Of a stretch of 64,000 nt of DNA, positions 1 to 64,000 are shown piece by piece. The DNA comes from a candidate division FCPU426 bacterium (GTDB lineage Bacteria > Oederibacteriota > Muellerivitia > Muellerivitales > Muellerivitaceae). The translations under genes and the position numbers were made by a program. Numbering within the stretch: the stretch's first letter is position 1; every line of letters starts with the position of its first letter. The stretch is taken from the NCBI GenBank assembly GCA_963771075.1, contig CAVYSE010000007.1, positions 96,001 through 160,000 of the forward strand, written 5' to 3'. The notes under the pieces are model-generated. The model ran no database searches. It saw only the letters and a list, made by a program, of their open reading frames with translations, and was not told the DNA's origin.

Positions 1-1
1 C

Positions 2-595
2 TCCATATCAGAAGAAGTTCCTGGATTTTTGAAGGGAAAAGGGAAGGGCTGGGTCACAAGTGAATATTCGATGCTTCCGCGAAGCACATCCGAAAGAACT
101 CCACGGGATTCGGTAAAAGGCAAAATCAACGGGAGAACGCACGAAATTCAGCGCCTAATTGGGCGTTCCTTGAGGGCCGTCGTGGATTTGGAAACCTTGG
201 GTGAAAGGCAGGTTGTCCTGGATTGCGATGTGCTTCAAGCGGATGGGGGAACACGAACAGCTTCGATCAACGGAGCCTATGTGGCTTTAAACGACGCACT
301 CCGAGCACTTCAAAAGCAAGGGAAGGTGAAAAGAAATCCTTTGAAAGAGGCGGTGGCTGCGGTGAGTGTGGGCATTGTACGAGGAAAACCCTGTTTGGAT
401 CTTTGCTATGAGCAGGATTCAAACGCGGCAGTAGATATGAACGTGGTGATGACCGCATCTGGTAAGTTTGTGGAGGTACAAGGTACGGCAGAGAAAGAAC
501 CTTTTTCACATGATCAGTTAAAACAACTTTTGAATTTGTCGAAAAAAGGAATCGGTCAAGTGTTAGCGGCTCAAAACAAGGCATTGCGAGGATGA
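2..595 (+). CDS. rph: Ribonuclease PH (5' end outside window)
   Basis: Motifs [39 protein letters not shown]; frame open to the window edge; followed by rdgB. Confidence 0.97.
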
Positions 596-1179
596 AAAGG
601 TTAGTTCTAGCCACTCAAAACCGGAACAAATTCAAGGAAATGGCTGATGCGCTCCGATTAACCGGATGGGAAATATTCCCCGCTTGGGAGTTTCCCGGAG
701 CCCCCGAAGTGGAAGAAGATGGCGAAACGCTTGAAGCTAATTCCTTGAAAAAGGCTAGAGCTTTATGTACTTTTACCGGACTTACCGCTCTTTCAGATGA
801 TACGGGCCTTTTTGTGAAAGCGCTGGATGGGCGACCGGGAATCTATGCGGCTCGTTACGCGGGAGAAGGGTGTACCTATGAGGACAATGTTCGGAAAATG
901 CTTGCGGAAATGGCGAAAGTACCATGGGATCAAAGACAAGCCTCTTTCCGAACCGCGATAACCCTCTTTTACCCAGACCGGCCTTTTGTTCAAGTTTGGG
1001 GTGAGGTGACGGGTTTCATTACCTTGGCGCCAAGGGGTGATAAGGGTTTTGGATATGACCCCATTTTCCAACCGGATGGCCTTGACAGGGTCTTTGCCGA
1101 AATGACATTGGAAGCGAAGAACCAAATGAGTCATCGGGGCAAGGCTTTGCAAGCAGCCCGGAAAATATTGAATTCCTAG
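592..1179 (+). CDS. rdgB: Non-canonical purine NTP pyrophosphatase (Ham1 family)
   Basis: [39 protein letters not shown]; overlaps the rph stop. Confidence 0.96.
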
Positions 1180-1264
1180 AAAAGCCACTCTCCTGTAAAA
1201 TCGACCAGCAAAAATGTTGTACACTTGCATCGGGATTAAAGGGCGTCCATTTGAGTAGTTTGGC

Positions 1265-1339
1265 CGGGGCGTAGCGCAGCGGTAGCGCACTTGGTTTGGG
1301 ACCAAGGGGCCGTGAGTTCGAATCTCACCGCCCCGACCA
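1265..1339 (+). tRNA. tRNA-Pro(TGG)
   Basis: Cloverleaf; anticodon arm CTTGG-TTTGGGA-CCAAG; TTCGAAT T-loop; CCA end. Confidence 0.96.
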
Positions 1340-1430
1340 AAAAATTCAATAGCTTATATGCAGGGAATATTACCACCTTGGTTTTTTTGAATTTCAGTGT
1401 TTGATAGCCTTTAAACCACTCATTCCATTT

Positions 1431-1507
<77 letters not shown>

Positions 1508-1522
1508 TATTTTTCAACGGTT

Positions 1523-2638
1523 TTACAACTTCACTTCTTGGCCGGCACCCGTCCGTGTCATATCCGTGTCAAACTGCCTCTCAACCTGTAGTAGTGCGTT
1601 CACCCGGTCCTTCCGGTCGATCCGGTTATACCGTTTGAACATGGCGTAGGTCTTATGGCCCGATATGGACATGATGACCGAGTCGCTTACCCCCGCCTTT
1701 CTTAGATTCGTCACCGCGCAATGCCTGAGATCGTGGAACTTAAAATTTCCGATCCCCACCATGCGGCACGCCCTCAAAAAGGCGGACTTGACGCTTTGCA
1801 TGCGCTTTCCCCTATGGGTGAAGACATAAGGGCTTCCAAGGGTCTTAGGGGTCCGTTTCAGGAGGTCTAACAAGCTCTCCGTCAAAGGGACTTCCCGTTT
1901 CTCCTGGGTCTTGGTGTCCGCGGCTTCCAGATTGATGACTTTGTTTTGAAAGTCCACCTGTTCCCACCGCAAACTCAAAATTTCCCCCTTCCTCATACCC
2001 GTCCAATAAGCCAATTGGACTATGGCACTCAGTCGGGGCGCGCAATAACCCAAGAGCGCCTCGTATTCTTCCGGCGTCAAGGTGCGGTCGCGGGATTCTT
2101 CCCGGAAGGGCCGTACCCTTTGGATCGGGTTTTTCTCAATCAAATCATTGAGGACCGCCCGATTCACGATAGCCTTGAGAGTCCCAAGGTCCCGGTTCAG
2201 TGTAGCGTTGGATAACGCCTTTCCGTTACGGCCTTGATTTAAGGCTTGGTTTCCGGCCTTCTTCCGTTGGGTTAAAAAGCCTTCCACAATGTCCGGCGTT
2301 AAGCTTCTCAAGGGTCTGTCACCGAAATAAGCCCTGAGCCGCTCGACCATCTGGATATCGTTCTGGTGGCTTTTCCTTCTTGCCTCGGAATAAGCCAGGA
2401 ACGAATCCGCCGCTTCGTTGAAGGTGACTTCCGGCTTTTCCACGGCCAAGAACTTTCCCGCCACCATTTCTTGCATGTGTTGGGCCAGTATCTTTTTGGC
2501 TTGGGCAACCGGTATTACACCCAATCGAACCCGCTTGCGCTTCTTCAATCCTCCCTCATCGATAAAGTAATCCAGGAAATACCCCTTTTCGTCCTTACGG
2601 AGAAATTGGGGCAATCCATGAACATTAGGTCTACTCAT
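1523..2638 (-). CDS. int: Tyrosine recombinase/integrase
   Basis: TGMRKGE, FHDLRH, ISGHKT...KRY catalytic residues; adjacent to attL. Confidence 0.96.
   Translation of the reverse strand: MSRPNVHGLPQFLRKDEKGYFLDYFIDEGGLKKRKRVRLGVIPVAQAKKILAQHMQEMVAGKFLAVEKPEVTFNEAADSFLAYSEARRKSHQNDIQMVERLRAYFGDRPLRSLTPDIVEGFLTQRKKAGNQALNQGRNGKALSNATLNRDLGTLKAIVNRAVLNDLIEKNPIQRVRPFREESRDRTLTPEEYEALLGYCAPRLSAIVQLAYWTGMRKGEILSLRWEQVDFQNKVINLEAADTKTQEKREVPLTESLLDLLKRTPKTLGSPYVFTHRGKRMQSVKSAFLRACRMVGIGNFKFHDLRHCAVTNLRKAGVSDSVIMSISGHKTYAMFKRYNRIDRKDRVNALLQVERQFDTDMTRTGAGQEVKL
1553..1575 (+). repeat. Putative integrase arm-type site CCGTGTCATAT(C/A)CGTGTCAAACT
   Basis: Tandem GTGTCA; recurs at 8036-8058, 12152-12174, 17620-17638 and 17738-17760. 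Confidence 0.7.
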
Positions 2639-2889
2639 GCGTCCCTCCTAATGTCCCCAGCACTTGGCATTTTATAATCAGAGTCCGCCCAAGATGGAAG
2701 GGGTTTTTTAAAAACTTGAAGAAACACCGAATACCAAACCCTCGGATACTTACCAACCTTCACAAAGGGAAGGGCACCGGTCTGCCGCCAATAGCGGACG
2801 GTATTGGGGGAAACACCGGCTTTTTCGGCAATGTCTTTGTCCGACATTAAAAAATTCCGCCGTTCGACATTTTTCCTACGATCTACCAT
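2635..2889 (-). CDS. Excisionase-like HTH DNA-binding protein (MerR/HTH_17-like)
   Basis: SDKDIAEKAGVSPNTVRYWRQTGALPFVKVG; 4-nt overlap with the int start; GGGAGG RBS. Confidence 0.8.
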   Translation of the reverse strand: MVDRRKNVERRNFLMSDKDIAEKAGVSPNTVRYWRQTGALPFVKVGKYPRVWYSVFLQVFKKPLPSWADSDYKMPSAGDIRRDA

Positions 2890-2914
2890 GGCCTACCTCC
2901 CTTTTTAAAAATTT

Positions 2915-2954
2915 TAAATAAACGACCCTCCAAAGAATTCTCTTTGGAGGGTCG
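2915..2954 (-). terminator. Perfect 14-bp inverted repeat with T-rich tail on the minus strand, just upstream of xis
   Basis: CGACCCTCCAAAGA-ATTC-TCTTTGGAGGGTCG (2923-2954). Confidence 0.55.
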
Positions 2955-3200
2955 AAAATTGGGTTGTGAAGCGTTCAAGGTTTGGGGGATTCTCCGGGCT
3001 GATTGACTTGGAATTTTGTTTTCGGTTGTCGAAGCGGAACAACTTGCGAGGGCGAAATCTTCGGGGCAGTAATCGCCCTTTAAATGCAAAATCTGAAATT
3101 CGTTTTTGGGGGTCATCCGTCACCGCCGTATTTTGTGATATTTATTTTGACTGTCTTAAGCGCCTAAACGTTTCATCAAAAAGAAATAATTATTTTGAAA

Positions 3201-3305
3201 TGTCACTGACCGTCACTTACTGCCGCTAACTGCCACTTGTGATCGGCAGTGATCTTTTGTGAGCATTCTCCGTGACCATCGTTAACCATGGATTGCCATG
3301 GATTG
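3201..3305. repeat. Two 10-bp-period direct-repeat arrays upstream of the Replic_Relax gene
   Basis: tgtcactgac/cgtcacttac/tgccgctaac/tgccacttgt and cgtgaccatc/gttaaccatg/gattgccatg; conserved in E2 at 13871-13975. Confidence 0.7.
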
Positions 3306-3398
3306 GACGCAATAGATTTTTATGACACTTAAAATTTTTGGGAGCGAAAGGAGAAATGAATCGTCCAAAAGGCATGAAAACAATTTCTGGAGGGAGCT

Positions 3399-4202
3399 AT
3401 GGGCCACTACCTGGAAATCAACGATACCGAAGCCCAGCACCTCGCCTGGATTCACTCCAACAAGTTCACCATCCCAGAGCTTTTCCAAAAGAAGTTTTAT
3501 CCCCAAGGCACCTATCGAAATACCTGTTACGTCCTCAGCAAATACGTCAAAAAAGGGTTCCTGCTTTTTGAAAAGGAAAATATGTTCGCGCATAACTTTT
3601 ATTTCCTGACCCTTCCGGCCATCCGCACCCTGGACGAGACAGGGCGGATGATCGTCATGGGCCGGAAGCACACCATCCGAATCAACCCCTATGAGCGACA
3701 GCATGACCTTATGGTCCAGGAGTTAAGAATCACCTTGGAGGCCACCCCCACCCTGGAAGACATCTTTTGGGTGAGTGACTTCGAAATGCGGGCAGGTATC
3801 ACCCCGCGAACAAAGGCCGAGTTCCTCAATGGGGAGCTGGAAAGAAACTGGCGGGTTAGGGCCTACGAAAGGGCAAAGTCCTTGGTCCGTAGGACGCCGG
3901 ACGGATACTTTGAAGCCGACTTCCAGGGGGAGAGACGGGCCTTTGTCCTGGAATTCGAGCGGACGGCCTATAACTGGAACATGGTCAAACGGATGGTCTA
4001 TAACTTGGACGACGCCTTTCCCAACGCCTGGCGGCTTGTTGTCTCGGAAACCTACCCCCATGCCTGGCGGATGATCCGCAACCTCCAAGCCTGGGTCATG
4101 GAAAGGGATCGGTCCAAGTGGTTGGTAAGCGACTTCGGCAGGGTAACGACCCGCCCATTCGAGAAAGTCTGGTTCCAGATCAGCAATCCTCTGCCGGAAT
4201 AA
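3399..4202 (+). CDS. Replication-relaxation (Replic_Relax, PF13814-like) protein: N-terminal wHTH plus PD-(D/E)xK-type domain
   Basis: Motifs QHDLMVQELR, RTPDGYF, FVLEFERT; GGAG RBS; same-length paralog in E2. Confidence 0.72.
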   Translation: MGHYLEINDTEAQHLAWIHSNKFTIPELFQKKFYPQGTYRNTCYVLSKYVKKGFLLFEKENMFAHNFYFLTLPAIRTLDETGRMIVMGRKHTIRINPYERQHDLMVQELRITLEATPTLEDIFWVSDFEMRAGITPRTKAEFLNGELERNWRVRAYERAKSLVRRTPDGYFEADFQGERRAFVLEFERTAYNWNMVKRMVYNLDDAFPNAWRLVVSETYPHAWRMIRNLQAWVMERDRSKWLVSDFGRVTTRPFEKVWFQISNPLPE

Positions 4203-4210
4203 CACCCCGT

Positions 4211-4381
4211 TGGCCGTGGAAAAAATGTCCTACGGTCTTTCATTCGGACGGAACTACAAATTTTAATCTTTCGGCTTTTTTAGGGGTGTTTTCCCATGCT
4301 CCGATGGCGAGCCCCCCTATCTCTGCATCAAGTACGGATGCGAGAAACGATAGGGGGGCTCGCCCTCTCCGCATGGGAAAA
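4211..4381 (+). other. Conserved non-coding structured module (three-stem hairpin 4289-4381); candidate origin/nick site or ncRNA
   Basis: 11-bp, 16-bp and 5-bp stems; compensatory changes versus 14966-15058 and 13402-13528(-); 4211-4287 identical to E2. Confidence 0.8.
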
Positions 4382-4708
4382 CCAGGAGACGTTATTTTTA
4401 AAAACAAGGATGAGACAAATTCAAATTAAAATCAGATTCAAGAGCAAGGCAAGGCAAACCGGAGCAGTATCCAGAGGTGGCAGGTTGGGATTGGAGTGGT
4501 GGGTGCAGGTTAGCGTGGTAGGTGGGTAAGACAAAGGCAGGGTAAGGGAAGTGGTAGTTTGGGATAGTTGGTAGGTTGTTGGTTATAGCTGTTTTAAACA
4601 GGGGTTAATCCTTCCTGATAACGTGGTTTTGGTTTTAAGGGGTGTTAATCTTAGGAACGACAAATTATGGTTCTTGTGGGTATAATGGTTTTCTAAAGGG
4701 GCAACAAT

Positions 4709-5032
4709 ATGCAGGGAACAGATTCAAAATTGACTGAAATCGTGAACCGCTTGGCGGAGGCTTATCACCCCGAGCGGATTTATCTTTTCGGTTCCACGGC
4801 TAGGGGCGACCAAGGCCCGGACAGCGATTTTGATTTAATGGTCGTAGTCCCTGATAACGCCCCGTCCCCCCTGCGCCGAAGCCGTTTGGCCTATGAGAGG
4901 CTTTGGGGTACGGGAACTGCGGCAGATGTTTTGGTTTGGACCCATACCGCCTTTGAAAGCCGGAAGGCCGTAATAGCCTCTTTACCCGCCACGATTCTCC
5001 GGGAAGGCCGTCTGCTTTATGGGGCCGCTTGA
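4709..5032 (+). CDS. Minimal nucleotidyltransferase (MNT), antitoxin-like
   Basis: IYLFGSTARGD...DSDFDLMVV (GS-x10-DxD); TATAAT at 4681-4686. Confidence 0.92.
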   Translation: MQGTDSKLTEIVNRLAEAYHPERIYLFGSTARGDQGPDSDFDLMVVVPDNAPSPLRRSRLAYERLWGTGTAADVLVWTHTAFESRKAVIASLPATILREGRLLYGAA

Positions 5033-5438
5033 AGCAGACCGCGCCGCTGAAACCAGGGCTTGGCTACATAAAGCCGCCCAAGACTTAAGGGGCGCTGAAA
5101 TTGACCGCCAAGCTGACCCTCCCTTTTTGGAAGACGTTTTGTTTCACTCCCAACAATCAGCCGAAAAATCTTTGAAGGCGTTCTTGTGCTGGCATGACCA
5201 ACCTTTCCGCAAAACCCATAACTTAGTTGAACTAGGAGAGCCTTGCGCCAAAGTGGACAGCACATTGGAACCCATCCTCCGAAAAGCCGCCGTCTTAACC
5301 GAATATGCTTGGAAATTTCGATATCCGGGAGACGTTGAAGTAATTGAAACGAAAGAAGCTGATGAGGCAATGGGTTTGGCCCGCCAGGTATTCGATGCGG
5401 TAAAGTTGCGGCTTCCGAAAGAAAGCCATCCAACATGA
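5019..5438 (+). CDS. HEPN domain protein (PF05168/COG2250 type)
   Basis: FHSQQSAEKSLKAFL, KTHNL, FRYPG; overlaps the MNT gene. Confidence 0.9.
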   Translation: MGPLEADRAAETRAWLHKAAQDLRGAEIDRQADPPFLEDVLFHSQQSAEKSLKAFLCWHDQPFRKTHNLVELGEPCAKVDSTLEPILRKAAVLTEYAWKFRYPGDVEVIETKEADEAMGLARQVFDAVKLRLPKESHPT

Positions 5439-5492
5439 GGATCGAAGTCGTCCTTTTTTGATGGAAGGTTCAGCTCAAACGGGGTGGATTTG

Positions 5493-5699
5493 TCACTCGA
5501 AAAAATTTTTTATGTCGATTTCAAAATGGTTGGCAAGTTTTTCAAGAAGGCGAACGGTGGGGTTTAACTTACCGGCTAAAAGACGGGATATTGTGGATTT
5601 CGCTACCTCTGCACCAAAGGCGACCTGCTCAGCGGTTTCTCCGCGTTTTTTGAGTGTCTTTTTTATGTTTTCAACGACCCGTTCCGAAGCACTTTTCAT
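5493..5699 (-). CDS. XRE/Cro-type HTH transcriptional regulator
   Basis: TAEQVAFGAEVAKSTISRLLAGKLNPTVRLLEKLANHF. Confidence 0.85.
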   Translation of the reverse strand: MKSASERVVENIKKTLKKRGETAEQVAFGAEVAKSTISRLLAGKLNPTVRLLEKLANHFEIDIKNFFE

Positions 5700-5763
5700 G
5701 CCCAGAGAATATATTTTTAAGTTATACTGCTAGTTGCTTATAGGAAACCTAAGAGGTGGGTCT

Positions 5764-6324
5764 ATGAAAAAACACTTGTGGCTTACGGGATTAACCTTTT
5801 CAGCGATTTTCGTTGTTTTTTTATCCTGTAATAAAATTACCACTCCGTTAGCACCTGGCTCCGGAACAAGCGCCAATAGCAGTAGCTTCATTTTGGCTTG
5901 TGGGTCAACTTTGCCTACATCAGCAAACAGTTGTTCGATAACTTTAACTTGTGGCACGGCTGTTGATTTGAGTTCCATTTTATCCGCAAATAGCACGAAT
6001 ATTTATGCTTGCGTCAACCCTTCCGGACTTCCAAAAAGCTTTAATAGTTCAAATGTTTATACGGGGTCAGCATACTGTTCAGCGCCAACAACCACATGTG
6101 CGGGACCGTCGGGATGCTCTGGCTCTTTAAATTCTTCAAACATAACCATAAATTGTGGGGACAATTTACCTTGTTCCGCAAACTCAGCTGTAATCACCAT
6201 AGCTTGTCCCACAATTACCGATTTAAGTTCGATTTCGTCGGTAAATAGCACAACCATTTACATGCACAATGCCCCTTGCAAGTTGCCTCAGAGCTTTAGC
6301 AGTAGCCATATTGTTTTGTATTAA
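5764..6324 (+). CDS. Ser/Thr/Cys-rich lipoprotein with an internally duplicated ~60-aa domain
   Basis: MKKH plus hydrophobic stretch plus FLSC lipobox; GAGG RBS; repeat CG..LP.SANS..IT..C....DLSSI.S.NST.IY. Confidence 0.75.
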   Translation: MKKHLWLTGLTFSAIFVVFLSCNKITTPLAPGSGTSANSSSFILACGSTLPTSANSCSITLTCGTAVDLSSILSANSTNIYACVNPSGLPKSFNSSNVYTGSAYCSAPTTTCAGPSGCSGSLNSSNITINCGDNLPCSANSAVITIACPTITDLSSISSVNSTTIYMHNAPCKLPQSFSSSHIVLY

Positions 6325-6353
6325 TTTGGCAGATAAGCATTCAGAGGTAAATC

Positions 6354-7229
6354 ATGAAGCCTGCATTGTTTTTGGTAATTTTGGTAGTAATGGTCGTAGT
6401 TCCTGCCTTGTCGTTGGCCCAAACACCTACACCTTCTGCACCTCAATACATAGCTGATGGAAACAAATATTACGCAATAAAAGATTATTCAAAGGCTTTG
6501 TTGTATTACCAAGCGGCCACCCAGTCGGACCCAGGAAGTGCCGTGGCTTTTCAGGGACTCGGAAACGCCAATTATATGTTGGGTCAAAAGACAACAGCTC
6601 TCGCTGCCTATGAAAAAGCGATGGCTTTAGATCCCACGAATGCTCAATTGAGCAATTTCGTTCAAACGCTAAAAACTCAAAATAATGAATCTTCAAAAGT
6701 TGTTACGGCTACCCCTACCCCATCAGTCCTTCAATTTTCAAGAATTGAAATAGATTTGATGGGTGGGATTGATGAGCCAGTAAACCCAGATGGATATGCG
6801 CTAAGCTTTGGAGGGGGAGGCACATTTTACCTTTCGTTGAATCGTGCCACGGCTATTGGCATTTCTCTTTCTTTGTATTCTTTTTCATATCAAGCCTCTA
6901 GCGCCACCAGTACTGTGAATGGTATTACCACCTCTTCTCAAAGCGGGGGAGGATCGGCTACCGAGTTTGAAGGATTGGCGGTTTTCAAGTTTCGGCTGAG
7001 TACTGGAAATTTTGAACCGTACATATTGGTTGGTGCCGGATTATCAGATTACAATGATACCGTTGATGGATCGGTGCTAAATCCCGCAATTAGTGGCGGG
7101 CTTGGTTGCGAATTTAGTTTGGGGTCCGGGACAAATCTTTTTTTAGAAGGCAAAACCAACGCGATAATTGCTTCGAATACGACTATTATCCACATACCGA
7201 TGGAAGCAGGCATCAACTTTGATCTTTAA
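6354..7229 (+). CDS. Secreted TPR protein with C-terminal outer-membrane beta-barrel
   Basis: Signal peptide, TPR helices, TATPTP linker, alternating beta-strands (EPYILVGAG, LFLEGK, AGINFDL). Confidence 0.75.
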   Translation: MKPALFLVILVVMVVVPALSLAQTPTPSAPQYIADGNKYYAIKDYSKALLYYQAATQSDPGSAVAFQGLGNANYMLGQKTTALAAYEKAMALDPTNAQLSNFVQTLKTQNNESSKVVTATPTPSVLQFSRIEIDLMGGIDEPVNPDGYALSFGGGGTFYLSLNRATAIGISLSLYSFSYQASSATSTVNGITTSSQSGGGSATEFEGLAVFKFRLSTGNFEPYILVGAGLSDYNDTVDGSVLNPAISGGLGCEFSLGSGTNLFLEGKTNAIIASNTTIIHIPMEAGINFDL

Positions 7230-7364
7230 TTCCAAGCTCTTTCTGGAAAAAGCAGAAAAAAGAGGCGAGAAACGTAAGATCATTCAGGGAAGCTACGGGA
7301 AGAAATGCCAAATATTAAAAATCTTATGACGGTAAGTTTAAGAAAGTGATAAAGGAGAATTCTC

Positions 7365-7961
7365 ATGCGGCCAAGAACCCCTGTTATTTTATTATTGTTT
7401 GCGACATTGTTAAGTTTAACCTTAGCTGGTTGCAAAGATGCGGAAGTGGCCCCAATGGTTCTTCCGCAATTCAACCAATACTTCCCAGCTACAACGTTGT
7501 TTCAGGTTGATAAACGATTTCTTTGGGTACAAACCAACATAGACGGAATTAGCGCGGCGGCGGCGGAGTTGATGTTTAAGCAGGATTGCGGCCAGGCCTT
7601 GCCAGCGATACAACAAAAATCATTCGGGCTGATTAAAAATTTATCCACGGCCTTATCTATCGCCGGTAAACAGGTTTTAATTGTTGGATTTAAAAACTAT
7701 TGGGTTGTTTGGGTTGTCCGCAATGGGATTGACACCCAGGGGCTTCCTTACAACTACCAGGTCTTGAATTACCAGCAGTTCAGTAGTTGGCTTATCCAGG
7801 TTATGGGCGCTGTTCCTACACCGGACCAGATCAAGGTCGTTACTTTGGAAAACGTCCAAGCTACCCCCAAAGGCCAGCCTGTAATAGCCCCCACCTTGGC
7901 CCAGGTTCGCCAACAGGTGGCCCAACAACCCCAAGTTAACAACCCGACCTTTGCGGAATAA
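7365..7961 (+). CDS. Hypothetical lipoprotein
   Basis: LAGC lipobox; AAGGAG RBS. Confidence 0.75.
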   Translation: MRPRTPVILLLFATLLSLTLAGCKDAEVAPMVLPQFNQYFPATTLFQVDKRFLWVQTNIDGISAAAAELMFKQDCGQALPAIQQKSFGLIKNLSTALSIAGKQVLIVGFKNYWVVWVVRNGIDTQGLPYNYQVLNYQQFSSWLIQVMGAVPTPDQIKVVTLENVQATPKGQPVIAPTLAQVRQQVAQQPQVNNPTFAE

Positions 7962-8112
7962 AAATTAAATCCTTGGGTGAGCTTTTAAACGTCAGCGTGC
8001 CAATGAAGTCGGTCGGGATGTTTTCATGGGTTTCGCCGTGTCATATACGTGTCAAACTCGACCGTCAAAATCGAGTTTTGACCGTCGCCAAGTGTCCTTG
8101 ACCGTCACCAAC

Positions 8113-8161
8113 AAAAAAAGCCTCTGCCTGCTTGGGTTGTGAAACCCTTGCAGGCAAAGGC
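8113..8161 (-). terminator. Hairpin plus T-tract (minus strand) inside the attR arm; related copy at 17814-17863
   Basis: AAAAAAA-GCCTCTGCCTGC...GCAGGCAAAGGC. Confidence 0.5.
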
Positions 8162-8222
8162 CTTAAAAATCTGCTGGGGACTTTAAAATTTTAAAAATGT
8201 TCCAACTGTGTTGTCGAATGAA

Positions 8223-8267
8223 CTTCTAAGCAGTAGGTCCCGCGTTCGAATCGCGGCAGGCGCACCA
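8223..8267 (+). repeat. attR of E1: displaced 3' half of tRNA-Arg(TCT)
   Basis: Identity starts at the anticodon loop (CTTCTAAGCAGT) and ends CAGGCGCACCA; T-arm differs by compensatory changes. Confidence 0.92.
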
Positions 8268-8419
8268 TATTTTACTAAATCCCAGGGGCGAAGGATTACA
8301 AACGTTGTTTTGGAAAACGTCTGAAAAGTTTTCGTGAAAAAGGGCTTTTTTATCTGAGATTTTTGATGGGCTAGAGTTCTGCTAAGTTTTCTCTTCCTTT
8401 ATGAATCGTCAAATTAATC

Positions 8420-8448
8420 TTTACAATTGAAAGGCCAAAAATTAAACT
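8420..8448 (+). promoter_or_regulatory. Putative sigma70 promoter of the His-Arg-Lys tRNA cluster
   Basis: TTTACA-17 bp-TAAACT. Confidence 0.5.
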
Positions 8449-8611
8449 TTTATGGCTTTTCTCCCGGACCATGTTTTCTGATGAAATCGGGAAAATAAAC
8501 TTGCTGGTGAGCCCGGTTTGGATGGGCCGCCAGCTTGTTTGTTTCTGGCCTTTTGGCCAGTTGGGGAGCGGTTGGGATTGCACCGTCCCTGACCCCGTTT
8601 CGGAAACGCAT

Positions 8612-8689
8612 GGTGGGAGTAGCTCAATTGGTTAGAGCACCAGATTGTGGATCTGGGGGTTGCGGGTTCGATTCCCGTCTCTCACCCCA
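8612..8689 (+). tRNA. tRNA-His(GTG)
   Basis: CCAGA-TTGTGGA-TCTGG; encoded G-1 and C73; CCA. Confidence 0.96.
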
Positions 8690-8775
8690 CTTGATCCGGC
8701 CGTCCTAACGGTCCGGGGCGTCCCGTACCGAGGTGGAGTGGTGGCTGGTTGCTCCCGCGTAAATAGTTGGAGGAT

Positions 8776-8852
8776 GCGCCTGTAGCTCAGTTGGATAGAG
8801 CGACAGATTCCGGATCTGTAGGTCAGAGGTTCGAGCCCTCTCAGGCGTACCA
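8776..8852 (+). tRNA. tRNA-Arg(CCG)
   Basis: ACAGA-TTCCGGA-TCTGT; CCA. Confidence 0.96.
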
Positions 8853-8971
8853 TTTTTTTTTAAATATGGCGGACGAAGTTTGCCATCAGGTTAGAAATGG
8901 GGATGTACCGATTAGTTGGAAAGTTGTTTTCGGAAAATTGGCACATACCATTTTTCATTATGTTTGGTTTT

Positions 8972-9047
<76 letters not shown>

Positions 9048-9177
9048 TTTTTAGTTTCCTTTTGATTTTGCCGGGTTGGAATGATTCGAACCAACAAGGA
9101 ACTCCAATTATCATGATCCTCGGAATACCCACGACATCCAGATGTTGAGTACCTAAACTCAAAACGAAAGAGGCAAT

Positions 9178-11518
9178 ATGCGCTACGGATACTTTGATGT
9201 TCCAAATAAAGAGTATGTGATCGAAAGGCCCGATACACCGGTGCCTTGGATGAACTACCTGCATAATGACGAGTATTGCGCACTCATTTCCAATAACGCT
9301 GGAGGATACAGCTTTCACCTATCCGCCCGAGACAAGAGGATTTTGCGTTATCGATTAAATAATATTCCGGTGGATCGCCCAGGAAGATATATTTATGTTC
9401 GGGACGAACAAGATGGAGATTATTGGTCCGCGACTTGGCAGCCCGTCCTGAAAGACCTGTCCGACTATAAGACGGAAACACGCCATGGATTTCGGATATA
9501 CCCGCGTTACCTCCGCATATAAGGGGTTAGAAATGGAAACCCTCTATGTGGTTCCCGTGAAGGATAATTTGGAACTCTGGCATTTGACCCTAACCAACCG
9601 TACATCCAAAACCAAGACGCTCAACTTGATTTCCTATGCGGAACTTTGCCTCTTTTTCGCACAAAACGACATGATCAACTTTCAATATACCTACAACATC
9701 GCGAGATGTTTTGAAAAGAATGGGATGATTCATCATACGACGATGATCGAAAATGCCGGGCATTACGCCTTTTTCACCGCGAGCAAACCCTACACTTCCT
9801 TTGATTGCGACAGGGAAAAGTTCATGGGGCCATATCATTCGGAAGCTAACCCCCAGGCAGTTTTGGACGGAAAATGCTTCAATTCCGAAGCGAATGGTGG
9901 AAACCCGGTAGCCGCGACGTCGATCCCGGTAACACTTAAGCCTGGGGAGAGCAAATCCATTACCTATATATTAGGCGTGGCGCCCTCCATGGCGGCCGGT
10001 GCTAAATTGGCGGCCAAGTACCGTAAATCGGGAGCTGTCGAACGGGCTATGGATGAATTGAAAGAACATTGGGATGAGAAGCTGGGTTCCTTGACGGTGA
10101 ACACGCCGGATAAAGACATCAATTTATGTTTGAACCAATGGAATGCTTATCAAGTGCATACCACGTTCAGTATGTCCCGCGGCCCCTCCATTTATGAGGG
10201 TGGTATTGGACGAGGGATGGGATTCCGGGACAGCAACCAGGATGTGCTGAGCGTGATTCACAGTGTGCCTGGGAAGGTGAAAAAACTCATCACTGATTTG
10301 GCTAAGAACATGTTCAAGGACGGAACCGCGTATCACCAGTTTTTCCGGTTGACCGGCGAAGGGGACGGTAAAGGATATTCGGACGATCCGCTTTGGATCA
10401 TTCTTTCCACAACCGCATACGTCAAAGAAACAGGTGATTTCAAGTTTTTAAACGAAAAGATCGCTTGGGCCGATGGCGGGACAGCCACCATGTACGAGCA
10501 TCTTCGGGCGCCATTGGATTACACATATAAAAACGTTGGAAGCCACAAGATTCCCTGCATGGGTTTCGCTGATTGGAATGATACCCTCCAGATCAACGGA
10601 CCGAAACCAGGAGAGAGCGTTTGGGTGGCCGAGTTCCTCGTGAAATGCGCCAATGATTTCGTTGAATTGGCCGAAGCGCTGGGCAAAAAAGGGGACGCCC
10701 AAAAGTATCGCAAGATGGCAGCGGATATGGGCGCCCGTACTAATAAAGTTTGCTGGGACGGGGATTGGTACGCAATGGCTTTTGATGGATGGGGAACCAT
10801 GCTGGGTTCCAATAAGCAAAAAGACGGAAAGGTTTATTTGAACACCCAAACCTGGGCGGTCATCTCCGGGGTTGCCGATCAAAAAAGGGGCGAAGAATGC
10901 ATGGATGCGGTGCGTGAGTACCTGGATTCCAAATATGGGGTGGCCCTTATGTACCCTGGCTTTAAGCATTTCAGCCCCCGCTTGGGCGGGGTGAGTACCT
11001 TTCCCCCGGGTTTGAAGGAAAACGGTGGAATCTTCTCGCATGCCAATCCATGGGCTGTCATTGCCGAAACGATTTTAGGACGGGCGGATGTCGCGATGAA
11101 ATATTACAAGCAATTATTGCCGACAACAAAGGACCAGATCCAGGATGTGCACAAAGCGGAACCCTATATCTATGCCCAGGCCATCGCTTCTAGGGAACAC
11201 CGTGACTTCGGATTTGCGAGAAATTCCTGGTTGACCGGAGCTGCTTCCTGGAACTATGTGGCAGCCACTCAATATATATTGGGTATTCGGCCGACCTACT
11301 CGGGGCTCCGGGTGGATCCTTGTATACCAAAGGACTGGAAAGAGTATCAGGTGACTCGATTGTTCCGTGGAGTGGAATACCACATTCGAGTGAAGAACCC
11401 CAGACACATCAGTAAGGGTGTCGCTTTTATGACCGTGAATGGCAAGAAGTTTGATGGAAACGTCATTCCGGCGCAAAAGTCGAGCAAAAAAATCGAGGTT
11501 GAGGTTGTGCTGGGTTAA
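9178..11518 (+). pseudogene. GH94 glycoside phosphorylase (cellobiose/chitobiose phosphorylase family), split by one frameshift near 9490 (real or sequencing error)
   Basis: MRYGYFD...PDTPVPWMNYL, GRGMGFRDSNQD, ADWNDTL, KENGGIFSH, NSWLTGAASW; extra T in GGATTTCGGA. Confidence 0.85.
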
Positions 11519-11541
11519 TTGGATTTAAGCATCTTAAATGG

Positions 11542-11574
11542 ACCAAGCCCTAACAAACGTTAGGGCTTGGTTTT
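11542..11574 (+). terminator. Intrinsic terminator after the GH94 gene
   Basis: ACCAAGCCCTAAC-AAAC-GTTAGGGCTTGGT-TTT. Confidence 0.8.
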
Positions 11575-11623
11575 CATCAAAATAGTGTGGAACGGGCCGT
11601 GAAAAGAGCCGTTTTAGGTTTCG

Positions 11624-11652
11624 TTGACAGCCCTCAAACAGCATGCTATAAG
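11624..11652 (+). promoter_or_regulatory. sigma70 promoter of spoVS
   Basis: TTGACA-17 bp-TATAAG with TGn extension. Confidence 0.7.
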
Positions 11653-11692
11653 AAGCTTGCTTAAGCTTCGGCGAGGGAAGAAGGAGCCACGC

Positions 11693-11974
11693 TTGGTCGC
11701 CATCATGACGTTGAAAGTCGCCGCAAAAAGCAACCCCTCCACCGTGGCAGGCGCCATCGCCAATAACGTAAGGGATGGAAAAGGCGTGGAAATTGTCGCC
11801 ATGGGGCCTGAAAGTATCAATAACACGGTCAAGGCTATTGCCATCGCGCGAGGTTTTTTGCGCGGGGATGGGATGGACGCTTATTTCAAACCCGAATTTA
11901 TTCATCTCACGATTGATGGAGAAAAGAAAAGCGCGATCAAGTTCATTTTGAGCGTCGAAAAGAACGAAAAGTAA
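11693..11974 (+). CDS. spoVS: SpoVS family protein (start TTG 11693 or ATG 11705)
   Basis: LKVAAKSNPSTVAGAIA...NNTVKAIAIARGF...SAIKF; AAGGAG RBS. Confidence 0.92.
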   Translation: MVAIMTLKVAAKSNPSTVAGAIANNVRDGKGVEIVAMGPESINNTVKAIAIARGFLRGDGMDAYFKPEFIHLTIDGEKKSAIKFILSVEKNEK

Positions 11975-11994
11975 TACAGATGATTTCTATGTTG

Positions 11995-12028
11995 AAACCC
12001 TGGCCTTAGGACCGGGGTTTTTTATTTT
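11995..12028 (+). terminator. Intrinsic terminator-like hairpin after spoVS
   Basis: AAACCCTGG...CCGGGGTTT plus T-tract. Confidence 0.65.
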
Positions 12029-12029
12029 A

Positions 12030-12106
12030 GGGCGAATAGCTCAGTTGGTTAGAGCACCTGCTTTACACGCAGGGGGTCACAGGTTCGAATCCTGTTTCGC
12101 CCACCA
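12030..12106 (+). tRNA. tRNA-Val(TAC); attL of element E2
   Basis: CCTGC-TTTACAC-GCAGG; CCA. Confidence 0.96.
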
Positions 12107-12121
12107 TATTTTTCAACGGTT

Positions 12122-13225
12122 TTACGACTTCACTTCCTGGCCGGCAAGGATCCGTGTCATATCCGTGTCAAACTGCCTCTCAACCTGTTGTAGCGCGTTC
12201 ACCCGGTCCTGCCGGTCGATCCGGTTGTACCGTCTGAACATCGCATAGGTCTTGTGGCCCGATATGGACATGATGACCGAGTCGTTCACCCCCGCCTTCC
12301 GCAAGTTGGTCACCGCGCAATGCCGGAGATCGTGGAACCGGAAGTTCTTGATCCCCGCCTTACGGACCGCTTTCCTGAAGCCGGTCTTGATGTTCTTGAT
12401 GCGCTGGCCCTTGTAGGTGAAGACATAGGGGCTTCCCAGGTTCCGGGGTGTCCGTTTCAGGAGTTTCAAAAGCCCCTCCGTCAATGGCACCTCCCGCTTC
12501 TCCTGGGTCTTGGTGTCCGCGGCTTCCAGGGTGACGACCTTGTTTTGGAAGTCCACCTGTTCCCACCGCAGGCCCAAAATCTCCCCCCGCCGCATTCCCG
12601 TCCAATAAGCCAGCTGGACGATTGCGGAAAGGCGCGGGGAACAAAACCCCAAGAGGCTTTGGAATTCCTCAAGCGTCAAGGTGCGGTCCCGTGATTCTTC
12701 CCGGAAGGCCCGAACCTTTTGAATCGGGTTTTTCTCCAACAAGCCGTTGAAGACAGCCCGGCTCATGATGCTTTTGATTACTCCAAGGTCCCGGTTCAAG
12801 GTGCAGTTGGAAAGGGGTTTTCCCCCAAAGGCAACATTGCCCGCTTTCCGCCTTTGGGTCAAATAACCCTCAACAATGTCCGGCGTTAAACTTTTCAAGG
12901 GCCTGTTACCAAAGTAACCCTTGAGCCGCTTAACCATCTGGATATCGTTCTCGTGGCTTTTCCTTCTTGCCTCGGAATAAACCAGGAACAAATCCGCCGC
13001 TTCGGTGAAGGTGACTTCCGGCTTGTCCTCGGCCAGGAACTTTTCAGCCACGATTTCCCTCGTGTGCTGGGCTAAGACCTGCTTTGCCTGGGTCAAAGGA
13101 ATGAACCCCAACCGCACTCTTTTGCGCTTTCTTATACCTCCTTCCCGGATGAAGTAATCCAGAAAATACCCCTTATCGTCCTTGCGGAGAAATTGGGGCA
13201 ATCCATGAACATTAGGTCTACTCAT
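12122..13225 (-). CDS. int: Tyrosine recombinase/integrase, close paralog of the E1 integrase
   Basis: TGMRRGE, FHDLRH, ISGHKT...RRY. Confidence 0.96.
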   Translation of the reverse strand: MSRPNVHGLPQFLRKDDKGYFLDYFIREGGIRKRKRVRLGFIPLTQAKQVLAQHTREIVAEKFLAEDKPEVTFTEAADLFLVYSEARRKSHENDIQMVKRLKGYFGNRPLKSLTPDIVEGYLTQRRKAGNVAFGGKPLSNCTLNRDLGVIKSIMSRAVFNGLLEKNPIQKVRAFREESRDRTLTLEEFQSLLGFCSPRLSAIVQLAYWTGMRRGEILGLRWEQVDFQNKVVTLEAADTKTQEKREVPLTEGLLKLLKRTPRNLGSPYVFTYKGQRIKNIKTGFRKAVRKAGIKNFRFHDLRHCAVTNLRKAGVNDSVIMSISGHKTYAMFRRYNRIDRQDRVNALQQVERQFDTDMTRILAGQEVKS

Positions 13226-13401
13226 GCGTCCCTCCTAATGTCCCCAGCACAAACATATTACCAGGGGCCAAGATTTTTTCAAAAGAAGTACCCAGCACAA
13301 CCGCCGAAAACGCGAAAAGTTCAATAACGCCTTCAAAGTGTTGGAAGCATGGGTTTGGGTTGTTTGATTTGGGTTTGAAGTTAGAAGTGGCTTTAATTAG
13401 T

Positions 13402-13528
13402 GCCGCAATATGGGCGGCCAAGCGAACCAAGAGGCCAGACCCCACTACCGTTTTCCTGGATAGGAACTTGATCCAGGGGGAGTGGGGTCTGGCGTCGCAG
13501 GTGAGAAAACAGCCGCCCATATTGCGGC
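13402..13528 (-). other. Diverged third copy of the three-stem hairpin motif
   Basis: Perfect stems of 17 bp (13402-13418/13512-13528), 13 bp (13434-13446/13481-13493) and 7 bp (13455-13461/13471-13477); ATCAAGT apex on the minus strand. Confidence 0.8.
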
Positions 13529-14074
13529 TATTTCCTGAAAAAAGATGTGAGTCAGAGTCACGTTCCGCTTTAAGCAGGTTTAAGTTCCGGCTCAAGCGAG
13601 TCGTGCCTCTCTTTTGGTGGATCGTTAAATTGAGTTGTGAAGCGTTCAAGGTTTGGGGGATTCTCCGGGTTGATTGACTTGGATTTGAAAGTTCACTTGT
13701 CGAAGGGTAACAACTTGCGAGGACGAAATCTTCGGGGAAGTAATCGCCCTTTAAATGCAAAATCTGAAATCTAAAAAGTTCGTTCATCCGTCACCGCCGT
13801 GTTTTGTGATATTTATTTTGACTCTCTTGAGCGCCTAAACGTTTCTTTGAACGGAATAATTTTTTTGAATTGTCACTGACTGCCACTTACCGCCGCTAAC
13901 TGCCACTTGTGATCGGTAGTGATCGTTTATGCGCATTCTCCGTAACCATCGTTAACCATGGATTACCATGGATTGACGCAATAGATTTTTATGACACTCA
14001 AAATTTTTGGGAGCGAAAGGAGAAATGAACCGTCCAAAAGGCATGAAGACAATCTCCCTGCAAGGATGCGGTCC

Positions 14075-14878
14075 ATGAGCCAATACCTTGAAATCAGCGA
14101 TACCGAAGCTCAGCACCTCGCCTGGATTCACTCAAACAAGTTCACCATCCCCGAGTTATTCCAAAAAAAGTTTTATCCCCAAGGCACCTACCGAAACGCT
14201 TGTTACGTTCTCAGCAAATACGTCAAAAAAGGTTTTCTGCTTTTCGACAAGCCCCACATGTTCGCGCATAACTTTTACTTCCTGACCATTCAAGCCATTC
14301 GCACCATGGACGAGACAGGGCAGATGATTGTCATGGGCCGAAAACACCCCATCCGAATCAACCCCTACGAGCGACAGCATGACCTTATGGTTCAGGAGCT
14401 AAGAATCACCTTGGAGGCCTGCCCTAGCTTGGTGGATATCTTTTGGGTCAGTGACTTCGAAATGCGGGCTGGTATCACCCCGCGAACCAAGGCCGAATTC
14501 CTTAATGGGGAGTTAGAAAGCAACTGGCGGGTGAGGGCCTATGAAAGGGCTAAGTCCTTGGTCCGAAGGACGCCGGACGGGTACTTTGAAGCCGACTTCC
14601 AGGGGGATAGGCGGGCATTTGTCCTGGAATTCGAGCGGACGGCCTACCACTGGAACATGGTCAAGCGGATGGTCTATAACCTGGACGATGCCTTTCCCCA
14701 TGCCTTGCGGCTTGTCGTCTCGGAAACCGTGCCCCATTCCAGGCGGATGATCCGCTACCTGCAAGCCTGGGTCCGGGAGAAAGACCTTTCTTGGTGGTTC
14801 GTGAGTGACTTTCAGAAGCTGACGACCCAGCCTTTCGAAGACTGCTGGTATCAAATCAACCATCCCTTGGAGCAATAG
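14075..14878 (+). CDS. Replication-relaxation (Replic_Relax-like) protein, paralog of 3399-4202
   Basis: Start chosen by alignment to E1 (267 aa each); same motifs. Confidence 0.72.
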   Translation: MSQYLEISDTEAQHLAWIHSNKFTIPELFQKKFYPQGTYRNACYVLSKYVKKGFLLFDKPHMFAHNFYFLTIQAIRTMDETGQMIVMGRKHPIRINPYERQHDLMVQELRITLEACPSLVDIFWVSDFEMRAGITPRTKAEFLNGELESNWRVRAYERAKSLVRRTPDGYFEADFQGDRRAFVLEFERTAYHWNMVKRMVYNLDDAFPHALRLVVSETVPHSRRMIRYLQAWVREKDLSWWFVSDFQKLTTQPFEDCWYQINHPLEQ

Positions 14879-14887
14879 GGGGTTTCC

Positions 14888-15058
14888 TGGCCGTGGAAAA
14901 AATGTCCTACGGTCTTTCATTCGGACGGAACTACAAATTTTAATCTTTCGGCTTTTTTAGGGGTATTTTCCCGTGTTCCGATGGCGAGCCCCCCTATCTC
15001 TGCATCAAGTACGGATGCAAGAAACGATAGGGGGGCTCGCCCTCTCCACACGGGAAAA
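14888..15058 (+). other. Conserved non-coding structured module (hairpin 14966-15058)
   Basis: TTTTCCCGTGT/ACACGGGAAAA and GGCGAGCCCCCCTATC/GATAGGGGGGCTCGCC stems. Confidence 0.8.
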
Positions 15059-15252
15059 CCAGAGGCGTTATTTTTAAAAAAAAGGATGATACAAATTCAA
15101 ATTAAAATCAGATTCAAGAACAAGACAAAGCAAACCGGAGCAGTATTCAGAGGGGGTAGGTTGGAATGGAAGTGGTAGTGCAGTTTTGGGTGGTAGGTGG
15201 TGAAGGGGGTTGGTGTATAATCAGGGGCAGGTGAATTCTTGAAAGTGAAAAA

Positions 15253-15585
15253 ATGATTCAACTCAAAGATCGTTCAACAACAGAAGAACTTCAGGAAGTG
15301 GTTGAGAGGGTTATCGGCAGGTTTCATCCCGATAGAATCCTCCTCTATGGTTCTTTTGCTTATGGTGATCCCCGCCCGGACAGTGACTTTGATTTATTGG
15401 TGGTCTTGCCCGACCCTCCCGCCCGGCAGGTTGGATGGGAAGCGGCTCATGAAATACGCCTCAAACATCCCCTTCAATTGGTTTTCATGAAGACTGAAGT
15501 GTTCGAGGAAACCAAAGACGTTGTCGGGGGCCTTGCCTATCCCGCCAATCATTGGGGAAAAGTGCTCCATGAAAAGGCTTCGTGA
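15253..15585 (+). CDS. Minimal nucleotidyltransferase (MNT)
   Basis: ILLYGSFAYGDPRPDSDFDLLVV; TATAAT at 15216-15221. Confidence 0.9.
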   Translation: MIQLKDRSTTEELQEVVERVIGRFHPDRILLYGSFAYGDPRPDSDFDLLVVLPDPPARQVGWEAAHEIRLKHPLQLVFMKTEVFEETKDVVGGLAYPANHWGKVLHEKAS

Positions 15586-15997
15586 ACAGGTCATTTGGGA
15601 CTTTATTCAAGGCTGGCTTAAAAAAGCCGAGAGCGACCTAATCGCCGCCGAGATAACTCTAAATACAAAATCAGAAGACCATTTCATCTCCGCTTTCCAC
15701 TCCCAGCAAGCCGTTGAAAAATACCTAAAGGCTTTTCTCATTTGGCGACAGGTGCCCTATCTCAAAACCCATGAGATCAAAAAATTATTGTCTCTTTTCC
15801 CGGCGGAAGACGCGGAGCTGGTAAAGGGATTGTCTGAAGCTGATTGGTTGACGCCCTTTGGGGTTGAATTTCGTTATCCAGGCGATGAAGTTGCCGACCT
15901 GGAAACGGCAAAGAAAGCCGTGGACCAGGCAAAAAAAGTTCAGAAAATCTTCTTTGGATGCCTAAAAGATTATCTCGAAAAGGGACGACCTGGTTAG
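15569..15997 (+). CDS. HEPN domain protein (PF05168/COG2250 type)
   Basis: FHSQQAVEKYLKAFL, KTHEI, FRYPG. Confidence 0.9.
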   Translation: MKRLREQVIWDFIQGWLKKAESDLIAAEITLNTKSEDHFISAFHSQQAVEKYLKAFLIWRQVPYLKTHEIKKLLSLFPAEDAELVKGLSEADWLTPFGVEFRYPGDEVADLETAKKAVDQAKKVQKIFFGCLKDYLEKGRPG

Positions 15998-16004
15998 GGG
16001 AAAT

Positions 16005-16667
16005 TTGTTGCCTACTCAAAAATGTTACACGGAAAAAGAGCTTATAAAAGAGTTGAAAAAATTTAAGCCTAAATGGAAAAAATGGTTTAACTTTCACCGA
16101 TTGTGGGAACAGGATAGTGAAATAGAAAAGTTTATCCGCCATGCCGTTGACGGGAGTACATTCAGAGCTTTTCGCGGAGTTAAAAACCCAGCAATAAAAT
16201 TTAGAATTTGGGCGAAAAAGTATTTGACCGACAAGCGTTTAGAAGAACTTCGTAAAATAAAAAGTCAAACCGAATATTCTGAATGGCTAAACGATATGAG
16301 AAAACACTTGCAAGGCCATTGGAAAGCCAAAAAGAAAATGGATTACGGCCATGCCATGAAACTCTCAAACCTATTGGTAAAGCAACTTTGTTGTTCAAAA
16401 AGGGAAATACCGCAAAAAACGTTCAATGAAATAATCGAGTTCATCGAGGTGCCGCTTGATAAATATTCTCTTCAAGCCATAGCCAATTGTAAAAAATATT
16501 TGCCGGAAGACGTCAAGATTAAAGGAACTGATGCGATGGGTTATATAAAAAACGATAAGAAAAAGTACAAAAAAATTCAGGATGGTATTCGAATGCTTAT
16601 CAATGAAAATAAAGTAAAAGTGCCTCCAATTGCTTTCGATTTATTCGTTTGGAACCATGCCCATTAA
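16005..16667 (+). CDS. Basic hypothetical protein, possibly helix-hairpin-helix glycosylase-like fold
   Basis: YGHAMKLSNLLVKQL...EVPLDKYSL...Y..IQ..IR...PIAFDLFVW; AT-rich. Confidence 0.6.
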   Translation: MLPTQKCYTEKELIKELKKFKPKWKKWFNFHRLWEQDSEIEKFIRHAVDGSTFRAFRGVKNPAIKFRIWAKKYLTDKRLEELRKIKSQTEYSEWLNDMRKHLQGHWKAKKKMDYGHAMKLSNLLVKQLCCSKREIPQKTFNEIIEFIEVPLDKYSLQAIANCKKYLPEDVKIKGTDAMGYIKNDKKKYKKIQDGIRMLINENKVKVPPIAFDLFVWNHAH

Positions 16668-16706
16668 GGTCCAATAAAGAACATTATGAAAAGAAACGGA
16701 GGAAAA

Positions 16707-17603
16707 ATGAATAAAGTATTATTTGTATTATTGGCACTTGGACTAAGTGGCCCATTGATGGCAAATGACAAAATTGTGGTACAGATTAATAACGATATAT
16801 CCATGGAGAACTATAAAAAAGACCTCTACTTAGCGATGCATTTTTACAAATTGAAAAATTTTAAGGAAGTTTTAAAAGAACTTAAGAAATTTGAAAAGGA
16901 TACGGCTGTTGAAAATCCTTCGCCAAGTGGACAAGCGACTTATTCATACATCCTTTATCGAGTAACGATGTACCAAGCCCAAATGGCACAAAAACAAGGG
17001 AATAAAATTTTGTATTTGGAGTGTAAGGATAAAGCTAGAGATCTATTAGACAGGATTCAAAATATTAGTGATGTGAATGACGAAAGGGTTAATCAAGCAC
17101 TTGGACCTGGGCACGGCGGAGCTATCCTAGTTGCGATAGATGAAATAAAACCTTATTTTGATTGTTACGATAGTAACGAAAGAAATTGTGATGATTACTT
17201 TGTTCAACCGATTGCTACTCCAACCCCTGAAATGATACCCGTGACTGTATCCGTCGAGTTGTCGCCAAAAGCCACTCCGGTAATAAATATGGGTTATTAT
17301 GAATATAAAAATCCCCCGGGTTTGCAAGTAACGATGAATTGGAACCCGATTCTTGAAAGCACAAATGCCGCAACTACGGTAATTTATCTTCCTAAGGGAA
17401 GCGGAAAGCGTTTTCAGATTGAGGAAGAATTTCCTAAAGATGAAAATGCATCATTTACCCTAGTGATTTCTCAACCTGGATCAGAATCCGTAACAAGTCA
17501 TGGAGTTGATTGTAGTGCTGGTCTTGGTTGTCGCCGGGCAATGATAGACGTTAGAGCGGGAGAAAATATTTCAAATATGTTAAGTGAATCCAGCGGAAAT
17601 TAA
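16707..17603 (+). CDS. Hypothetical secreted protein (helical N-domain, ATPTP linker, beta-rich C-domain)
   Basis: GGAGG RBS; signal peptide MNKVLFVLLALGLSGPLMA; AT-rich. Confidence 0.7.
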   Translation: MNKVLFVLLALGLSGPLMANDKIVVQINNDISMENYKKDLYLAMHFYKLKNFKEVLKELKKFEKDTAVENPSPSGQATYSYILYRVTMYQAQMAQKQGNKILYLECKDKARDLLDRIQNISDVNDERVNQALGPGHGGAILVAIDEIKPYFDCYDSNERNCDDYFVQPIATPTPEMIPVTVSVELSPKATPVINMGYYEYKNPPGLQVTMNWNPILESTNAATTVIYLPKGSGKRFQIEEEFPKDENASFTLVISQPGSESVTSHGVDCSAGLGCRRAMIDVRAGENISNMLSESSGN

Positions 17604-17935
17604 ACTGTAGGATCAATCGGTGTCATATACGTGTCAAATTTGGACTCACTGAATGAATTGCAGGCAGTCTTTTTTACGACCCCCTCCATGAAATGCAGGG
17701 GCTTACAAGGCACAGGCGGTAAAAATTAGTCGTTCTGCCGTGTCATATACGTGTCAAACTTAACCATGCTTTACGATGCTTGACCATCACTTACCGCCGT
17801 TTACCGCCACTTCAAAAAAAGAGCCCTTGCCGCTCAGGTCGTAAAACCGTTGCAGGCAAAGGCCCTTGAAACTGTGCTGGGGACTGTGAATTTTTAAACT
17901 CGCTCTAAAAGAGCGTCCAAATATGGTTTCGGTGA

Positions 17936-17980
17936 TTTACACGCAGGGGGTCACAGGTTCGAATCCTGTTTCGCCCACCA
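17936..17980 (+). repeat. attR of E2: 3' half of tRNA-Val(TAC)
   Basis: 45 bp identical to 12062-12106. Confidence 0.95.
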
Positions 17981-18119
17981 TTTTTGATAATGATTAGACA
18001 TTTTTTTCTTACAAAAATATAACCGCTCGCCGACAACTGTTTGCCAGGACTTACTTGTATTTTTGGGCTTTTTGGTTAAAATTCTCTCCCTGTTAAAAAG
18101 AGTCGTTGGTTTTTGAATT

Positions 18120-18195
18120 GGGGGCGTAGCTCAGCTGGGAGAGCACTTCCATGGCATGGAAGGGGTCGTGGGTTCGATCCCCATCGCCTCCACCA
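18120..18195 (+). tRNA. tRNA-Ala(GGC)
   Basis: CTTCC-ATGGCAT-GGAAG; G3:U70; CCA. Confidence 0.96.
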
Positions 18196-18414
18196 ATTTT
18201 AAAGTCTTTTTCCACTAAACCATAACCTACATGCTGTCAAATCCCACCTTTGAAAGATAAATATCTATCCATAGATGGTATAAATGCGGAGATCCGAGCG
18301 GCTTGAATCCGTTCATTTATTGAGCCACAATGTTTTGTCGTTCATTAAACGCTCCAATAAAAATACTTTTAGCTGGAATCCAGTTCGACTCACGACCCAA
18401 ACAGCAGGAAGTTA

Positions 18415-19563
18415 ATGCTTTCCCGAGAAACGCTTGAACAATTAGAAGATCAAACCTTATCTTCCTACGCTCAAAAAAGCAGGGTTAGCCGGGGACGGCT
18501 GCATGCCGAGGAAGAACATCCCTATCGAACGATATTTCAAAGGGATCGGGATAGGATTATCCATTCTTCGGCCTTTCGAAGGCTTCAATATAAAACACAA
18601 GTTTTCGTCAACCATGAAGGGGATTACTACCGCACCCGAATTACCCACACTATGGAAGTGGCCCAGATTGCCAGGTCTATCGCCCGTTCCCTGGGGCTCA
18701 ACCAAGATCTCACTGAGGCCATTGCCTTGGCCCATGACTTGGGACATACGCCTTTTGGGCACTCTGGAGAAAAAGTCCTAAATGAGATCATGAAAGATGA
18801 GGGGGGGTTTGAGCATAACGCCCAAAGTTATCGGATTGTGACCCATTTGGAGGATAAATATCCGGCATTTCGGGGGCTCAATCTTTCTTACGAGGTTTTG
18901 GAGGGAGTGGATAAGCATCGGACCCGGTATGACCGGCCGTTGGATACCGTGGGGGAACAATACACCCTGGAGGCGCAAATCGTGGATCTGGCGGACGAGA
19001 TCGCTTATACCTCCCACGACCTGGATGATGGTTTAACTTCCGGCTTGCTGGGTTTTGACGGATTAGGTCAGACGGGTCTATGGAAACGTAATTATGATAA
19101 GGTCCTTATCCAAAATCCGGGGCTCGCCTCCAACAAAATGAAATACCAGACGGTCCGCTCTATTATCAATGAAGAGGTTACCGACCTTTTAACAGAGGCG
19201 GATTCGAGACTTGCAAGCCGGGGCATCCAAACCCTGGATCAGGTCCGTTCTTGTCCGGAAGAACTTGTTTCTTTTTCCAATGCGTTCCGCCAGGAACATC
19301 TGGAGATGAAAAAATACCTTTTTCAAAATATGTACCGGCATCCCAAGGTGACCCGGATGGAAGGTAAGGCCGCAAAGGTATTGAAGGAATTATTCCGTAT
19401 TTATGAGGAAACTCCAGAAATTCTCCCGGGTAATACCAGGGAAAAAATACGATTGGCCCAGGAGCCTCTCCGCCGAATCATATGTGACTATATCGCAGGA
19501 ATGACTGACCGCTTTGCAATAGAAGAATACGAAAAGCTGACTGAACCTTCCATACGGGTTTAA
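18415..19563 (+). CDS. dgt: dGTP triphosphohydrolase (HD family)
   Basis: FQRDRDRIIHSSAFRRLQYKTQVF, ALAHDLGHTPFGH, DYIAGMTDRFA. Confidence 0.95.
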   Translation: MLSRETLEQLEDQTLSSYAQKSRVSRGRLHAEEEHPYRTIFQRDRDRIIHSSAFRRLQYKTQVFVNHEGDYYRTRITHTMEVAQIARSIARSLGLNQDLTEAIALAHDLGHTPFGHSGEKVLNEIMKDEGGFEHNAQSYRIVTHLEDKYPAFRGLNLSYEVLEGVDKHRTRYDRPLDTVGEQYTLEAQIVDLADEIAYTSHDLDDGLTSGLLGFDGLGQTGLWKRNYDKVLIQNPGLASNKMKYQTVRSIINEEVTDLLTEADSRLASRGIQTLDQVRSCPEELVSFSNAFRQEHLEMKKYLFQNMYRHPKVTRMEGKAAKVLKELFRIYEETPEILPGNTREKIRLAQEPLRRIICDYIAGMTDRFAIEEYEKLTEPSIRV

Positions 19564-19583
19564 TTCAGCCCTTTTGGGCCAAG

Positions 19584-19667
19584 TTGACAGGCCTTCCCTT
19601 TGACATTAATATGACCTCACTTTAAGAAGTCCCCGTGGGCGGAATGTTCCCGGGGGCTTTTTTGTTT
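19584..19667 (+). promoter_or_regulatory. Promoter followed by a terminator-like hairpin upstream of argD
   Basis: TTGACA-17-TAATAT (19584-19612); AAGTCCCCG...CGGGGGCTT-TTTTGTTT (19627-19667). Confidence 0.55.
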
Positions 19668-19724
19668 AAAACCATCCTTGGGCGCGGAGGAAAATCGAAC
19701 CCGGGGTTGGGAAAGGGGCCTTCC

Positions 19725-20936
19725 ATGGAAACATACCAAATCATCCAACAGGGAGACGATTATCTCTTGCCGGTTTACAACCGCCAGAAGATTGTCCTGA
19801 TGCGAGGGGAGGGTGCCCATGTTTATGATTCGGAACGGGTGGTATATCTCGATTTCTTTTCCGGCATTGCGGTCAATGGGTTGGGACACGCCTGTCCCGA
19901 GGTGGTGGAAGCCATCATCGGGGAGGCAAAAAAACTGGGGCATGTCTCCAATTATTATTACAACGCCCCCAACGTGCAGTTGGCCAAACTTCTATGCGAG
20001 ATTTCGTTCGCCCAGAAAGTATTCTTTTGCAATTCGGGGACCGAGGCGGTCGAGGCGGCCCTGAAACTGTCACGCAAATATTTCCGCCGCATGGGGCAGG
20101 ATCGTTTCGAGATCATCAGTTTTTTCCAATCTTTCCATGGCCGCACATTTGGTTCTATCTCCGTGACGGGACAGGTGAAATTCCAAGAAGGGTTGGATCC
20201 ACTTCTGCCGGGAATCCGTCACGCCCAGTTTAACCATATCGAAAGCGTCAAGAAGCTCTTGAACGAAAAGACAGCGGCCATATTGGTGGAAGTGATCCAA
20301 TGTGAAGGGGGCATTCGGCCTGCCGATAAAACCTTCTTGAAAGAATTGAGTACCCTAGCCCGGGAGAACGGTATTTTCCTCATTCTGGATGAAGTCCAAA
20401 CCGGATTAGGCCGCACGGGTAAAATGTGGGCTTACGAGCATTATGACATCGAGCCCGACATGATGGTATCTGCCAAGGCGCTGGGGGGAGGCTTGCCCAT
20501 GGGAGCTTTATTGGTGACCAACCAGGCGGCCCAGGGGTTCAAACCGGGGGACCATGCCTCGACTTTCGGGGGCAATCCCATCGTTTGTGCTGCTGCCATT
20601 GCCAATATTGAGACCATTATCGGGAAGGATCTGGTGATTCATGCCGGTAAAATCGGGGAATACCTCAAAAAATCCCTGATTGGCTTGGTGAAGAATTATC
20701 CCCAATTGTTCAAGGAGTGGAGGGGGATGGGATTGGTGCAGGGTCTAGAAATGACCCGCAAGGCCGCATCCCTCGTCACCCATTGCGCCAAACAGGGACT
20801 TTTGGTGGGTTCGGCTTTTGAGAATGTGCTTCGGTTTCTGCCCCCGTTGATCATCAAGGAGACGGACGTAGATCAGGCCATGGAAAAACTCAAAAAAGCC
20901 ATTGAGGAAGAACTCAAGACAACACCTGAAGGATGA
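19725..20936 (+). CDS. argD: Acetylornithine aminotransferase
   Basis: FFCNSGTEAVEAALK, SFHGRT, LDEVQTGLGRTG, AKALGGG, HASTFGGNP; in arg operon. Confidence 0.93.
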   Translation: METYQIIQQGDDYLLPVYNRQKIVLMRGEGAHVYDSERVVYLDFFSGIAVNGLGHACPEVVEAIIGEAKKLGHVSNYYYNAPNVQLAKLLCEISFAQKVFFCNSGTEAVEAALKLSRKYFRRMGQDRFEIISFFQSFHGRTFGSISVTGQVKFQEGLDPLLPGIRHAQFNHIESVKKLLNEKTAAILVEVIQCEGGIRPADKTFLKELSTLARENGIFLILDEVQTGLGRTGKMWAYEHYDIEPDMMVSAKALGGGLPMGALLVTNQAAQGFKPGDHASTFGGNPIVCAAAIANIETIIGKDLVIHAGKIGEYLKKSLIGLVKNYPQLFKEWRGMGLVQGLEMTRKAASLVTHCAKQGLLVGSAFENVLRFLPPLIIKETDVDQAMEKLKKAIEEELKTTPEG

Positions 20937-20939
20937 AAT

Positions 20940-21869
20940 ATGCTAACCCAACCCAAACATCTTCTAACTCTTTTGGAGCTTCCTAACCAGGAGCTTCTGG
21001 GAATGTTGGCTCTCGGTGAGAAGGTCAAAAAATCACCATCGAAATATCAAAAGGCTTTGGCTGGGCAGTGCCTGGCCATGATCTTCGATAAAAGCTCGGC
21101 CAGGACCCGGATATCTTTCGAAGTCGGCATTTACCAATTAGGCGGTCACGCCCTTTTTATCAACGGGAACGAAATCCAAATCGGTAAGCGCGAGTCCGTG
21201 GGCGACACGGCGAAAGTGTTATCCCGGTATGTCCAGGCCATCATGATCCGGACATTTGGCCATTCCATCGTTGAGGAATTGGCCAAGAATTCAAGGGTTC
21301 CCGTTATTAACGGCCTTACCGATAGCCACCATCCCTGTCAGGCCTTGGCCGACCTATTAACTCTGCAGGAAGAGTTCAACCGCTTAAAGGGGCTTCAGGT
21401 CGTTTTTGTGGGAGATGGGAACAACGTGGCCCACAGCCTCATGATTGGGGCGGCGAAATCGGGGGTTCATTTTCGGCTAGTTTGTCCACCGGGTTATGAA
21501 ATGGATACAAATCTGATCCGTCAAGCCAAAGCCGAGGCCTTGAAGACTGGCGCGAGGGTCGAAACCACGCACCATATCAAAGGTTCGGTCAAGGGGGCTA
21601 ATGCCGTCTATACCGATGTTTGGACCAGCATGGGGCAAGAGGCTGAGAAAACCAAGCGATTGAAGGCCTTCAAGGGTTTTCAGGTCAATGAATCCTTAAT
21701 GAGGGAATCTCCCCAAGCGATATTTCTTCACTGTCTTCCGGCCCACCGGGGTGAGGAAGTTTCCACCGATGTAATCGATGGAGCGCGTTCCCGAGTATGG
21801 GATCAGGCGGAAAACCGATTGCATGCCCAAAAAGCGGTGCTCTTGATGTTGATGGGCAAAAACAAATGA
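20940..21869 (+). CDS. argF: Ornithine carbamoyltransferase
   Basis: FDKSSARTR, HPCQALAD, TDVWTSMG, HCLPAHRG, AENRLH. Confidence 0.96.
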   Translation: MLTQPKHLLTLLELPNQELLGMLALGEKVKKSPSKYQKALAGQCLAMIFDKSSARTRISFEVGIYQLGGHALFINGNEIQIGKRESVGDTAKVLSRYVQAIMIRTFGHSIVEELAKNSRVPVINGLTDSHHPCQALADLLTLQEEFNRLKGLQVVFVGDGNNVAHSLMIGAAKSGVHFRLVCPPGYEMDTNLIRQAKAEALKTGARVETTHHIKGSVKGANAVYTDVWTSMGQEAEKTKRLKAFKGFQVNESLMRESPQAIFLHCLPAHRGEEVSTDVIDGARSRVWDQAENRLHAQKAVLLMLMGKNK

Positions 21870-21924
21870 CGGGACTCAATGCCGATCTACAACCTGAAAC
21901 CGCCATGGATACAAGGAGCCGATC

Positions 21925-23133
21925 ATGAAAAAGGTTAAAAAAGTGGTTCTGGCTTACTCCGGTGGACTGGATACCTCGATCATCATTTCCTGGCTGAAAG
22001 AGCATTATCATTGTGAGGTGGTGGCCTTTATCGCGGACGTAGGGCAAGGGTCTGAAGTGGGGCCTGCCTATAAAAAGGCCCTGAGGACTGGGGCGATCAA
22101 GGCCGTGGTCAAGGATTTACGCAGGGAGTTTTTGGAGGAATATTGTTTCTCCGCCCTGCGCGCCCAGGCCAAATACGAGGGTACTTATCTCTTGGGAACC
22201 TCCCTGGCCCGTCCCGTCATCGCCAAGGGGCTGGTGGAGACTGCCTTGAAAGAAGGAGCGGACGCCATTTCTCATGGCGCCACGGGAAAAGGCAACGACC
22301 AGGTGCGCTTCGAGTTGACGGCCATGGCCCTGGCCCCCCATTTGAAAATTATCGCCCCCTGGAGGGAATGGGATATCCGTTCCCGCGAGGACGCCATCGA
22401 TTACGCCCAAAAGCGCGGCATCGAGGTGCCGGTCACCAAGAAGCGCCCCTATTCCATGGACGGGAACCTCTGGCATTTGAGCCACGAGGGAGGAGAATTA
22501 GAGGATCCCTGGAACGCGCCCTCCCCCCATGTCTTTTTGACCACGAAGGACCCCGCGCGCGCGCCCCAGAAACCCTTGAACCTTGTCCTGGCCTTCGAGA
22601 AGGGTACGCCCAAGGCCCTGAACGGGAAAAAGATCGGCGCGGTCGCGCTTTTGGAAAAGCTCAACAAACTGGCGGGCGCCTACGGCATCGGCCGGGTGGA
22701 CATGGTGGAAAACCGACTGGTCGGCATGAAGAGCCGGGGGGTCTACGAGTCCCCCGGGGCAACGGTGCTTTACGAAGCCCACCGCGCCCTGCAATCCTTG
22801 ACCGTGGAAAGGGACGTGCTTCATTTCGGGCAGATGCTTTCGGTAAAATACGCTGAGATCATCTACAACGGGCAATGGTTCTCGCCCTTGAGGGATTCGC
22901 TGGAGTCCTTCTTCAACGAGATGCAAAAGAACGTAACCGGGGAAGTGCGGGTGGAATTGAATCCCGGCCGGGTGACGGCCACCGGCGTGCGTTCGCCTTA
23001 TTCCCTTTACCAGCAGGACCTGGCCACCTTCGGGGAGGACGAGGTTTACAACCAGAAGGACGCCGAGGGATTCATCCGGCTTTTCGGCTTGCCGCTGAAG
23101 GTGGTGGGGACGGTGAAAAGGAAAAACAAATGA
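21925..23133 (+). CDS. argG: Argininosuccinate synthase
   Basis: [35 protein letters not shown]. Confidence 0.97.
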
Positions 23134-24539
23134 AAAAGACGTGGGGCGGGAGATTTCAAAAATCCACTCATCCTCAAGTCGAAGCCTTTACCGAATCGAT
23201 TTCATTCGACCAGCGGTTGGCGCCTTACGACATCGAGGGAAGCCTAGCCCATGTCCAAACCCTCGTGAGGGCCAAACTATTGACCGTCGCGGAGGGTAAA
23301 AAGCTCCAGGCGGGACTCCTTCAGGTTCAAAAGCTCCTGCAGGCCAAAAAACTCTCGTTCGATCCATGCCTGGAAGATATCCATACGGCGGTGGAAAAGA
23401 CCTTGACCCGGATCGTAGGCCCCCTGGGCGGGAAGCTCCATACCGGGCGGTCCCGAAACGACCAGGTGGCCACTGATTTCCGCCTTTACCTGCGTCACGC
23501 GGTGAAAGAAGCCGTCGAGGCGGGAAGCCGGCTGATCGAGGTTTTGGCCCGCTTGGCTCTGCGTGAGAAGCAAACCCTCATGCCGGGTTATACCCATATG
23601 CAAAGGGCCATGCCCATCACCCTGGGTCATCATATGGCGGCTTACGCTTTTATGCTCACCCGGGATATGGACCGGTTCCTATCCGCCTGGGAAAGGGCTG
23701 ATAGCCTCTCCCTGGGATCGGGGGCCCTGGCCGGAACCAACTATGACTTTGACCGGCAATACACGGCGAAATTGCTCAGGTTAAAATCGGCGATGGAGAA
23801 CAGCCTGGACGCGGTTTCGGACAGGGATGTTTACGTGGATTTTCTCTCGGCCGCGGCCGTGACCCAAATGCACCTCTCCCGGTTTTCCGAGGACTTGATC
23901 CTCTGGGCTACCGCCGAATTCGGATTCGTCGAAATGGATGATGCCTTCGCCACCGGATCCAGCCTGATGCCCCAAAAGAAAAACCCGGACGTGGCCGAGC
24001 TGGTCCGGGGAAAGACTGGAAGGATATTCGGCAATTTGATAGGGCTCCTGACCGTCTTGAAAGGCTTGCCCCTGTCCTACAACCGCGATCTCCAGGAAGA
24101 CAAGCGGTTCGTTTTCGATTCCGCCGACACCGTCACCGCGTCCCTGAATATCATGGCGGGATTCCTCACCACTATGAAATTCCGCCGGGACAGGATGGCC
24201 GACGCCGCCGACAAGGATTTGACCCTCTTGGCCACCGATTTGGCCGACGTTTTGGTGAAAGAGGGCATGCCCTTCAGGAATGCCCATGAAATCATCGGCT
24301 CGGCCGTCCGTTACTGCCTAGGAAAAGGCAAAAGGCTGCAGGATTTGACTGATCCTGAGCTGAAACATTTCTCGAAAATGTTCCCCGATGGGGTTGGCGC
24401 GGGACTCTCGGCCTATCGTTCCGTTGTCAGGAAAAAAGCCATTGGCGGAACCTCGCCCAAGAACGTTGTCCGGCAAACAGGATTATTGAAAAAACACCTG
24501 GCGGAAATTAGAAAACGCCTTAGGACATTGAAGGATTAA
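23130..24539 (+). CDS. argH: Argininosuccinate lyase
   Basis: [36 protein letters not shown]. Confidence 0.97.
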
Positions 24540-24542
24540 CCC

Positions 24543-25790
24543 ATGACAGGATTTCACTTTAAAAAGGGCCATTGGCATTCGGATGGGGTTTCCCTGGAGA
24601 AGATCGCAAGGAAAACCGGCACCCCAGCCTATGTTTACAGCCTTCCGGCATTCGAGGAGAGGTGGAAGGAGGTGGACCAGGCCTATCGTGCGGTCCCTCA
24701 TCTGGTGGCTTACGCCATGAAAGCCAATGGGAATTTGACGGTCATGAACTCTCTCGCGAAATTAGGGTCCGGGGCCGACACGGTTTCAGGCGGTGAGATA
24801 TTCCTGGCCCGGAAGGCCGGTGTTCCCGCCAACAAGATCATCTACGCCGGGGTGGGAAAGACTGACGACGAGATCGCTTATGCGATAAAGGAAGGGATCC
24901 GTTATTTCAACGCCGAATCCATCCCCGAGATCCTGGCCATCAACGAGGTGGCCCGCAAGATGAAAAAAACCGCCCCCTTGGCTGTTCGTTTCAACCCTGA
25001 TGTGGACCCCAAAACCCACCATTACATTACTACGGGAAAAAAAGAGACGAAATTCGGAATCTACCTTGGGGACGTGGAAAAGATCATGGGAACGGTGAGG
25101 GATTGCCGAAATGTCCATTGGACAGGGGTCCATGCCCATATCGGCAGCCAGATGACCCAGACGAACTCGGTTGGCAAGGCCGCGAAGGTCCTGGAATCGC
25201 TGGTATTGCTCCTGAGAAGGGAAGGGTTCCCCATCACCACGGTGAATTCGGGTGGCGGGTACGGGATTCAATACGACCAAGAGAAGGCCCCGGACGCTTC
25301 CCGCTACGCCTCCCTCGTGATTCCGTTCATAAAACGGCTAAACGCCCAGCTGATTCTGGAACCGGGAAGGTTCATCGCCGGCAACTCGGGGGTCTTGTTG
25401 ACCCGGGTGATTTACGTGAAAAAGAGCGGGTCCAAGACCTTTTATATCGTGGACGCGGGAATGGGGGAACTGATCCGCCCCGCCCTTTACGAAGCCTATC
25501 ACCGGGTGGCTCCCGTCTCAGGCTACCAAAAGGGAACTCAAAAGGCCGATGTGGTGGGACCTATCTGCGAATCCACCGACTTTTTCGCCAAGGACCGCCT
25601 TCTTCCCCCCGTCCAGCGGGGGGACCTGCTGGTGATTTTCTCGGCGGGGGCCTATGGCGCCGTGATGGGGAGCACCTACAACGCCCGTCCCTTGGCGCCG
25701 GAGGTGGTGACCCGCGGATCCACGTTCTCCATCGCCCGGCGCCGCCAGTCCTGGAGCGACCTGACGAGGCTGGATAACTTCCGAGCCTGA
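24543..25790 (+). CDS. lysA: Diaminopimelate decarboxylase
   Basis: YAMKAN, HAHIGSQ, LEPGRFI, GPICESTD, AGAYG. Confidence 0.96.
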   Translation: MTGFHFKKGHWHSDGVSLEKIARKTGTPAYVYSLPAFEERWKEVDQAYRAVPHLVAYAMKANGNLTVMNSLAKLGSGADTVSGGEIFLARKAGVPANKIIYAGVGKTDDEIAYAIKEGIRYFNAESIPEILAINEVARKMKKTAPLAVRFNPDVDPKTHHYITTGKKETKFGIYLGDVEKIMGTVRDCRNVHWTGVHAHIGSQMTQTNSVGKAAKVLESLVLLLRREGFPITTVNSGGGYGIQYDQEKAPDASRYASLVIPFIKRLNAQLILEPGRFIAGNSGVLLTRVIYVKKSGSKTFYIVDAGMGELIRPALYEAYHRVAPVSGYQKGTQKADVVGPICESTDFFAKDRLLPPVQRGDLLVIFSAGAYGAVMGSTYNARPLAPEVVTRGSTFSIARRRQSWSDLTRLDNFRA

Positions 25791-25807
25791 TCCGTCCAAA
25801 AGTTTTC

Positions 25808-25879
25808 TTGCGATGGATGGTGAATTTACCTAAACTAACTTCACTCGACACCAACCCCCGCTTGGGGGTTTTCTTTTTT
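25808..25879 (+). promoter_or_regulatory. Promoter plus terminator-like hairpin upstream of dapA
   Basis: TTGCGA-17-TAAACT (25808-25836); AACCCCC-GCTT-GGGGGTT-TTCTTTTTT (25853-25879). Confidence 0.55.
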
Positions 25880-25907
25880 GGGGTCGGTTTTCGGATCAGG
25901 AGGTCTC

Positions 25908-26801
25908 ATGTTTCGCGGAGCCTATACCGCCCTTATCACACCTTTCAAAAACGGGAAAATCGACTTTGCCGCCATGGAATCCCTGATCGAGAACCAAATC
26001 ACCAAGGGAATCGACGGCCTGGTGCCCTGCGGCACGACCGGCGAATCCCCCACCTTGTCCGAGGCTGAGCACAAAGAGGTCATCGCCTTCACCGTCAAGA
26101 CCGTGCGCAAGAGGGTTCCCGTCATCGCCGGCACCGGCTCCAACTCCACGGCCGAGGCCGTCCAGCTCACCCAGCACGCCAAGCAGGTGGGCGCGGACGC
26201 GTCCCTCCTCATTTGCCCCTACTACAACAAGCCCTCCCAGCGGGGGTTGATCGCCCATTTCACGGCCATCGCCGACGCCGTGGATATTCCCCAGATTCCC
26301 TACAACGTGCCCGGTCGCACCGGGATCAACATCAATCCCGAGACCCTGGCGGAGCTTTCCCGCCACCGCAACATCGTGGGGGTCAAGGAAGCCAGCGGGA
26401 ACATGGAACAAATGATCCGCATCAAGGCCCTTTGCGGGAATGATTTCGACCTCATCTCGGGCGACGACCCCTTGACCCTGCCCATCCTGGCCGTGGGGGG
26501 AGTGGGGGTCATCTCGGTCACTTCCCATCTTCTTCCCGGGGAAACCTCCCGAATGGTGCACAGCTACCTGGAAGGAAAGACGGCCGAATCTAGGGATCTT
26601 TTCTACCAGTACTATGATCTAGTGAAAGCCGTCATGGGCGTGGATGTGAACCCGGTGGGCATCAAGGCCGCCCTGGCCTTGCGGGGCCAGATCCGCGAGG
26701 AATACCGCCTGCCCCTAGCGCCCCTGACCGATGAGGCGAGGGAAGGCTTGAAGAAACAGTTGGAACGATTCGGCCTTTTAACAGCGGGAAGTCTCAAATG
26801 A
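25908..26801 (+). CDS. dapA: 4-hydroxy-tetrahydrodipicolinate synthase
   Basis: GTTGESPTL, PYYNKP, YNVPGRTG, GVKEASG. Confidence 0.97.
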   Translation: MFRGAYTALITPFKNGKIDFAAMESLIENQITKGIDGLVPCGTTGESPTLSEAEHKEVIAFTVKTVRKRVPVIAGTGSNSTAEAVQLTQHAKQVGADASLLICPYYNKPSQRGLIAHFTAIADAVDIPQIPYNVPGRTGININPETLAELSRHRNIVGVKEASGNMEQMIRIKALCGNDFDLISGDDPLTLPILAVGGVGVISVTSHLLPGETSRMVHSYLEGKTAESRDLFYQYYDLVKAVMGVDVNPVGIKAALALRGQIREEYRLPLAPLTDEAREGLKKQLERFGLLTAGSLK

Positions 26802-27619
26802 GCTTGCGCTTGGTGGTTTCAGGCGCCACCGGCCGGATGGGTAAAGCCATCTTGGAATTGGCGGCTTGTGACCCCTTCTTCGTCATGGTGGGCGCCTTGG
26901 AAACCTCCCAGCATCCCGACCTGGGCAAACCCCTTTCGGCCCTTTCGCCTACCTTGCCCGACAAGGTTTTTCTCAGGGTCCGGCTATCCGAAATTTCCCC
27001 CGCGCCCCAGGTTTTGGTCGATTTCACCCAGCCCCCCGCGACCCTCGCCTACTTGAAGGAGGCGGTCGCCCTTAAAACCGCCATGGTGATCGGCACCACC
27101 GGTTTTTCCGAGGGGGAAAAGGCCGAGATCCAAAAGGCCGCCTTGGCCATCCCCATCGTCCAAGCCTCCAACATGAGCATGGGAATGAACCTTCTTTTTT
27201 CCCTCGTGCGGGAAGCGGCAGCTAAATTAGGCCAGGGGTACGACGTTGAAATCGTGGAAGCCCATCATCATCACAAAAAAGACGCCCCGTCCGGTACGGC
27301 CCTGACCCTGGGTGAATCGGTGGCGAAGGCTTGGGGGGTTCCCCTGAAGGACGTTGCGACCCATGGCCGGGAGGGCTTGGTGGGGGAAAGAAAGGCCGGA
27401 ACCATAGGCTTTCATGCGGTCAGGGGGGGAGACATCGTCGGGGACCACACCGTTCTCTTTGCCGGGCCGGGGGAAAGGCTTGAATTGACCCACCGGGCCC
27501 ACAGCCGGGTGCCCCTCGCCCAGGGGGCCTTGATGGCCGCCCGGTTCCTCGGGGATCAATCCAAGGGTTATTTCGACATGAGAGCCGTTTTGGGCCTGAA
27601 TGGCTCCCCAAAGCCGTGA
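26798..27619 (+). CDS. dapB: 4-hydroxy-tetrahydrodipicolinate reductase
   Basis: GATGRMG, EAHHHHKKDAPSGTAL, RGGDIVGDH. Confidence 0.97.
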   Translation: MSLRLVVSGATGRMGKAILELAACDPFFVMVGALETSQHPDLGKPLSALSPTLPDKVFLRVRLSEISPAPQVLVDFTQPPATLAYLKEAVALKTAMVIGTTGFSEGEKAEIQKAALAIPIVQASNMSMGMNLLFSLVREAAAKLGQGYDVEIVEAHHHHKKDAPSGTALTLGESVAKAWGVPLKDVATHGREGLVGERKAGTIGFHAVRGGDIVGDHTVLFAGPGERLELTHRAHSRVPLAQGALMAARFLGDQSKGYFDMRAVLGLNGSPKP

Positions 27620-28386
27620 AAATCGCCAGGCTGCTACATAGCAATCGTCCCCGTTGGGCCATGCTGCTGGAATCGGTTGCGACCTACCGGCTGTTCGAAT
27701 CGGAAGCCCCTTGGGCCGATCCGCTCATGGATTCCAAGTCGTATCCTCTCAAACCAGGCCAGCTACTGGTACCGTCGGTCCCTTCCAAAATAATCGCAGT
27801 AGGCTTGAACTATCAGGACCACGTGAGGGAAATGTCGCATGTTAGTCCAAAGGAACCGGTCTTATTTTTGAAGCCACCCTCTGCCTTGTTGAACCCTGAG
27901 GGCCAAATCCAGTATCCTTTTTCCTCCAATCGCGTTGATTTTGAAGCTGAATTGGCCGTGGTCCTCAAAAAGGAACTCAAAAACGCCGATCCGAAGGAAG
28001 CCCTGGGGGCGGTTTGGGGGTTCACCTGTTGCAATGACGTGACGGCCAGGGATCATCAAAAGGCGGACGGCCAGTGGGGCAGGGCGAAGGGTTTTGACAC
28101 CTTCTGTCCGTTAGGACCCTGGATTGTGACCGATTTTGAGGAGCACGACCAGAAAATCTGCACGAGGTTAAACGGCGAAGAAAAGCAATCCTCCAAAATA
28201 TCGAACCGCATATGGAGGACGGCTGAATTGCTTTCGTTTATATCGAAAGTAATGACCCTTTACCCTCTGGATGTGGTAACTACCGGGACTCCGGAGGGGG
28301 TCGGCCCCATGAAACCGGGGGATCGGGTGGAAATCGAAGTGGAGGGCATCGGCATCCTTCGAAACCAAGTGGCGCAAGAAAGATAG
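27616..28386 (+). CDS. Fumarylacetoacetate hydrolase family protein
   Basis: KIIAVGLNY, DFEAEL, NDVTARD, AKGFDTFCPLGP, TGTPEGVG. Confidence 0.93.
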   Translation: MKIARLLHSNRPRWAMLLESVATYRLFESEAPWADPLMDSKSYPLKPGQLLVPSVPSKIIAVGLNYQDHVREMSHVSPKEPVLFLKPPSALLNPEGQIQYPFSSNRVDFEAELAVVLKKELKNADPKEALGAVWGFTCCNDVTARDHQKADGQWGRAKGFDTFCPLGPWIVTDFEEHDQKICTRLNGEEKQSSKISNRIWRTAELLSFISKVMTLYPLDVVTTGTPEGVGPMKPGDRVEIEVEGIGILRNQVAQER

Positions 28387-28392
28387 GACTTC

Positions 28393-29556
28393 ATGGAATT
28401 CAAGTTATCGAACCGGCTGAACCAACTTCCGCCTTATCTCTTTATGGAGATCGACAAGAAAAAGAAAGCCGCCATTGAAAAGGGTGTGGATATCATTAGC
28501 CTGGGAGTGGGCGACCCGGATTTGGCCACGCCCGATTTCATTATTGAAGCCCTTTACCGCGCGGCCAAGGATAAGGCAAACCACCAGTATCCCTTTGGCG
28601 CAGGGTTAATGAAGTTTCGCGAAGCGGTGTCCCGTTGGTACCACCGCCGCTTCGGGGTGGACTTGGACCCCAAGGACGAAGTCGTGGCCTTGATCGGCTC
28701 CAAGGAAGGTATTGGCCACTTGCCCCTGGGAATTTTGAATCCCGGGGACATCAGCCTGATTCCTTCTCCAGGTTATCCCGTATACCACGCGGGAACCCTT
28801 TTCGCGGGCGGTATTTCCTTTTTCATGCCGCTTTTAGAAAAGAACGGGTTCCTTCCCGATTTGGATTCGATTCCTCCGGAGGTGCTGGAACGGTCCAAAA
28901 TGATCTGGACCAACTCCCCCAACAACCCAACTGCCGCCCTCGCAGGGCCGGATTTCTACGCAAAACTTGTAGCCCTGGCGCAGAAACACAATATCCTCGT
29001 CGCAAATGACGCCGCCTACACCGAGATCTATTATGACGGGAAAAAGCCCGTCAGCTTTCTTCAAACTCCCGGCGCGAAAGAGGTTGGGGTGGAGTTTCAC
29101 TCCCTCTCGAAGACCTTCAACATGACGGGTTGGCGTGTTGGTTTCGCAGTGGGCAACAAGTCCGCCCTCAAGGGACTGAGCACGGTCAAGGAAAACTTGG
29201 ATTCGGGCCTTTTCAACGCTATTCAATACGCAGGCATCGCAGGTCTGGAAGCCCCTGATTCGGTGACCGATGGGATTCGAAGTATCTACCAAGACCGTCG
29301 GGACTTTTTCACGTCGGGTCTTAAAAAATTGGGTTGGCAGTTCCAAACGCCCGAAGCGGCTTTTTACCTTTGGGTTAAGGTCCCGAAGGGTTATTCCTCC
29401 GCGGCCTGGTGCGGCAAGCTTTTGGAAGAGGCGGGCGTGGTGACGACTCCCGGAAACGGTTTTGGCCGGGAGGGGGAGGGCTATTTCCGCATGACCCTGA
29501 CTGTCGAAAAAGCCCGGTTGGAAGAGGCTTTGCAAAGATTCTCGAAGTTGAAATAG
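28393..29556 (+). CDS. dapL: LL-diaminopimelate aminotransferase (class I/II PLP enzyme)
   Basis: RLNQLPPYLF, GSKEGI, PNNPT, SLSKTFNMTGWRVG; clustered with dapA/dapB/lysA. Confidence 0.88.
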   Translation: MEFKLSNRLNQLPPYLFMEIDKKKKAAIEKGVDIISLGVGDPDLATPDFIIEALYRAAKDKANHQYPFGAGLMKFREAVSRWYHRRFGVDLDPKDEVVALIGSKEGIGHLPLGILNPGDISLIPSPGYPVYHAGTLFAGGISFFMPLLEKNGFLPDLDSIPPEVLERSKMIWTNSPNNPTAALAGPDFYAKLVALAQKHNILVANDAAYTEIYYDGKKPVSFLQTPGAKEVGVEFHSLSKTFNMTGWRVGFAVGNKSALKGLSTVKENLDSGLFNAIQYAGIAGLEAPDSVTDGIRSIYQDRRDFFTSGLKKLGWQFQTPEAAFYLWVKVPKGYSSAAWCGKLLEEAGVVTTPGNGFGREGEGYFRMTLTVEKARLEEALQRFSKLK

Positions 29557-29608
29557 GGCTAAGAAGAACGAAGCGAACGGATTAAATTTTCTCGCTATTC
29601 CTGGTGAA

Positions 29609-30097
29609 ATGATGCCTTTGGCTTATTTATCTTTGGGGTCCAATTTGGGCCCAAGGGAAGTTTATTTGGACCGTGCGCGGAATGCGACGCGGGAATTTTT
29701 CCCGAAAGTTCGGGAATCCTCCGTCTACGAGACCGAACCCGTGGATTTCTTGGATCAACCCTGGTTTTTGAACCAAGTCCTAGAAATTGAGACACCCTTA
29801 AATCCGCAGGCCCTGTTAAGCTGGATACGCGGGTTGGAGGATGGGATGGGTAGGCAGAGGGTGACCCCCAAGGGGCCGCGCACCCTGGATGTGGACATTT
29901 TGTTGTACGATGATTGGACCCTTAGGGGAGATGAACTGGTGTTGCCCCACCCGCGGTTGATTTATCGGAGGCACGTTTTGGTCCCTCTTTGCGAATTGGC
30001 CGATGAGCGACGAATCCCGGGCGAAACCCGAACTCTTCGGGAAATTCTGAGCACTGTCGAAGACTTGTCCCAAGTGAGACGCCATGCTTCAACATAA
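29609..30097 (+). CDS. folK: 2-amino-4-hydroxy-6-hydroxymethyldihydropteridine diphosphokinase
   Basis: YLSLGSNLG, GPRTLDVDIL, LPHPR. Confidence 0.96.
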   Translation: MMPLAYLSLGSNLGPREVYLDRARNATREFFPKVRESSVYETEPVDFLDQPWFLNQVLEIETPLNPQALLSWIRGLEDGMGRQRVTPKGPRTLDVDILLYDDWTLRGDELVLPHPRLIYRRHVLVPLCELADERRIPGETRTLREILSTVEDLSQVRRHAST

Positions 30098-30728
30098 ATA
30101 TATCGCCATTGAGGGCCCCATTGGTGTGGGCAAAACTAGCCTTGCAGAAATTTTGGCCAAAAAGTTAAGCGCCCGCCTCGTCATGGAAGGTGCGGTCGAC
30201 AATCCCTTCATCCACACCTTTTACAAAGACATCAAGGCCCATGCCTTTCAGACCCAGCTTTTTTTCCTGCTCTCCCGTTATAAGCAACAGCAGGAATTGG
30301 CCCAAAGCGATCTTTTTCAAAGAGGCATCATCAGCGACTATGTCTTCGCGAAGGACCGGTTGTTCGCCAACTTGGTTTTGGATGACAACGAATTAAAACT
30401 GTACGAGCAGATCCACACGATCCTCACGGGAAGGATCCTGAAGCCGGATCTCGTCATTTACTTGCAGGCGTCGACCGACGTCCTCTTGAAACGCATTGCT
30501 TTGCGAGGTCGTAAATTTGAGAGTCAGATCAACGAGGCTTATTTGGCGGAATTGAACCAGGCCTACAATTACTTCTTTTTCCACTACCAGGAAACTCCGC
30601 TGATGGTGGTGAATACCAGCGAGATCGATTTTGTCCACCGCGACGCGGACCTGGATGATCTGCTTGTTCACCTAGGGAAGATCACCAAAGGCACCGTTTA
30701 TTACCAGCCGGTCTCGGTAAAAAAATAA
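30084..30728 (+). CDS. Deoxynucleoside kinase
   Basis: IAIEGPIGVGKT, RIALRGR; usual folK-dNK-panB context. Confidence 0.92.
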   Translation: MLQHKYIAIEGPIGVGKTSLAEILAKKLSARLVMEGAVDNPFIHTFYKDIKAHAFQTQLFFLLSRYKQQQELAQSDLFQRGIISDYVFAKDRLFANLVLDDNELKLYEQIHTILTGRILKPDLVIYLQASTDVLLKRIALRGRKFESQINEAYLAELNQAYNYFFFHYQETPLMVVNTSEIDFVHRDADLDDLLVHLGKITKGTVYYQPVSVKK

Positions 30729-30783
30729 CTGTTTTTAACCGTTCACTGCCGAATGCAGATGGTTTCACACTTGAGGGGTTTCG

Positions 30784-31575
30784 ATGGAACATCAGTTGAC
30801 CATTCTGGATTTCCAAGCCAAATGCGATCAGGGTGAGAAGATCGCCCTCGTGACGGCCTATGACTACGCCATGGCGCGGGCGGTCGACACCGCCGGGGTG
30901 GACGGCATTTTGGTGGGGGACAGCCTTTCCAACGTCATGTTGGGCCGGGCCACCACCCTCTCCACGACGCTGGAGGAGATGATTCATCATTGCAAGGCGG
31001 TTGTTCGGGGCGTTCAAAAGGCTCTTGTGATCGGGGACCTACCATTTCTCACCTATCAATTGGGGCCCGAAACGGCATTGGCGAATGCCGGAAGGTTGAT
31101 GGCGGAAACGGGTGTGGGGGCGGTCAAATTGGAATGGTGTGCCCAAGCGGCCCGGATAACCGAGTTTCTAGTAGGGAACGGTCTTCCGGTCATGGGCCAT
31201 GTGGGGTTCACGCCCCAGCAGGTCCACCGGTTCGGGGGCTACCGGGTGCAGGGAAAGGATAAATCCTCCGCTTCCACATTGCTCCAACAAGCAAGGGCAT
31301 TCGAAAAAGCGGGCGCCTTTTCGGTGGTGTTGGAACTGGTACCGCCTTTACTCGCGAAAAAAATTAGCCAGGTTTTGAGGATTCCCACGATTGGGATCGG
31401 AGCGGGCCTGGATTGCGATGGGCAGGTCCAGGTGCTCCACGATCTTTTGGGCCTCATGCCGGATTTTCATCCAAAACACGCTAAGACCTATCTAAGCCTT
31501 TACCCGACGATACAAGAAGCCATCCGGCGCTATGCTAGGGAGGTCAAGTCGGGAAATTTCCGGCCGGGCCCATGA
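30784..31575 (+). CDS. panB: 3-methyl-2-oxobutanoate hydroxymethyltransferase
   Basis: TAYDY, LVGDSL, GHVGFTPQ, IGIGAG.DCDGQV. Confidence 0.97.
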   Translation: MEHQLTILDFQAKCDQGEKIALVTAYDYAMARAVDTAGVDGILVGDSLSNVMLGRATTLSTTLEEMIHHCKAVVRGVQKALVIGDLPFLTYQLGPETALANAGRLMAETGVGAVKLEWCAQAARITEFLVGNGLPVMGHVGFTPQQVHRFGGYRVQGKDKSSASTLLQQARAFEKAGAFSVVLELVPPLLAKKISQVLRIPTIGIGAGLDCDGQVQVLHDLLGLMPDFHPKHAKTYLSLYPTIQEAIRRYAREVKSGNFRPGP

Positions 31576-32432
31576 AAGCGCCCGCTCCACGCACCTTTGA
31601 AGATCCAGGAGTCATGCGTACCCAAGCCCGAAAATGGCGTAAGTCCGGCAAAACCGTAGGGTTTGTGCCGACCATGGGTGCCTTGCATCCGGGCCACTTG
31701 GAATTGGTGCGCGCTTCCCGGTCCGCCAATGACCTGACGGTTGTTTCCATCTATATCAATCCCATGCAGTTTGGGCCCCAGGAGGATTACAACCGCTATC
31801 CCCGGACCCTCGAAGCGGATTTGGCCCTGTTGACCGAGGAAAAGGTGGACGCAGTGTACCTGCCCAATAACCGGGTCATGTATCCCAAGGGTTTTGCGAC
31901 CACCGTATCGGTCTCAGGATCATTGATTTCGAGCTTGTGCGCCCCCTTCCGTCTCGGCCATTTTGAGGGCGTGGCGACGGTGGTGGTAAAATTGGTCAAC
32001 ACCGTGCTACCTACCCGGCTCTATTTGGGACAAAAGGATGCCCAGCAGGCGGTGATTCTCCGGCAGGTCTTAAAAGATCTCGACATAGAATTGGAATCGG
32101 TCTTTTGCCCCATCGTCCGTGAATCCGACGGTTTGGCCATGAGTTCCAGGAACAAAAATCTCACCTTGGAAGGAAGAGCGTCCGCCCCGGTACTTTACAG
32201 GGCTTTGAAAGTGGGTAAAAGTATCGTGGATCTGGGGGAGACCGATGTGGAAAAGGTGCTGGAAGAGGTCCGTAAGGTCATCAAGGATGAGCGTGCGGTC
32301 AAAATCCAATACCTGGAAGCCGTCCATCAGGAGAACTTAAGCCCCTTGAGAAAGATCGTTCCCGGCATGACCCTGATCGGCTTAGCCGCTTACCTTGACA
32401 ATGTCCGCCTCATCGACAATATTGTTGTTTAA
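31572..32432 (+). CDS. panC: Pantoate-beta-alanine ligase
   Basis: VPTMGALHPGH, GQKDAQQ, GLAMSSRN, RLIDN. Confidence 0.97.
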   Translation: MKAPAPRTFEDPGVMRTQARKWRKSGKTVGFVPTMGALHPGHLELVRASRSANDLTVVSIYINPMQFGPQEDYNRYPRTLEADLALLTEEKVDAVYLPNNRVMYPKGFATTVSVSGSLISSLCAPFRLGHFEGVATVVVKLVNTVLPTRLYLGQKDAQQAVILRQVLKDLDIELESVFCPIVRESDGLAMSSRNKNLTLEGRASAPVLYRALKVGKSIVDLGETDVEKVLEEVRKVIKDERAVKIQYLEAVHQENLSPLRKIVPGMTLIGLAAYLDNVRLIDNIVV

Positions 32433-32491
32433 TGACCTTGGATACTTGAGGCAGGGGTTCTAATCGCTTTTCATGGGGTTAATCAACAATC

Positions 32492-32857
32492 ATGGGCCGT
32501 TATTTCGTCAAATCAAAGATCCAAAAAGCCACCGTCAAACAGACGGACCTGCACTATGAGGGCAGTATCACGGTCGATCCGGTGTTGCTGGAAACGGCCG
32601 ATATCGCCCCTTATGAGCAGGTACATGTGCTTAACTTAAACAACGGTGCCCGGATCGTTACTTATGCCATCGAAGGGAAAAGGGGATCGGGCATGGTGTG
32701 CCTAAACGGCGCGGCGGCCCGTCAGGCGGAAGTGGGCGATTTGGTCATAATCTTGAGTTACCAGACCATGGAAGGATTACCCCCCAAAGGCTATGCCCCG
32801 ACTGTAATCCTCGTCAACGCCAAAAACAAAGTGGTGAAGGTGAAGAAGGGAGCCTGA
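32492..32857 (+). CDS. panD: Aspartate 1-decarboxylase
   Basis: LHYEGSITVD (G-S cleavage site), NGARIVTY, LNGAAAR. Confidence 0.95.
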   Translation: MGRYFVKSKIQKATVKQTDLHYEGSITVDPVLLETADIAPYEQVHVLNLNNGARIVTYAIEGKRGSGMVCLNGAAARQAEVGDLVIILSYQTMEGLPPKGYAPTVILVNAKNKVVKVKKGA

Positions 32858-32858
32858 A

Positions 32859-33794
32859 ATGTCCTTGGACCTTTTCTTGGACGATGCCGAGCTCCTTTCC
32901 CGGATCGCGCGACTTAAAAAAGAACGGAATGCCGTCATCCTGGCCCATAGTTACGAAAGGCCCGAAGTCCAGGACGCCGCCGATTATGTGGGGGATTCCC
33001 TCGAACTTTCCCGATTGGCGGCCCAAACGGATGCGGATGTAATAGTCTTTTGTTCAGTGCATTTCATGGCAGAAACCGCGAAGATTTTATCCCCCCAAAA
33101 AACTGTTTTGTTGCCATCGGCCGAGGCCGGTTGCCCTTTGGCGGACATGATCACACCCGCCCAACTTAACTTGGAAAAGGCCAAAAGGCCTCAGGCCGCC
33201 GTTGTGGCTTATGTCAATTGTTCCGCTGAGATCAAGGCCATGGCGGATGTTTGCTGTACTTCCGCCAATGCCCTGCAGGTGGTGGAGGCGGTTCCCCAGG
33301 ACGAGGTCCTTTTCGTGCCCGATCAGCACCTGGGTCGATGGGTCCAGAAGCATTCGACCAAAAAGATGACCCTCTGGGCAGGCTGTTGTCCCACCCACCA
33401 GCGCATGAAGCCGAAGGATATCCTCGACCTTAAACGCCAATATCCGGAAGCCCTGGTGCTGGTCCATCCCGAATCGAGCGAGGAACTCTGCAACCTGGCG
33501 GACGAGGTCCTGTCCACGTCGCAAATGCTCCGTTATTGCGAGTCCTCTCCTGCGTCCACCTTCATTATCGGTACCGAGATGGGTATGCTTCACCGCCTGC
33601 GAAAATCGATGCCGGAGAAAAGCTTTCTCCAGCCAAGCAAAGGCTTGATCTGTCCCAATATGAAAATGACCCAGCTGGAAGATCTTTACGAGTCGCTCAA
33701 GGAACTTCAGCACCCCATAGAGATTCCCGAACCCGTACGCTTGATGGCCTTGAAGGCGCTCGATGGGATGCTGGCGGCGATACCCTTAAGGTGA
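32859..33794 (+). CDS. nadA: Quinolinate synthase A
   Basis: VGDSLEL, VHFMAETAKIL, GCPLAD, CPTH, ICPNMK. Confidence 0.96.
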   Translation: MSLDLFLDDAELLSRIARLKKERNAVILAHSYERPEVQDAADYVGDSLELSRLAAQTDADVIVFCSVHFMAETAKILSPQKTVLLPSAEAGCPLADMITPAQLNLEKAKRPQAAVVAYVNCSAEIKAMADVCCTSANALQVVEAVPQDEVLFVPDQHLGRWVQKHSTKKMTLWAGCCPTHQRMKPKDILDLKRQYPEALVLVHPESSEELCNLADEVLSTSQMLRYCESSPASTFIIGTEMGMLHRLRKSMPEKSFLQPSKGLICPNMKMTQLEDLYESLKELQHPIEIPEPVRLMALKALDGMLAAIPLR

Positions 33795-33811
33795 AAGCGG
33801 AGGGTAACGAC

Positions 33812-34792
33812 ATGGGCCCGGCCGTCCGTATTCGGGAACTTTCTAAGACCTATAAAACTGGGTTTTGGTTCCTGCCCAAGATATCCCATGCCCTGAAATC
33901 CCTGAACTTGGAGGTCCAATCCCGACAGGCTTTCGGGCTGCTGGGCCTCAACGGGGCCGGGAAAACCACCACCATCAAGATTCTCCTGGGCCTTTTGAAG
34001 CCCAATACCGGGTCCGTGGAGATTTTGGGTGGGAGCATTTCCCAAAGGTCCATCCGCAACCGCATCGGTTATCTTCCCGAACTCCCCTACTTCTCCCGCC
34101 AGCACACGGGCCGGGAACTTCTGGCCTATTTCGGCGCCCTGCACGGCCTCTCCGGCAAGTCCCTCGCCTCCCGGGTGGACGAGGTGCTGGAACTGGTGCG
34201 CATGACCAAGAGCGCGGACGAGCGCCTCTCAGGCTACTCCAAGGGGATGCAGCAGCGCATCGGCATCGGCCAGGCCCTGATCGGCAAGCCCGAGTTCCTG
34301 GTTTGCGACGAGCCCATGAGCGGCCTGGACCCAGTGGGGTACAAGGAAATGCGCGACATTTTCATCGACTTGAAGTTCTCGGGTACGACCCTCTTCCTCA
34401 ATACGCATATCCTGGACGAGGTGGAGCGCATCTGCGACCGGGTGGGGGTATTGCACGAGGGCGTCTTGAAGGATGTCCGGGACGTACCCGAGATCATGGA
34501 ATCCGATTTGCCTGTGGATTATTGGCTCGATGTCCAATCGGGGGACGCCTCCAAATTGTCGGGCCTGCCATTCCGGGGTGCGGTTTCCAGGCAGGAGGGG
34601 ATCCTGATCCAGGGGAAGGCACTTTCCCAAACCCTTTCGACCTTAACCACCCGAAAGGTCAAGGTGCACGGGATTCGCCCCCTTTCCTCCCAGCTGGAAG
34701 CCTATTTCCTGAAGGCCATCGGTTTGGACAAAATGGTGGCCCAGGCGAAGGTGACCGCCGCGCCTGAATCGAAAAAGCGGAGGGCCAAATGA
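33812..34792 (+). CDS. ABC transporter ATP-binding protein
   Basis: GLNGAGKTT, YSKGMQQR, CDEPMSGLDP; GGAGG RBS. Confidence 0.93.
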   Translation: MGPAVRIRELSKTYKTGFWFLPKISHALKSLNLEVQSRQAFGLLGLNGAGKTTTIKILLGLLKPNTGSVEILGGSISQRSIRNRIGYLPELPYFSRQHTGRELLAYFGALHGLSGKSLASRVDEVLELVRMTKSADERLSGYSKGMQQRIGIGQALIGKPEFLVCDEPMSGLDPVGYKEMRDIFIDLKFSGTTLFLNTHILDEVERICDRVGVLHEGVLKDVRDVPEIMESDLPVDYWLDVQSGDASKLSGLPFRGAVSRQEGILIQGKALSQTLSTLTTRKVKVHGIRPLSSQLEAYFLKAIGLDKMVAQAKVTAAPESKKRRAK

Positions 34793-35562
34793 AAAGGGCA
34801 TTGACCGTCGCCGCCTTCACCTTCCGGGAGCTGGTCCGCAGCAAGATGTTTTATATCTGGTTCGTATGCGTCGTGGTTTTGTGCGGCCTGGCCTTCCTGC
34901 TTTCCATGCTTAGTTTCGGGGACGCCTTGAAAATCTTCATGGACCTGGGAATGACGGGGATGGAAATGGGCGGGATCATCGTCCTCCTGCTCAGCCTGGC
35001 GGTGACTTACAACACCGAGATGGACCAGAAGGCCATTTTCCTCCAGTTGGCCAAGCCGATTACCCGGGGCGAATATCTATTGGGCCGGGTGCTGGGCTTT
35101 TTCTCGGTGGTGGGGCTGGTCGTCCTGGGCATGGGTTTGGTGATCGCGGGCCTGGCTTTCTTATTCGGGGGAGAGGTTCCGCCCCTCTTTTGGGCCTCCT
35201 CCGCCTTCCTTATCCTGGAAATGTTCGTGCTCTGCGCCATGGGGCTCACTTACCAGACGCTGGGAACCTCCCTGGTGGGGGCCTTCCTCTACACCTTTTT
35301 CACCATCTTCCTGGGCCACCTGATCGGCGAGATCGAATGGCTCCTGGGCCAGGATATCGCGGGATGGGTTAAGACCCTCCTGCGGTTCATCGAGTTCATC
35401 CTTCCCAACCTGGAAGCCTTCAACCTCAAGGACCGGCTTTATGATCCCACCCTGGTTCTGGGCTGGGCCCAATGGCGGGACGTGTTCCTCTACTCTTTCG
35501 GCTATTCTTTCGTGGTATTCATGTTCGGCTGGATCAATCTGGAAAAGAGGGAGTTCAAGTGA
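34789..35562 (+). CDS. ABC-2 type permease
   Basis: Six hydrophobic segments; KPITRGEYLLGR; follows the ATPase gene. Confidence 0.88.
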   Translation: MKRALTVAAFTFRELVRSKMFYIWFVCVVVLCGLAFLLSMLSFGDALKIFMDLGMTGMEMGGIIVLLLSLAVTYNTEMDQKAIFLQLAKPITRGEYLLGRVLGFFSVVGLVVLGMGLVIAGLAFLFGGEVPPLFWASSAFLILEMFVLCAMGLTYQTLGTSLVGAFLYTFFTIFLGHLIGEIEWLLGQDIAGWVKTLLRFIEFILPNLEAFNLKDRLYDPTLVLGWAQWRDVFLYSFGYSFVVFMFGWINLEKREFK

Positions 35563-36272
35563 CGTTCCCCTGGTCGCCCGGAAGCCGGGGTTTGCGGAAC
35601 GCCCTGGTGGCCCTGTTCCTGGTGTTCCTGGCCCAGGCCTGGCTTTGCCTGAGGCTGGACCAATGGATTCATCCGCTCCCCTTTAAAAACAAGGAATCGC
35701 ATATGGCGGTGGTGGACAAGAAGGTGACCTCCACTCTCAGGGCGGTGGCCTACTTAACGGGCTACAAGGTGCTGGTGGGCCATTTGTTCTGGATCCAAGT
35801 GGTGCAATATTACGGCGACAGCAGCAACGCGGCCGATCATTTTTCCAAACTTTACGATTACTGCTCTCTGGCCTCGGACTTGAACCCCTGTTTCATTCCA
35901 GCCTACACTTATGGCGCCGCGGCCCTGGCATTTCATTTGAAGAGGATCGATCAGGCGGAGAGGCTTCTCAAAAAAGGGATCCTGTCCAATCCTGGTGAAC
36001 CCAAATTGACCCTTTTGCTGGCTTCCATCCTTTATCAAAACACTGAACAATACGACAAGCTCATTCCCTTTCTGGAGGCCCAAATCGACCGAGGGGACGC
36101 CCCCACGGTCCTGGTCCATATTTTGGCCAATACCTACCAGAAACTGGGACGCTATCAGGAGGCCATCACCCTTTGGAAAAAATGCTTAAAAGAATCCACC
36201 TCCGACTCGCAAAGGATCGAGGCGGCCGCCTTCCTGCAACAACTCTATCGCCTTGAAAAATCAAGACCTTGA
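35559..36272 (+). CDS. Membrane-anchored TPR protein
   Basis: N-terminal TM segment, WIQVVQYYG, TPR-like helices. Confidence 0.75.
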   Translation: MTFPWSPGSRGLRNALVALFLVFLAQAWLCLRLDQWIHPLPFKNKESHMAVVDKKVTSTLRAVAYLTGYKVLVGHLFWIQVVQYYGDSSNAADHFSKLYDYCSLASDLNPCFIPAYTYGAAALAFHLKRIDQAERLLKKGILSNPGEPKLTLLLASILYQNTEQYDKLIPFLEAQIDRGDAPTVLVHILANTYQKLGRYQEAITLWKKCLKESTSDSQRIEAAAFLQQLYRLEKSRP

Positions 36273-37183
36273 TCCACCTCTTGACCGCCAGTCCCGCCCT
36301 AGACCTGGATATCAAGCTTGAAAGATCGCGCCGTGGAAAAATTGGACTCCTGGAACATTGCCGGTGGGAAGCCGGGGGCAAGGCGGTTAATCTCTCGCGA
36401 TTTTTGGGAAAATGGAATGTGGCCCATCGCCTTTGGCTGGGAGCTGGCGGGGGCGAGGATCCCGCCCATTTCCTTTATGGGAAATTGCTGAAGCAGGAAG
36501 GCCTTTCGGCGACCTTCCTGGACCTGCAAGCCCCTATTCGCATGAACGCCGTGGTGGATGAGAATGGCGTGAAAGGAAAGTACAACCATTTGGGATTTCC
36601 ACTCCGCAAGAACATTTGGAAGACCCTGTTAAAATCCGTCCGATCGGGGGATCACTGGGTCTTGGCGGGCCGACTTCCCCGGGGTATGGACCCGCAAAGT
36701 CAGGCTCAATGGATCCTCTCCGCCCAAAAAAAAGGGGCGAAAGTTCTTCTTGATACTTCCGGCCAGGCGCTCTGGGCCGCGCTCAAGGCCAAACCCTGGT
36801 TCTTCAAGGTGAACCTGTATGAATTGTCCGAGGTGGTAAGGCAACGATTCCAATCCCTAGAACAGGTTCCTGCCCTGATGCGAAAGATGGGTTTGGAACA
36901 TGGCGCGGTCACGGATGGACCGAATGGCGCCGTCCTTTGGGAAAAAGATGAATGCTTTAGGGTCCGAATGGGAAAGCCTGTGAACGGATCCTTGGTCGTG
37001 GGCGCGGGGGACGCCTTTATGGCGGGCTACCTGAAGGCCCTGATGGAAAAAATGCCCCTGATTTTTCGGGCGGTCCTCGCCAATGCTTGCGGCGCGGCGG
37101 TGGCCCGGACCGATCTTCATCGTTTCAGCCCTCTAGGGGTCTCCCAACTGCTCAAATACACTGTTCTCAAGAGAATCTCGTGA
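36269..37183 (+). CDS. PfkB / 1-phosphofructokinase-family carbohydrate kinase
   Basis: AGGKAVN, LDTSG, KVNLYEL, VGAGDAF. Confidence 0.88.
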   Translation: MIHLLTASPALDLDIKLERSRRGKIGLLEHCRWEAGGKAVNLSRFLGKWNVAHRLWLGAGGGEDPAHFLYGKLLKQEGLSATFLDLQAPIRMNAVVDENGVKGKYNHLGFPLRKNIWKTLLKSVRSGDHWVLAGRLPRGMDPQSQAQWILSAQKKGAKVLLDTSGQALWAALKAKPWFFKVNLYELSEVVRQRFQSLEQVPALMRKMGLEHGAVTDGPNGAVLWEKDECFRVRMGKPVNGSLVVGAGDAFMAGYLKALMEKMPLIFRAVLANACGAAVARTDLHRFSPLGVSQLLKYTVLKRIS

Positions 37184-38466
37184 ACGGCGAAATCCGTCCC
37201 ATTTATTCCGTGACCGAACTGGTTCAAACCGCACGTGCCCTCCTGGAAGCCAAGTTTCCCAACGTGCTGGTCCAGGGCGAGATTAGTCGTTTCACCAAAC
37301 ATCCTTCAGGCCACATCTATTTCGATCTCAAGGACGAGAAAAGTCTCGTTTCCTGCGCTTTCTTCAAGGGGTACAACCAAAGCCTGACCTTCCAACCCGA
37401 GCAGGGCATGAAAGTGATGGTGGGTGGTCACTTATCCCTCTTTGAGGCGAGGGGACAGTTTCAACTTTTGGTCCACGTTCTTGAACCCCAAGGGGTGGGC
37501 GGACTGCAAATGGCTTTCGAACAACTGAAGAAAAAGCTCATGGAAGAGGGGCTGTTCGACGAATCCCGAAAGAAATCCCTGCCCACTTTTCCTGTTCGCA
37601 TCGCCCTTGTCACCTCGCCTTCCGGGGCCGCCATCCAGGATTTCATGAAAATCCTCGAGACACGGGCCGGCATTGAGGAAGTGGAGCTTTACCCCGTAAA
37701 GGTTCAAGGAATCGAGGCGCCGAAAGAAATCCGCCAGGCGATTCTGGAAATATCGGCCAGGAAGGAACATGATGTCCTAGTCTTGACTCGGGGCGGGGGT
37801 AGCCTGGAAGACTTATCGGCCTTCAATGACGAGTCTGTGGTCCGGGCACTAGCCAGTTGTTCCATCCCCACCATCAGCGCCGTGGGCCACGAGGTGGACT
37901 TCACCCTCTGCGATTTTGTGGCCGACCGCCGGGAGCCCACCCCCACCGCTGCCGCTGCCCATATTGCCCCGGGAAGGGACGAAATCAGGGAAACCTTGTT
38001 GGAGAGCCAGCGCAGATTGAAAGAGTCCCTGGAGGCCATCCTGGAGGGTAAACGGAGGGATCTAAGGGAGCTGTCGACCAACCTTAAGGACCGCCGTCCC
38101 GATAAGCTCTTGGACCAAGCCCGTCAGAACTTGGACTACAAGGCCCAGGAACTTAAGGATGCCCTTCTCCAGCGTCTTCAATATAACCGGCTACGCTATC
38201 AACGCTTCACCGACTTTTTGGCCCGGACCACCCCACTTCAACTCCTTCAGCCTTTGAAGGAAAGGCTCAAGGGTCTGGAAGCCCAATTACAGGCCTTTCA
38301 TCCCCATGGTCCGCTGAAAAGGGGATATGCCATCGTCACGCGGCGAACGACGGATGAGATCTTACGAACCTCGAAAGGTTTGGCGAAAGGGGAGCTTCTG
38401 GATATCCTTTTGCAGCAGGGAACCGTCGAATCGGAAGTTGTTTCAACCCAGGTTAAAAATGAATAA
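37180..38466 (+). CDS. xseA: Exodeoxyribonuclease VII large subunit
   Basis: GEISRF..HPSGHIYFDLKD, RGGGSLEDL, SAVGHEVD, PTPTAAA. Confidence 0.97.
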   Translation: MNGEIRPIYSVTELVQTARALLEAKFPNVLVQGEISRFTKHPSGHIYFDLKDEKSLVSCAFFKGYNQSLTFQPEQGMKVMVGGHLSLFEARGQFQLLVHVLEPQGVGGLQMAFEQLKKKLMEEGLFDESRKKSLPTFPVRIALVTSPSGAAIQDFMKILETRAGIEEVELYPVKVQGIEAPKEIRQAILEISARKEHDVLVLTRGGGSLEDLSAFNDESVVRALASCSIPTISAVGHEVDFTLCDFVADRREPTPTAAAAHIAPGRDEIRETLLESQRRLKESLEAILEGKRRDLRELSTNLKDRRPDKLLDQARQNLDYKAQELKDALLQRLQYNRLRYQRFTDFLARTTPLQLLQPLKERLKGLEAQLQAFHPHGPLKRGYAIVTRRTTDEILRTSKGLAKGELLDILLQQGTVESEVVSTQVKNE

Positions 38467-38497
38467 AATGGGAAAATTTTAGTTCAGGGGAAATCTC

Positions 38498-38722
38498 ATG
38501 GCTGTTTCACTATCATTTGAGGACTCTCTCGCCAAGCTAGAAACCATCGTTGAAAAGATGGAGTCGGGCGATTTGAAGCTGGAGGATTCCCTCAAACTAT
38601 TCGAAGAAGGCATGAAGCTCACCAAAGAGTGCAACCAACGCCTCAATGAGATCGAAAAAAAGGTCAAAACGCTCCTGAAAACGGCTACCGCCAAATCCAA
38701 AGACGACGAGTCCAAGGATTAA
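38498..38722 (+). CDS. xseB: Exodeoxyribonuclease VII small subunit
   Basis: SFEDSLAKLETIVEKMESGDLKLEDSLKLFEEG. Confidence 0.95.
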   Translation: MAVSLSFEDSLAKLETIVEKMESGDLKLEDSLKLFEEGMKLTKECNQRLNEIEKKVKTLLKTATAKSKDDESKD

Positions 38723-38727
38723 ATCCC

Positions 38728-39624
38728 ATGCCTTTCCCCATCGAGGCTTACCTTAAACAAAAACGCCAGATCGTGGACCGGGGCCTTCGACAGGTCTTTC
38801 ATAAGAGTTCTAACTGTCCCAGAATCCTCTGGGACAGCATGAAATACAGTGTTTTTGCTGGGGGGAAGCGTCTTCGTCCCGTGCTTTGCCTAGCCGCCGC
38901 CGAGACACTCGACCTCCCGCAAAAAGAAGCGCTTCGGATCGCATGTTCTCTCGAACTCATCCATACCTACAGCCTTATTCATGATGATTTGCCAGCCTTG
39001 GATAATGACGACTATCGCCGCGGATTTAAGACCAACCACAAGGTCTTCGGTGAGGCAATGGCTATCTTAGCCGGCGACTCCCTCCTTACCCTGGCTTTTG
39101 AATGGGTTTCTATGCCCGAGGGTTACGCTCCCCCTCGCCGAAAAAACATTCCCCGGATCGTTCGCGAATTGGCGTCCCACGCGGGTTATCCCGGCATGGT
39201 GGGCGGCCAGGTGGACGATGTACTATCCGAAAGACAAAAACCTGTTCTCGCCAAGGTCCTTTCCATCCACCGCCGCAAGACCGGAGCCCTCCTGCTTTCC
39301 AGCGTCCGACTGCCCGCCCTTTTGGCGGGTGCGCCCTCCCGGAAGGTCCATGCGCTAACTCGGTATGGGCAATCAGCGGGGTTGGCGTTCCAAATCGTGG
39401 ATGACGTCATGAACGAGACCGGGGACAGTCAAAAAATGGGGAAGTCCCAAGGAAGTGATAGGGAACGCGGCAAGATGACTTATCCCGCCGCTGTGGGCCT
39501 GTCTAAATCCCGCCAAGCGATCCGACAACTGACCGTCCAGGCCCTGGATTCCCTGAAACCCCTGGGAAGCAAGGCCGAGGCGCTGAAGGCCCTAGCGGAT
39601 TACATGTCGAAAAGGACCACTTGA
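38728..39624 (+). CDS. ispA: Farnesyl/polyprenyl diphosphate synthase
   Basis: GGKRLRP, SLIHDDLPALDNDDYRRG, AFQIVDD. Confidence 0.93.
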   Translation: MPFPIEAYLKQKRQIVDRGLRQVFHKSSNCPRILWDSMKYSVFAGGKRLRPVLCLAAAETLDLPQKEALRIACSLELIHTYSLIHDDLPALDNDDYRRGFKTNHKVFGEAMAILAGDSLLTLAFEWVSMPEGYAPPRRKNIPRIVRELASHAGYPGMVGGQVDDVLSERQKPVLAKVLSIHRRKTGALLLSSVRLPALLAGAPSRKVHALTRYGQSAGLAFQIVDDVMNETGDSQKMGKSQGSDRERGKMTYPAAVGLSKSRQAIRQLTVQALDSLKPLGSKAEALKALADYMSKRTT

Positions 39625-39627
39625 GCC

Positions 39628-40086
39628 ATGGGTACCTTCGACCATCACCATTACAGCAATCTTTTTTACATCACCACGATCGCCTTTCTCGTGGCCCAGG
39701 GATTGAAGGTGTTGATTTACTATTTTCAGCACCATAGAATCAATTTTCGCTTGTTTGTCGGCATGGGCGGCATGCCCAGCTCCCATTCGGCCTTTGTCTG
39801 CAGTTTGACCACCGCCATCGGCCTGGATACCCGATGGGATTCCCCGGCTTTCTGGCTCTCGGTCGGCATGGCGTTCATCGTCATGACGGACGCGGCGGGT
39901 GTGCGCCGGGCCGCAGGCCAGCAGGCGAAGATCCTGAACCAAATCATGGATGACTGGGGCAAGTCGCGTCCGATCCCCCAGCAACGGTTGAAGGAATTTT
40001 TAGGCCATACCCCCATACAGGTTGTCGCAGGAGCGGCCCTGGGGATCGCGATCGCGTTCGCGCTCTATCCCTTACTTCCATTTTAA
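39628..40086 (+). CDS. Divergent PAP2 family protein (DUF212)
   Basis: GGMPSSHSA, DAAGVRRAAG, LGHTP; ispA-DUF212-dxs context. Confidence 0.92.
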   Translation: MGTFDHHHYSNLFYITTIAFLVAQGLKVLIYYFQHHRINFRLFVGMGGMPSSHSAFVCSLTTAIGLDTRWDSPAFWLSVGMAFIVMTDAAGVRRAAGQQAKILNQIMDDWGKSRPIPQQRLKEFLGHTPIQVVAGAALGIAIAFALYPLLPF

Positions 40087-40097
40087 ATCGGGGTTTC

Positions 40098-42013
40098 ATG
40101 TACAAGTATTTGGACAAAATCGACAGTCCCCAGCGCCTTCGCGCCCTTCCCAAGGAAGCCTTGCCCAAGGTGGCGGAGGAAATAAGGGATTTCCTGGTGA
40201 CTTCTGTTTCCAAGACGGGCGGTCACCTGGGAGCCAGCCTTGGGACGGTGGAGCTGACCCTGGCCATGCATTTCATTTATGACACCCCCCAAGACCGGAT
40301 CGTCTGGGACGTGGGCCACCAGGCCTACGGCCACAAGGTGATCACGGGCCGGAAGGACCGCTTCGACACCTTGCGCCAGTTCGAGGGCCTTTGCGGTTTC
40401 CCCAAACGCAACGAGAGCGAATACGACACCTTCGCGGCGGGCCACGCCGGCACGGCGCTTTCGGCGGCCTACGGCATGGCCCTGGCCCGGGACGTTCAAA
40501 AGAAAAACTTCAACGTTTTGGCGGTGGTGGGGGACGCTTCGATTTCCAACGGCATGGCCATGGAGGCCCTGAACAATATCGCTTCCCATCCCGAACTCAA
40601 TTTGACCGTCATCCTGAACGACAACGAAATGTCCATTTCCCCCAACGTGGGGGCCATGTCTTCCTACCTGAACAAGATCCTGGCGGGCAAAACCTATCAA
40701 CGAGGCGAAGGCCAATTTCGAGAGGATGATCGAAAAATTCCCCATGGGCCAGCAGATGATCAATGTGGCCCACCACGCCGAGGAATCCCTGAAGGGCTTC
40801 ATCACGCCCGGAACCTTTTTCGAGGAGATGGGCCTGCGTTATTACGGGCCCATTGACGGCCATGACATGAAGACCCTGGTCGAGATCTTCCGGCGGGTGC
40901 GACAGCTCAAGGGCCCGGTCCTGTTCACGTGATCACCACCAAAGGCAAGGGTTACGCTCCTGCCGAGGAAAACCCGGAAAAATACCATGGGGTTCCGATT
41001 TTCGATAAGGAAACGGGGATGACGGTACGCCTCCCGTACCCGGGACGCCGCCCTCCTACACCAAGGTTTTCGGGGACACCATGATCGAACTGGCGAAGGA
41101 CCATCCGAACCTTTTTGCCATCACGGCCGCCATGCCGGAAGGCACCGGCCTGAAAAAGTTCGGGGAGGCTTATCCCGGCCGTTTCGCCGATGTCGGAATC
41201 GCCGAGTCAGCACGGGGTTTGCATGGCCGCGGGGCTGGCCTGCGAAGGGCCTGAAGCCCGTGGTGGCCATCTATTCCACCTTCCTGCAAAGGGCTTACGA
41301 CCAGATCATCCACGATGTCTGCCTGCAAAAACTGCCCGTGGTTTTCGCCTTGGACCGGGGAGGGCTGGTGGGTGAGGACGGGGAAACCCATCAAGGCGTT
41401 TACGACCTGACCTATCTGCGCTGTATTCCCAACATGACGGTCATGGCGCCCGCGGACGAGAGTGAATTTCGAAACATGCTTTTTACTGCCTTGGAACACG
41501 ACGGCCCCATTGCCTTGCGATATCCGCGGGGGAACGGTGAAGGCGTGTCCTTGGAAAAGGGATTCCGGAAAATCCCCATCGGCAAGGGGGAGATCCTGGA
41601 ACTGGGCAGGGATTACGCCCTCCTGGCGGTAGGCCGCATGGTGGGTGTGGCCAAGGCGGTGGCCCTGACCTTGAAAAAAGAGGGTTTGCAGGGAACGGTG
41701 GCCAACATGCGGTTCGTGAAACCGCTGGACGAGGCTCTGATCCTCTCCCTGGCCCATGAGCATAAGGTCCTTTTGACCATGGAGGAGAATGTACTGACGG
41801 GTGGTTTCGGCAGCGGGGTTTTGGAAGTACTCCAGAAGCCATGGGATCACGGATTGCGCGGTCCGTCAGGTCGCCATTCCCGACAAATTCATCGAGCATG
41901 CCAACCCCAAGATCCAGCGAGAACTTTGTGGGTTGGAACCCTCGCAGGTGGCAGAAGGGGTCAGGAAAATGTTGAAAACCCAGAATGACGTCCGGCTGGG
42001 CGTCGTTTCCTAA
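40098..42013 (+). pseudogene. dxs: 1-deoxy-D-xylulose-5-phosphate synthase broken by at least 5 single-base indels (real decay or sequencing error)
   Basis: [48 protein letters not shown] spread over different frames. Confidence 0.9.
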
Positions 42014-43120
42014 ATGCCGTCTTTATTCCCCAAGGTCCGTTCGATGATGTGGCCGGTATTCCTGTTGGCGGCAGTTTGGGCGGAGGCCGCCACGTCGACC
42101 TCAACAGTAACGCCGGCGCCCAGCCCTACGATCGTGGAAACAGTTCTTCCTGACCTGGCATCCCCAACCCCCAGTCCGGCCCCAAAACCAGCCCCCGTTA
42201 AGCATCGAAAACCCAAACATTCTCCCACCCCGTCGGCAATGGCCTTTCCCACCCTGACCGCCCAATCCCTGGCAAGGATGACCCCGGGTACGCAACTGCC
42301 CAAGGAAGAAACGGGACCTGCCTATATCCTGGCGACCGACGCCGATGCGATCGACTTAAAAAGGCTTCGGGACCCCAAGGCGCTGGCTCAGGTCCATTCG
42401 GTGGAGGATGGGGAAAACTGGTGGTCCATCGCGAGCGACTTCAAGATTGACGTCAATACCCTGATCGGGGCCAATCCGAGCCTCCCGCTCAAGGCCCGGA
42501 TCAACCGGCCCATCGTCATTCTCTCGGAAAGGGGAGTCCTGCACACGGTACAAAAGGGTGAAACCCTTCAATCCATCGCCTCCATTTACAAGGCGGACCC
42601 CAAGGCCCTGGAAAAGATCAACGACATCCATTGGTGGTGGTGGAAAACCCTGAAGGTAGGGGACGTGCTGTTCATCCCCGGTGCCCGGCCCATCCGCATG
42701 ATCCAGGATTGGCAGGACTATTTCGCCAAACGGAACATATTCGGCAATCCCTTGGGGATGTGGCGCGCCATCACCTCGCCTTTCGGGAAAAGATACGATC
42801 CCCTCAACGGCAATACCCGCCACCATTCGGGGTTGGACCTGCGGGCGAAGTATGGGGACCCGGTCTATGCGGCCCGGGGAGGAACGGTTATCTTTACGGG
42901 CATTTCCGGCGGATACGGCAACCTCATCCAGATCGCCCACGGGACCGGGTACATCACCTTTTACGGCCATCTTTCCAAAATACTCGTTTCCCAGGGGCAG
43001 AAGGTTCGCAGGGGGCAGTTGATCGGGAGGGTCGGGGCCACCGGCCGCGTGACGGGACCCCATCTTCACTTTGAGATCCGAAAGAACGGCAAAGCCGTCG
43101 ACCCCTTGCCCTATATTTAA
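42014..43120 (+). CDS. LysM / M23 family peptidase
   Basis: Pro/Thr-rich N-terminus, two LysM repeats, HSGLD, YGHLS, TGPHLHFE. Confidence 0.93.
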   Translation: MPSLFPKVRSMMWPVFLLAAVWAEAATSTSTVTPAPSPTIVETVLPDLASPTPSPAPKPAPVKHRKPKHSPTPSAMAFPTLTAQSLARMTPGTQLPKEETGPAYILATDADAIDLKRLRDPKALAQVHSVEDGENWWSIASDFKIDVNTLIGANPSLPLKARINRPIVILSERGVLHTVQKGETLQSIASIYKADPKALEKINDIHWWWWKTLKVGDVLFIPGARPIRMIQDWQDYFAKRNIFGNPLGMWRAITSPFGKRYDPLNGNTRHHSGLDLRAKYGDPVYAARGGTVIFTGISGGYGNLIQIAHGTGYITFYGHLSKILVSQGQKVRRGQLIGRVGATGRVTGPHLHFEIRKNGKAVDPLPYI

Positions 43121-43270
43121 ATTTTAACCCGATGGTTCTCTAGTAAGAGATTTGGCCCCGATTCGCCCGTCTTTTTCCTATTTTTTAGATGGATGGGGTT
43201 TGCTAACACAAGTCATATTTATTCCTGCGGGGTTCCGGCATACTCGGATTTCTTACATTAGGGAGGGGTC

Positions 43271-43519
43271 ATGGCCAAGCGTAAGGGGCGGGTCGAGGTG
43301 GACGCGAACCGTTGCAAGGCTTGCGGACTCTGCATGGAATTCTGTCCCAAGGATTGCTTTGAAACGGGCCAGGGCCTGAATCCCCTTGGCTTCATTCCCA
43401 TTCGTTACCGGGAAGATTCGGATTGTACCGCCTGCGGAAATTGCGCATCCATGTGCCCCGATATGGCCTTGAAGATCTGGGCCCTGGATGATACAGCCGC
43501 CGCTGAGGCAAGCCGATGA
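43271..43519 (+). CDS. 2x[4Fe-4S] ferredoxin subunit of a 2-oxoacid oxidoreductase
   Basis: CKACGLCMEFCP and CTACGNCASMCP. Confidence 0.93.
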   Translation: MAKRKGRVEVDANRCKACGLCMEFCPKDCFETGQGLNPLGFIPIRYREDSDCTACGNCASMCPDMALKIWALDDTAAAEASR

Positions 43520-44577
43520 CCGCCACCCTGATCAAGGGCAACGAGGTCATTACCGAGGCGGCGATCGCCGCCGGTTGCACATTTTACGCGGGTTACCCCA
43601 TCACCCCCCAAAATGAGATTACCTCCTCCATGGCCAGGCGCATGCCCCAGGAGGGTAGGACCTTCATCCAGGCGGAAAGCGAAATCGCCGCGATCAACCT
43701 TTGTTTCGGGGCCTCGGTTGCCGGCGCCCGCGCCATGACCTCCACCTCCTCCCCCGGTTTCAGCCTCATGCAGGAGGCGGTGTCCTACATGGCCGGTTGC
43801 GAGGTCCCCTGCGTCCTGGTCAACGTCATGCGGGGCGGACCCGGCTTGGGCAACATCCAGCCCTCTCAGGCGGATTACTTCCAGGCCGTGAAGGGCGGCG
43901 GCCACGGCGACTACCATTGCCTCGTCCTGGCCCCCGCCACCGTTTCCGAAGCCTACACCTTCACCCAAATGGCGTTTGACTTGGCGGACAAGTATCGCAA
44001 CCCCGTCCTATTGCTTGCCGATGGCCAACTGGGCCAGCTCATGGAGCCGGTGGAGCTTGCCCCTCCGCAGGCCCGCCAGCTGCCTCCCCGTTCCTGGGCG
44101 CTGGACGGCGCGAAGGGCCGCAAACCCAGGCTCATCCGGTCACTCCTGATGGTGGACGGTGAACTGGAGAAGCATAACTACGAACTTGCCAAGAAATATC
44201 GTTCCATGGCCGGGGAAGCGCGTTGGGAATCGGAAAAACAGGAAAATTCAGAATTGTTGGTGGTGGCCTATGGTTCCACTTCCCGGGTGGTCAGGGCGGC
44301 CGTGAGGGAGGCGCGAGCCGGGGGTTTACCAGTTGAGTGGTTCCGCCCCCAAACCCTTTGGCCCTTTCCCTCGGAGGCGGTTCGGGAAGTTGCCCAACGC
44401 TGCGGCCGGGTGTTGGTGGTGGAAATGAGCCAGGGCCAGATGGTGGAAGACGTACGGTTGGCCGTGGAAGGCAAGGTGCCCGTGGAGTTTTTTGGGCGGC
44501 CGGGCGGGGCGGTGCCGAGCCCTAGCGAAGTCCTCGCGGCCATGAAAAAAGCCCTCGGAATAAAGGCTATGGCATGA
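43516..44577 (+). CDS. vorB: 2-oxoacid:ferredoxin oxidoreductase alpha subunit (VorB-like)
   Basis: AGYPITPQ, QAESEIAA, RGGPGLGNIQPSQADY, GGGHGDY. Confidence 0.88.
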   Translation: MTATLIKGNEVITEAAIAAGCTFYAGYPITPQNEITSSMARRMPQEGRTFIQAESEIAAINLCFGASVAGARAMTSTSSPGFSLMQEAVSYMAGCEVPCVLVNVMRGGPGLGNIQPSQADYFQAVKGGGHGDYHCLVLAPATVSEAYTFTQMAFDLADKYRNPVLLLADGQLGQLMEPVELAPPQARQLPPRSWALDGAKGRKPRLIRSLLMVDGELEKHNYELAKKYRSMAGEARWESEKQENSELLVVAYGSTSRVVRAAVREARAGGLPVEWFRPQTLWPFPSEAVREVAQRCGRVLVVEMSQGQMVEDVRLAVEGKVPVEFFGRPGGAVPSPSEVLAAMKKALGIKAMA

Positions 44578-45308
44578 AACTGACCAATCCCCTCGCCGAA
44601 TCTATGAAAGAAACTCCCCATACCTATTGCTCCGGGTGCGGGCATGGCGTGGCGCACCGGCTGGTGGCCGAGGTGCTGGATGAGCTGGGGGTACGCGAAA
44701 AGACCGTGGGGGTAGCGCCCGTGGGTTGCGCGGTATTCGCCTATGACTACTGGAATTTCGATGTAACCGAGGCGCCCCATGGCCGAACCCCTTGCGTGGC
44801 AACCGGAATCAAGCGGGTTTTGCCCGACCATGTGGTATTTAGCTACCAGGGGGATGGCGACCTGGCTTCCATTGGCATGGGTGAGATCATTCACACCGCT
44901 AATCGGGGAGATAACATCACCGTGGTCTTCATCAACAACGCCAATTACGGCATGACCGGCGGCCAGATGGCGCCCACCACCCCCATGGGAATGAAAACCG
45001 CCACCACCCCCCTGGGGCGATCCATGGGGGACGGCCATCCGATCCACGTACCTGAATTGTTGAACGCACTGGAAGCCCCCGTCTACCTGGACCGCCAATC
45101 TCTTCATGACCCCGCCCACGCTCGAAAGGCCAAGCATTCGCTGAAAAAAGCATTCCAAATTCAAATGCAGGGCAAGGGGTTCTCGTTGGTGGAAATATTG
45201 TCGGCCTGTCCGTCTAATTGGGGCATGACTCCTGTGGACGCCTTGAAGTGGATGGGCGAGCACATGATGAAAACTTTCCCGTTGGGTGTGGTCAGGGATA
45301 AATCTTAA
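44574..45308 (+). CDS. 2-oxoacid:ferredoxin oxidoreductase beta (TPP-binding) subunit
   Basis: YCSGCGHG, YQGDGD, NNANYGMTGGQMAPTT. Confidence 0.92.
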   Translation: MKLTNPLAESMKETPHTYCSGCGHGVAHRLVAEVLDELGVREKTVGVAPVGCAVFAYDYWNFDVTEAPHGRTPCVATGIKRVLPDHVVFSYQGDGDLASIGMGEIIHTANRGDNITVVFINNANYGMTGGQMAPTTPMGMKTATTPLGRSMGDGHPIHVPELLNALEAPVYLDRQSLHDPAHARKAKHSLKKAFQIQMQGKGFSLVEILSACPSNWGMTPVDALKWMGEHMMKTFPLGVVRDKS

Positions 45309-45330
45309 AGGCTGAAACAAAAAATTAATT

Positions 45331-45440
45331 ATTCACCGCGGATATCCGGAGCACACCGGGAACTAAGGAAGATTAAAAAATTAAGAATATTCGATTTTAG
45401 GATCGATTTTCTTCGCGAATTTCGCGACCTCGCAGTGAAT
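45331..45440. repeat. Degenerate palindromic intergenic insertion
   Basis: Ends ATTCACCGCG / CGCAGTGAAT (9/10 inverted match); AT-rich core; ~9-nt TTCGCGA periodicity. Confidence 0.5.
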
Positions 45441-45460
45441 GATGTCTTTGGGGGGCTGGC

Positions 45461-46015
45461 ATGAGGGAAGAATTTCATTTTCGAGGTTCGGGCGGGCAGG
45501 GTATCCTGATGATGGGGCTCGTCATGGCCCATTCCGCCCTCAAGGACGGTCTTCATGTGACTTGGATCCCCTCCTATGCAGCCGAGCGCCGTGGCGGGGC
45601 TTCTTTTTGTGCGGTGACCGTTTCGGATGAACCGGTGGATTGTCCCCTCACGGACCAGCCCACCCTTCTTTTCGCCATGGACCAGCGCGCGGCCCACAAT
45701 TACGCCCAGTTTCTACGGCCGGACGCCGTGCTTATTTACAACGCATCGCTGGTGACTGAGCCGCCCGCGGGGAAAAACCGTTCCTTCGGGATCGAAGCCT
45801 CGAAGATAGCCTCCGAGGCCAAACTGGCGGCTGCGGCCAATATGGCGGCTTTGGGGGCGGTCTTGGCGGTCAAACCCGTGGTGAAATTGCCCACTGTCGC
45901 CCAAGCTTTGGAAGTGGCGTTGGGCGAACGCAAGAAACACCTAGCCCCAGCCAATTTCAGCGTGCTGGAAACCGGATTCAAGACCGTCCGTGCAGTTTCC
46001 CCCGTCATATTTTAA
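45461..46015 (+). CDS. 2-oxoacid:ferredoxin oxidoreductase gamma subunit
   Basis: GSGGQG, WIPSYAAERRGG, ANMAALGA. Confidence 0.92.
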   Translation: MREEFHFRGSGGQGILMMGLVMAHSALKDGLHVTWIPSYAAERRGGASFCAVTVSDEPVDCPLTDQPTLLFAMDQRAAHNYAQFLRPDAVLIYNASLVTEPPAGKNRSFGIEASKIASEAKLAAAANMAALGAVLAVKPVVKLPTVAQALEVALGERKKHLAPANFSVLETGFKTVRAVSPVIF

Positions 46016-46282
46016 AGATTCAAAGTTTTCACACTTGGGTATTCCATCCACTCTTCCCGATAAAGATGAATGAATGACAGGCTGGTTTCTTGCGGAAATC
46101 AACCTAAGCATTGTTGAATAGTCATCCATATATTAATTAAGCCCAAGAAAAACCTTATTTCTCCCCCTTGCTTCTTGAAGGCAACCCCGATTTACTGCTT
46201 GGACATGGATATACTGATGTTCTTGCGGGGATAACACCTCACAGATACGCTCGAATTTGACCGCAAATCAAGGAAAGACTCG

Positions 46283-49200
46283 TTGGATCCAAGATTCTTA
46301 AAAGAAAAGGGAACCGAGACCTTCACGGGCAATGAATTGATCGTGAAGGGGGGAATGGAAGCCGGGATGCACCTCCTGACCGGCTATCCCGGTTCACCGG
46401 TAGCTGATGTATTCGAGGCCGCGGCCAATGTAACCCCCTACCTCAGGGAAAAAGGCATTCTCGCCCAAATCGCCAACAATGAGGCACTCGCGGCTGCTCG
46501 GTTGAACGGGGCCCAAATCGCCGGTTTAAGGGCCATTGCCGTCATGAAATCCGTGGGTTACCACGTGGCGGCGGACGCACTTTTCGCTGCCAGCCTGGCC
46601 AAAACGGGCCATCGGGGGGCGGGCGTCATTGTGATCGGGGACGACCCCTGGAGCGAAACCACCCAGGTTCCCATGGACTCCCGGCGCCTGTCCGACCATC
46701 TTTTCATCCCGGTGCTGGAACCGGCTACCTTTCAAGAGATCAAGGATTGGATCCGGGTCGCCTTTGAGCTTTCCGAGGAATCTGATCTTTTCATCTCCTA
46801 CCTGCTCATCACCTATAACGCGGAGGGGGGCGGATGTGTGGAAACCCGACCCAACCAGCCTCCCTCGGGGACTAGCACCCTCCATAAGGTCACCCTTGAC
46901 AGTTCCACCTTCGATACCCAGCACAGCATCGTACTTCCTCCCCATACCCTGCGGTTAGAAAGGGAATCCCAGGAGATAAAGTTCCCCCAGCTTCTAATAT
47001 CGGCCCGGGCCAAGGGCATCAATCGGGTCCTGCCCGGGGACGGGAAGAACGACCTTGCTTTCGTGACGGCGGGCGCCTCCTATACCTATCTGGAACAGGC
47101 CCTCTCCGAATTCGGCCTTTCCGGCAAGATCCCCATACTCAAACTGGGTATGACCTATCCCGTCGACCCGGAAGCGGTGAAGGAGATTCTGAAACATTCG
47201 AAGAACCTGGTTGTGGTTGAGGAGAAACGCCGTTTCATCGAGGCGCAGGTCCGCAACATCGTCCTGGACCTATACCAGGCGGGAGATTTAGAGGAGATGC
47301 CGACGGTTTGGGGTAAAGTTTTTCCCGATGGCTTAAAAGGCTTTCCTGCCGACCAGGGCTTAAGCCCGGCGGAGGTCATGCGGACCCTGGCCCCCCTGCT
47401 GGATAAGTACGAGCGGTCCAGCGCCCAGGTGAAAAAAGAGATCACTTTCCTCGACAGCCTGGTCCATACCGACATAGACATCCCCAAGCGGACCGCTTCC
47501 TTTTGCCCGGGCTGCCCCCACCGGGACTCGGCTACGATCTTCCTTCAGTTGGTGAAGGATTTCAAAGACCCGGCCTTCATGAAACGAAAATACAAAAGGG
47601 AACCCCTGGATATATTGTTCCACGGCGACGCGGGATGTTACGTGCTCCTCTTCATGCCTCCCTTCGGTCCCCTCATGCACAACTATATCGGAATGGGCCT
47701 GGGCGGCGGCACCGGCGCGGGCCTTACGCCCTTCTCCACCAACAAAAGTGTTTGCTTCATCGGCGATTCCACTTTCTTCCACTCGGGTCTTTCGGCGGTT
47801 TCCGACGCCATCAAGAACAAGCAGGATGTCCTCTATGTGGTCCTGGACAACAAGACCACCGCCATGACGGGCCACCAACCCCACGCAGGCATGGACCAGG
47901 ACCTGATGGGCAACCCCACCTTCGCCCAGGATATCGAGAAGGTCCTTGCGGGCCTGACCGAGGGCTTGGACGTTTCCATCGCCCGGGTGAACCCCGAGGA
48001 CCGGCAGGCCTACCGGGACCTGCTTGAGGAAATGATCCTGGAACCCGGGGTGAAATTCGTGATCGCCGACAAGGAATGCGGCATCACCTACCACCGCCGG
48101 TTCCGCAAACAGATGAGCAAGGAAAACGCCAAGCTGGGCTATCACCCCACCCAGAAGCGCATCAACGTGAACGACCATGTGTGCGAATATTGCCTGGAAT
48201 GCACCAACTTGACCGGTTGCCCCGGCCTAGCCATCGAGGAAACCCTTTATGGGCCCAAGATCGGCACCGACCTTTCCTATTGCGTCTCCGACATGGCCTG
48301 CACCCGCACCAAGGTCTGCCCCTCCTTCGAGGAGCTCACCATCCTGCGCAACCACAAGGCGCCCTCCTTGACCCTGCCCAACCCGGAAACCCTGCCCCTG
48401 CCCGAATCCGCGAGTTTCAACGAGGACTGGCGAGCCTACTTGTGCGGAGTCGGGGGCATGGGCATCGGCAGTTCAACCGCGGTGCTGGTGCGGGCCGCGC
48501 TTAAAAAGGGCTACCACGTCACCTTCTGCGACAAGAAGGGCATTGCCATCCGCAACGGGGGGGTCAATTCCCAGATCACCTTCTCCAAGAGGAAAAAGGT
48601 AGTCGCGCCCCTCTTTCCGCAGGGCAAGGCCGACCTGATCCTGGGGCTGGATATCCTCGAAGCGGCCCGGGGTCTCGACCCCCGGATGAACTTCCGGGTT
48701 GGGAGCCGGGAATTCACCCACTCGGTGGTCAACACCCACAAGACCCATACCATCCTCACCCTCATGGGCCAGGACGATTTTTCGCCCGCCGAACTGGCCG
48801 AGCTGTTCAAGAAGTACACCATGGATTACCTGGGCGCGGACATGAGCGCCATCGCGGAAAAGTACCTGGGCAACAAGGTGTTCGTGAACGTGCTGATGTT
48901 GGGCGTGGCTTTCCAAAGGGGGCTTCTTCCGCTGAAGCTGGAGGACCTGGTCGAGTCCATCCGGGAGAACTTTCCGGCTCGCGCCGCAGATTACAATATC
49001 AATGCCCTTCACCTGGGCCGGGACATGGCGCTCAACCCGGACAAGTACAACGCCGACGTCCGCATGGGCTTCCAGGAAGTGATGACGGTCAAATCACTGG
49101 TGCTGGGCGCTTCCCGGGCCAAGACCTACCGGGCCATGGCCGACGAGTTCCTAAAGGCGTGGGAGGGCGACGAGGACACCCGGCTCCAGTTCGTCACCCG

Positions 49201-49831
49201 GCTTTACGACCTGATCGAATTCGAGGATATCCATTACGCGCGCTTCTATTTGAACCGGGTGCTGGAAATCCTGAGGAAGGACTCGGCCCGGGAAGGGTTT
49301 GAGGCTACCCGGGTGGTGGTGAAATACCTGCACAAGGTCATGGAGATCAAGGACGAGGTATACGTGGCCCATCTGCTGACTAGCCCGGAGAAATATAAGA
49401 AGGACGCGAAACGCTATAAGGTGGACCTAAGGGGCGGGGACCGGATCGTCTACAAACACCTCAACCGTCCCCGGTTCGACCTGTTCGGCTTCAGCCTCGA
49501 GTTCGATTTCGATAGCAGTGACTGGATGCTTCAGATCATGAAGCGCATGAAATTCCTAAGGCTCTTGATGCCCTCCTGGCACAAGCGAGAGAAGGCCTTC
49601 CGGGCCTGGTACCAGGGCCTAACCGCCAAGTTCGAGTATCAATCTCCGGCTGAATACCGCCGTTGGGTGAGGGCATTGAGCGTGCCGGAAGAGGTGAGGG
49701 GCTACCGCGAGGTCCGGTATCCCAAAATGGAGATTGCCATGGAGAAGGCCCAGGCCATCCTTTCCGGGGCCGAGGAACCCATGGCCTATCCGCATGACAC
49801 CTTGAAATCTAATAAAACTGCAGTCCGTTGA
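46283..49831 (+). CDS. Fused indolepyruvate:ferredoxin oxidoreductase family protein
   Basis: GYPGSP, FCPGCPHR, IGDSTFFHSG, TAMTGHQP, CEYCLEC...GCP, GVGGMG. Confidence 0.9.
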   Translation: MDPRFLKEKGTETFTGNELIVKGGMEAGMHLLTGYPGSPVADVFEAAANVTPYLREKGILAQIANNEALAAARLNGAQIAGLRAIAVMKSVGYHVAADALFAASLAKTGHRGAGVIVIGDDPWSETTQVPMDSRRLSDHLFIPVLEPATFQEIKDWIRVAFELSEESDLFISYLLITYNAEGGGCVETRPNQPPSGTSTLHKVTLDSSTFDTQHSIVLPPHTLRLERESQEIKFPQLLISARAKGINRVLPGDGKNDLAFVTAGASYTYLEQALSEFGLSGKIPILKLGMTYPVDPEAVKEILKHSKNLVVVEEKRRFIEAQVRNIVLDLYQAGDLEEMPTVWGKVFPDGLKGFPADQGLSPAEVMRTLAPLLDKYERSSAQVKKEITFLDSLVHTDIDIPKRTASFCPGCPHRDSATIFLQLVKDFKDPAFMKRKYKREPLDILFHGDAGCYVLLFMPPFGPLMHNYIGMGLGGGTGAGLTPFSTNKSVCFIGDSTFFHSGLSAVSDAIKNKQDVLYVVLDNKTTAMTGHQPHAGMDQDLMGNPTFAQDIEKVLAGLTEGLDVSIARVNPEDRQAYRDLLEEMILEPGVKFVIADKECGITYHRRFRKQMSKENAKLGYHPTQKRINVNDHVCEYCLECTNLTGCPGLAIEETLYGPKIGTDLSYCVSDMACTRTKVCPSFEELTILRNHKAPSLTLPNPETLPLPESASFNEDWRAYLCGVGGMGIGSSTAVLVRAALKKGYHVTFCDKKGIAIRNGGVNSQITFSKRKKVVAPLFPQGKADLILGLDILEAARGLDPRMNFRVGSREFTHSVVNTHKTHTILTLMGQDDFSPAELAELFKKYTMDYLGADMSAIAEKYLGNKVFVNVLMLGVAFQRGLLPLKLEDLVESIRENFPARAADYNINALHLGRDMALNPDKYNADVRMGFQEVMTVKSLVLGASRAKTYRAMADEFLKAWEGDEDTRLQFVTRLYDLIEFEDIHYARFYLNRVLEILRKDSAREGFEATRVVVKYLHKVMEIKDEVYVAHLLTSPEKYKKDAKRYKVDLRGGDRIVYKHLNRPRFDLFGFSLEFDFDSSDWMLQIMKRMKFLRLLMPSWHKREKAFRAWYQGLTAKFEYQSPAEYRRWVRALSVPEEVRGYREVRYPKMEIAMEKAQAILSGAEEPMAYPHDTLKSNKTAVR

Positions 49832-49986
49832 GGAATTTTAAACACCCTACCCCATCCCAATCCTTGTTTAGCCACTGATCCACACGACCCGCTTCGCGCG
49901 TATGAATAAACAAGGTTAAAAACGGCTAAAAAATTAATTTATAATCAAATGCGTCTCATGTTTCCGTTCCGAGCTATAGTTTTGGG

Positions 49987-50688
49987 TTGAAAGGATTTAT
50001 TTTGGATAAAAATTCACGAAAACTATTATTCTTGCTTATCTTCGCGCTTGCGGTTCGTCCACTGGGCGCTGCCCACTTGCAGACCCTCATCCTCAAGGCC
50101 CAAAAGATTGACGCCAGTCATTTGATCCTTTCCTGGGAAGACCCCAATCCCATCATCGTCCAGGGTTATAACGTTTACAGCCGACAAGGGGGCCAGGGGC
50201 CCTTTTTCAAGCTCAATAGCAAGCTGTTGCGCACCAACCAGTATTATTTGACCGCGACCGCTGATTCCCAGTTCACCTTCCAGGTACGGGAAGTGGTTCA
50301 GCAGGAACCTCTTCGGGAAGGGTTAGCCTCGCTGGAATTGATGTTTTCCCAAAGGATGAATTCGGTGGACAAGAAAGCGTTGGACCCATCGCCGCGCGGG
50401 ATCATCGACCTGGTGAAGGTGGCTCATATGGCGAAATGGGCCAAGCCGGGAAGGAAGAACCTGGCGGGCTACAACGCCTATTACTGCGAGAAGCAGGATG
50501 GGGCCTTTATCAAGGCTAATGATGAGCCCTTCAGCAAGGTGAAGGCGCTTTTAAAGAACCTCACGCCAGGCAAAAATTATTACCTTGTCTTTACATCGTT
50601 GGGTAGCAACAACAAGGAAAGCGAACCTTCGGGGGTCTTGATGGCCCAGGCGGAACTTGCCCCGCCCGATCAGGCTTCTTTACCGTAA
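49987..50688 (+). CDS. Secreted protein with two fibronectin type III-like domains
   Basis: LSWED...GYNVY; KW...AGYNAY; LTPGKNYY...ESEPS. Confidence 0.75.
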   Translation: MKGFILDKNSRKLLFLLIFALAVRPLGAAHLQTLILKAQKIDASHLILSWEDPNPIIVQGYNVYSRQGGQGPFFKLNSKLLRTNQYYLTATADSQFTFQVREVVQQEPLREGLASLELMFSQRMNSVDKKALDPSPRGIIDLVKVAHMAKWAKPGRKNLAGYNAYYCEKQDGAFIKANDEPFSKVKALLKNLTPGKNYYLVFTSLGSNNKESEPSGVLMAQAELAPPDQASLP

Positions 50689-50750
50689 CCGTAAATTAAC
50701 GGTGATGGAGGTCGGGGCGAAGGCATTACTCTTTTGGGTGAGTTAAAAAA

Positions 50751-51470
50751 ATGAAACAGACTTTCTTTGGGTCTTCCTGTGTTTGTCCTCTTTTGCCATT
50801 TTGGGAGCTAAAGAAAACAGGACTCTATCGACTTTTATCAACGGTTTATAGATGGTCGGTATGTTTTATATTTTGGTTTATTTTGTTTTTCGCTTCTCCC
50901 CTCATTGCTGGCGAGAAGTTCTCATCAATGACCTTTAAAGAACTTCTTCCCCTCGCGGTCTGCGCTGAAATGAATACCCTGGGGCAGGAATGCGGTATGA
51001 AACCCAAGGAATCGGCCAATCGGCAAAGTGCGGTGCAAACAGCCTTGGATGATCTTTGGTCATTGAATTATGGTGAGAAATCGCCTTTCAAGGACCGGCA
51101 AGCCGCCATCATTGTCCGCCGCCTCATTCGTTTAGACCTGGGCGTACTGGTTAAAAACCCGAAATTCGCGAAGATGGTATTTTTAAGGGGCGAATTGGGC
51201 ATTCATTTTCTTTTGGAACGGAACCAAAAAGATGATAACTGGGATCGATTAACATTGCCTCCCGAAATGATTGACCAGGTGTCGAGCATGGGTCGGGAAG
51301 CGGAGGACCTGTTCAATCAGGGGAAATATATTGAGATGCGCACAATCCTATACCAGGCCCTTTGGCTGGCCATGCCGTTAACGGCTGGACAACCCTTGCC
51401 CGACCTGAATGGAGGCCAGGATGTGGTTTATAACCTGATGGGTATTGCCGGGAGGATTCAACCCGGTTGA
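50751..51470 (+). CDS. Hypothetical exported protein (start uncertain)
   Basis: Long ORF with a hydrophobic segment before PLIA; no family recognised. Confidence 0.6.
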   Translation: MKQTFFGSSCVCPLLPFWELKKTGLYRLLSTVYRWSVCFIFWFILFFASPLIAGEKFSSMTFKELLPLAVCAEMNTLGQECGMKPKESANRQSAVQTALDDLWSLNYGEKSPFKDRQAAIIVRRLIRLDLGVLVKNPKFAKMVFLRGELGIHFLLERNQKDDNWDRLTLPPEMIDQVSSMGREAEDLFNQGKYIEMRTILYQALWLAMPLTAGQPLPDLNGGQDVVYNLMGIAGRIQPG

Positions 51471-51571
51471 AAAAAATGACTATTACGGCTTGGTTCTATC
51501 AATAGCCAAAAAGGATTTACAAAAGCAAGAAGGTAAAGCGAAGATCGCGATAAACCATTTAAAGTCGCCTC

Positions 51572-51688
51572 GTTGAAATCCCTGGCTTTAGCCCTGGACG
51601 TGCGAATTACGCACGAGTCGTCCCAGCCTAAGGCTGGGCAAGCGAATCTTGGACTTTGTGGAACCCCGGTCTTGCCCGGGGGCTCCAC
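51572..51688. repeat. REP-like / IS200-IS605-end-like hairpin cluster
   Basis: GAAATCCCTGGCTTTAGCCCTGGA; CGTGCG-AATTA-CGCACG; CCCAGCC-TAA-GGCTGGG; GTGGAACCCCGG...CCGGGGGCTCCAC. Confidence 0.5.
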
Positions 51689-51751
51689 CCAATAGGTACA
51701 TGTTCATACACAATGATCAGTTTTAATGATATTTGGCTTATTCAACGGTGC

Positions 51752-52936
51752 TTAAACTGCCTGCCCCGCCGCCCAGGCGGAAGACCAGGCCCACTGGAAG
51801 TTATATCCCCCCAGCCAGCCCGTCACATCCACCACCTCGCCGATGAAATAAAGCCCCTTCACCTTGCGGCTTTCCATGGTTTGAGACGAAAGTTCCTTTG
51901 TGTCCACACCACCTTTGGTGACCTCGGCCTTGGAATAACCAACGGTGGAATCAGGACGGATCCCTAAGGCAACCAGGGTTTGGCTGAAGTCCGCCAGCTG
52001 TTTATCCGAAAGCTGGGACGCGGTGGCTTTGGGCGGCAGGTAGAGTTCGCAAAGTCTTTCGGCCAGACGCTGTGGAAGCCTTTGGCCCAGAAGGGTCTTC
52101 ATCTCGGACTTGGACTGATTCTTCCGCTCGATCCACCATTGGGTCAGGCTTTCGACCGTTTCATCAGGAAATAAATTGAGATTGATCAAATCTCCCTCTT
52201 CCCAATAGAGGGAAGCCTGAAGTGCGGCGGGGCCGCTCAAACCCACGTGGGTAAAAAGCACATTTTCTCTAAAGGAACTGTTTCTACAAGTTGCCACGCA
52301 ATCCACCGAAAGACCGGTCAGGTCGCCGAAACGTTTCCCATCCGCCGGGGAAAAACGGAATCCATCCAAGGCGGGGCGAGTGGGAACGACTTTTAGCCCG
52401 AATTGCAGGGCCAATTGGTATCCGAAATCGGTGACCCCCAATTTAGGAATGGAAAGCCCTCCCGTTGCTACCACCAGTGAATGGCTCATATAGAGGTTTT
52501 CAGATGTCCAGATCTTAAAAAGGCCTGATTTTTCGACCGACTCGACCTTGACCCCCAAGTTGACTTGGACAAGGGCGGACTTGCATTCCTTCAATAACAT
52601 ATCCACGATGTCTTGGGCGGAACGGTCGCAAAAAAGCTGGCCTAATTTCTTTTCATGGAAGGGGATGTGGTACTTATTGACGAGTTCAATGAAATCGGCG
52701 CTGGTATATCGGGAAAGGGCCGATTTGCTGAAATGGGGGTTTTGGGAGAGGTAATTCTCAGGTCCCGCGCCCAGATTGGTGAAATTGCACTTGCCGCCGC
52801 CCGAAACCAGGATTTTGGAGCCGGGTTTGGGGTTTTGGTCCAGTACCAGGACGGAACGTCCCCGGAAACCCGCTTCTTTTGCGCAAAAGAGGCCCGCGCC
52901 ACCTGCGCCCACGATGATAACGTCGTATTGTTTCAT
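51752..52936 (-). CDS. HI0933/BaiN/YhiN family flavoprotein
   Basis: IVGAGGAG, SGGGKCNFTN, ATGGLSIP, VTKGGV, GWLGGYNFQWAW. Confidence 0.94.
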   Translation of the reverse strand: MKQYDVIIVGAGGAGLFCAKEAGFRGRSVLVLDQNPKPGSKILVSGGGKCNFTNLGAGPENYLSQNPHFSKSALSRYTSADFIELVNKYHIPFHEKKLGQLFCDRSAQDIVDMLLKECKSALVQVNLGVKVESVEKSGLFKIWTSENLYMSHSLVVATGGLSIPKLGVTDFGYQLALQFGLKVVPTRPALDGFRFSPADGKRFGDLTGLSVDCVATCRNSSFRENVLFTHVGLSGPAALQASLYWEEGDLINLNLFPDETVESLTQWWIERKNQSKSEMKTLLGQRLPQRLAERLCELYLPPKATASQLSDKQLADFSQTLVALGIRPDSTVGYSKAEVTKGGVDTKELSSQTMESRKVKGLYFIGEVVDVTGWLGGYNFQWAWSSAWAAGQAV

Positions 52937-53252
52937 GGTTTCAGTATAAACCATGGCTCGCTGGAGCAAAAAAGAAGAACTTTGGTTAAACCAAAAAAGA
53001 AACCACGGTCGTGGAAAAAATATATTCCCATAGAGTTGTCTTTTTTGTTTCACACGGGAATATAATATTTATGTAATTTAATCAGCTTAGGTCTTTTCCT
53101 GCCTTGAAGGGTTGAAGCCCTTTAGACGTTCATCGTTTAAAACCCATGGCTCGTTCCTAGTTCATTCAAAAACTTTTGCCGCGAATAGGCCTGTTGAGTA
53201 ATAAAGATTTTTTAACCCAACCCATGTAAACGCTTTCCTACGGGAGAGGCTC

Positions 53253-54383
53253 TTGTTTCAGCCATTTCGACAAAATTCATCCGGCGCCATGCTGATGCAA
53301 TTGGGAGGAAATCCCTTTTCGCTTCCCGGTGTTTTTTTATTCAGCCGGTCAAACCTTGGCATTGCCTCGGGGGATGGCGACCGGATCAAGAGGGGAGAAT
53401 CCTGTTTTCGGAAGGGTGAAGCCGCCCTCAAAAAAGCCAGGCTCAATGCAGCCCAGGAACAATTTGAGCTGGCCTTGGAAGCTTACCGGGAAGCCGGGGA
53501 TTCCATCGGCATTGGCAAGAGCCTGCTCCAGGTGGGACGTTCCCTGGAACTGAAGGGCCTCTATGACCAGGCGTTGGAAAAATACAGGGAAGGAGCTTCC
53601 CAGTACCTGGGCTTCGGGGACCGGAACGGTTTCGCGCGGTGCCAGGCTTTTCTCGGCAACGTGGCCTGGGCGAAGGGGGATTATCCCGACGCTTTGCGCG
53701 TTTTCACTGAGGTGCTGGAAACATTTGTGAAAACGAAAAACGTCTCGGCCCAGGCCTGGGTTCATGACCTTTTGGGCAACCTCCACCTGGCCATGGGAAA
53801 ATATCCTGAAGCGGAGGAATTTCACCGAACCGCCTTCGCCTTGGCCGGTGGTGAAAATGCCGACCCAACTGGGAAGGCTTGGAACGAATACCACCTAGGT
53901 GCGGTGGAACGCTATCGGGAAAAGATATGGCCCGCCCTGGAACATTTCACGAAGGCCCTGGCTTATTTCAAGCGTCTTAAGGATACCCTTGGGCTTGTAT
54001 CGACGCATATCCATCTTGGCGAGATCGCTTGTGAGCAAAAACAACTCGATAAAGCCCAGAAACATTTCCAAACCGCGCTCCAACTGGTGCTTTCCACCCA
54101 ATGCCGGCCCCTACTGACGGATGCCCTGGGGGGGGTGGCCCGGCTGATGAAGGCGCGGGGTGAAGGGCGAAAAGCCATCGGATTGCTGATGGTGGCCCTG
54201 TCCCATCCCACCTGCCGGAAGGAAACCAAGGACCACATGGTTTCCATGGGTCAATCGTTGGAAGCCAATTTTTCGGCCAAGGAAAAGGAAAATGGATTTC
54301 TCTGGGCCAAGGATTTCACTTTGGAGGAAATGGCGACCTCCTGGCTTAAATCTCTTTCCCCAAAAAGACTATCGAAATCTTAA
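53253..54383 (+). CDS. Tetratricopeptide repeat protein (start uncertain)
   Basis: ~40-aa TPR repeats (LGNVAWAKGDY, LGNLHLAMGKY). Confidence 0.8.
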   Translation: MFQPFRQNSSGAMLMQLGGNPFSLPGVFLFSRSNLGIASGDGDRIKRGESCFRKGEAALKKARLNAAQEQFELALEAYREAGDSIGIGKSLLQVGRSLELKGLYDQALEKYREGASQYLGFGDRNGFARCQAFLGNVAWAKGDYPDALRVFTEVLETFVKTKNVSAQAWVHDLLGNLHLAMGKYPEAEEFHRTAFALAGGENADPTGKAWNEYHLGAVERYREKIWPALEHFTKALAYFKRLKDTLGLVSTHIHLGEIACEQKQLDKAQKHFQTALQLVLSTQCRPLLTDALGGVARLMKARGEGRKAIGLLMVALSHPTCRKETKDHMVSMGQSLEANFSAKEKENGFLWAKDFTLEEMATSWLKSLSPKRLSKS

Positions 54384-54644
54384 CAACCTTAAACTTTCAC
54401 AGCGACCCGTTCCCTTTACGTGGAGGACAATGAAATGCGGGTGGCGCGAAGATCGCTAAGAAAAACATAGTTTCGTTACAGTCTTTAAATATTCGATAAA
54501 CGAACCGCCTGAAAATGACCAAACCTCCAAAACGAAACCAAGTTAAAATCGATCCTCAATCATAGCAGTTATCCTGAAGGGTAAGTTCATTCCGAGCTCG
54601 TTCATGGGTAACTATTTGCGAATGACTTTCCGGGAGAAGTTCTT

Positions 54645-56414
54645 ATGAGTGAAATACCTGTCTCGAACATGGGGGACGCGCCATTGGAAGGCCCTTTATT
54701 AAACCGCCGTTGGGTTTCTTGGGCCGCCGGGTCGATCCCCGTGATCCTGACCCTGCTGGTTTACCTGCCTTCGCTTCACAACCAGCTCGTGAATTGGGAC
54801 GACACGGAAGCGATCCAGTGGAACCCCCACTTGCGGTCCTTCAGCCTTCATAACCTCTTTTGGATGCTCACGGCCTTTCACCTCGGCAATTGGGTACCCT
54901 TGACCTGGTTTTCCTTGGCGTTGGACTACCGGATCGGGAAATTGGACCCTTGGTTCTATCATTTCCACAACTTGATGTTGCATTGCGTGAACACGGGGCT
55001 GGTTTTCGTCCTGTGTTCGCGAATCTTGGGGGTAGCGCAAAAGAACGGTTTGATTGGAGCTGAAAAAAAGGGTTGGGTCCTCACCTCGGCCTTTCTGGCG
55101 GCCCTGTTGTTTGGGCTTCACCCCATACACGTGGAATCGGTCGTTTGGGCCACCGAACGCAAGGACATGCTTTACGGATTTTTCTACCTCTTATGCCTGA
55201 TCCTTTACCTGGATGACACCGTCGGTCCAAACCGCAAACGATGGAAGCTTCATCTTTGCCAGGGGCTGTTCGTCCTGTCCCTCCTCTCCAAACCCATGGC
55301 GATCACTTTGCCCCTGGTGCTTCTGCTGTTGGATGGGTGGCCCCTCCAAAGATTTAAACGCGATCGACAAAATTTATTCCGCGAAAAATTTTTCTTTTTC
55401 CTCGTGGCACTGCTTTCCCTCGGGGTCACGGCGTTTTCCCAGGCATGGGTGGGAAGCCTGGCAAATCTTTCCCAATTGCCATTGGATTTCCGCATCATGA
55501 ATTGCCTCCATTCCCTCGCCTTTTATCTTTGGAAAATGATCTTTCCCGTAGACTTGGCGGCGCTCTATCCGCTTGACCTGCGAAAGACATTTTCCCCCTC
55601 TTATGTGTTTTCTTCTTTTGGTGTGGTGGTCCTGTACTCGGCCTGCGGCCTTTACCGTAAAAAATACCCTTGGCTGTCGGCGGCGGGGTTGTATTACCTC
55701 ATCATTCTTTGGCCGGTATTGGGCCTAGTACAAATGGGGTCTCAGGCGGCTGCAGACCGCTACGTATATCTCGCTTGTATTGCACCCTTTCTGCTTTTCT
55801 CCTCGGCCTTGTCCTTCTCCCTTTCGAGCCGTCCTTATGTTTTCGAGGTGGTTGCTGCCATGCTGGCCATGGGGATGGCTTACAGCACCATTCAACAGGG
55901 CAAGACCTGGAGGGACAACACGAGCCTTTGGGAACAGGTGTTAAGGGTTCATCCTAGGAATTCCCAGATAGCCCACGCCAACCTGGCTGATGGGTATTTG
56001 AAGACCGGACGTTTTGAGGAGGCCTTAATGGAATTCGATCGGGGCATTCGGATCGGGCCTCCCTCGGCCTTCACTTTCGATTGGAAGGGGGTCGCCCTGA
56101 TGCAGTTGGGGCGCGTCAGTGAGGCGATGGCCAGCCTGGAAACCGCGCTCCAACTGGAACCCCGAAATCCCCGTGTCCACCTCCACCTGGGATGGGTCTT
56201 CGAACGGATGAAAAGGCCATCCGCAGCTTTGGGAGAATTCGAGCAGTCGGTCTGGGATGATCCGGATTTTTCGGATGGCTATTACGAGATGGGGTGGCTC
56301 TATCTGGACCAGGGGCAGATGGAAAAGGCTAAGCAGGCCTTTCAGCAGGCTCTCCGGTTGGACCCGGACAACTGCACCGTTTGGGCGGGGCTGGGCGTAG
56401 TGGACCGGTATTAA
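54645..56414 (+). CDS. TMTC-like membrane protein with C-terminal TPRs (putative GT-C glycosyltransferase)
   Basis: NWDD, WVPLT, HPIHVESVVW..ERKD, LLSKP, ADRYVY, TPRs. Confidence 0.85.
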   Translation: MSEIPVSNMGDAPLEGPLLNRRWVSWAAGSIPVILTLLVYLPSLHNQLVNWDDTEAIQWNPHLRSFSLHNLFWMLTAFHLGNWVPLTWFSLALDYRIGKLDPWFYHFHNLMLHCVNTGLVFVLCSRILGVAQKNGLIGAEKKGWVLTSAFLAALLFGLHPIHVESVVWATERKDMLYGFFYLLCLILYLDDTVGPNRKRWKLHLCQGLFVLSLLSKPMAITLPLVLLLLDGWPLQRFKRDRQNLFREKFFFFLVALLSLGVTAFSQAWVGSLANLSQLPLDFRIMNCLHSLAFYLWKMIFPVDLAALYPLDLRKTFSPSYVFSSFGVVVLYSACGLYRKKYPWLSAAGLYYLIILWPVLGLVQMGSQAAADRYVYLACIAPFLLFSSALSFSLSSRPYVFEVVAAMLAMGMAYSTIQQGKTWRDNTSLWEQVLRVHPRNSQIAHANLADGYLKTGRFEEALMEFDRGIRIGPPSAFTFDWKGVALMQLGRVSEAMASLETALQLEPRNPRVHLHLGWVFERMKRPSAALGEFEQSVWDDPDFSDGYYEMGWLYLDQGQMEKAKQAFQQALRLDPDNCTVWAGLGVVDRY

Positions 56415-56544
56415 GAAAATGAAAGGTTATTTTTTTTACCTTTCATTGCCTTGTCCCGTACCTCAATGACTCTGGGATGAATATTGAATTTGCTTCGATT
56501 TCCTGAAAGTTGAATAACGCACTCTCCAACTTTATAGTGTCTCC

Positions 56545-58264
56545 ATGCTCCGCCAACTCACCATCAAAAACTTCGCCATCGTCGAATCCATCACGATGGA
56601 ATTCGGCCCCGGCTTCAACGTGCTCACGGGTGAGACGGGGGCGGGTAAATCACTCATTGTGGACGCCCTCTATTTCCTCCTGGGCGACCGGTTCGACCCA
56701 GAACTATTGCGCGCCGGCGAGGATCGCCTGGCTGTGGAGGCGCTTTTTCAAATTCCCAAGGATGCTTGGGCCGCCCGGTTCATCCGAGAAAAGGGGATAG
56801 ACCCGCAGAATGGGGAGATCCACATCAAACGGGAATTTTCTAAATCCTCGGGCAAGACCCGCAGTTTCATCAATGGCGAACTGGCTGCCGCCGCCTTAAT
56901 CGCACAGTTGGGGGAAGGTCTTCTCGACATCCACGGCCAACACGAGCACCAGTCCATCTTCGACACGAACAAGCACCGAAATCTGATTGACTCTTTCGGC
57001 CGCCTGGAAAACAAACTGTCCGCCACACAAAAGGCCTATCAAGTCCTCAAAGCCCTCCTGGATGAACGGGAGCATTTGGGAGGGGACCGGAGGGAAATCG
57101 CCCGCAAGACCGACTTGCTCCAATTCCAAGTCAATGAAATCGCCGCGGCAAAGCTGGAAGGGTTGAACGAGGAAGAGTTGAACCGGCAATACCAGAAACT
57201 CAAACATGCCGAGAAGATTATGGGCTATTTGGGAGAGGCACAACGCCTCATGGATGAGGAAGGGGAAGGCGGCGCTACGGGGCTTTTCGGAACCGCTTTG
57301 AGCCGGGTGAAGGACGCGGCCCGTTTGGATATGGAACTGGAACGAATGGTCGAAGCCGGTTCAAGTTTGCAGGAATCCCTCAATCAATTCTCCTATGACC
57401 TGGCCCAGCGGCTGGAAAACTACGCATTCACGGAGGAGGAATTCCAGGAAATATCGGACCAAATCGACCAGTTGACCACGCTCAAAAGAAAATACGGCGG
57501 GTCGGCCGCTGAGATATTGGAGTATCACAGGAAGATCGAGGGGGAACTGAAGGCCCTCATGGGCCGGGAAAAAAGGCTGGGTGATATCGAGAAGGAGATC
57601 TCTTTCGCGGCGGAAAGTTACCTCGAAAAGGCCGGGGAATTGAGCCGTAAACGGCAGGAAACCGGAGACGGATTGGCCAAGCAAGTCGAGGCCGCCTTGA
57701 AGGAACTGGGTTTGAGCCACGCCCAGTTGGGCGCAAGGGTGACGCCCCTGGAGGAGTCGGGAAGCGCCGCCCAAAAGGACGGGAAGGGTTTCGCGGTCAC
57801 ATCCCAGGGGTATGACCGGGTGGAGTTCATGTTTTCGGCCAACCCTGGGGAGCCAATGCGGCCACTGGCGAAGGTGGCCTCGGGAGGGGAAGCCTCGCGG
57901 GTGATGCTGGCCCTAAAGGCGGTGCTGGCGGAAAGCGACGAGGTAGGCACATTGATTTTCGATGAGATCGATACTGGGGTCGGGGCCCGAACCGCCTCGG
58001 CGGTGGCGGGCTTGCTTCATACGGCTTGCCGGGTCCAAACAGCTTTTATGCATCTCACATCTTGCGCCCATCGCCGGCTTGGGAGAGAACCATTACGAAG
58101 TGGCGAAGTCCGTGGAAAAAAATAAAACTACCATCGATGTTTACCGTTTAACAAAGGATAAAAGAATCGAGGTGTTGGCGAAAATGCTTGGCGGGGAACC
58201 CATTACGGAAACTTCCCGCAATCACGCCAAGGAATTATTTGCAAGAATTCACCCTTCCGGTTAA
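56545..58264 (+). CDS. recN: DNA repair protein RecN; one frameshift near 58020
   Basis: TGETGAGKS, DIHGQHE, ASGGEASR, FDEIDTGV; C-terminal QLLCISHL...AKMLGG in another frame. Confidence 0.92.
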
Positions 58265-58317
58265 GCTAAAACCCATTTTCTGGCAGCAAAATAAACGAAA
58301 ATTTCGGGAGAGACGAA

Positions 58318-59205
58318 ATGAAATTATGGAATCGGTTGATGTTGGTCGGGTTGGTACTGGCTTTTGCCATGAGCCTGTTTGTCACCACGGCAAGCGCCCA
58401 AACCTCGAAGAAGAAAAAGAAGACCGTAGCCACTGCTGTGGCAACCCCGGTGGCGAAGAAAAAGGCCGTCGCGCCTGTCAAAAAAATCGTCACTGGTACC
58501 AATTTGGAGGGCCGTTCGGGCTTGTTTTACGGGGATACTTCATCGGTCGCCCCGAAGGACGTCGTTGAGGGTTCGGTCAATGTCATCGCCGAACTTGGAA
58601 CGGACACTAACTTCTTATTTCCGGTCGGCGGCCATTATGGATTGGGGGATAATTTAGAGGTTTCCGCAGGGGTTAAGCCTTGGATTAATTCTTATACTAC
58701 CTCAGGGACACCGGCTATTGTTATTGGCGGTGTAACCCTTTATCCGGCGGTTGCAGGAAAAACCTATACAAATAGTGATTTGATAATCAATGGGGGCGCA
58801 AAGTACGCCATTCTCGCCACGAACCGGGAAATGCCCGATTTTAGCATCGGCGGCCAGGTATATATCCCAACCTATACGGGTGGTGTCTTCGTGGTCCAGC
58901 CTTACGGGACCGTCACTTATGTCTTGCACAACGGTTTGCTGTTGAACGGTGAGTTCGGAATTGGTATTTGTTCAGCGACCTACGTCGTGTTCGACGGTGG
59001 CGTGGCCTATCCGATCACACCGAAGATCACTGTCATCGGCGAAATCGGAGCAAACCAAGGCGGTTTTGGTTATGCCGATTCCGAGTTGGCCGGCGGGGCC
59101 AGGTTTGATATCGGTGGTGACGCGAAGGTTCAGGCCTTGATCGGGGTGCCCTTTAACGGCGGCGGAGTCGTTCTAGGCGCCGGACTGATCCTCGCCTCCA
59201 GATAA
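58318..59205 (+). CDS. Secreted protein, probable outer-membrane beta-barrel
   Basis: Signal peptide, K/A/V-rich linker, Gly/aromatic alternating strands. Confidence 0.7.
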   Translation: MKLWNRLMLVGLVLAFAMSLFVTTASAQTSKKKKKTVATAVATPVAKKKAVAPVKKIVTGTNLEGRSGLFYGDTSSVAPKDVVEGSVNVIAELGTDTNFLFPVGGHYGLGDNLEVSAGVKPWINSYTTSGTPAIVIGGVTLYPAVAGKTYTNSDLIINGGAKYAILATNREMPDFSIGGQVYIPTYTGGVFVVQPYGTVTYVLHNGLLLNGEFGIGICSATYVVFDGGVAYPITPKITVIGEIGANQGGFGYADSELAGGARFDIGGDAKVQALIGVPFNGGGVVLGAGLILASR

Positions 59206-59233
59206 TTTTTCAAAAACGTTATTTCGGTAAATC

Positions 59234-59269
59234 AGCCGGGTCCCCTTTAAAAGGGAACCCGGCTTTTTT
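59234..59269 (+). terminator. Intrinsic terminator
   Basis: AGCCGGGTCCCC...GGGAACCCGGCT-TTTTT. Confidence 0.75.
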
Positions 59270-59280
59270 ATGATGGGTCC

Positions 59281-59757
59281 ATGAGCGAAACTATCCTTCG
59301 AAAGGCTCGTCCTTCGGATACCCGGGCCATATTGAACCTGATCGCCTCTTATTCCTCTAAGGGGTTGCTGTTACCCCGGCCATTCGCCCAGGTGATGGAA
59401 AAAATACGGGATTTCACGGTCATTGAAAACGGCGAGGGAAACCCCTTGCTGGGGGTGGTCGCCCTTCACCCGGTAGGGGAAGACCTGGCTGAAATACGAA
59501 GCCTGGCGGTTAGGGAAGATGCCGTTGGAAAGGGGATGGGTCGCCGATTGGTCGATTATTGCCTGACCGAAACTAAAGAAATGAAGCTCCATCGGGTATT
59601 CGCCCTAACCTACTAAATTGAATTTTTCGGTAAATTGGGCTTCCATAAGGTTGAAAAAATGACATTGCCCCAGAAAATATGGGGTGATTGCGTGCATTGC
59701 GCTAAATTCTCCGATTGCGACGAGGTCGCCATGCTTCGGGTTCTTAATCCATCATGA
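59281..59757 (+). pseudogene. argA: Short GNAT-type N-acetylglutamate synthase (ArgA-like) with in-frame TAA at 59614-59616
   Basis: GLLLPR, AEIRSLAV, VFALTY*IEFFGKLGF...LPQKIWGDCVHCAKFSDCDEVAM, all in one frame. Confidence 0.8.
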
Positions 59758-60492
59758 CCGAAACCACCGCTCCCTCCCCCCGGGATCCCAAGAAGAAAAG
59801 CCCCCGGCCCGGAACTGCACGGCTTTTCGCCGGTTATTACGCGGATCTGTTGATCGCCGCCTTCTTGAGTTGGATCATTTGTTTCAGCCTGAATTGGCAA
59901 ACCTATTGGATTTGGGTGACCCTTTGCGTTTGGACTGGGGAGGTCGCCTGGTGCCGGGACCGGTTGGTTCCGACCGCGGGCGAGTATATTTTAGGCATCC
60001 GGTACATGACCTCTTCTTCCGCCCATGTGGTGGCGGATATCCAGGTGCTTCACCCCAAACTGGTGTTGAACGGATTCCTGGTTTTCGGCGGAGTGGTGGA
60101 TTTGACCTCTTTCCCTTGGATTCCTAAGCGGCTGGACCTTCCTGGGACGGTCAGTGGTGGGAGGGGTCGCCCTTGATCCGCCCTGGTCGCTGATCTATTG
60201 GGTTGCCACGGGTTTGCTCTTTTTCCTGGCCGCGACGGCCATGCTGGGCGGATCCCGGAACGCCGTTTGGCTGGTGCCCCTAGTCCACGCCTGGTTTTCC
60301 ATCGATTTCAACCGTTCTTTCCAGGGCTGGACGGAATTGTTCCACCACGACCTGATCTTTACCCCGACGGTCTCCAATGCCATGATCGCGGCCGCCAGAT
60401 CCCAATCCAACGTGATACTGGGAATGTTCTATCTTTACAGCCTTTATCTGGTGGTGGTCGTCGCCTTTTCTCGCAGACATTTAGTGAATTAA
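59754..60492 (+). CDS. RDD-family-like membrane protein, apparently frameshifted near 60115
   Basis: RLFAGYYADLL...TAGEYILGIR; hydrophobic continuation in ORF 60154-60492. Confidence 0.6.
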
Positions 60493-60602
60493 ACCCGCCG
60501 CGAAGAAAAAGCCTTTTACGCCCCCTCGACCGATTACTGACAGCCGAAGAGGGGTTGGTTATAATCAACTTTCTTTTTCCCCACTAAATTAAGAGGAATT
60601 TC

Positions 60603-63107
60603 ATGGAGTCCTACAACTTTACCGAGATCGAGCAACGCTGGAAGCGAATTTGGAAAGAAAATAAGACCTTTTCTTGCGACCTGGCCGAGGCCGACAACAA
60701 ATATTACACCCTCGTCATGTTCCCTTATCCCTCCGGCGATTTCCTTCACGCAGGCCATGGGCGCAACTATATTATCGGCGATGCGGTTTACCGCTATTTC
60801 CGGGCCAGGGGGCACAATGTCCTGAATCCCATGGGGTTCGACGCTTTTGGCCTGCCCGCGGAAAATGCCGCCATCCACAAGAATATCCATCCCGAGACCT
60901 GGACCCTGGGCAATATCGAGCGCATGAAGGGTCAGTTTTACGATTGGGGCATGGGATACGATTGGGACAAAGAGGTGGTTTCCTGTCTGCCCAATTACTA
61001 CCGCTGGACTCAATGGATCTTCCTGAAACTCTACGAGAAGGGTCTGGCCTACCGCAAAAAGGCTTACGTGAACTGGTGCCCTTCCTGCATGACGGTCCTG
61101 GCCAACGAGCAGGTGGTGGACGGTTCCTGTGAGCGGTGCGATTCGGTGGTGGAGCAAAAGGACCTTGAACAATGGTTCTTCAAGATCACCGATTACGCCG
61201 AACGGCTTTTAAATGATATCGACCGGCTGGAAAACTGGCCCGACCGGGTCAAGACCATGCAGCGCAATTGGATTGGCCGGAGCGAAGGGGCCGAAGTTGT
61301 TTTCAAGGTTGAGGATTCCCCCGAAACCATAACGGTATTCACCACCCGGCCCGACACCCTTTTCGGGGCCACTTACATGGTCCTGGCTCCCGAACATCCC
61401 CTGGTTGCGGCCCTCACCAAGGGAAAACCCCAGGAAAATGAAGTGAAGTCCTTCGTGGAAAAGGCGAAGAAACAAAGCTCGCTCGACAGGGTAGGCGAGA
61501 ACGCGGAAAAACTGGGGTTGGACATCGGCGTTAAAGCCGTCAATCCGGTGAACAGCAAGGCCATCCCCATCTTCATCGCCAATTACGTCCTTATGGAATA
61601 CGGCACTGGGGCCATCATGGCTGTGCCCGCCCATGACAAGCGCGACTTCGAATTCGCCAAGAAATACCGGATTTCCATCATCCAGGTGATTGACCCCGCT
61701 GAAGAGGTCAAACATGCTTGGAATGCCGAGAACCATGTTTATGACCCCCAACAGGAACCCTATACCGATGACGGCAAACTGATTAATTCCGGTTTCCTGA
61801 ACGGCTTGGGAGTGGAGCAATCCAAGAAAAAAATGTCTAATTGGCTTTCCGAGAAGGGCCAGGGCAAAGCGGCGGTGACCTACCGTTTGAGAGACTGGCT
61901 CATTTCCCGCCAGCGTTATTGGGGCGCGCCCATCCCCATGATCCATTGCGCCAAGTGCGGCTGGGTCCCCGTGCCCGAAAAGGACCTGCCGGTGGAACTT
62001 CCCAAACAAGTAGAATTCAAGCCCACTGGAGAATCGCCCTTGAAGAGTGTTCCTTCTTTTGTAAACACAACCTGCCCCAAATGTGGGGGCATCGCGAGGC
62101 GTGAGACTGACACCATGGATACCTTCGTTGATTCAAGCTGGTATTTCCTTCGCTATATCTCGTCTCAGGACGACCAAAAGGCATTCGATTCCAAGACGGC
62201 CAACCAATGGCTTCCCGTGGATCAATATATTGGCGGGGTTGAGCACGCCATACTCCACCTGCTTTATTCCCGTTTCATCACCAAGGTACTGAAGGACCAG
62301 GGCTTCATCAACTTCGACGAGCCCTTCGCCCGTCTTTTCACCCAGGGCATGATCACCAAGGGCGGGGTCAAGATGTCCAAGAGCAAGGGAAACTCAGTCC
62401 AGCCGGATACCCTGATTCAAAAGTACGGCTCGGACACTTACCGCCTCTACACGCTTTTCATCGGCCCGCCTGAAAGGGACGTTGAATGGGACGACCGCGC
62501 CGTGGAAGGTGGGTTCCGATTCCTCAACCGGGTCTGGAAGCTTTACCAGGAGTTCCTGGAAAGGCCCGACGCTTCCACCGCCCGATCGGCCGAGCCGGCC
62601 ACCGAGGCTGATAAGGAAGTGAAACGAAAGACCCACCAGACCATCGCCAAGGTTAGCGAGGATATGGTAGGCGGGTTCCGTTTCAACACCGCCATCAGCG
62701 CCATGATGGAGCTATTGAACCTTCTTTCCGACTATAAAGCGGGGCCCGAGGCGAAGACGGGTCTGATCCGGGAAGCGTTGGAGTCGATGGTCCGGTTGAT
62801 GGGGCCCTTTACCCCCCATATTTCGGAGGAAATGTGGAAGGGGTTAGGAAAGGAAGGAGGGCTTTTCGCGGGTGGGTGGCCCAACTTTGATCAGGGCTGG
62901 CTGAAGGCGGACGCTGTTGAAATTGTTGTGCAAGTCAATGGCAAGATCCGCTCGCGCCTGACCGTGCCCCTGGGGTTGGATGAGACGGGGATTCGGGCGC
63001 TGTTGGACCAGGACGAGAAGCTCCAAAAGGGCCTGGAAGGCTTGAAGGTGCAGAAACTGATCTGGGTGAAGGATAAGCTGGCCAACCTGATCGTGAAGCC
63101 GGTATAA
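60603..63107 (+). CDS. leuS: Leucine-tRNA ligase
   Basis: MFPYPSG..HAGH, FTTRPDT, DWLISRQRYWG, KMSKS. Confidence 0.98.
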   Translation: MESYNFTEIEQRWKRIWKENKTFSCDLAEADNKYYTLVMFPYPSGDFLHAGHGRNYIIGDAVYRYFRARGHNVLNPMGFDAFGLPAENAAIHKNIHPETWTLGNIERMKGQFYDWGMGYDWDKEVVSCLPNYYRWTQWIFLKLYEKGLAYRKKAYVNWCPSCMTVLANEQVVDGSCERCDSVVEQKDLEQWFFKITDYAERLLNDIDRLENWPDRVKTMQRNWIGRSEGAEVVFKVEDSPETITVFTTRPDTLFGATYMVLAPEHPLVAALTKGKPQENEVKSFVEKAKKQSSLDRVGENAEKLGLDIGVKAVNPVNSKAIPIFIANYVLMEYGTGAIMAVPAHDKRDFEFAKKYRISIIQVIDPAEEVKHAWNAENHVYDPQQEPYTDDGKLINSGFLNGLGVEQSKKKMSNWLSEKGQGKAAVTYRLRDWLISRQRYWGAPIPMIHCAKCGWVPVPEKDLPVELPKQVEFKPTGESPLKSVPSFVNTTCPKCGGIARRETDTMDTFVDSSWYFLRYISSQDDQKAFDSKTANQWLPVDQYIGGVEHAILHLLYSRFITKVLKDQGFINFDEPFARLFTQGMITKGGVKMSKSKGNSVQPDTLIQKYGSDTYRLYTLFIGPPERDVEWDDRAVEGGFRFLNRVWKLYQEFLERPDASTARSAEPATEADKEVKRKTHQTIAKVSEDMVGGFRFNTAISAMMELLNLLSDYKAGPEAKTGLIREALESMVRLMGPFTPHISEEMWKGLGKEGGLFAGGWPNFDQGWLKADAVEIVVQVNGKIRSRLTVPLGLDETGIRALLDQDEKLQKGLEGLKVQKLIWVKDKLANLIVKPV

Positions 63108-63174
63108 GGAAATGTTTACCAGCAAAGCGCCAAGGCGCCTGGAACGGTCATTTAAATTCCGGAAAAAGAAAAAA

Positions 63175-63687
63175 ATGATAAAGCCATTCGTGTTCATAAC
63201 GACTTTGTTCATCTTGGAAGGATTGGGCATCGGATGCCGGCCGCCCATTTTGATAGTGCCTTCTTATATCAAAACCGTTGGCGTCGCCCCGGTGGATAAC
63301 AAGACTAGCTGGTTCGGATTGGATACGGTTCTGACACAAAATCTCATAACTCAGTTCCAGCAGGACGGGCGCCTGGGGATTGAGGACCCGGATCATGCGG
63401 ACATGGTGGTTAAGGTTATTATCCGCAAATACACCGAAACCCCGGAGAGTTTCGACCCCAAAACCAACGCGGTTCTGCAATACCTGGATTCGATTGATTA
63501 CGACGTGGTCGCCCTGGACCATGTCGAGAGCAAGACCCTGACCGAAACCACCGGTTTGACCGACAGTCTTTATTACTATACGACCTACAATGTGGGTGCC
63601 ATTCCCCAGACTCGGGACCAGGCCCTTCTCCAACTGGAACAGGATATGTCCCGCTTGATTGTGCTTCGGGTGATGCAGGGAAATTAG
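63175..63687 (+). CDS. lptE: LptE-family LPS assembly lipoprotein
   Basis: GIGC lipobox-like, PSYIKTV.V..VDNKT, follows leuS. Confidence 0.75.
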   Translation: MIKPFVFITTLFILEGLGIGCRPPILIVPSYIKTVGVAPVDNKTSWFGLDTVLTQNLITQFQQDGRLGIEDPDHADMVVKVIIRKYTETPESFDPKTNAVLQYLDSIDYDVVALDHVESKTLTETTGLTDSLYYYTTYNVGAIPQTRDQALLQLEQDMSRLIVLRVMQGN

Positions 63688-63773
63688 TGGAAATTGAGAT
63701 AATTTCCCCCGGAGACAAAGAGGCACAAATGAAACTTCATGGGGGGACGTCCGAAAAAAGGAAAGGAAGCGCT

Positions 63774-64000
63774 ATGAACCTAATAAGAACTGCTAACAAA
63801 GCCATAAACTTTCACCGCGAAGACGCGAAAATCACGAAGATAAGCAAAGTTTTGTTACAGAATCTAAAATTCATTACTTTCGTGGTTTGGGCGGCTGGGT
63901 TTTCGCTGGAGTCGACCGCTTGGGCCGACCTCCAATGGATCACGGGGAGCATCCCCAAGAACGCGCCCGCCAGCCAGAACGGGAACGTGGTCAATGACGC
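63774..64000 (+). CDS. Hypothetical secreted protein, runs off the window
   Basis: Open frame from ATG 63774 after AAGGAAG; signal-like segment ending AWA. Confidence 0.5.
   Translation, partial: MNLIRTANKAINFHREDAKITKISKVLLQNLKFITFVVWAAGFSLESTAWADLQWITGSIPKNAPASQNGNVVND

Follow-up and report, generated by a model that had tools for sequence, protein, structure and literature searches.

Results and Discussion

Two small elements inserted into tRNA genes, named E1 and E2 here, raise the question of whether they belong to a new class of mobile element or to a known one. They lie in a stretch of 64,000 nucleotides (the window, meaning the whole DNA analysed) from an uncultured soil bacterium of candidate division FCPU426, and among the papers listed for this division none deals with its mobile elements. 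While the original prediction saw in them a candidate new mobile-element family, our reading, to which we give a probability of about 0.75, is that both are IMEs that would rely on a related ICE for coupling protein and mating channel.

According to the att spacing, E1 comprises 6760 bp in a tRNA-Arg gene and E2 5874 bp in a tRNA-Val gene, and after re-measuring att repeats and spacings we could confirm the positions and sizes first proposed for both.

1431..1512 (+): E1 attL, tRNA-Arg(TCT), gene 1431-1507, with the duplicated core 1463-1512 from the anticodon loop onward
1553..1575 (+): paired 9-bp direct repeat, a likely integrase arm site
3207..3236 (+): three 10-bp-phased repeats, candidate Xis sites
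8036..8272 (+): E1 attR arm and attR core (8223-8272), the core 42/50 identical to 1463-1512
12030..12111 (+): E2 attL, tRNA-Val(TAC), gene 12030-12106, core 12062-12111
17618..17985 (+): E2 attR arm, holding the arm-site pair twice, with the attR core at 17936-17985 (49/50)

The paired 9-bp repeat is found again at 8036-8058, 12152-12174, 17618-17640 and 17738-17760, and the phased repeats recur at 13877-13906, 8079-8108 and 17781-17810. Insertion is site-specific, at the tRNA anticodon loops, and E1 and E2 are real integrated elements: relatives include an exact empty/filled pair (L055 versus L029, also L107) with flanks matching at 346/348 and 348/348 positions, and the empty attB predicted for E1 was found both as empty tRNA-Arg sites in several genomes of the same bacterial family and as joints (1512-8409 and 1508-8411) in two sequencing runs. 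The eight runs used for read mapping consist of low-depth contigs only, from which the attR-to-attL joint is absent, and they are therefore uninformative about excision and copy number. In one of the RNA runs contigs cover integrase and MNT relatives, which does not prove expression.

1523..2638 (-): E1 tyrosine integrase, 371 aa (PF00589, E 4.8e-32)
2635..2889 (-): E1 xis, excisionase-like HTH_17 protein (RDF; PF12728, E 3.5e-6), stop overlapping the int start
2883..3116 (-): E1 77-codon ORF, a putative leader ending at the xis start, with a terminator-like hairpin inside (2923-2954)
12122..13225 (-): tyrosine integrase of E2 (367 aa), 78% to that of E1
13218..13787 (-): E2 189-codon open frame that spans the second hairpin and reaches the start of int
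13250..13626 (-): segment found in E2 in the place of xis, with a second oriT-like hairpin of a type known from VirD4-bearing IMEs
13434-13446/13481-13493: stem of this second hairpin, with an outer 17-bp inverted repeat (13402-13418/13512-13528)

The proposed DNA homology between both elements holds for int (80% over 1226 nt), for control region, relaxase gene and hairpin (86% over 1599 nt) and for the attR arm (75% over 164 nt), but the gene order is not fully shared, as xis is present in E1 only and an unrelated segment of 377 bp with the second hairpin stands in its place in E2. The 189-codon frame stays open in relatives; with a dN/dS of 0.81-1.34, about 1, in five pairs it was rejected as a conserved protein.

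The relaxase and the candidate oriT

3399..4202 (+): E1 MOB_C-type relaxase, wHTH plus PD-(D/E)XK, with the catalytic D..E-x-E (PD..ExE; D168, E185, E187) invariant in 63/63 homologues
14075..14878 (+): E2 MOB_C-type relaxase, 85% to that of E1, longest ORF starting at 13991

The elements had been thought to contain a Replic_Relax gene and no HUH/MOB relaxase. The second statement is wrong because the product of the Replic_Relax gene is itself a MOB_C-type relaxase, an assignment which rests on homologues, fold and profile comparison. In the Pfam scan the protein of 3399-4202 did not match PF13814 at E<=0.1, nor did it give a direct match in Pfam, NCBIfam or PADLOC; among its homologues 8/63 match PF13814 (E<=1, best E 7.9e-6). 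This family is assigned to the MOB_C relaxase superfamily in Table 1 of PMC5357655, the part of that source considered here. When profiles were compared, 20 CloDF13-type MobC proteins, named 'MobC family replication-relaxation protein' by NCBI, were matched over 187 columns (probability 92.6, E 4.5e-7) and the catalytic residues align to PD..EvE of MobC; the original CloDF13 record, in which mobC is not intact, gave a probability of 2.6. The AF2 model (pLDDT 93.5) consists of an N-terminal wHTH and a restriction-nuclease domain, the architecture given for pAD1 TraX in the available sections of reviews. It resembles SdaI (Z 8.8, rmsd 3.9, 128 aligned) and N.BspD6I (Z 8.5) with scores only moderately above background, no PDB entry was found by Foldseek at E<=0.001, and its best Atlas matches are Replic_Relax clusters (0.95). 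Strand-specific nicking is predicted for this enzyme.

4288..4382 (+): oriT-like hairpin of E1, whose core stem of 16 bp (4306-4321/4349-4364) is perfect
4400..4660 (+): repeats with an imperfect period of 6 bp (about 4410-4465), then a G/T-rich tract (4480-4660; 70 G, 14 C)
14966..15058 (+): E2 oriT-like hairpin, core stem 14983-14998/15026-15041

The hairpin covaries strongly, with 95.8% of 405 cells paired and 81 double changes, a level reached by 0/500 shuffles, which overstate the significance because the hairpin sequences are related. The covariation is of Watson-Crick type with only 2 G-U pairs among 388 paired cells, and the stem variant goes with the relaxase clade. The repeats give a lag-6 signal of 541 versus 165+-18; for TraX a binding site of short repeats 70-120 bp from nic is described in reviews. 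To the CloDF13 nic 11-mer the 3' arm of E1 is identical at 6/11 positions and that of the plasmid-like sibling L003 at 9/11. On account of the strict covariation, the resemblance to the CloDF13 nic hairpin and the 6-bp repeats that follow, hairpin and repeats are likely to form an oriT, with the E1 nick expected at 4353-4358, within the run of G in the 3' arm. The same covariation would also suit a structured non-coding RNA or a terminator, for example one controlling the TA-like pair, and in the VirD4-less elements and the VirD4-bearing siblings the hairpin lies just 3' of the relaxase stop and 5' of the TA-like slot. We consider this very unlikely given the near absence of G-U pairs, the lack of any Rfam family (on 1200-18400 only tRNAs scored above threshold) and of any call in the terminator scan, and since the hairpin of the ICEs, one per element, is found 8-17 kb away from the relaxase and the second copy in E2 lies on the opposite strand.

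The TA-like slot and cargo

4709..5438 (+): E1 MNT (4709-5032, PF01909) and HEPN (5019-5438, PF05168) pair
5493..7961 (no single strand): E1 cargo with Xre HTH (5493-5699, -), cysteine-rich lipoprotein-like ORF (5734-6324), TPR protein (6354-7229) and unknown ORF (7365-7961)
15253..15997 (+): E2 MNT-HEPN pair (PF01909, PF05168)
16005..17603 (+): cargo of E2, low in GC, whose two ORFs match no family

MNT and HEPN genes are adjacent in both elements and, as had been predicted, each has a pair of its own (MNT 54% over 48 aa, HEPN 40%), but MNT-HEPN is not a feature of the family, in which this position is a variable slot for various TA-like pairs. Type VII MNT-HEPN toxin-antitoxins carry the HEPN RNase motif Rx4-6H; it is absent from the HEPN translations here, and the MntA model remained below its cut-off. 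The cargo block of E1 is also present in L033, at tRNA-Asp. In the Pfam scan none of the 21 ORFs covered matched a family for capsid, primase, coupling-protein or T4SS functions, in agreement, apart from the relaxase, with the initial list of missing functions. Size, int-xis-divergent layout and defence-like cargo are similar to phage satellites, yet packaging by a helper phage is scarcely credible for elements in which primase, terminase and capsid genes are all absent, whose large relatives are all conjugative and whose relaxase has no homologue in IMG/VR or 50,697 phage records; PLSDB plasmids gave none either.

A series from ICEs to islands

Searching other genomes for the synteny of E1 and E2 revealed seven more bounded elements, giving nine of 5.7-8.7 kb in three tRNAs, with differing cargo, intact att ends and no VirD4/T4SS match in 9/9. 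The relaxase gene is labelled as directly following VirD4 in 56/79 distinct homologues, and the VirD4-less sequences form a single clade (18 rows, support 99/99 in a midpoint-rooted tree that gives it no firm position among the ICE relaxases), which judged by its dN/dS of 0.09-0.23 is under purifying selection. G009 harbors two complete tandem ICEs (65.4 and 48.7 kb) with VirD4-relaxase, one hairpin each, VirB4/VirB6, xis and int. Only in these relatives were VirB4, VirD4 and MPF genes enclosed by att ends; E1 and E2 have none. A series restricted to this family thus comprises full ICEs (49-65 kb, VirD4 and VirB4), VirD4-bearing IMEs (L002, L021-L025, L103, L109), VirD4-less IMEs and relaxase-less islands with integrase and hairpin(s) (L143, L144, L148, L150), with common integrases and hairpin. 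VirB4 is present in 6/8 genomes with a VirD4-less member and was not matched in G010 (98% complete) or G016 (65%). The genome of E1 and E2 holds related ICE genes, among them an ICE-type relaxase on C2 split in two frames; C2 and C3 are not physically joined. The VirD4 on C2 is likewise of ICE type, while C27 carries one of the type belonging to the VirD4-bearing IMEs.

This split relaxase, the C18 fragment and the C11 arm are real remnants nearby, and together with the missing xis of E2 they could suggest that E1 and E2 themselves are decayed ICEs or VirD4-bearing IMEs without own transfer. Such decay is highly improbable in view of the single selected clade with intact att ends, three tRNA targets, differing cargo and the exact empty/filled pair. 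The refuting condition set beforehand, homologues confined to fragments of larger prophages or ICEs, applies by half: most homologues do occur in ICEs and VirD4-bearing IMEs, but the VirD4-less members make up a clade of intact elements, not a set of fragments, and the homologues are not prophage fragments. The family name, the Replic_Relax genes accompanied by FtsK in the temperate Bacillus phage RBClin15 (in the available part of PMC11526630) and the absent coupling protein would fit a replication initiator acting at the hairpin as origin, the circles replicating like satellites or plasmids. This is unlikely, as homologues pair with VirD4 in ICEs and IMEs, the plasmid-like siblings L003 and L070, in addition to VirD4-relaxase-hairpin, have a distinct HTH Rep-like gene as well as parAB, and the hairpin is kept in islands without a relaxase gene. 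From the original picture there remains a real family of small, non-autonomous, tRNA-integrated elements with a Replic_Relax protein and a functional-looking hairpin, while its replication and satellite readings find little support.

Comparison with known systems

Because their homologues form an ICE-to-island series and are not prophage fragments, E1 and E2 are best described as IMEs, and because PF13814 belongs to the MOB_C superfamily they are not a new class. Canonical IMEs such as NBU1 and Tn4555 are described in the accessible text of PMC5704250 as having a tyrosine integrase, RDF, relaxase and oriT but no T4SS. E1 and E2 share with them integration at a tRNA 3' end, xis (E1), their own relaxase, the lack of coupling protein and MPF and often TA cargo, yet differ in the MOB_C (PD-(D/E)XK) relaxase, which replaces HUH MobP/Q/V, and in E2, which has two oriT-like hairpins and no RDF. 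Streptococcal IME_Class_8 (Rel_PF13814/MobC), as covered by the same portion of PMC5357655, is likewise integrated and mobilizable with a PF13814 relaxase, but both of its IMEs have VirD4 and a serine integrase, unlike the VirD4-less E1 and E2 with tyrosine integrases; closer counterparts of that class are the VirD4-bearing siblings. CloDF13 MobB/MobC and pAD1 TraW/TraX-oriT2 share, in the descriptions available, the wHTH plus PD-(D/E)XK relaxase, a long hairpin whose 3' arm is G-rich and short direct repeats distant from the hairpin; in CloDF13 this arm contains nic, as predicted here. Both are plasmids with their own coupling protein, profile identity to our relaxase is about 21%, and no counterpart of TraX Y181 was recognised in it. 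Relaxase-less MGIs and other oriT-only hitchers (MGIVflInd1; bioRxiv 10.64898/2026.01.13.699239) are matched by the four relaxase-less islands, whereas E1 and E2, with putative helpers, retain a relaxase.

For transfer, Int and Xis would excise a circle, predicted to join 8272 to 1463 in E1 and 17985 to 12062 in E2; as E2 lacks xis, E1 or a sibling would have to supply the Xis protein. The relaxase would then bind the 6-bp repeats and nick the 3' arm of the hairpin, and the cognate ICE would take over the DNA with its VirD4/T4SS. The VirD4-less clade may derive or branch from the relaxase lineage of this ICE. The second hairpin of E2 could offer a second route via VirD4-bearing IMEs, and the TA-like pair 3' of the hairpin may limit element loss. 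A much bolder and rather doubtful extension would be that one family hosts the full MOB_C hitchhiker ladder (ICE, VirD4-IME, VirD4-less IME, relaxase-less islands), that oriT stem variants of one to few bases are address codes for each relaxase clade, that E1 and E2 prove a coupling protein in trans to work for MOB_C, that E2 is a dual-oriT element with two helper classes, and that in xis-less members a protein-neutral ORF that crosses the second oriT links translation with expression of the integrase, instead of an excisionase gene.

Conclusion

In summary E1 and E2 are an unusual IME variant, since described MOB_C mobilizable elements carry their own VirD4: in the source parts considered, MOB_C IMEs and mobilizable plasmids having VirD4 pair it with the relaxase gene. 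The overall IME design is already known. As standard Pfam scans miss these relaxases, such islands are under-annotated. A covalent relaxase-DNA intermediate has not been observed so far for MOB_C according to the literature sections available, and the DNA route to the secretion channel is therefore a question in the field, for which a conserved VirD4-less clade with naturally matched and mismatched variants of relaxase, hairpin and VirD4 provides a test set covering both DNA delivery and oriT specificity. If the proposed borrowing is true, small islands travel between cells on the machinery of larger conjugative relatives of the same family.

Results and Discussion

The original prediction described E1 and E2 as siblings with DNA homology over int, the control region, the Replic_Relax (here relaxase) gene, the hairpin and the attR arm. 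This was borne out, with identities of 80% for int, 86% over 1599 nt for control region, relaxase and hairpin, and 75% for the attR arm.

E1 attL: tRNA-Arg(TCT), 1431-1507; attR: copy of the tRNA 3' half, 8223-8272; 42/50 identical; spacing 6760
E2 attL: tRNA-Val(TAC), 12030-12106; attR: 17936-17985; 49/50 identical; spacing 5874
Relaxase genes: 3399-4202 (E1), 14075-14878 (E2)
oriT-like hairpins: 4288-4382 (E1), 14966-15058 (E2)

Each int end and each attR arm contains a paired 9-bp repeat, five copies in all, and both control regions and both attR arms also have 10-bp-phased repeats; we infer that the former may serve as Int arm sites and the latter as Xis sites. An HTH_17 gene (xis) was found in E1 and none in E2. 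The two tRNA-Arg 3'-half copies (1463-1512 vs 8223-8272) differ at eight sites, most of them compensatory changes in the T stem. At 9178-11518 a cellobiose phosphorylase is apparently split (ORFs of 114 and 677 aa vs 783 aa in cluster relatives) by a frameshift or an assembly error, and a SpoVS-family gene (11624-11974) lies immediately upstream of tRNA-Val.

The absence of a MOB relaxase, as originally predicted, proved wrong. PF13814, the proposed family, was not matched directly by the E1 protein, for which a Pfam scan gave no direct match, but was matched by 8 of 63 aligned homologues at E<=1 (best E 7.9e-6); CONJscan treats PF13814 as MobC (PMC5357655). The family profile matched that of 20 CloDF13-type MobC proteins with probability 92.6 and E 4.5e-7 over 187 columns, covering H-x-L-x-VQ and PD..ExE, and D168, E185 and E187 are invariant in the family alignment. 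In the structure model (pLDDT 93.5) the N-terminal domain is predicted to be a winged helix with many MarR-type matches (Z up to 10.1), and the predicted C-terminal domain resembles restriction/nicking endonucleases (SdaI, Z 8.8, rmsd 3.9, 128 aligned; N.BspD6I, Z 8.5); Foldseek with this model returned nothing significant. MOB_C relaxases are wHTH plus PD-(D/E)XK enzymes according to PMC12857230 and PMC6736028. Because of the profile match, the fold, the PD..ExE motif and the equation of PF13814 with MobC, we regard E1 and E2 as probable IMEs encoding a MOB_C-type relaxase, with a probability of roughly three in four.

Over 27 hairpin copies, whose relatedness inflates the shuffle test and among which L070 is misaligned, pairing in the 15-bp stem reaches 95.8%, with 81 double changes and 2 G-U cells, against 44-54% in slid registers. 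The near absence of G-U, the lack of a match in an Rfam search and the fact that each ICE has one copy, distant from its relaxase, speak for a DNA site. In CloDF13 nic lies within the G-rich 3' arm of a long hairpin similar to that of the family; identity to its nic 11-mer, as quoted in PMC5935869 and counted by eye, is 9/11 for L003, 8/11 for L002 and 6/11 for E1. In the interval 30-130 nt past the stem, periodicities of 6 bp (541 vs 165±18) and 12 bp (367 vs 155±15) are seen in 66 distinct copies, with lags 3 and 9 near background, recalling TraX, which is reported to bind five direct repeats 70-120 bp from nic. The tract after the repeats has a strong G/T skew (4480-4660 and 15150-15240), seen in E- and ICE-type modules. 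In L008 a group II intron (RVT_1 + GIIM, 8980-11060) is inserted right 3' of the stem, and in L029 (8891-8983) and L028 the arms are homogenised into a perfect 33-bp inverted repeat without the internal loop, as after template switching.

The slot directly 3' of the hairpin is conserved in position and variable in gene identity.

Contents of the TA-like slot
MNT-HEPN: E1, E2, L008, L143, L144
DUF5615 PIN: L009, L010; with DUF433 in L148
DUF4258: L030
unknown-HTH_3 pair: L029, L033, L107
TacA-GNAT: L150

The HEPN RNase motif Rx4-6H is absent from both window HEPNs; these pairs are TA-like with putative toxins.

Members of the relaxase family turned up in 21 of 30 same-family genomes, in the one same-order genome and weakly in 2 of 29 genomes of other families, and searches of IMG/VR, PLSDB and phage records found no homologues. 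The sequencing runs that contain it come under the labels peat, soil, bog, permafrost or simply metagenome. Five layouts resulted from 70 collection loci and genome stretches.

Layouts of relatives
C, full ICE: arm-VirD4-relaxase ... one hairpin ... VirB6-VirB4 block-xis-int-attR
D, IME of about 10-12 kb: VirD4-relaxase-hairpin-xis-int
P, plasmid-like block: Rep-parAB-VirD4-relaxase-hairpin
E/B: VirD4-less elements resembling E1/E2
Relaxase-less islands: integrase plus one or two hairpins (L143, L144, L148, L150; L143 ends at the contig edge before the integrase)

Genome G009 holds two tandem C-type ICEs (65.4 and 48.7 kb) at tRNA-Thr. In the ICE T4SS block (G009:C4 131837-245961, L083-L088; G000, the window's genome, C3 383213-398110, L005, L078, L079) only VirB4 and VirB6 are recognisable, and 7 of 9 other conserved genes scanned gave no significant Pfam match; a TPR-GGDEF gene lies between VirB4 and xis. 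The P blocks (G000 C12 7678-13860, L003; L070, L074) comprise an HTH Rep-like gene, parA, parB, VirD4, relaxase and a perfect 23-bp hairpin, embedded beside IS and host-like genes. Relaxase-less islands, with oriT-like hairpin(s) and a TA-like pair, are candidate oriT-only hitchers.

Relaxase hits of 215 aa or longer numbered 91 and gave 79 distinct sequences: 37 C, 17 D, 2 P, 19 lacking an upstream VirD4 and 4 not classifiable. Homologues occurring only as fragments of larger prophages or ICEs would have been the competing picture; relatives do include full ICEs, but 18 of the 19 VirD4-less relaxases form one clade (99/99), L058 lying elsewhere. The clade sits in a fork with ICE relaxases, whose branching order the tree leaves open. 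dN/dS between the E1 relaxase and six members is 0.09-0.23. Nine VirD4-less elements with both att ends (5705-8679 bp; tRNA-Arg, Val, Asp; L029 and L107 near twins) contain no VirD4 or T4SS family matches, and in L055 the insertion site of L029 is exactly empty (flanks 346/348 and 348/348). Sequence comparison indicates that the VirD4-less elements make up a lineage and are not debris.

Stem variants track relaxase clades, with one in the E clade, two one-base neighbours in ICEs and a more distant one in D; L012, with an ICE-like stem, and L056/L058, which have an E-like stem and lie outside the clade, depart from this pattern, and relaxase-less L143 and L144 each carry an ICE-type and a D-type stem. 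In a quick tree of 30 rows, integrases mostly cluster according to tRNA target and are common to different layouts, and therefore modules shuffle.

The position taken by xis in E1 is filled in E2 by a 377-bp segment that includes a D-type hairpin (94% to L023 over 72 nt) enclosed by a 17-bp inverted repeat. L073 carries this arrangement as well (95.7%), and five other family genomes have all of the segment at 75-94%, upstream of the integrase wherever the contig reaches that far. In L143, located in a same-genus genome at that tRNA-Val attR, the MNT-HEPN and the arm of E2 are present and the relaxase is missing.

13218-13787, minus strand: open frame of E2, via the second hairpin into the int start; likewise in L073, L112-L116, L120, L122 (xis-less)
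2923-2954, minus strand: terminator-like hairpin of E1, 14 pairs, within the leader ORF just before xis

The stop-to-stop frame of about 150-220 codons is open in nine such elements with dN/dS about 1; for the three pairs that are furthest apart the chance of its staying open under random substitution is P 0.008, 0.006 and 0.0005, against 0.3 for the two nearest pairs. Members with xis have, from this start, a shorter frame that spans a terminator-like hairpin ahead of xis; besides E1, 10 of 11 of them show a weaker hairpin plus T-run there. We read these leaders as suggesting translational coupling or attenuation, and the 2923-2954 hairpin is possibly an attenuator.

On C2 of the window's own genome lies a left end of ICE type, with an intact VirD4, a relaxase broken into two frames and a hairpin, and the separate contig C3 has a T4SS block plus xis-int-attR for the same tRNA-Asp. 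A second, distant VirB4/VirB6 cluster (33% identity) on C8 (64007-71734) is possibly another helper. A D element (C27) and the P block on C12 are also present, as are two remnants: a 3' relaxase fragment located after tRNA-Glu together with an intact hairpin and MNT-HEPN (C18 217143-219450, L004) and an attR arm standing alone (C11 2164-2326, L006). VirB4 was found in 13 of the 30 family genomes; of the 8 with a VirD4-less member, 6 have it, and the search found none in the other two (G010, G016).

Conclusion

E1 and E2 share the design of canonical IMEs as given in PMC5704250. Mobilizable forms that arose through loss of conjugation genes, multiple oriTs, and islands with only an oriT are already known (PMC9185392, PMC11389934, bioRxiv 2026.01.13.699239). 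A literature search, with most subscription papers outside its scope, found no description of this relaxase family or of MOB_C IMEs that lack VirD4; such elements may be present in large surveys without comment. The ICEs of G009 and the T4SS block on C3 of the window's genome represent an undescribed MOB_C ICE family, and comparative evidence argues that the E1/E2 family is real, coherent and mobile.

Follow-up and report, generated by a model that had tools for sequence, protein, structure and literature searches.

The 64,000-nt stretch of bacterial DNA analyzed here, referred to in the following as the window, contains three copies of a long nested hairpin in the neighborhood of genes resembling those for Replic_Relax proteins, and the question is what these hairpins do. 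The earlier note had taken them for a selected DNA structure, an origin or nick site for the Replic_Relax protein rather than an RNA. Our results support this reading and sharpen it: with good confidence we regard the hairpins as MOBC-type oriTs of small tRNA-integrated islands, predicted to be nicked by the neighboring Replic_Relax-like protein.

Islands and hairpins in the window

The window contains two integrated islands, each in a tRNA gene (Table 1), with a GC content of 47.5% (island 1) and 46.0% (island 2), compared with 54.7% in the rest of the window. Both have an integrase, tRNA-derived att repeats and a relaxase-like gene, and neither has mating-pore genes, the combination that defines an integrative mobilizable element; a coupling protein is likewise absent from both. 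Island 2 has no excisionase-like HTH gene, and hairpin copy 3 occupies the corresponding place. After the hairpin, both islands continue with a tract poor in C, followed by cargo that includes an MNT-HEPN pair. A further array of 10-bp-spaced repeats is found near the right att of island 2 (17781-17812); all of these arrays are possibly binding sites for an excisionase or regulator. Each island has a 23-nt repeat close to both of its ends (1553-1575, 8036-8058, 12152-12174, 17618-17640 and 17738-17760), which likely represents the arm-type sites of the integrase. The spacer between the integrase side and the direct repeats includes a near-invariant CCTTTAAATGCAAAA (3084-3100 and 13747-13763), which is kept in all five two-hairpin islands aligned (alignment A5).

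Table 1. Features of the two islands; nick positions are predictions.
Feature	Position	Strand	Remarks
tRNA-Arg(TCT), left att of island 1	1431..1513	+	
tRNA-Arg 3' part repeat, right att of island 1	8220..8273	+	17 nt exact at 8257-8273
tRNA-Val(TAC), left att of island 2	12030..12107	+	
tRNA-Val 3' part, right att of island 2	17936..17981	+	46-nt exact repeat
Tyrosine integrase, island 1	1523..2638	-	PF00589
Tyrosine integrase, island 2	12122..13225	-	PF00589
MerR/HTH_17 excisionase-like gene, island 1	2635..2889	-	
Direct repeats spaced roughly 10 bp, 5' of relaxase-like gene	3197..3310	+	also 13867-13980
Relaxase-like gene, island 1	3399..4202	+	267 aa, winged helix and nuclease-like domain, D168-E185-x-E187
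Relaxase-like gene, island 2	14075..14878	+	85% identical to island 1 protein; also open from ATG 13991
Hairpin copy 1, type A	4289..4381	+	core GGCGAGCCCCCCTATC; candidate oriT of island 1
Hairpin copy 2, type A	14966..15058	+	candidate oriT of island 2
Hairpin copy 3, type B	13402..13528	-	core GCCAGACCCCACT; candidate second oriT of island 2
Predicted nick, copy 1	4357/4358	+	alignment with CloDF13 nic
Predicted nick, copy 2	15034/15035	+	alignment with CloDF13 nic
Predicted nick, copy 3	13441/13440	-	alignment with CloDF13 nic
A-rich, then G/T-rich, C-poor tract 3' of hairpin 1	4382..4600	+	7 C in 120 nt (4481-4600); would be the start of the predicted leading region
MNT-HEPN pair, first cargo 3' of hairpin 1	4709..5438	+	
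MNT-HEPN pair 3' of hairpin 2	15253-15997		
189-codon open frame through copy 3	13218..13787	-	ends over integrase start

Copies 1 and 2 are the two longest inverted repeats in the 64 kb scanned. As the earlier note described, both have an outer stem of 11-12 bp, a middle stem of 16 perfect pairs and a short apical stem; in copy 1, the middle-stem arms are at 4306-4321 and 4349-4364, with a 27-nt spacer between them. All three copies share the same build, consisting of an outer stem, an internal loop in which CGA(T/C) faces CTCT, the 16-bp middle stem, and a spacer of 27-29 nt that contains a small hairpin. Their folding z-scores range from -8.0 to -10.9, whether folded as DNA or RNA and on either strand, and none of 200 shuffles folded as well. 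The compensatory pairs previously noted are present in the sequence, both the two in the outer stem between copies 1 and 2 and the six between copies 1 and 3, at core positions 2, 4, 5, 6, 11 and 15. Copy 3 has a C.T mismatch at core position 14 and an outer stem of its own, 17 bp long (13402-13418/13512-13528).

Some of the previous descriptions had to be revised. The heptamer ATCAAGT, presented as an invariant apex, is neither the apex nor invariant: the loop of copies 1 and 2 reads AAGTACG, while ATC belongs to the apical stem GCATC/GATGC, and the 7-mer is found in no more than 28 of the 64 distinct family members. The near-constant part of the spacer is limited to [AG]TCA, at spacer positions 5-7, in 56 of the 64. 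The placement of all three copies next to Replic_Relax genes holds for copies 1 and 2, where the hairpin core begins 104-105 nt past the stop codon of the relaxase-like gene, but copy 3 is not attached in this way and is found about 460-590 nt upstream of the neighboring relaxase-like gene, on the opposite strand.

The covariation persists in a larger alignment of 41 sequences. Over these 41 copies the core helix is 98.1% paired, and two-sided changes are seen at 12 of its 18 pairs, one-sided changes at none; the covariation score was reached by 0 of 500 shuffles and slid controls scored far lower. The outer and apical helices reach 61% and 57%, respectively, below the core, partly because their registers shift in the alignment. 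From 87 matches, 64 distinct anchored hairpins were obtained, a set in which related sequences inflate the pairing counts: of the 1024 cells of the 16-bp core, 988 are Watson-Crick pairs, 6 are G-T and 30 are mismatched. Such an almost pure Watson-Crick core favors DNA over RNA. In two members (L033 and L034), one arm had been copied onto the other. Since arm-to-arm conversion can generate compensatory changes without selection, covariation is weaker proof here than it is in RNA, and part of the covariation observed may have originated in this way.

The tract 3' of type-A hairpins is C-poor and G/T-rich at several sites (window 4440-4640, G000:C2:5700-6183 and G000:C18:218405-218760), where the bias is conserved rather than the sequence. 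In two cases (L120 and L122; G028:C49 and G028:C47), NN assembly gaps were found exactly at the apex of long perfect hairpins, suggesting that assemblies may often lose such sites.

The relaxase-like protein and its linkage to the hairpin

The gene next to the hairpins encodes a divergent PF13814/MOBC-like protein, a candidate relaxase. The protein combines a winged helix with a restriction-endonuclease-like fold, as is characteristic of MOBC relaxases, and its DEE metal-binding triad is conserved among 65 aligned homologues (D168 in 65, E185 in 65 and E187 in 64). What we take to be the TraX motif, K-x3-R-Y following the ExE, is not conserved in the family, including the position of TraX Y181: Y, N or R is found at the K position, K or M at the R, and I, V or F at the Y. 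In the part of PMC6736028 that deals with these proteins, a DEE motif is described for MOBC relaxases, TraX is reported to need Y181, and a covalent intermediate was not found for CloDF13 MobC.

The earlier note called these genes Replic_Relax genes; the window's own proteins have no match to Pfam PF13814 or NCBIfam MobC, whereas 7 of the 65 aligned homologues match PF13814 at E ≤ 0.1. Among 28 chosen distant representatives, 10 match PF13814/MobC at E ≤ 0.01, four of them over the cut-off. A Foldseek search with the relaxase-like protein gave no structural match at E ≤ 0.001, the A1 profile of the family gave a non-significant 0.6% probability against pTEF1 TraX, and no direct sequence link to the CloDF13 MOBC proteins was found. 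Two damaged versions of the gene were also observed: a truncated remnant with an intact hairpin at a tRNA-Glu (G000:C18:218022-218409, L028), and a frameshifted gene behind an intact coupling protein, with the hairpin 8.5 kb downstream (G000:C2:14777-15575, L026).

The window's own genome (4.39 Mb) has six relaxase-like gene loci and seven hairpin sites. Six of these sites are downstream of a relaxase-like gene in their own element, and the seventh is copy 3, inside island 2; no further hairpin rises above noise in this genome. A repeat spread genome-wide, independently of the gene, would have contradicted the original proposal; instead, all seven sites are in mobile elements. On G000:C2, C12 and C27, the relaxase-like gene directly follows a VirD4/TraD-type coupling protein. 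VirB4-like ATPases are found on G000:C3, together with a VirB6 match, and on C8, with no coupling-protein match at either cluster. These mating-pore clusters (G000:C3:383213-398567 and G000:C8:60000-80835; L030, L112, L113, L114) contain TPR-GGDEF genes and lipoprotein-like ORFs and have no relaxase-family match nearby. The C3 integrase is 71% identical to that of island 1, and C8 carries ArdC, DUF2958 and a serine recombinase.

We then used the hairpin model, the protein profile and PF12696 to search 32 genomes of the class. The 84 gene rows were merged to 77 loci, and 140 hairpin rows gave 92 sites among the matches listed, with the better strand kept and 32 weaker rows left out; three of 66 coupling-protein rows were dropped, one because it was under the cut-off and two because they fell inside VirB4 frames. 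A relaxase-like gene is located within 3.5 kb downstream of 58 of the 63 coupling-protein matches in these genomes, and a VirD4-like coupling protein is directly upstream at 58 of the 77 gene loci. The expected co-occurrence of gene and hairpin was borne out, with a same-strand hairpin downstream of at least 55 of the 77 loci, at least 42 of them within 400 nt and at least 13 at a distance of 4.6-46 kb. Among the matches listed, 22 of the 77 loci have no same-strand hairpin within 50 kb, some of which may be explained by contig ends, the 32 left-out rows or divergent types; none of the 77 has a same-strand hairpin within 10 kb upstream; and 37 of the 92 hairpins could not be paired with a gene upstream.

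The elements on G009:C14 and G025:C12 are complete in that they combine pore genes, coupling protein, relaxase-like gene and hairpin, and among 25 of their ORFs none matches a known relaxase family. In one complete element, an RNase H gene is located between the coupling-protein and relaxase genes (L117 12732-13553). At all 13 examined loci that hold both, ArdC or RadC-like genes are 3' of the hairpin on the hairpin strand. This fits a leading region, described in the part of bioRxiv 2026.01.13.699239 that treats it as the side of oriT away from the relaxase. Across the phylum, the hairpin model matches 22 of the 27 other genomes of the window's family and 1 of 65 genomes outside it; this one genome (G095) has a single match, with an E-value of 3.9e-7.

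Comparison with known MOBC origins and with other explanations

The hairpin was previously not recognized as a described kind. Its architecture is in fact common to known MOBC oriTs, and in the basal members so is the nic sequence: like the CloDF13 and pTEF1 oriTs, it is a nested inverted repeat with an outer stem, internal loop, long middle stem and a mini-hairpin in the spacer. The CloDF13 nic, GGGTG/GTCGGG according to the relevant part of PMC5935869, is located 9-11 nt from the spacer, in the middle-stem 3' arm of a comparable nested repeat. The most divergent (basal) members of our family, found on elements with ParA or pore genes, show G/GTCGGG in the matching arm, which MAFFT aligns with the CloDF13 nic. 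In four of five basal hairpins tested, the longest word in common with the CloDF13 origin starts one base before nic; one such word has 11 nt, a length equaled in 6 of 300 shuffles, another has 10 nt, equaled in none of 300, and the remaining two have 7 nt, which is not significant. In the window, the three copies have 6-7 nt in common with the CloDF13 or pTEF1 oriT, which does not exceed the shuffles, and the C27 copy has 6-7 nt in common with the CloDF13 origin, the same as shuffles. Judged from sequence alignment, the nic of the window copies would read G/GCTCG or G/GTCTG. Because the middle stem is palindromic, the choice of the strand to be nicked must depend on the asymmetric parts, [AG]TCA and the internal loop. 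The order of coupling-protein (MobB) and relaxase (MobC, MOBC) genes is also as in CloDF13, with the mobilization genes 5' of nic on the nic strand. Unlike in CloDF13, the operon points toward the hairpin, which is downstream of it, the elements are integrated islands and not a plasmid, and the window copies have diverged from the nic word.

The second reference was pTEF1 (NC_004669), which we take to be similar to pAD1 and whose repeat presumably corresponds to the oriT2 of Enterococcus faecalis pAD1-type plasmids. Here, an 18-bp outer stem surrounds a perfect 25-bp stem with a 27-nt spacer containing a mini-hairpin, and the repeat is placed between the coupling-protein and replication-relaxation genes, beside five 12-bp-spaced direct repeats. 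The perfect middle stem, the 27-nt spacer with its mini-hairpin, the outer stem and a TG/GTC-like word in the arm all have counterparts in our family, as does the D...ExE triad of pTEF1 TraX, while K176/R180/Y181 of TraX are missing from the window family. Unlike in pTEF1, no direct-repeat array adjoins copies 1 and 2; the 10-bp-spaced arrays are ~1 kb upstream of these copies and ~340 nt from copy 3.

Known MOBC oriTs are upstream of coupling-protein or relaxase genes in the accounts given in parts of bioRxiv 2024.01.30.577996 and 2026.01.13.699239, and likewise on the pTEF1 and CloDF13 maps, whereas the hairpin of our family is downstream of the relaxase, up to 46 kb away. The portion of PMC7117660 consulted adds nothing on oriT position. 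Origin-only islands have been described for ICEKp1-type MOBC origins in parts of PMC4891358 and bioRxiv 2026.01.13.699239. In these partial accounts, ICEKp1/ICEEc1, GIE492 and the iOriT hitchers resemble our family in that a MOBC origin is common to complete ICEs and to partial and relaxase-less tRNA islands, and in having ardC nearby; their origins differ in being between pore genes and relaxase, in another sequence and another phylum. Streptococcal IME_Class_8 (Rel_PF13814/MobC, VirD4), as described in part of PMC5357655, is similar to our clade-2 elements in being compact and integrated and in having a coupling protein, PF13814 relaxase, excisionase and integrase, but the integrase is a serine rather than a tyrosine enzyme, and the window islands have no coupling protein. 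No description of the hairpin family was found in the literature, the original publications on CloDF13, pAD1 and TraX and the supplementary files of the preprints lying outside this search. The hairpin element probably works like a MOBC oriT and descends from one; what distinguishes it from known MOBC oriTs is the downstream position, the tens of kb of cargo between gene and hairpin, the diverged nic, the lack of the TraX tyrosine motif and the apparent correspondence of stem types with relaxase clades.

As a mechanism, we propose that the integrase would excise the island as a circle, and that the winged-helix/nuclease protein would bind the inverted repeat in its extruded or single-stranded form and nick it in the G-run of the middle-stem 3' arm. 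The nicked strand would be the one with the conserved [AG]TCA 5' of the apex. DNA 3' of the nick would then enter the recipient first, starting with the G/T-rich tract and cargo, and in larger relatives the ArdC and RadC-like genes; the relaxase gene would enter last. The window islands would borrow coupling proteins from other islands (G000:C2, C12 and C27) and the mating pore from the VirB4-like clusters on G000:C3 and C8.

Several other explanations were considered. Hairpins in single-stranded DNA can also act as sso/ssi priming sites or as Frpo-like promoters, and the hairpin could be such a signal for ArdC, RadC and cargo, active once transfer or rolling-circle replication has taken place, with the nick elsewhere. 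The fixed polarity upstream of ArdC/RadC-like genes at 13 of 13 loci, the long, purely Watson-Crick DNA stem and the distance of up to tens of kb from the relaxase would all agree with this, but the CloDF13 nic word that basal members have at the matching place would not, nor would the way stem type tracks relaxase clade, a match that a site for host primase or RNA polymerase does not need. No sigma-70-like site was found within the hairpin either. We consider this explanation unlikely, if the least unlikely of the alternatives. Next in probability, and also improbable, is a structured RNA that controls expression, as the 3' UTR of the relaxase operon or the leader of the xis-int operon. The hairpin is always on the coding strand of the upstream operon, its folding energy as RNA is -65 to -81 kcal/mol, and copy 3 is within a 189-codon frame that reaches the integrase start and has 17 database homologues. 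An RNA would, on the other hand, be expected neither to lack G-U pairs almost completely (6 of 1024) and one-sided variation of core pairs nor to occur at distances from the gene of 0.1 to 46 kb and on islands that have no relaxase, and the build is the same as that of two DNA oriTs (CloDF13 and pTEF1). As the earlier note suggested, we checked Rfam: no family matched the hairpin at its gathering score, the best score being 23 bits, against a cut-off of 100, for a generic miRNA hairpin.

The Replic_Relax-like protein might instead be the initiator of vegetative rolling-circle replication of the excised circle, with the hairpin as its origin. The Pfam family name spans replication and relaxation, the TraX tyrosine motif is missing, and the window islands have the gene without a coupling protein. 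We nevertheless find this very unlikely, since the coupling protein is directly upstream at 58 of 77 gene loci and the gene is behind 58 of 63 coupling-protein matches, and since complete conjugative elements have the gene where a relaxase is expected; replication and transfer from one site are not mutually exclusive. The lowest probability, close to negligible, is given to a selfish palindromic repeat (REP/MITE-like) made symmetrical by gene conversion and without a function for the island. Conversion is evident in the perfected arms of L033 and L034, and 37 of 92 copies, among the matches listed, have no upstream relaxase gene; against this stand the mere seven sites in the genome, all in mobile elements, the fixed distance and polarity to one gene, and the near-invariance of copy-3-type hairpins amid diverging flanks in five islands.

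Stem types and islands with two hairpins

In a quick tree of 78 proteins, for 28 rows of which the DNA examined contains no hairpin, GGCGA.. stems go with the window's and middle clades, GCCAG.. with clade 2 and CCCGA.. with the basal clade. Stem type changes 15 times on this tree, compared with 44.2 times when shuffled (0 of 200 shuffles), a clustering that is suggestive only, as kin share labels. The sequence of the stem appears to determine which relaxase clade is specific for it. The type of copies 1 and 2 corresponds to the clade of their own relaxases, while copy 3 is of the clade-2 type, the matching gene being outside island 2, on G000:C27. Copy 3 could in this way give island 2 a second mobilization route via the clade-2 relaxase.

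The order integrase, type-B hairpin, conserved spacer and type-A hairpin in opposite orientation recurs in four islands from three other genomes (L093 twice, L094 and L095), and L105 has both hairpin types in the same orientation. The relaxase profile has no significant match in any of these five two-type islands. Over 708 nt, L095 and island 2 are 92.5% identical, and in five islands the type-B hairpin is nearly invariant while the flanks diverge. In the simplest reading, these are hitchhiking islands with two origins. Back-to-back two-type pairs do not appear in the descriptions of ICEKp1-type and iOriT elements, so far as PMC4891358 and bioRxiv 2026.01.13.699239 were seen. Several oriT mimics on one element are, however, described in part of PMC4993578 for the staphylococcal pWBG749 and pSK41 plasmid families, where oriT variants of differing specificity likewise widen the choice of helper; on that account, those elements are plasmids with unrelated relaxases, and specificity is through the accessory protein SmpO, rather than apparently the relaxase clade as here.

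The frame through the type-B hairpin is open in four of five related islands, at roughly 190-230 codons (L095 6611-7180, L094 6003-6575, L093 5403-5984 and L105 5294-5989). The 189-codon frame of the window has 17 database homologues, down to 43% identity, and its substitutions show no coding-type pattern. A possible role is that of an unconstrained leader for translational coupling, and given that the frame runs through copy 3, this copy could also have a role at the RNA level. The first 55 codons of the frame are also found upstream of xis in island 1.

The predicted nicking system appears to be the main one used for conjugation in an uncultured family, judging from the 58 of 63 coupling-protein matches followed by the gene. 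Pfam does not detect it in the window's own proteins, and oriT searches restricted to the region upstream of relaxases miss it as well. We tentatively suggest, at somewhat less than even probability, a modular conjugation network extending over the whole family, with separate tRNA elements for pores, for coupling protein plus tyrosine-less relaxase, for relaxase only and for origin only, at least three stem codes, and two-code islands mobilized either way, in opposite directions. If this is true, standard typing misses such a network, and the matched gene-hairpin pairs would constitute a natural specificity series for MOBC recognition and processing without the TraX tyrosine. MOBC relaxases are poorly understood, and the family offers dozens of natural relaxase-hairpin pairs of three sequence types, in which a predicted nick site and a protein without the TraX tyrosine motif make recognition and chemistry testable. 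The two-origin islands would be a compact case of hitchhiking on several helpers.

Two other arrangements were observed. One island (L096) has two type-A hairpins in direct orientation, 1.65 kb apart (G025:C10:64531 and 66187). In clade-2 elements, a second conserved hairpin, with a 12-bp stem and GTGGAAAACCCC arms, is found about 130-190 nt downstream of the type-B hairpins, before xis (L027 4736-4797; also L021, L022, L023 and L024).
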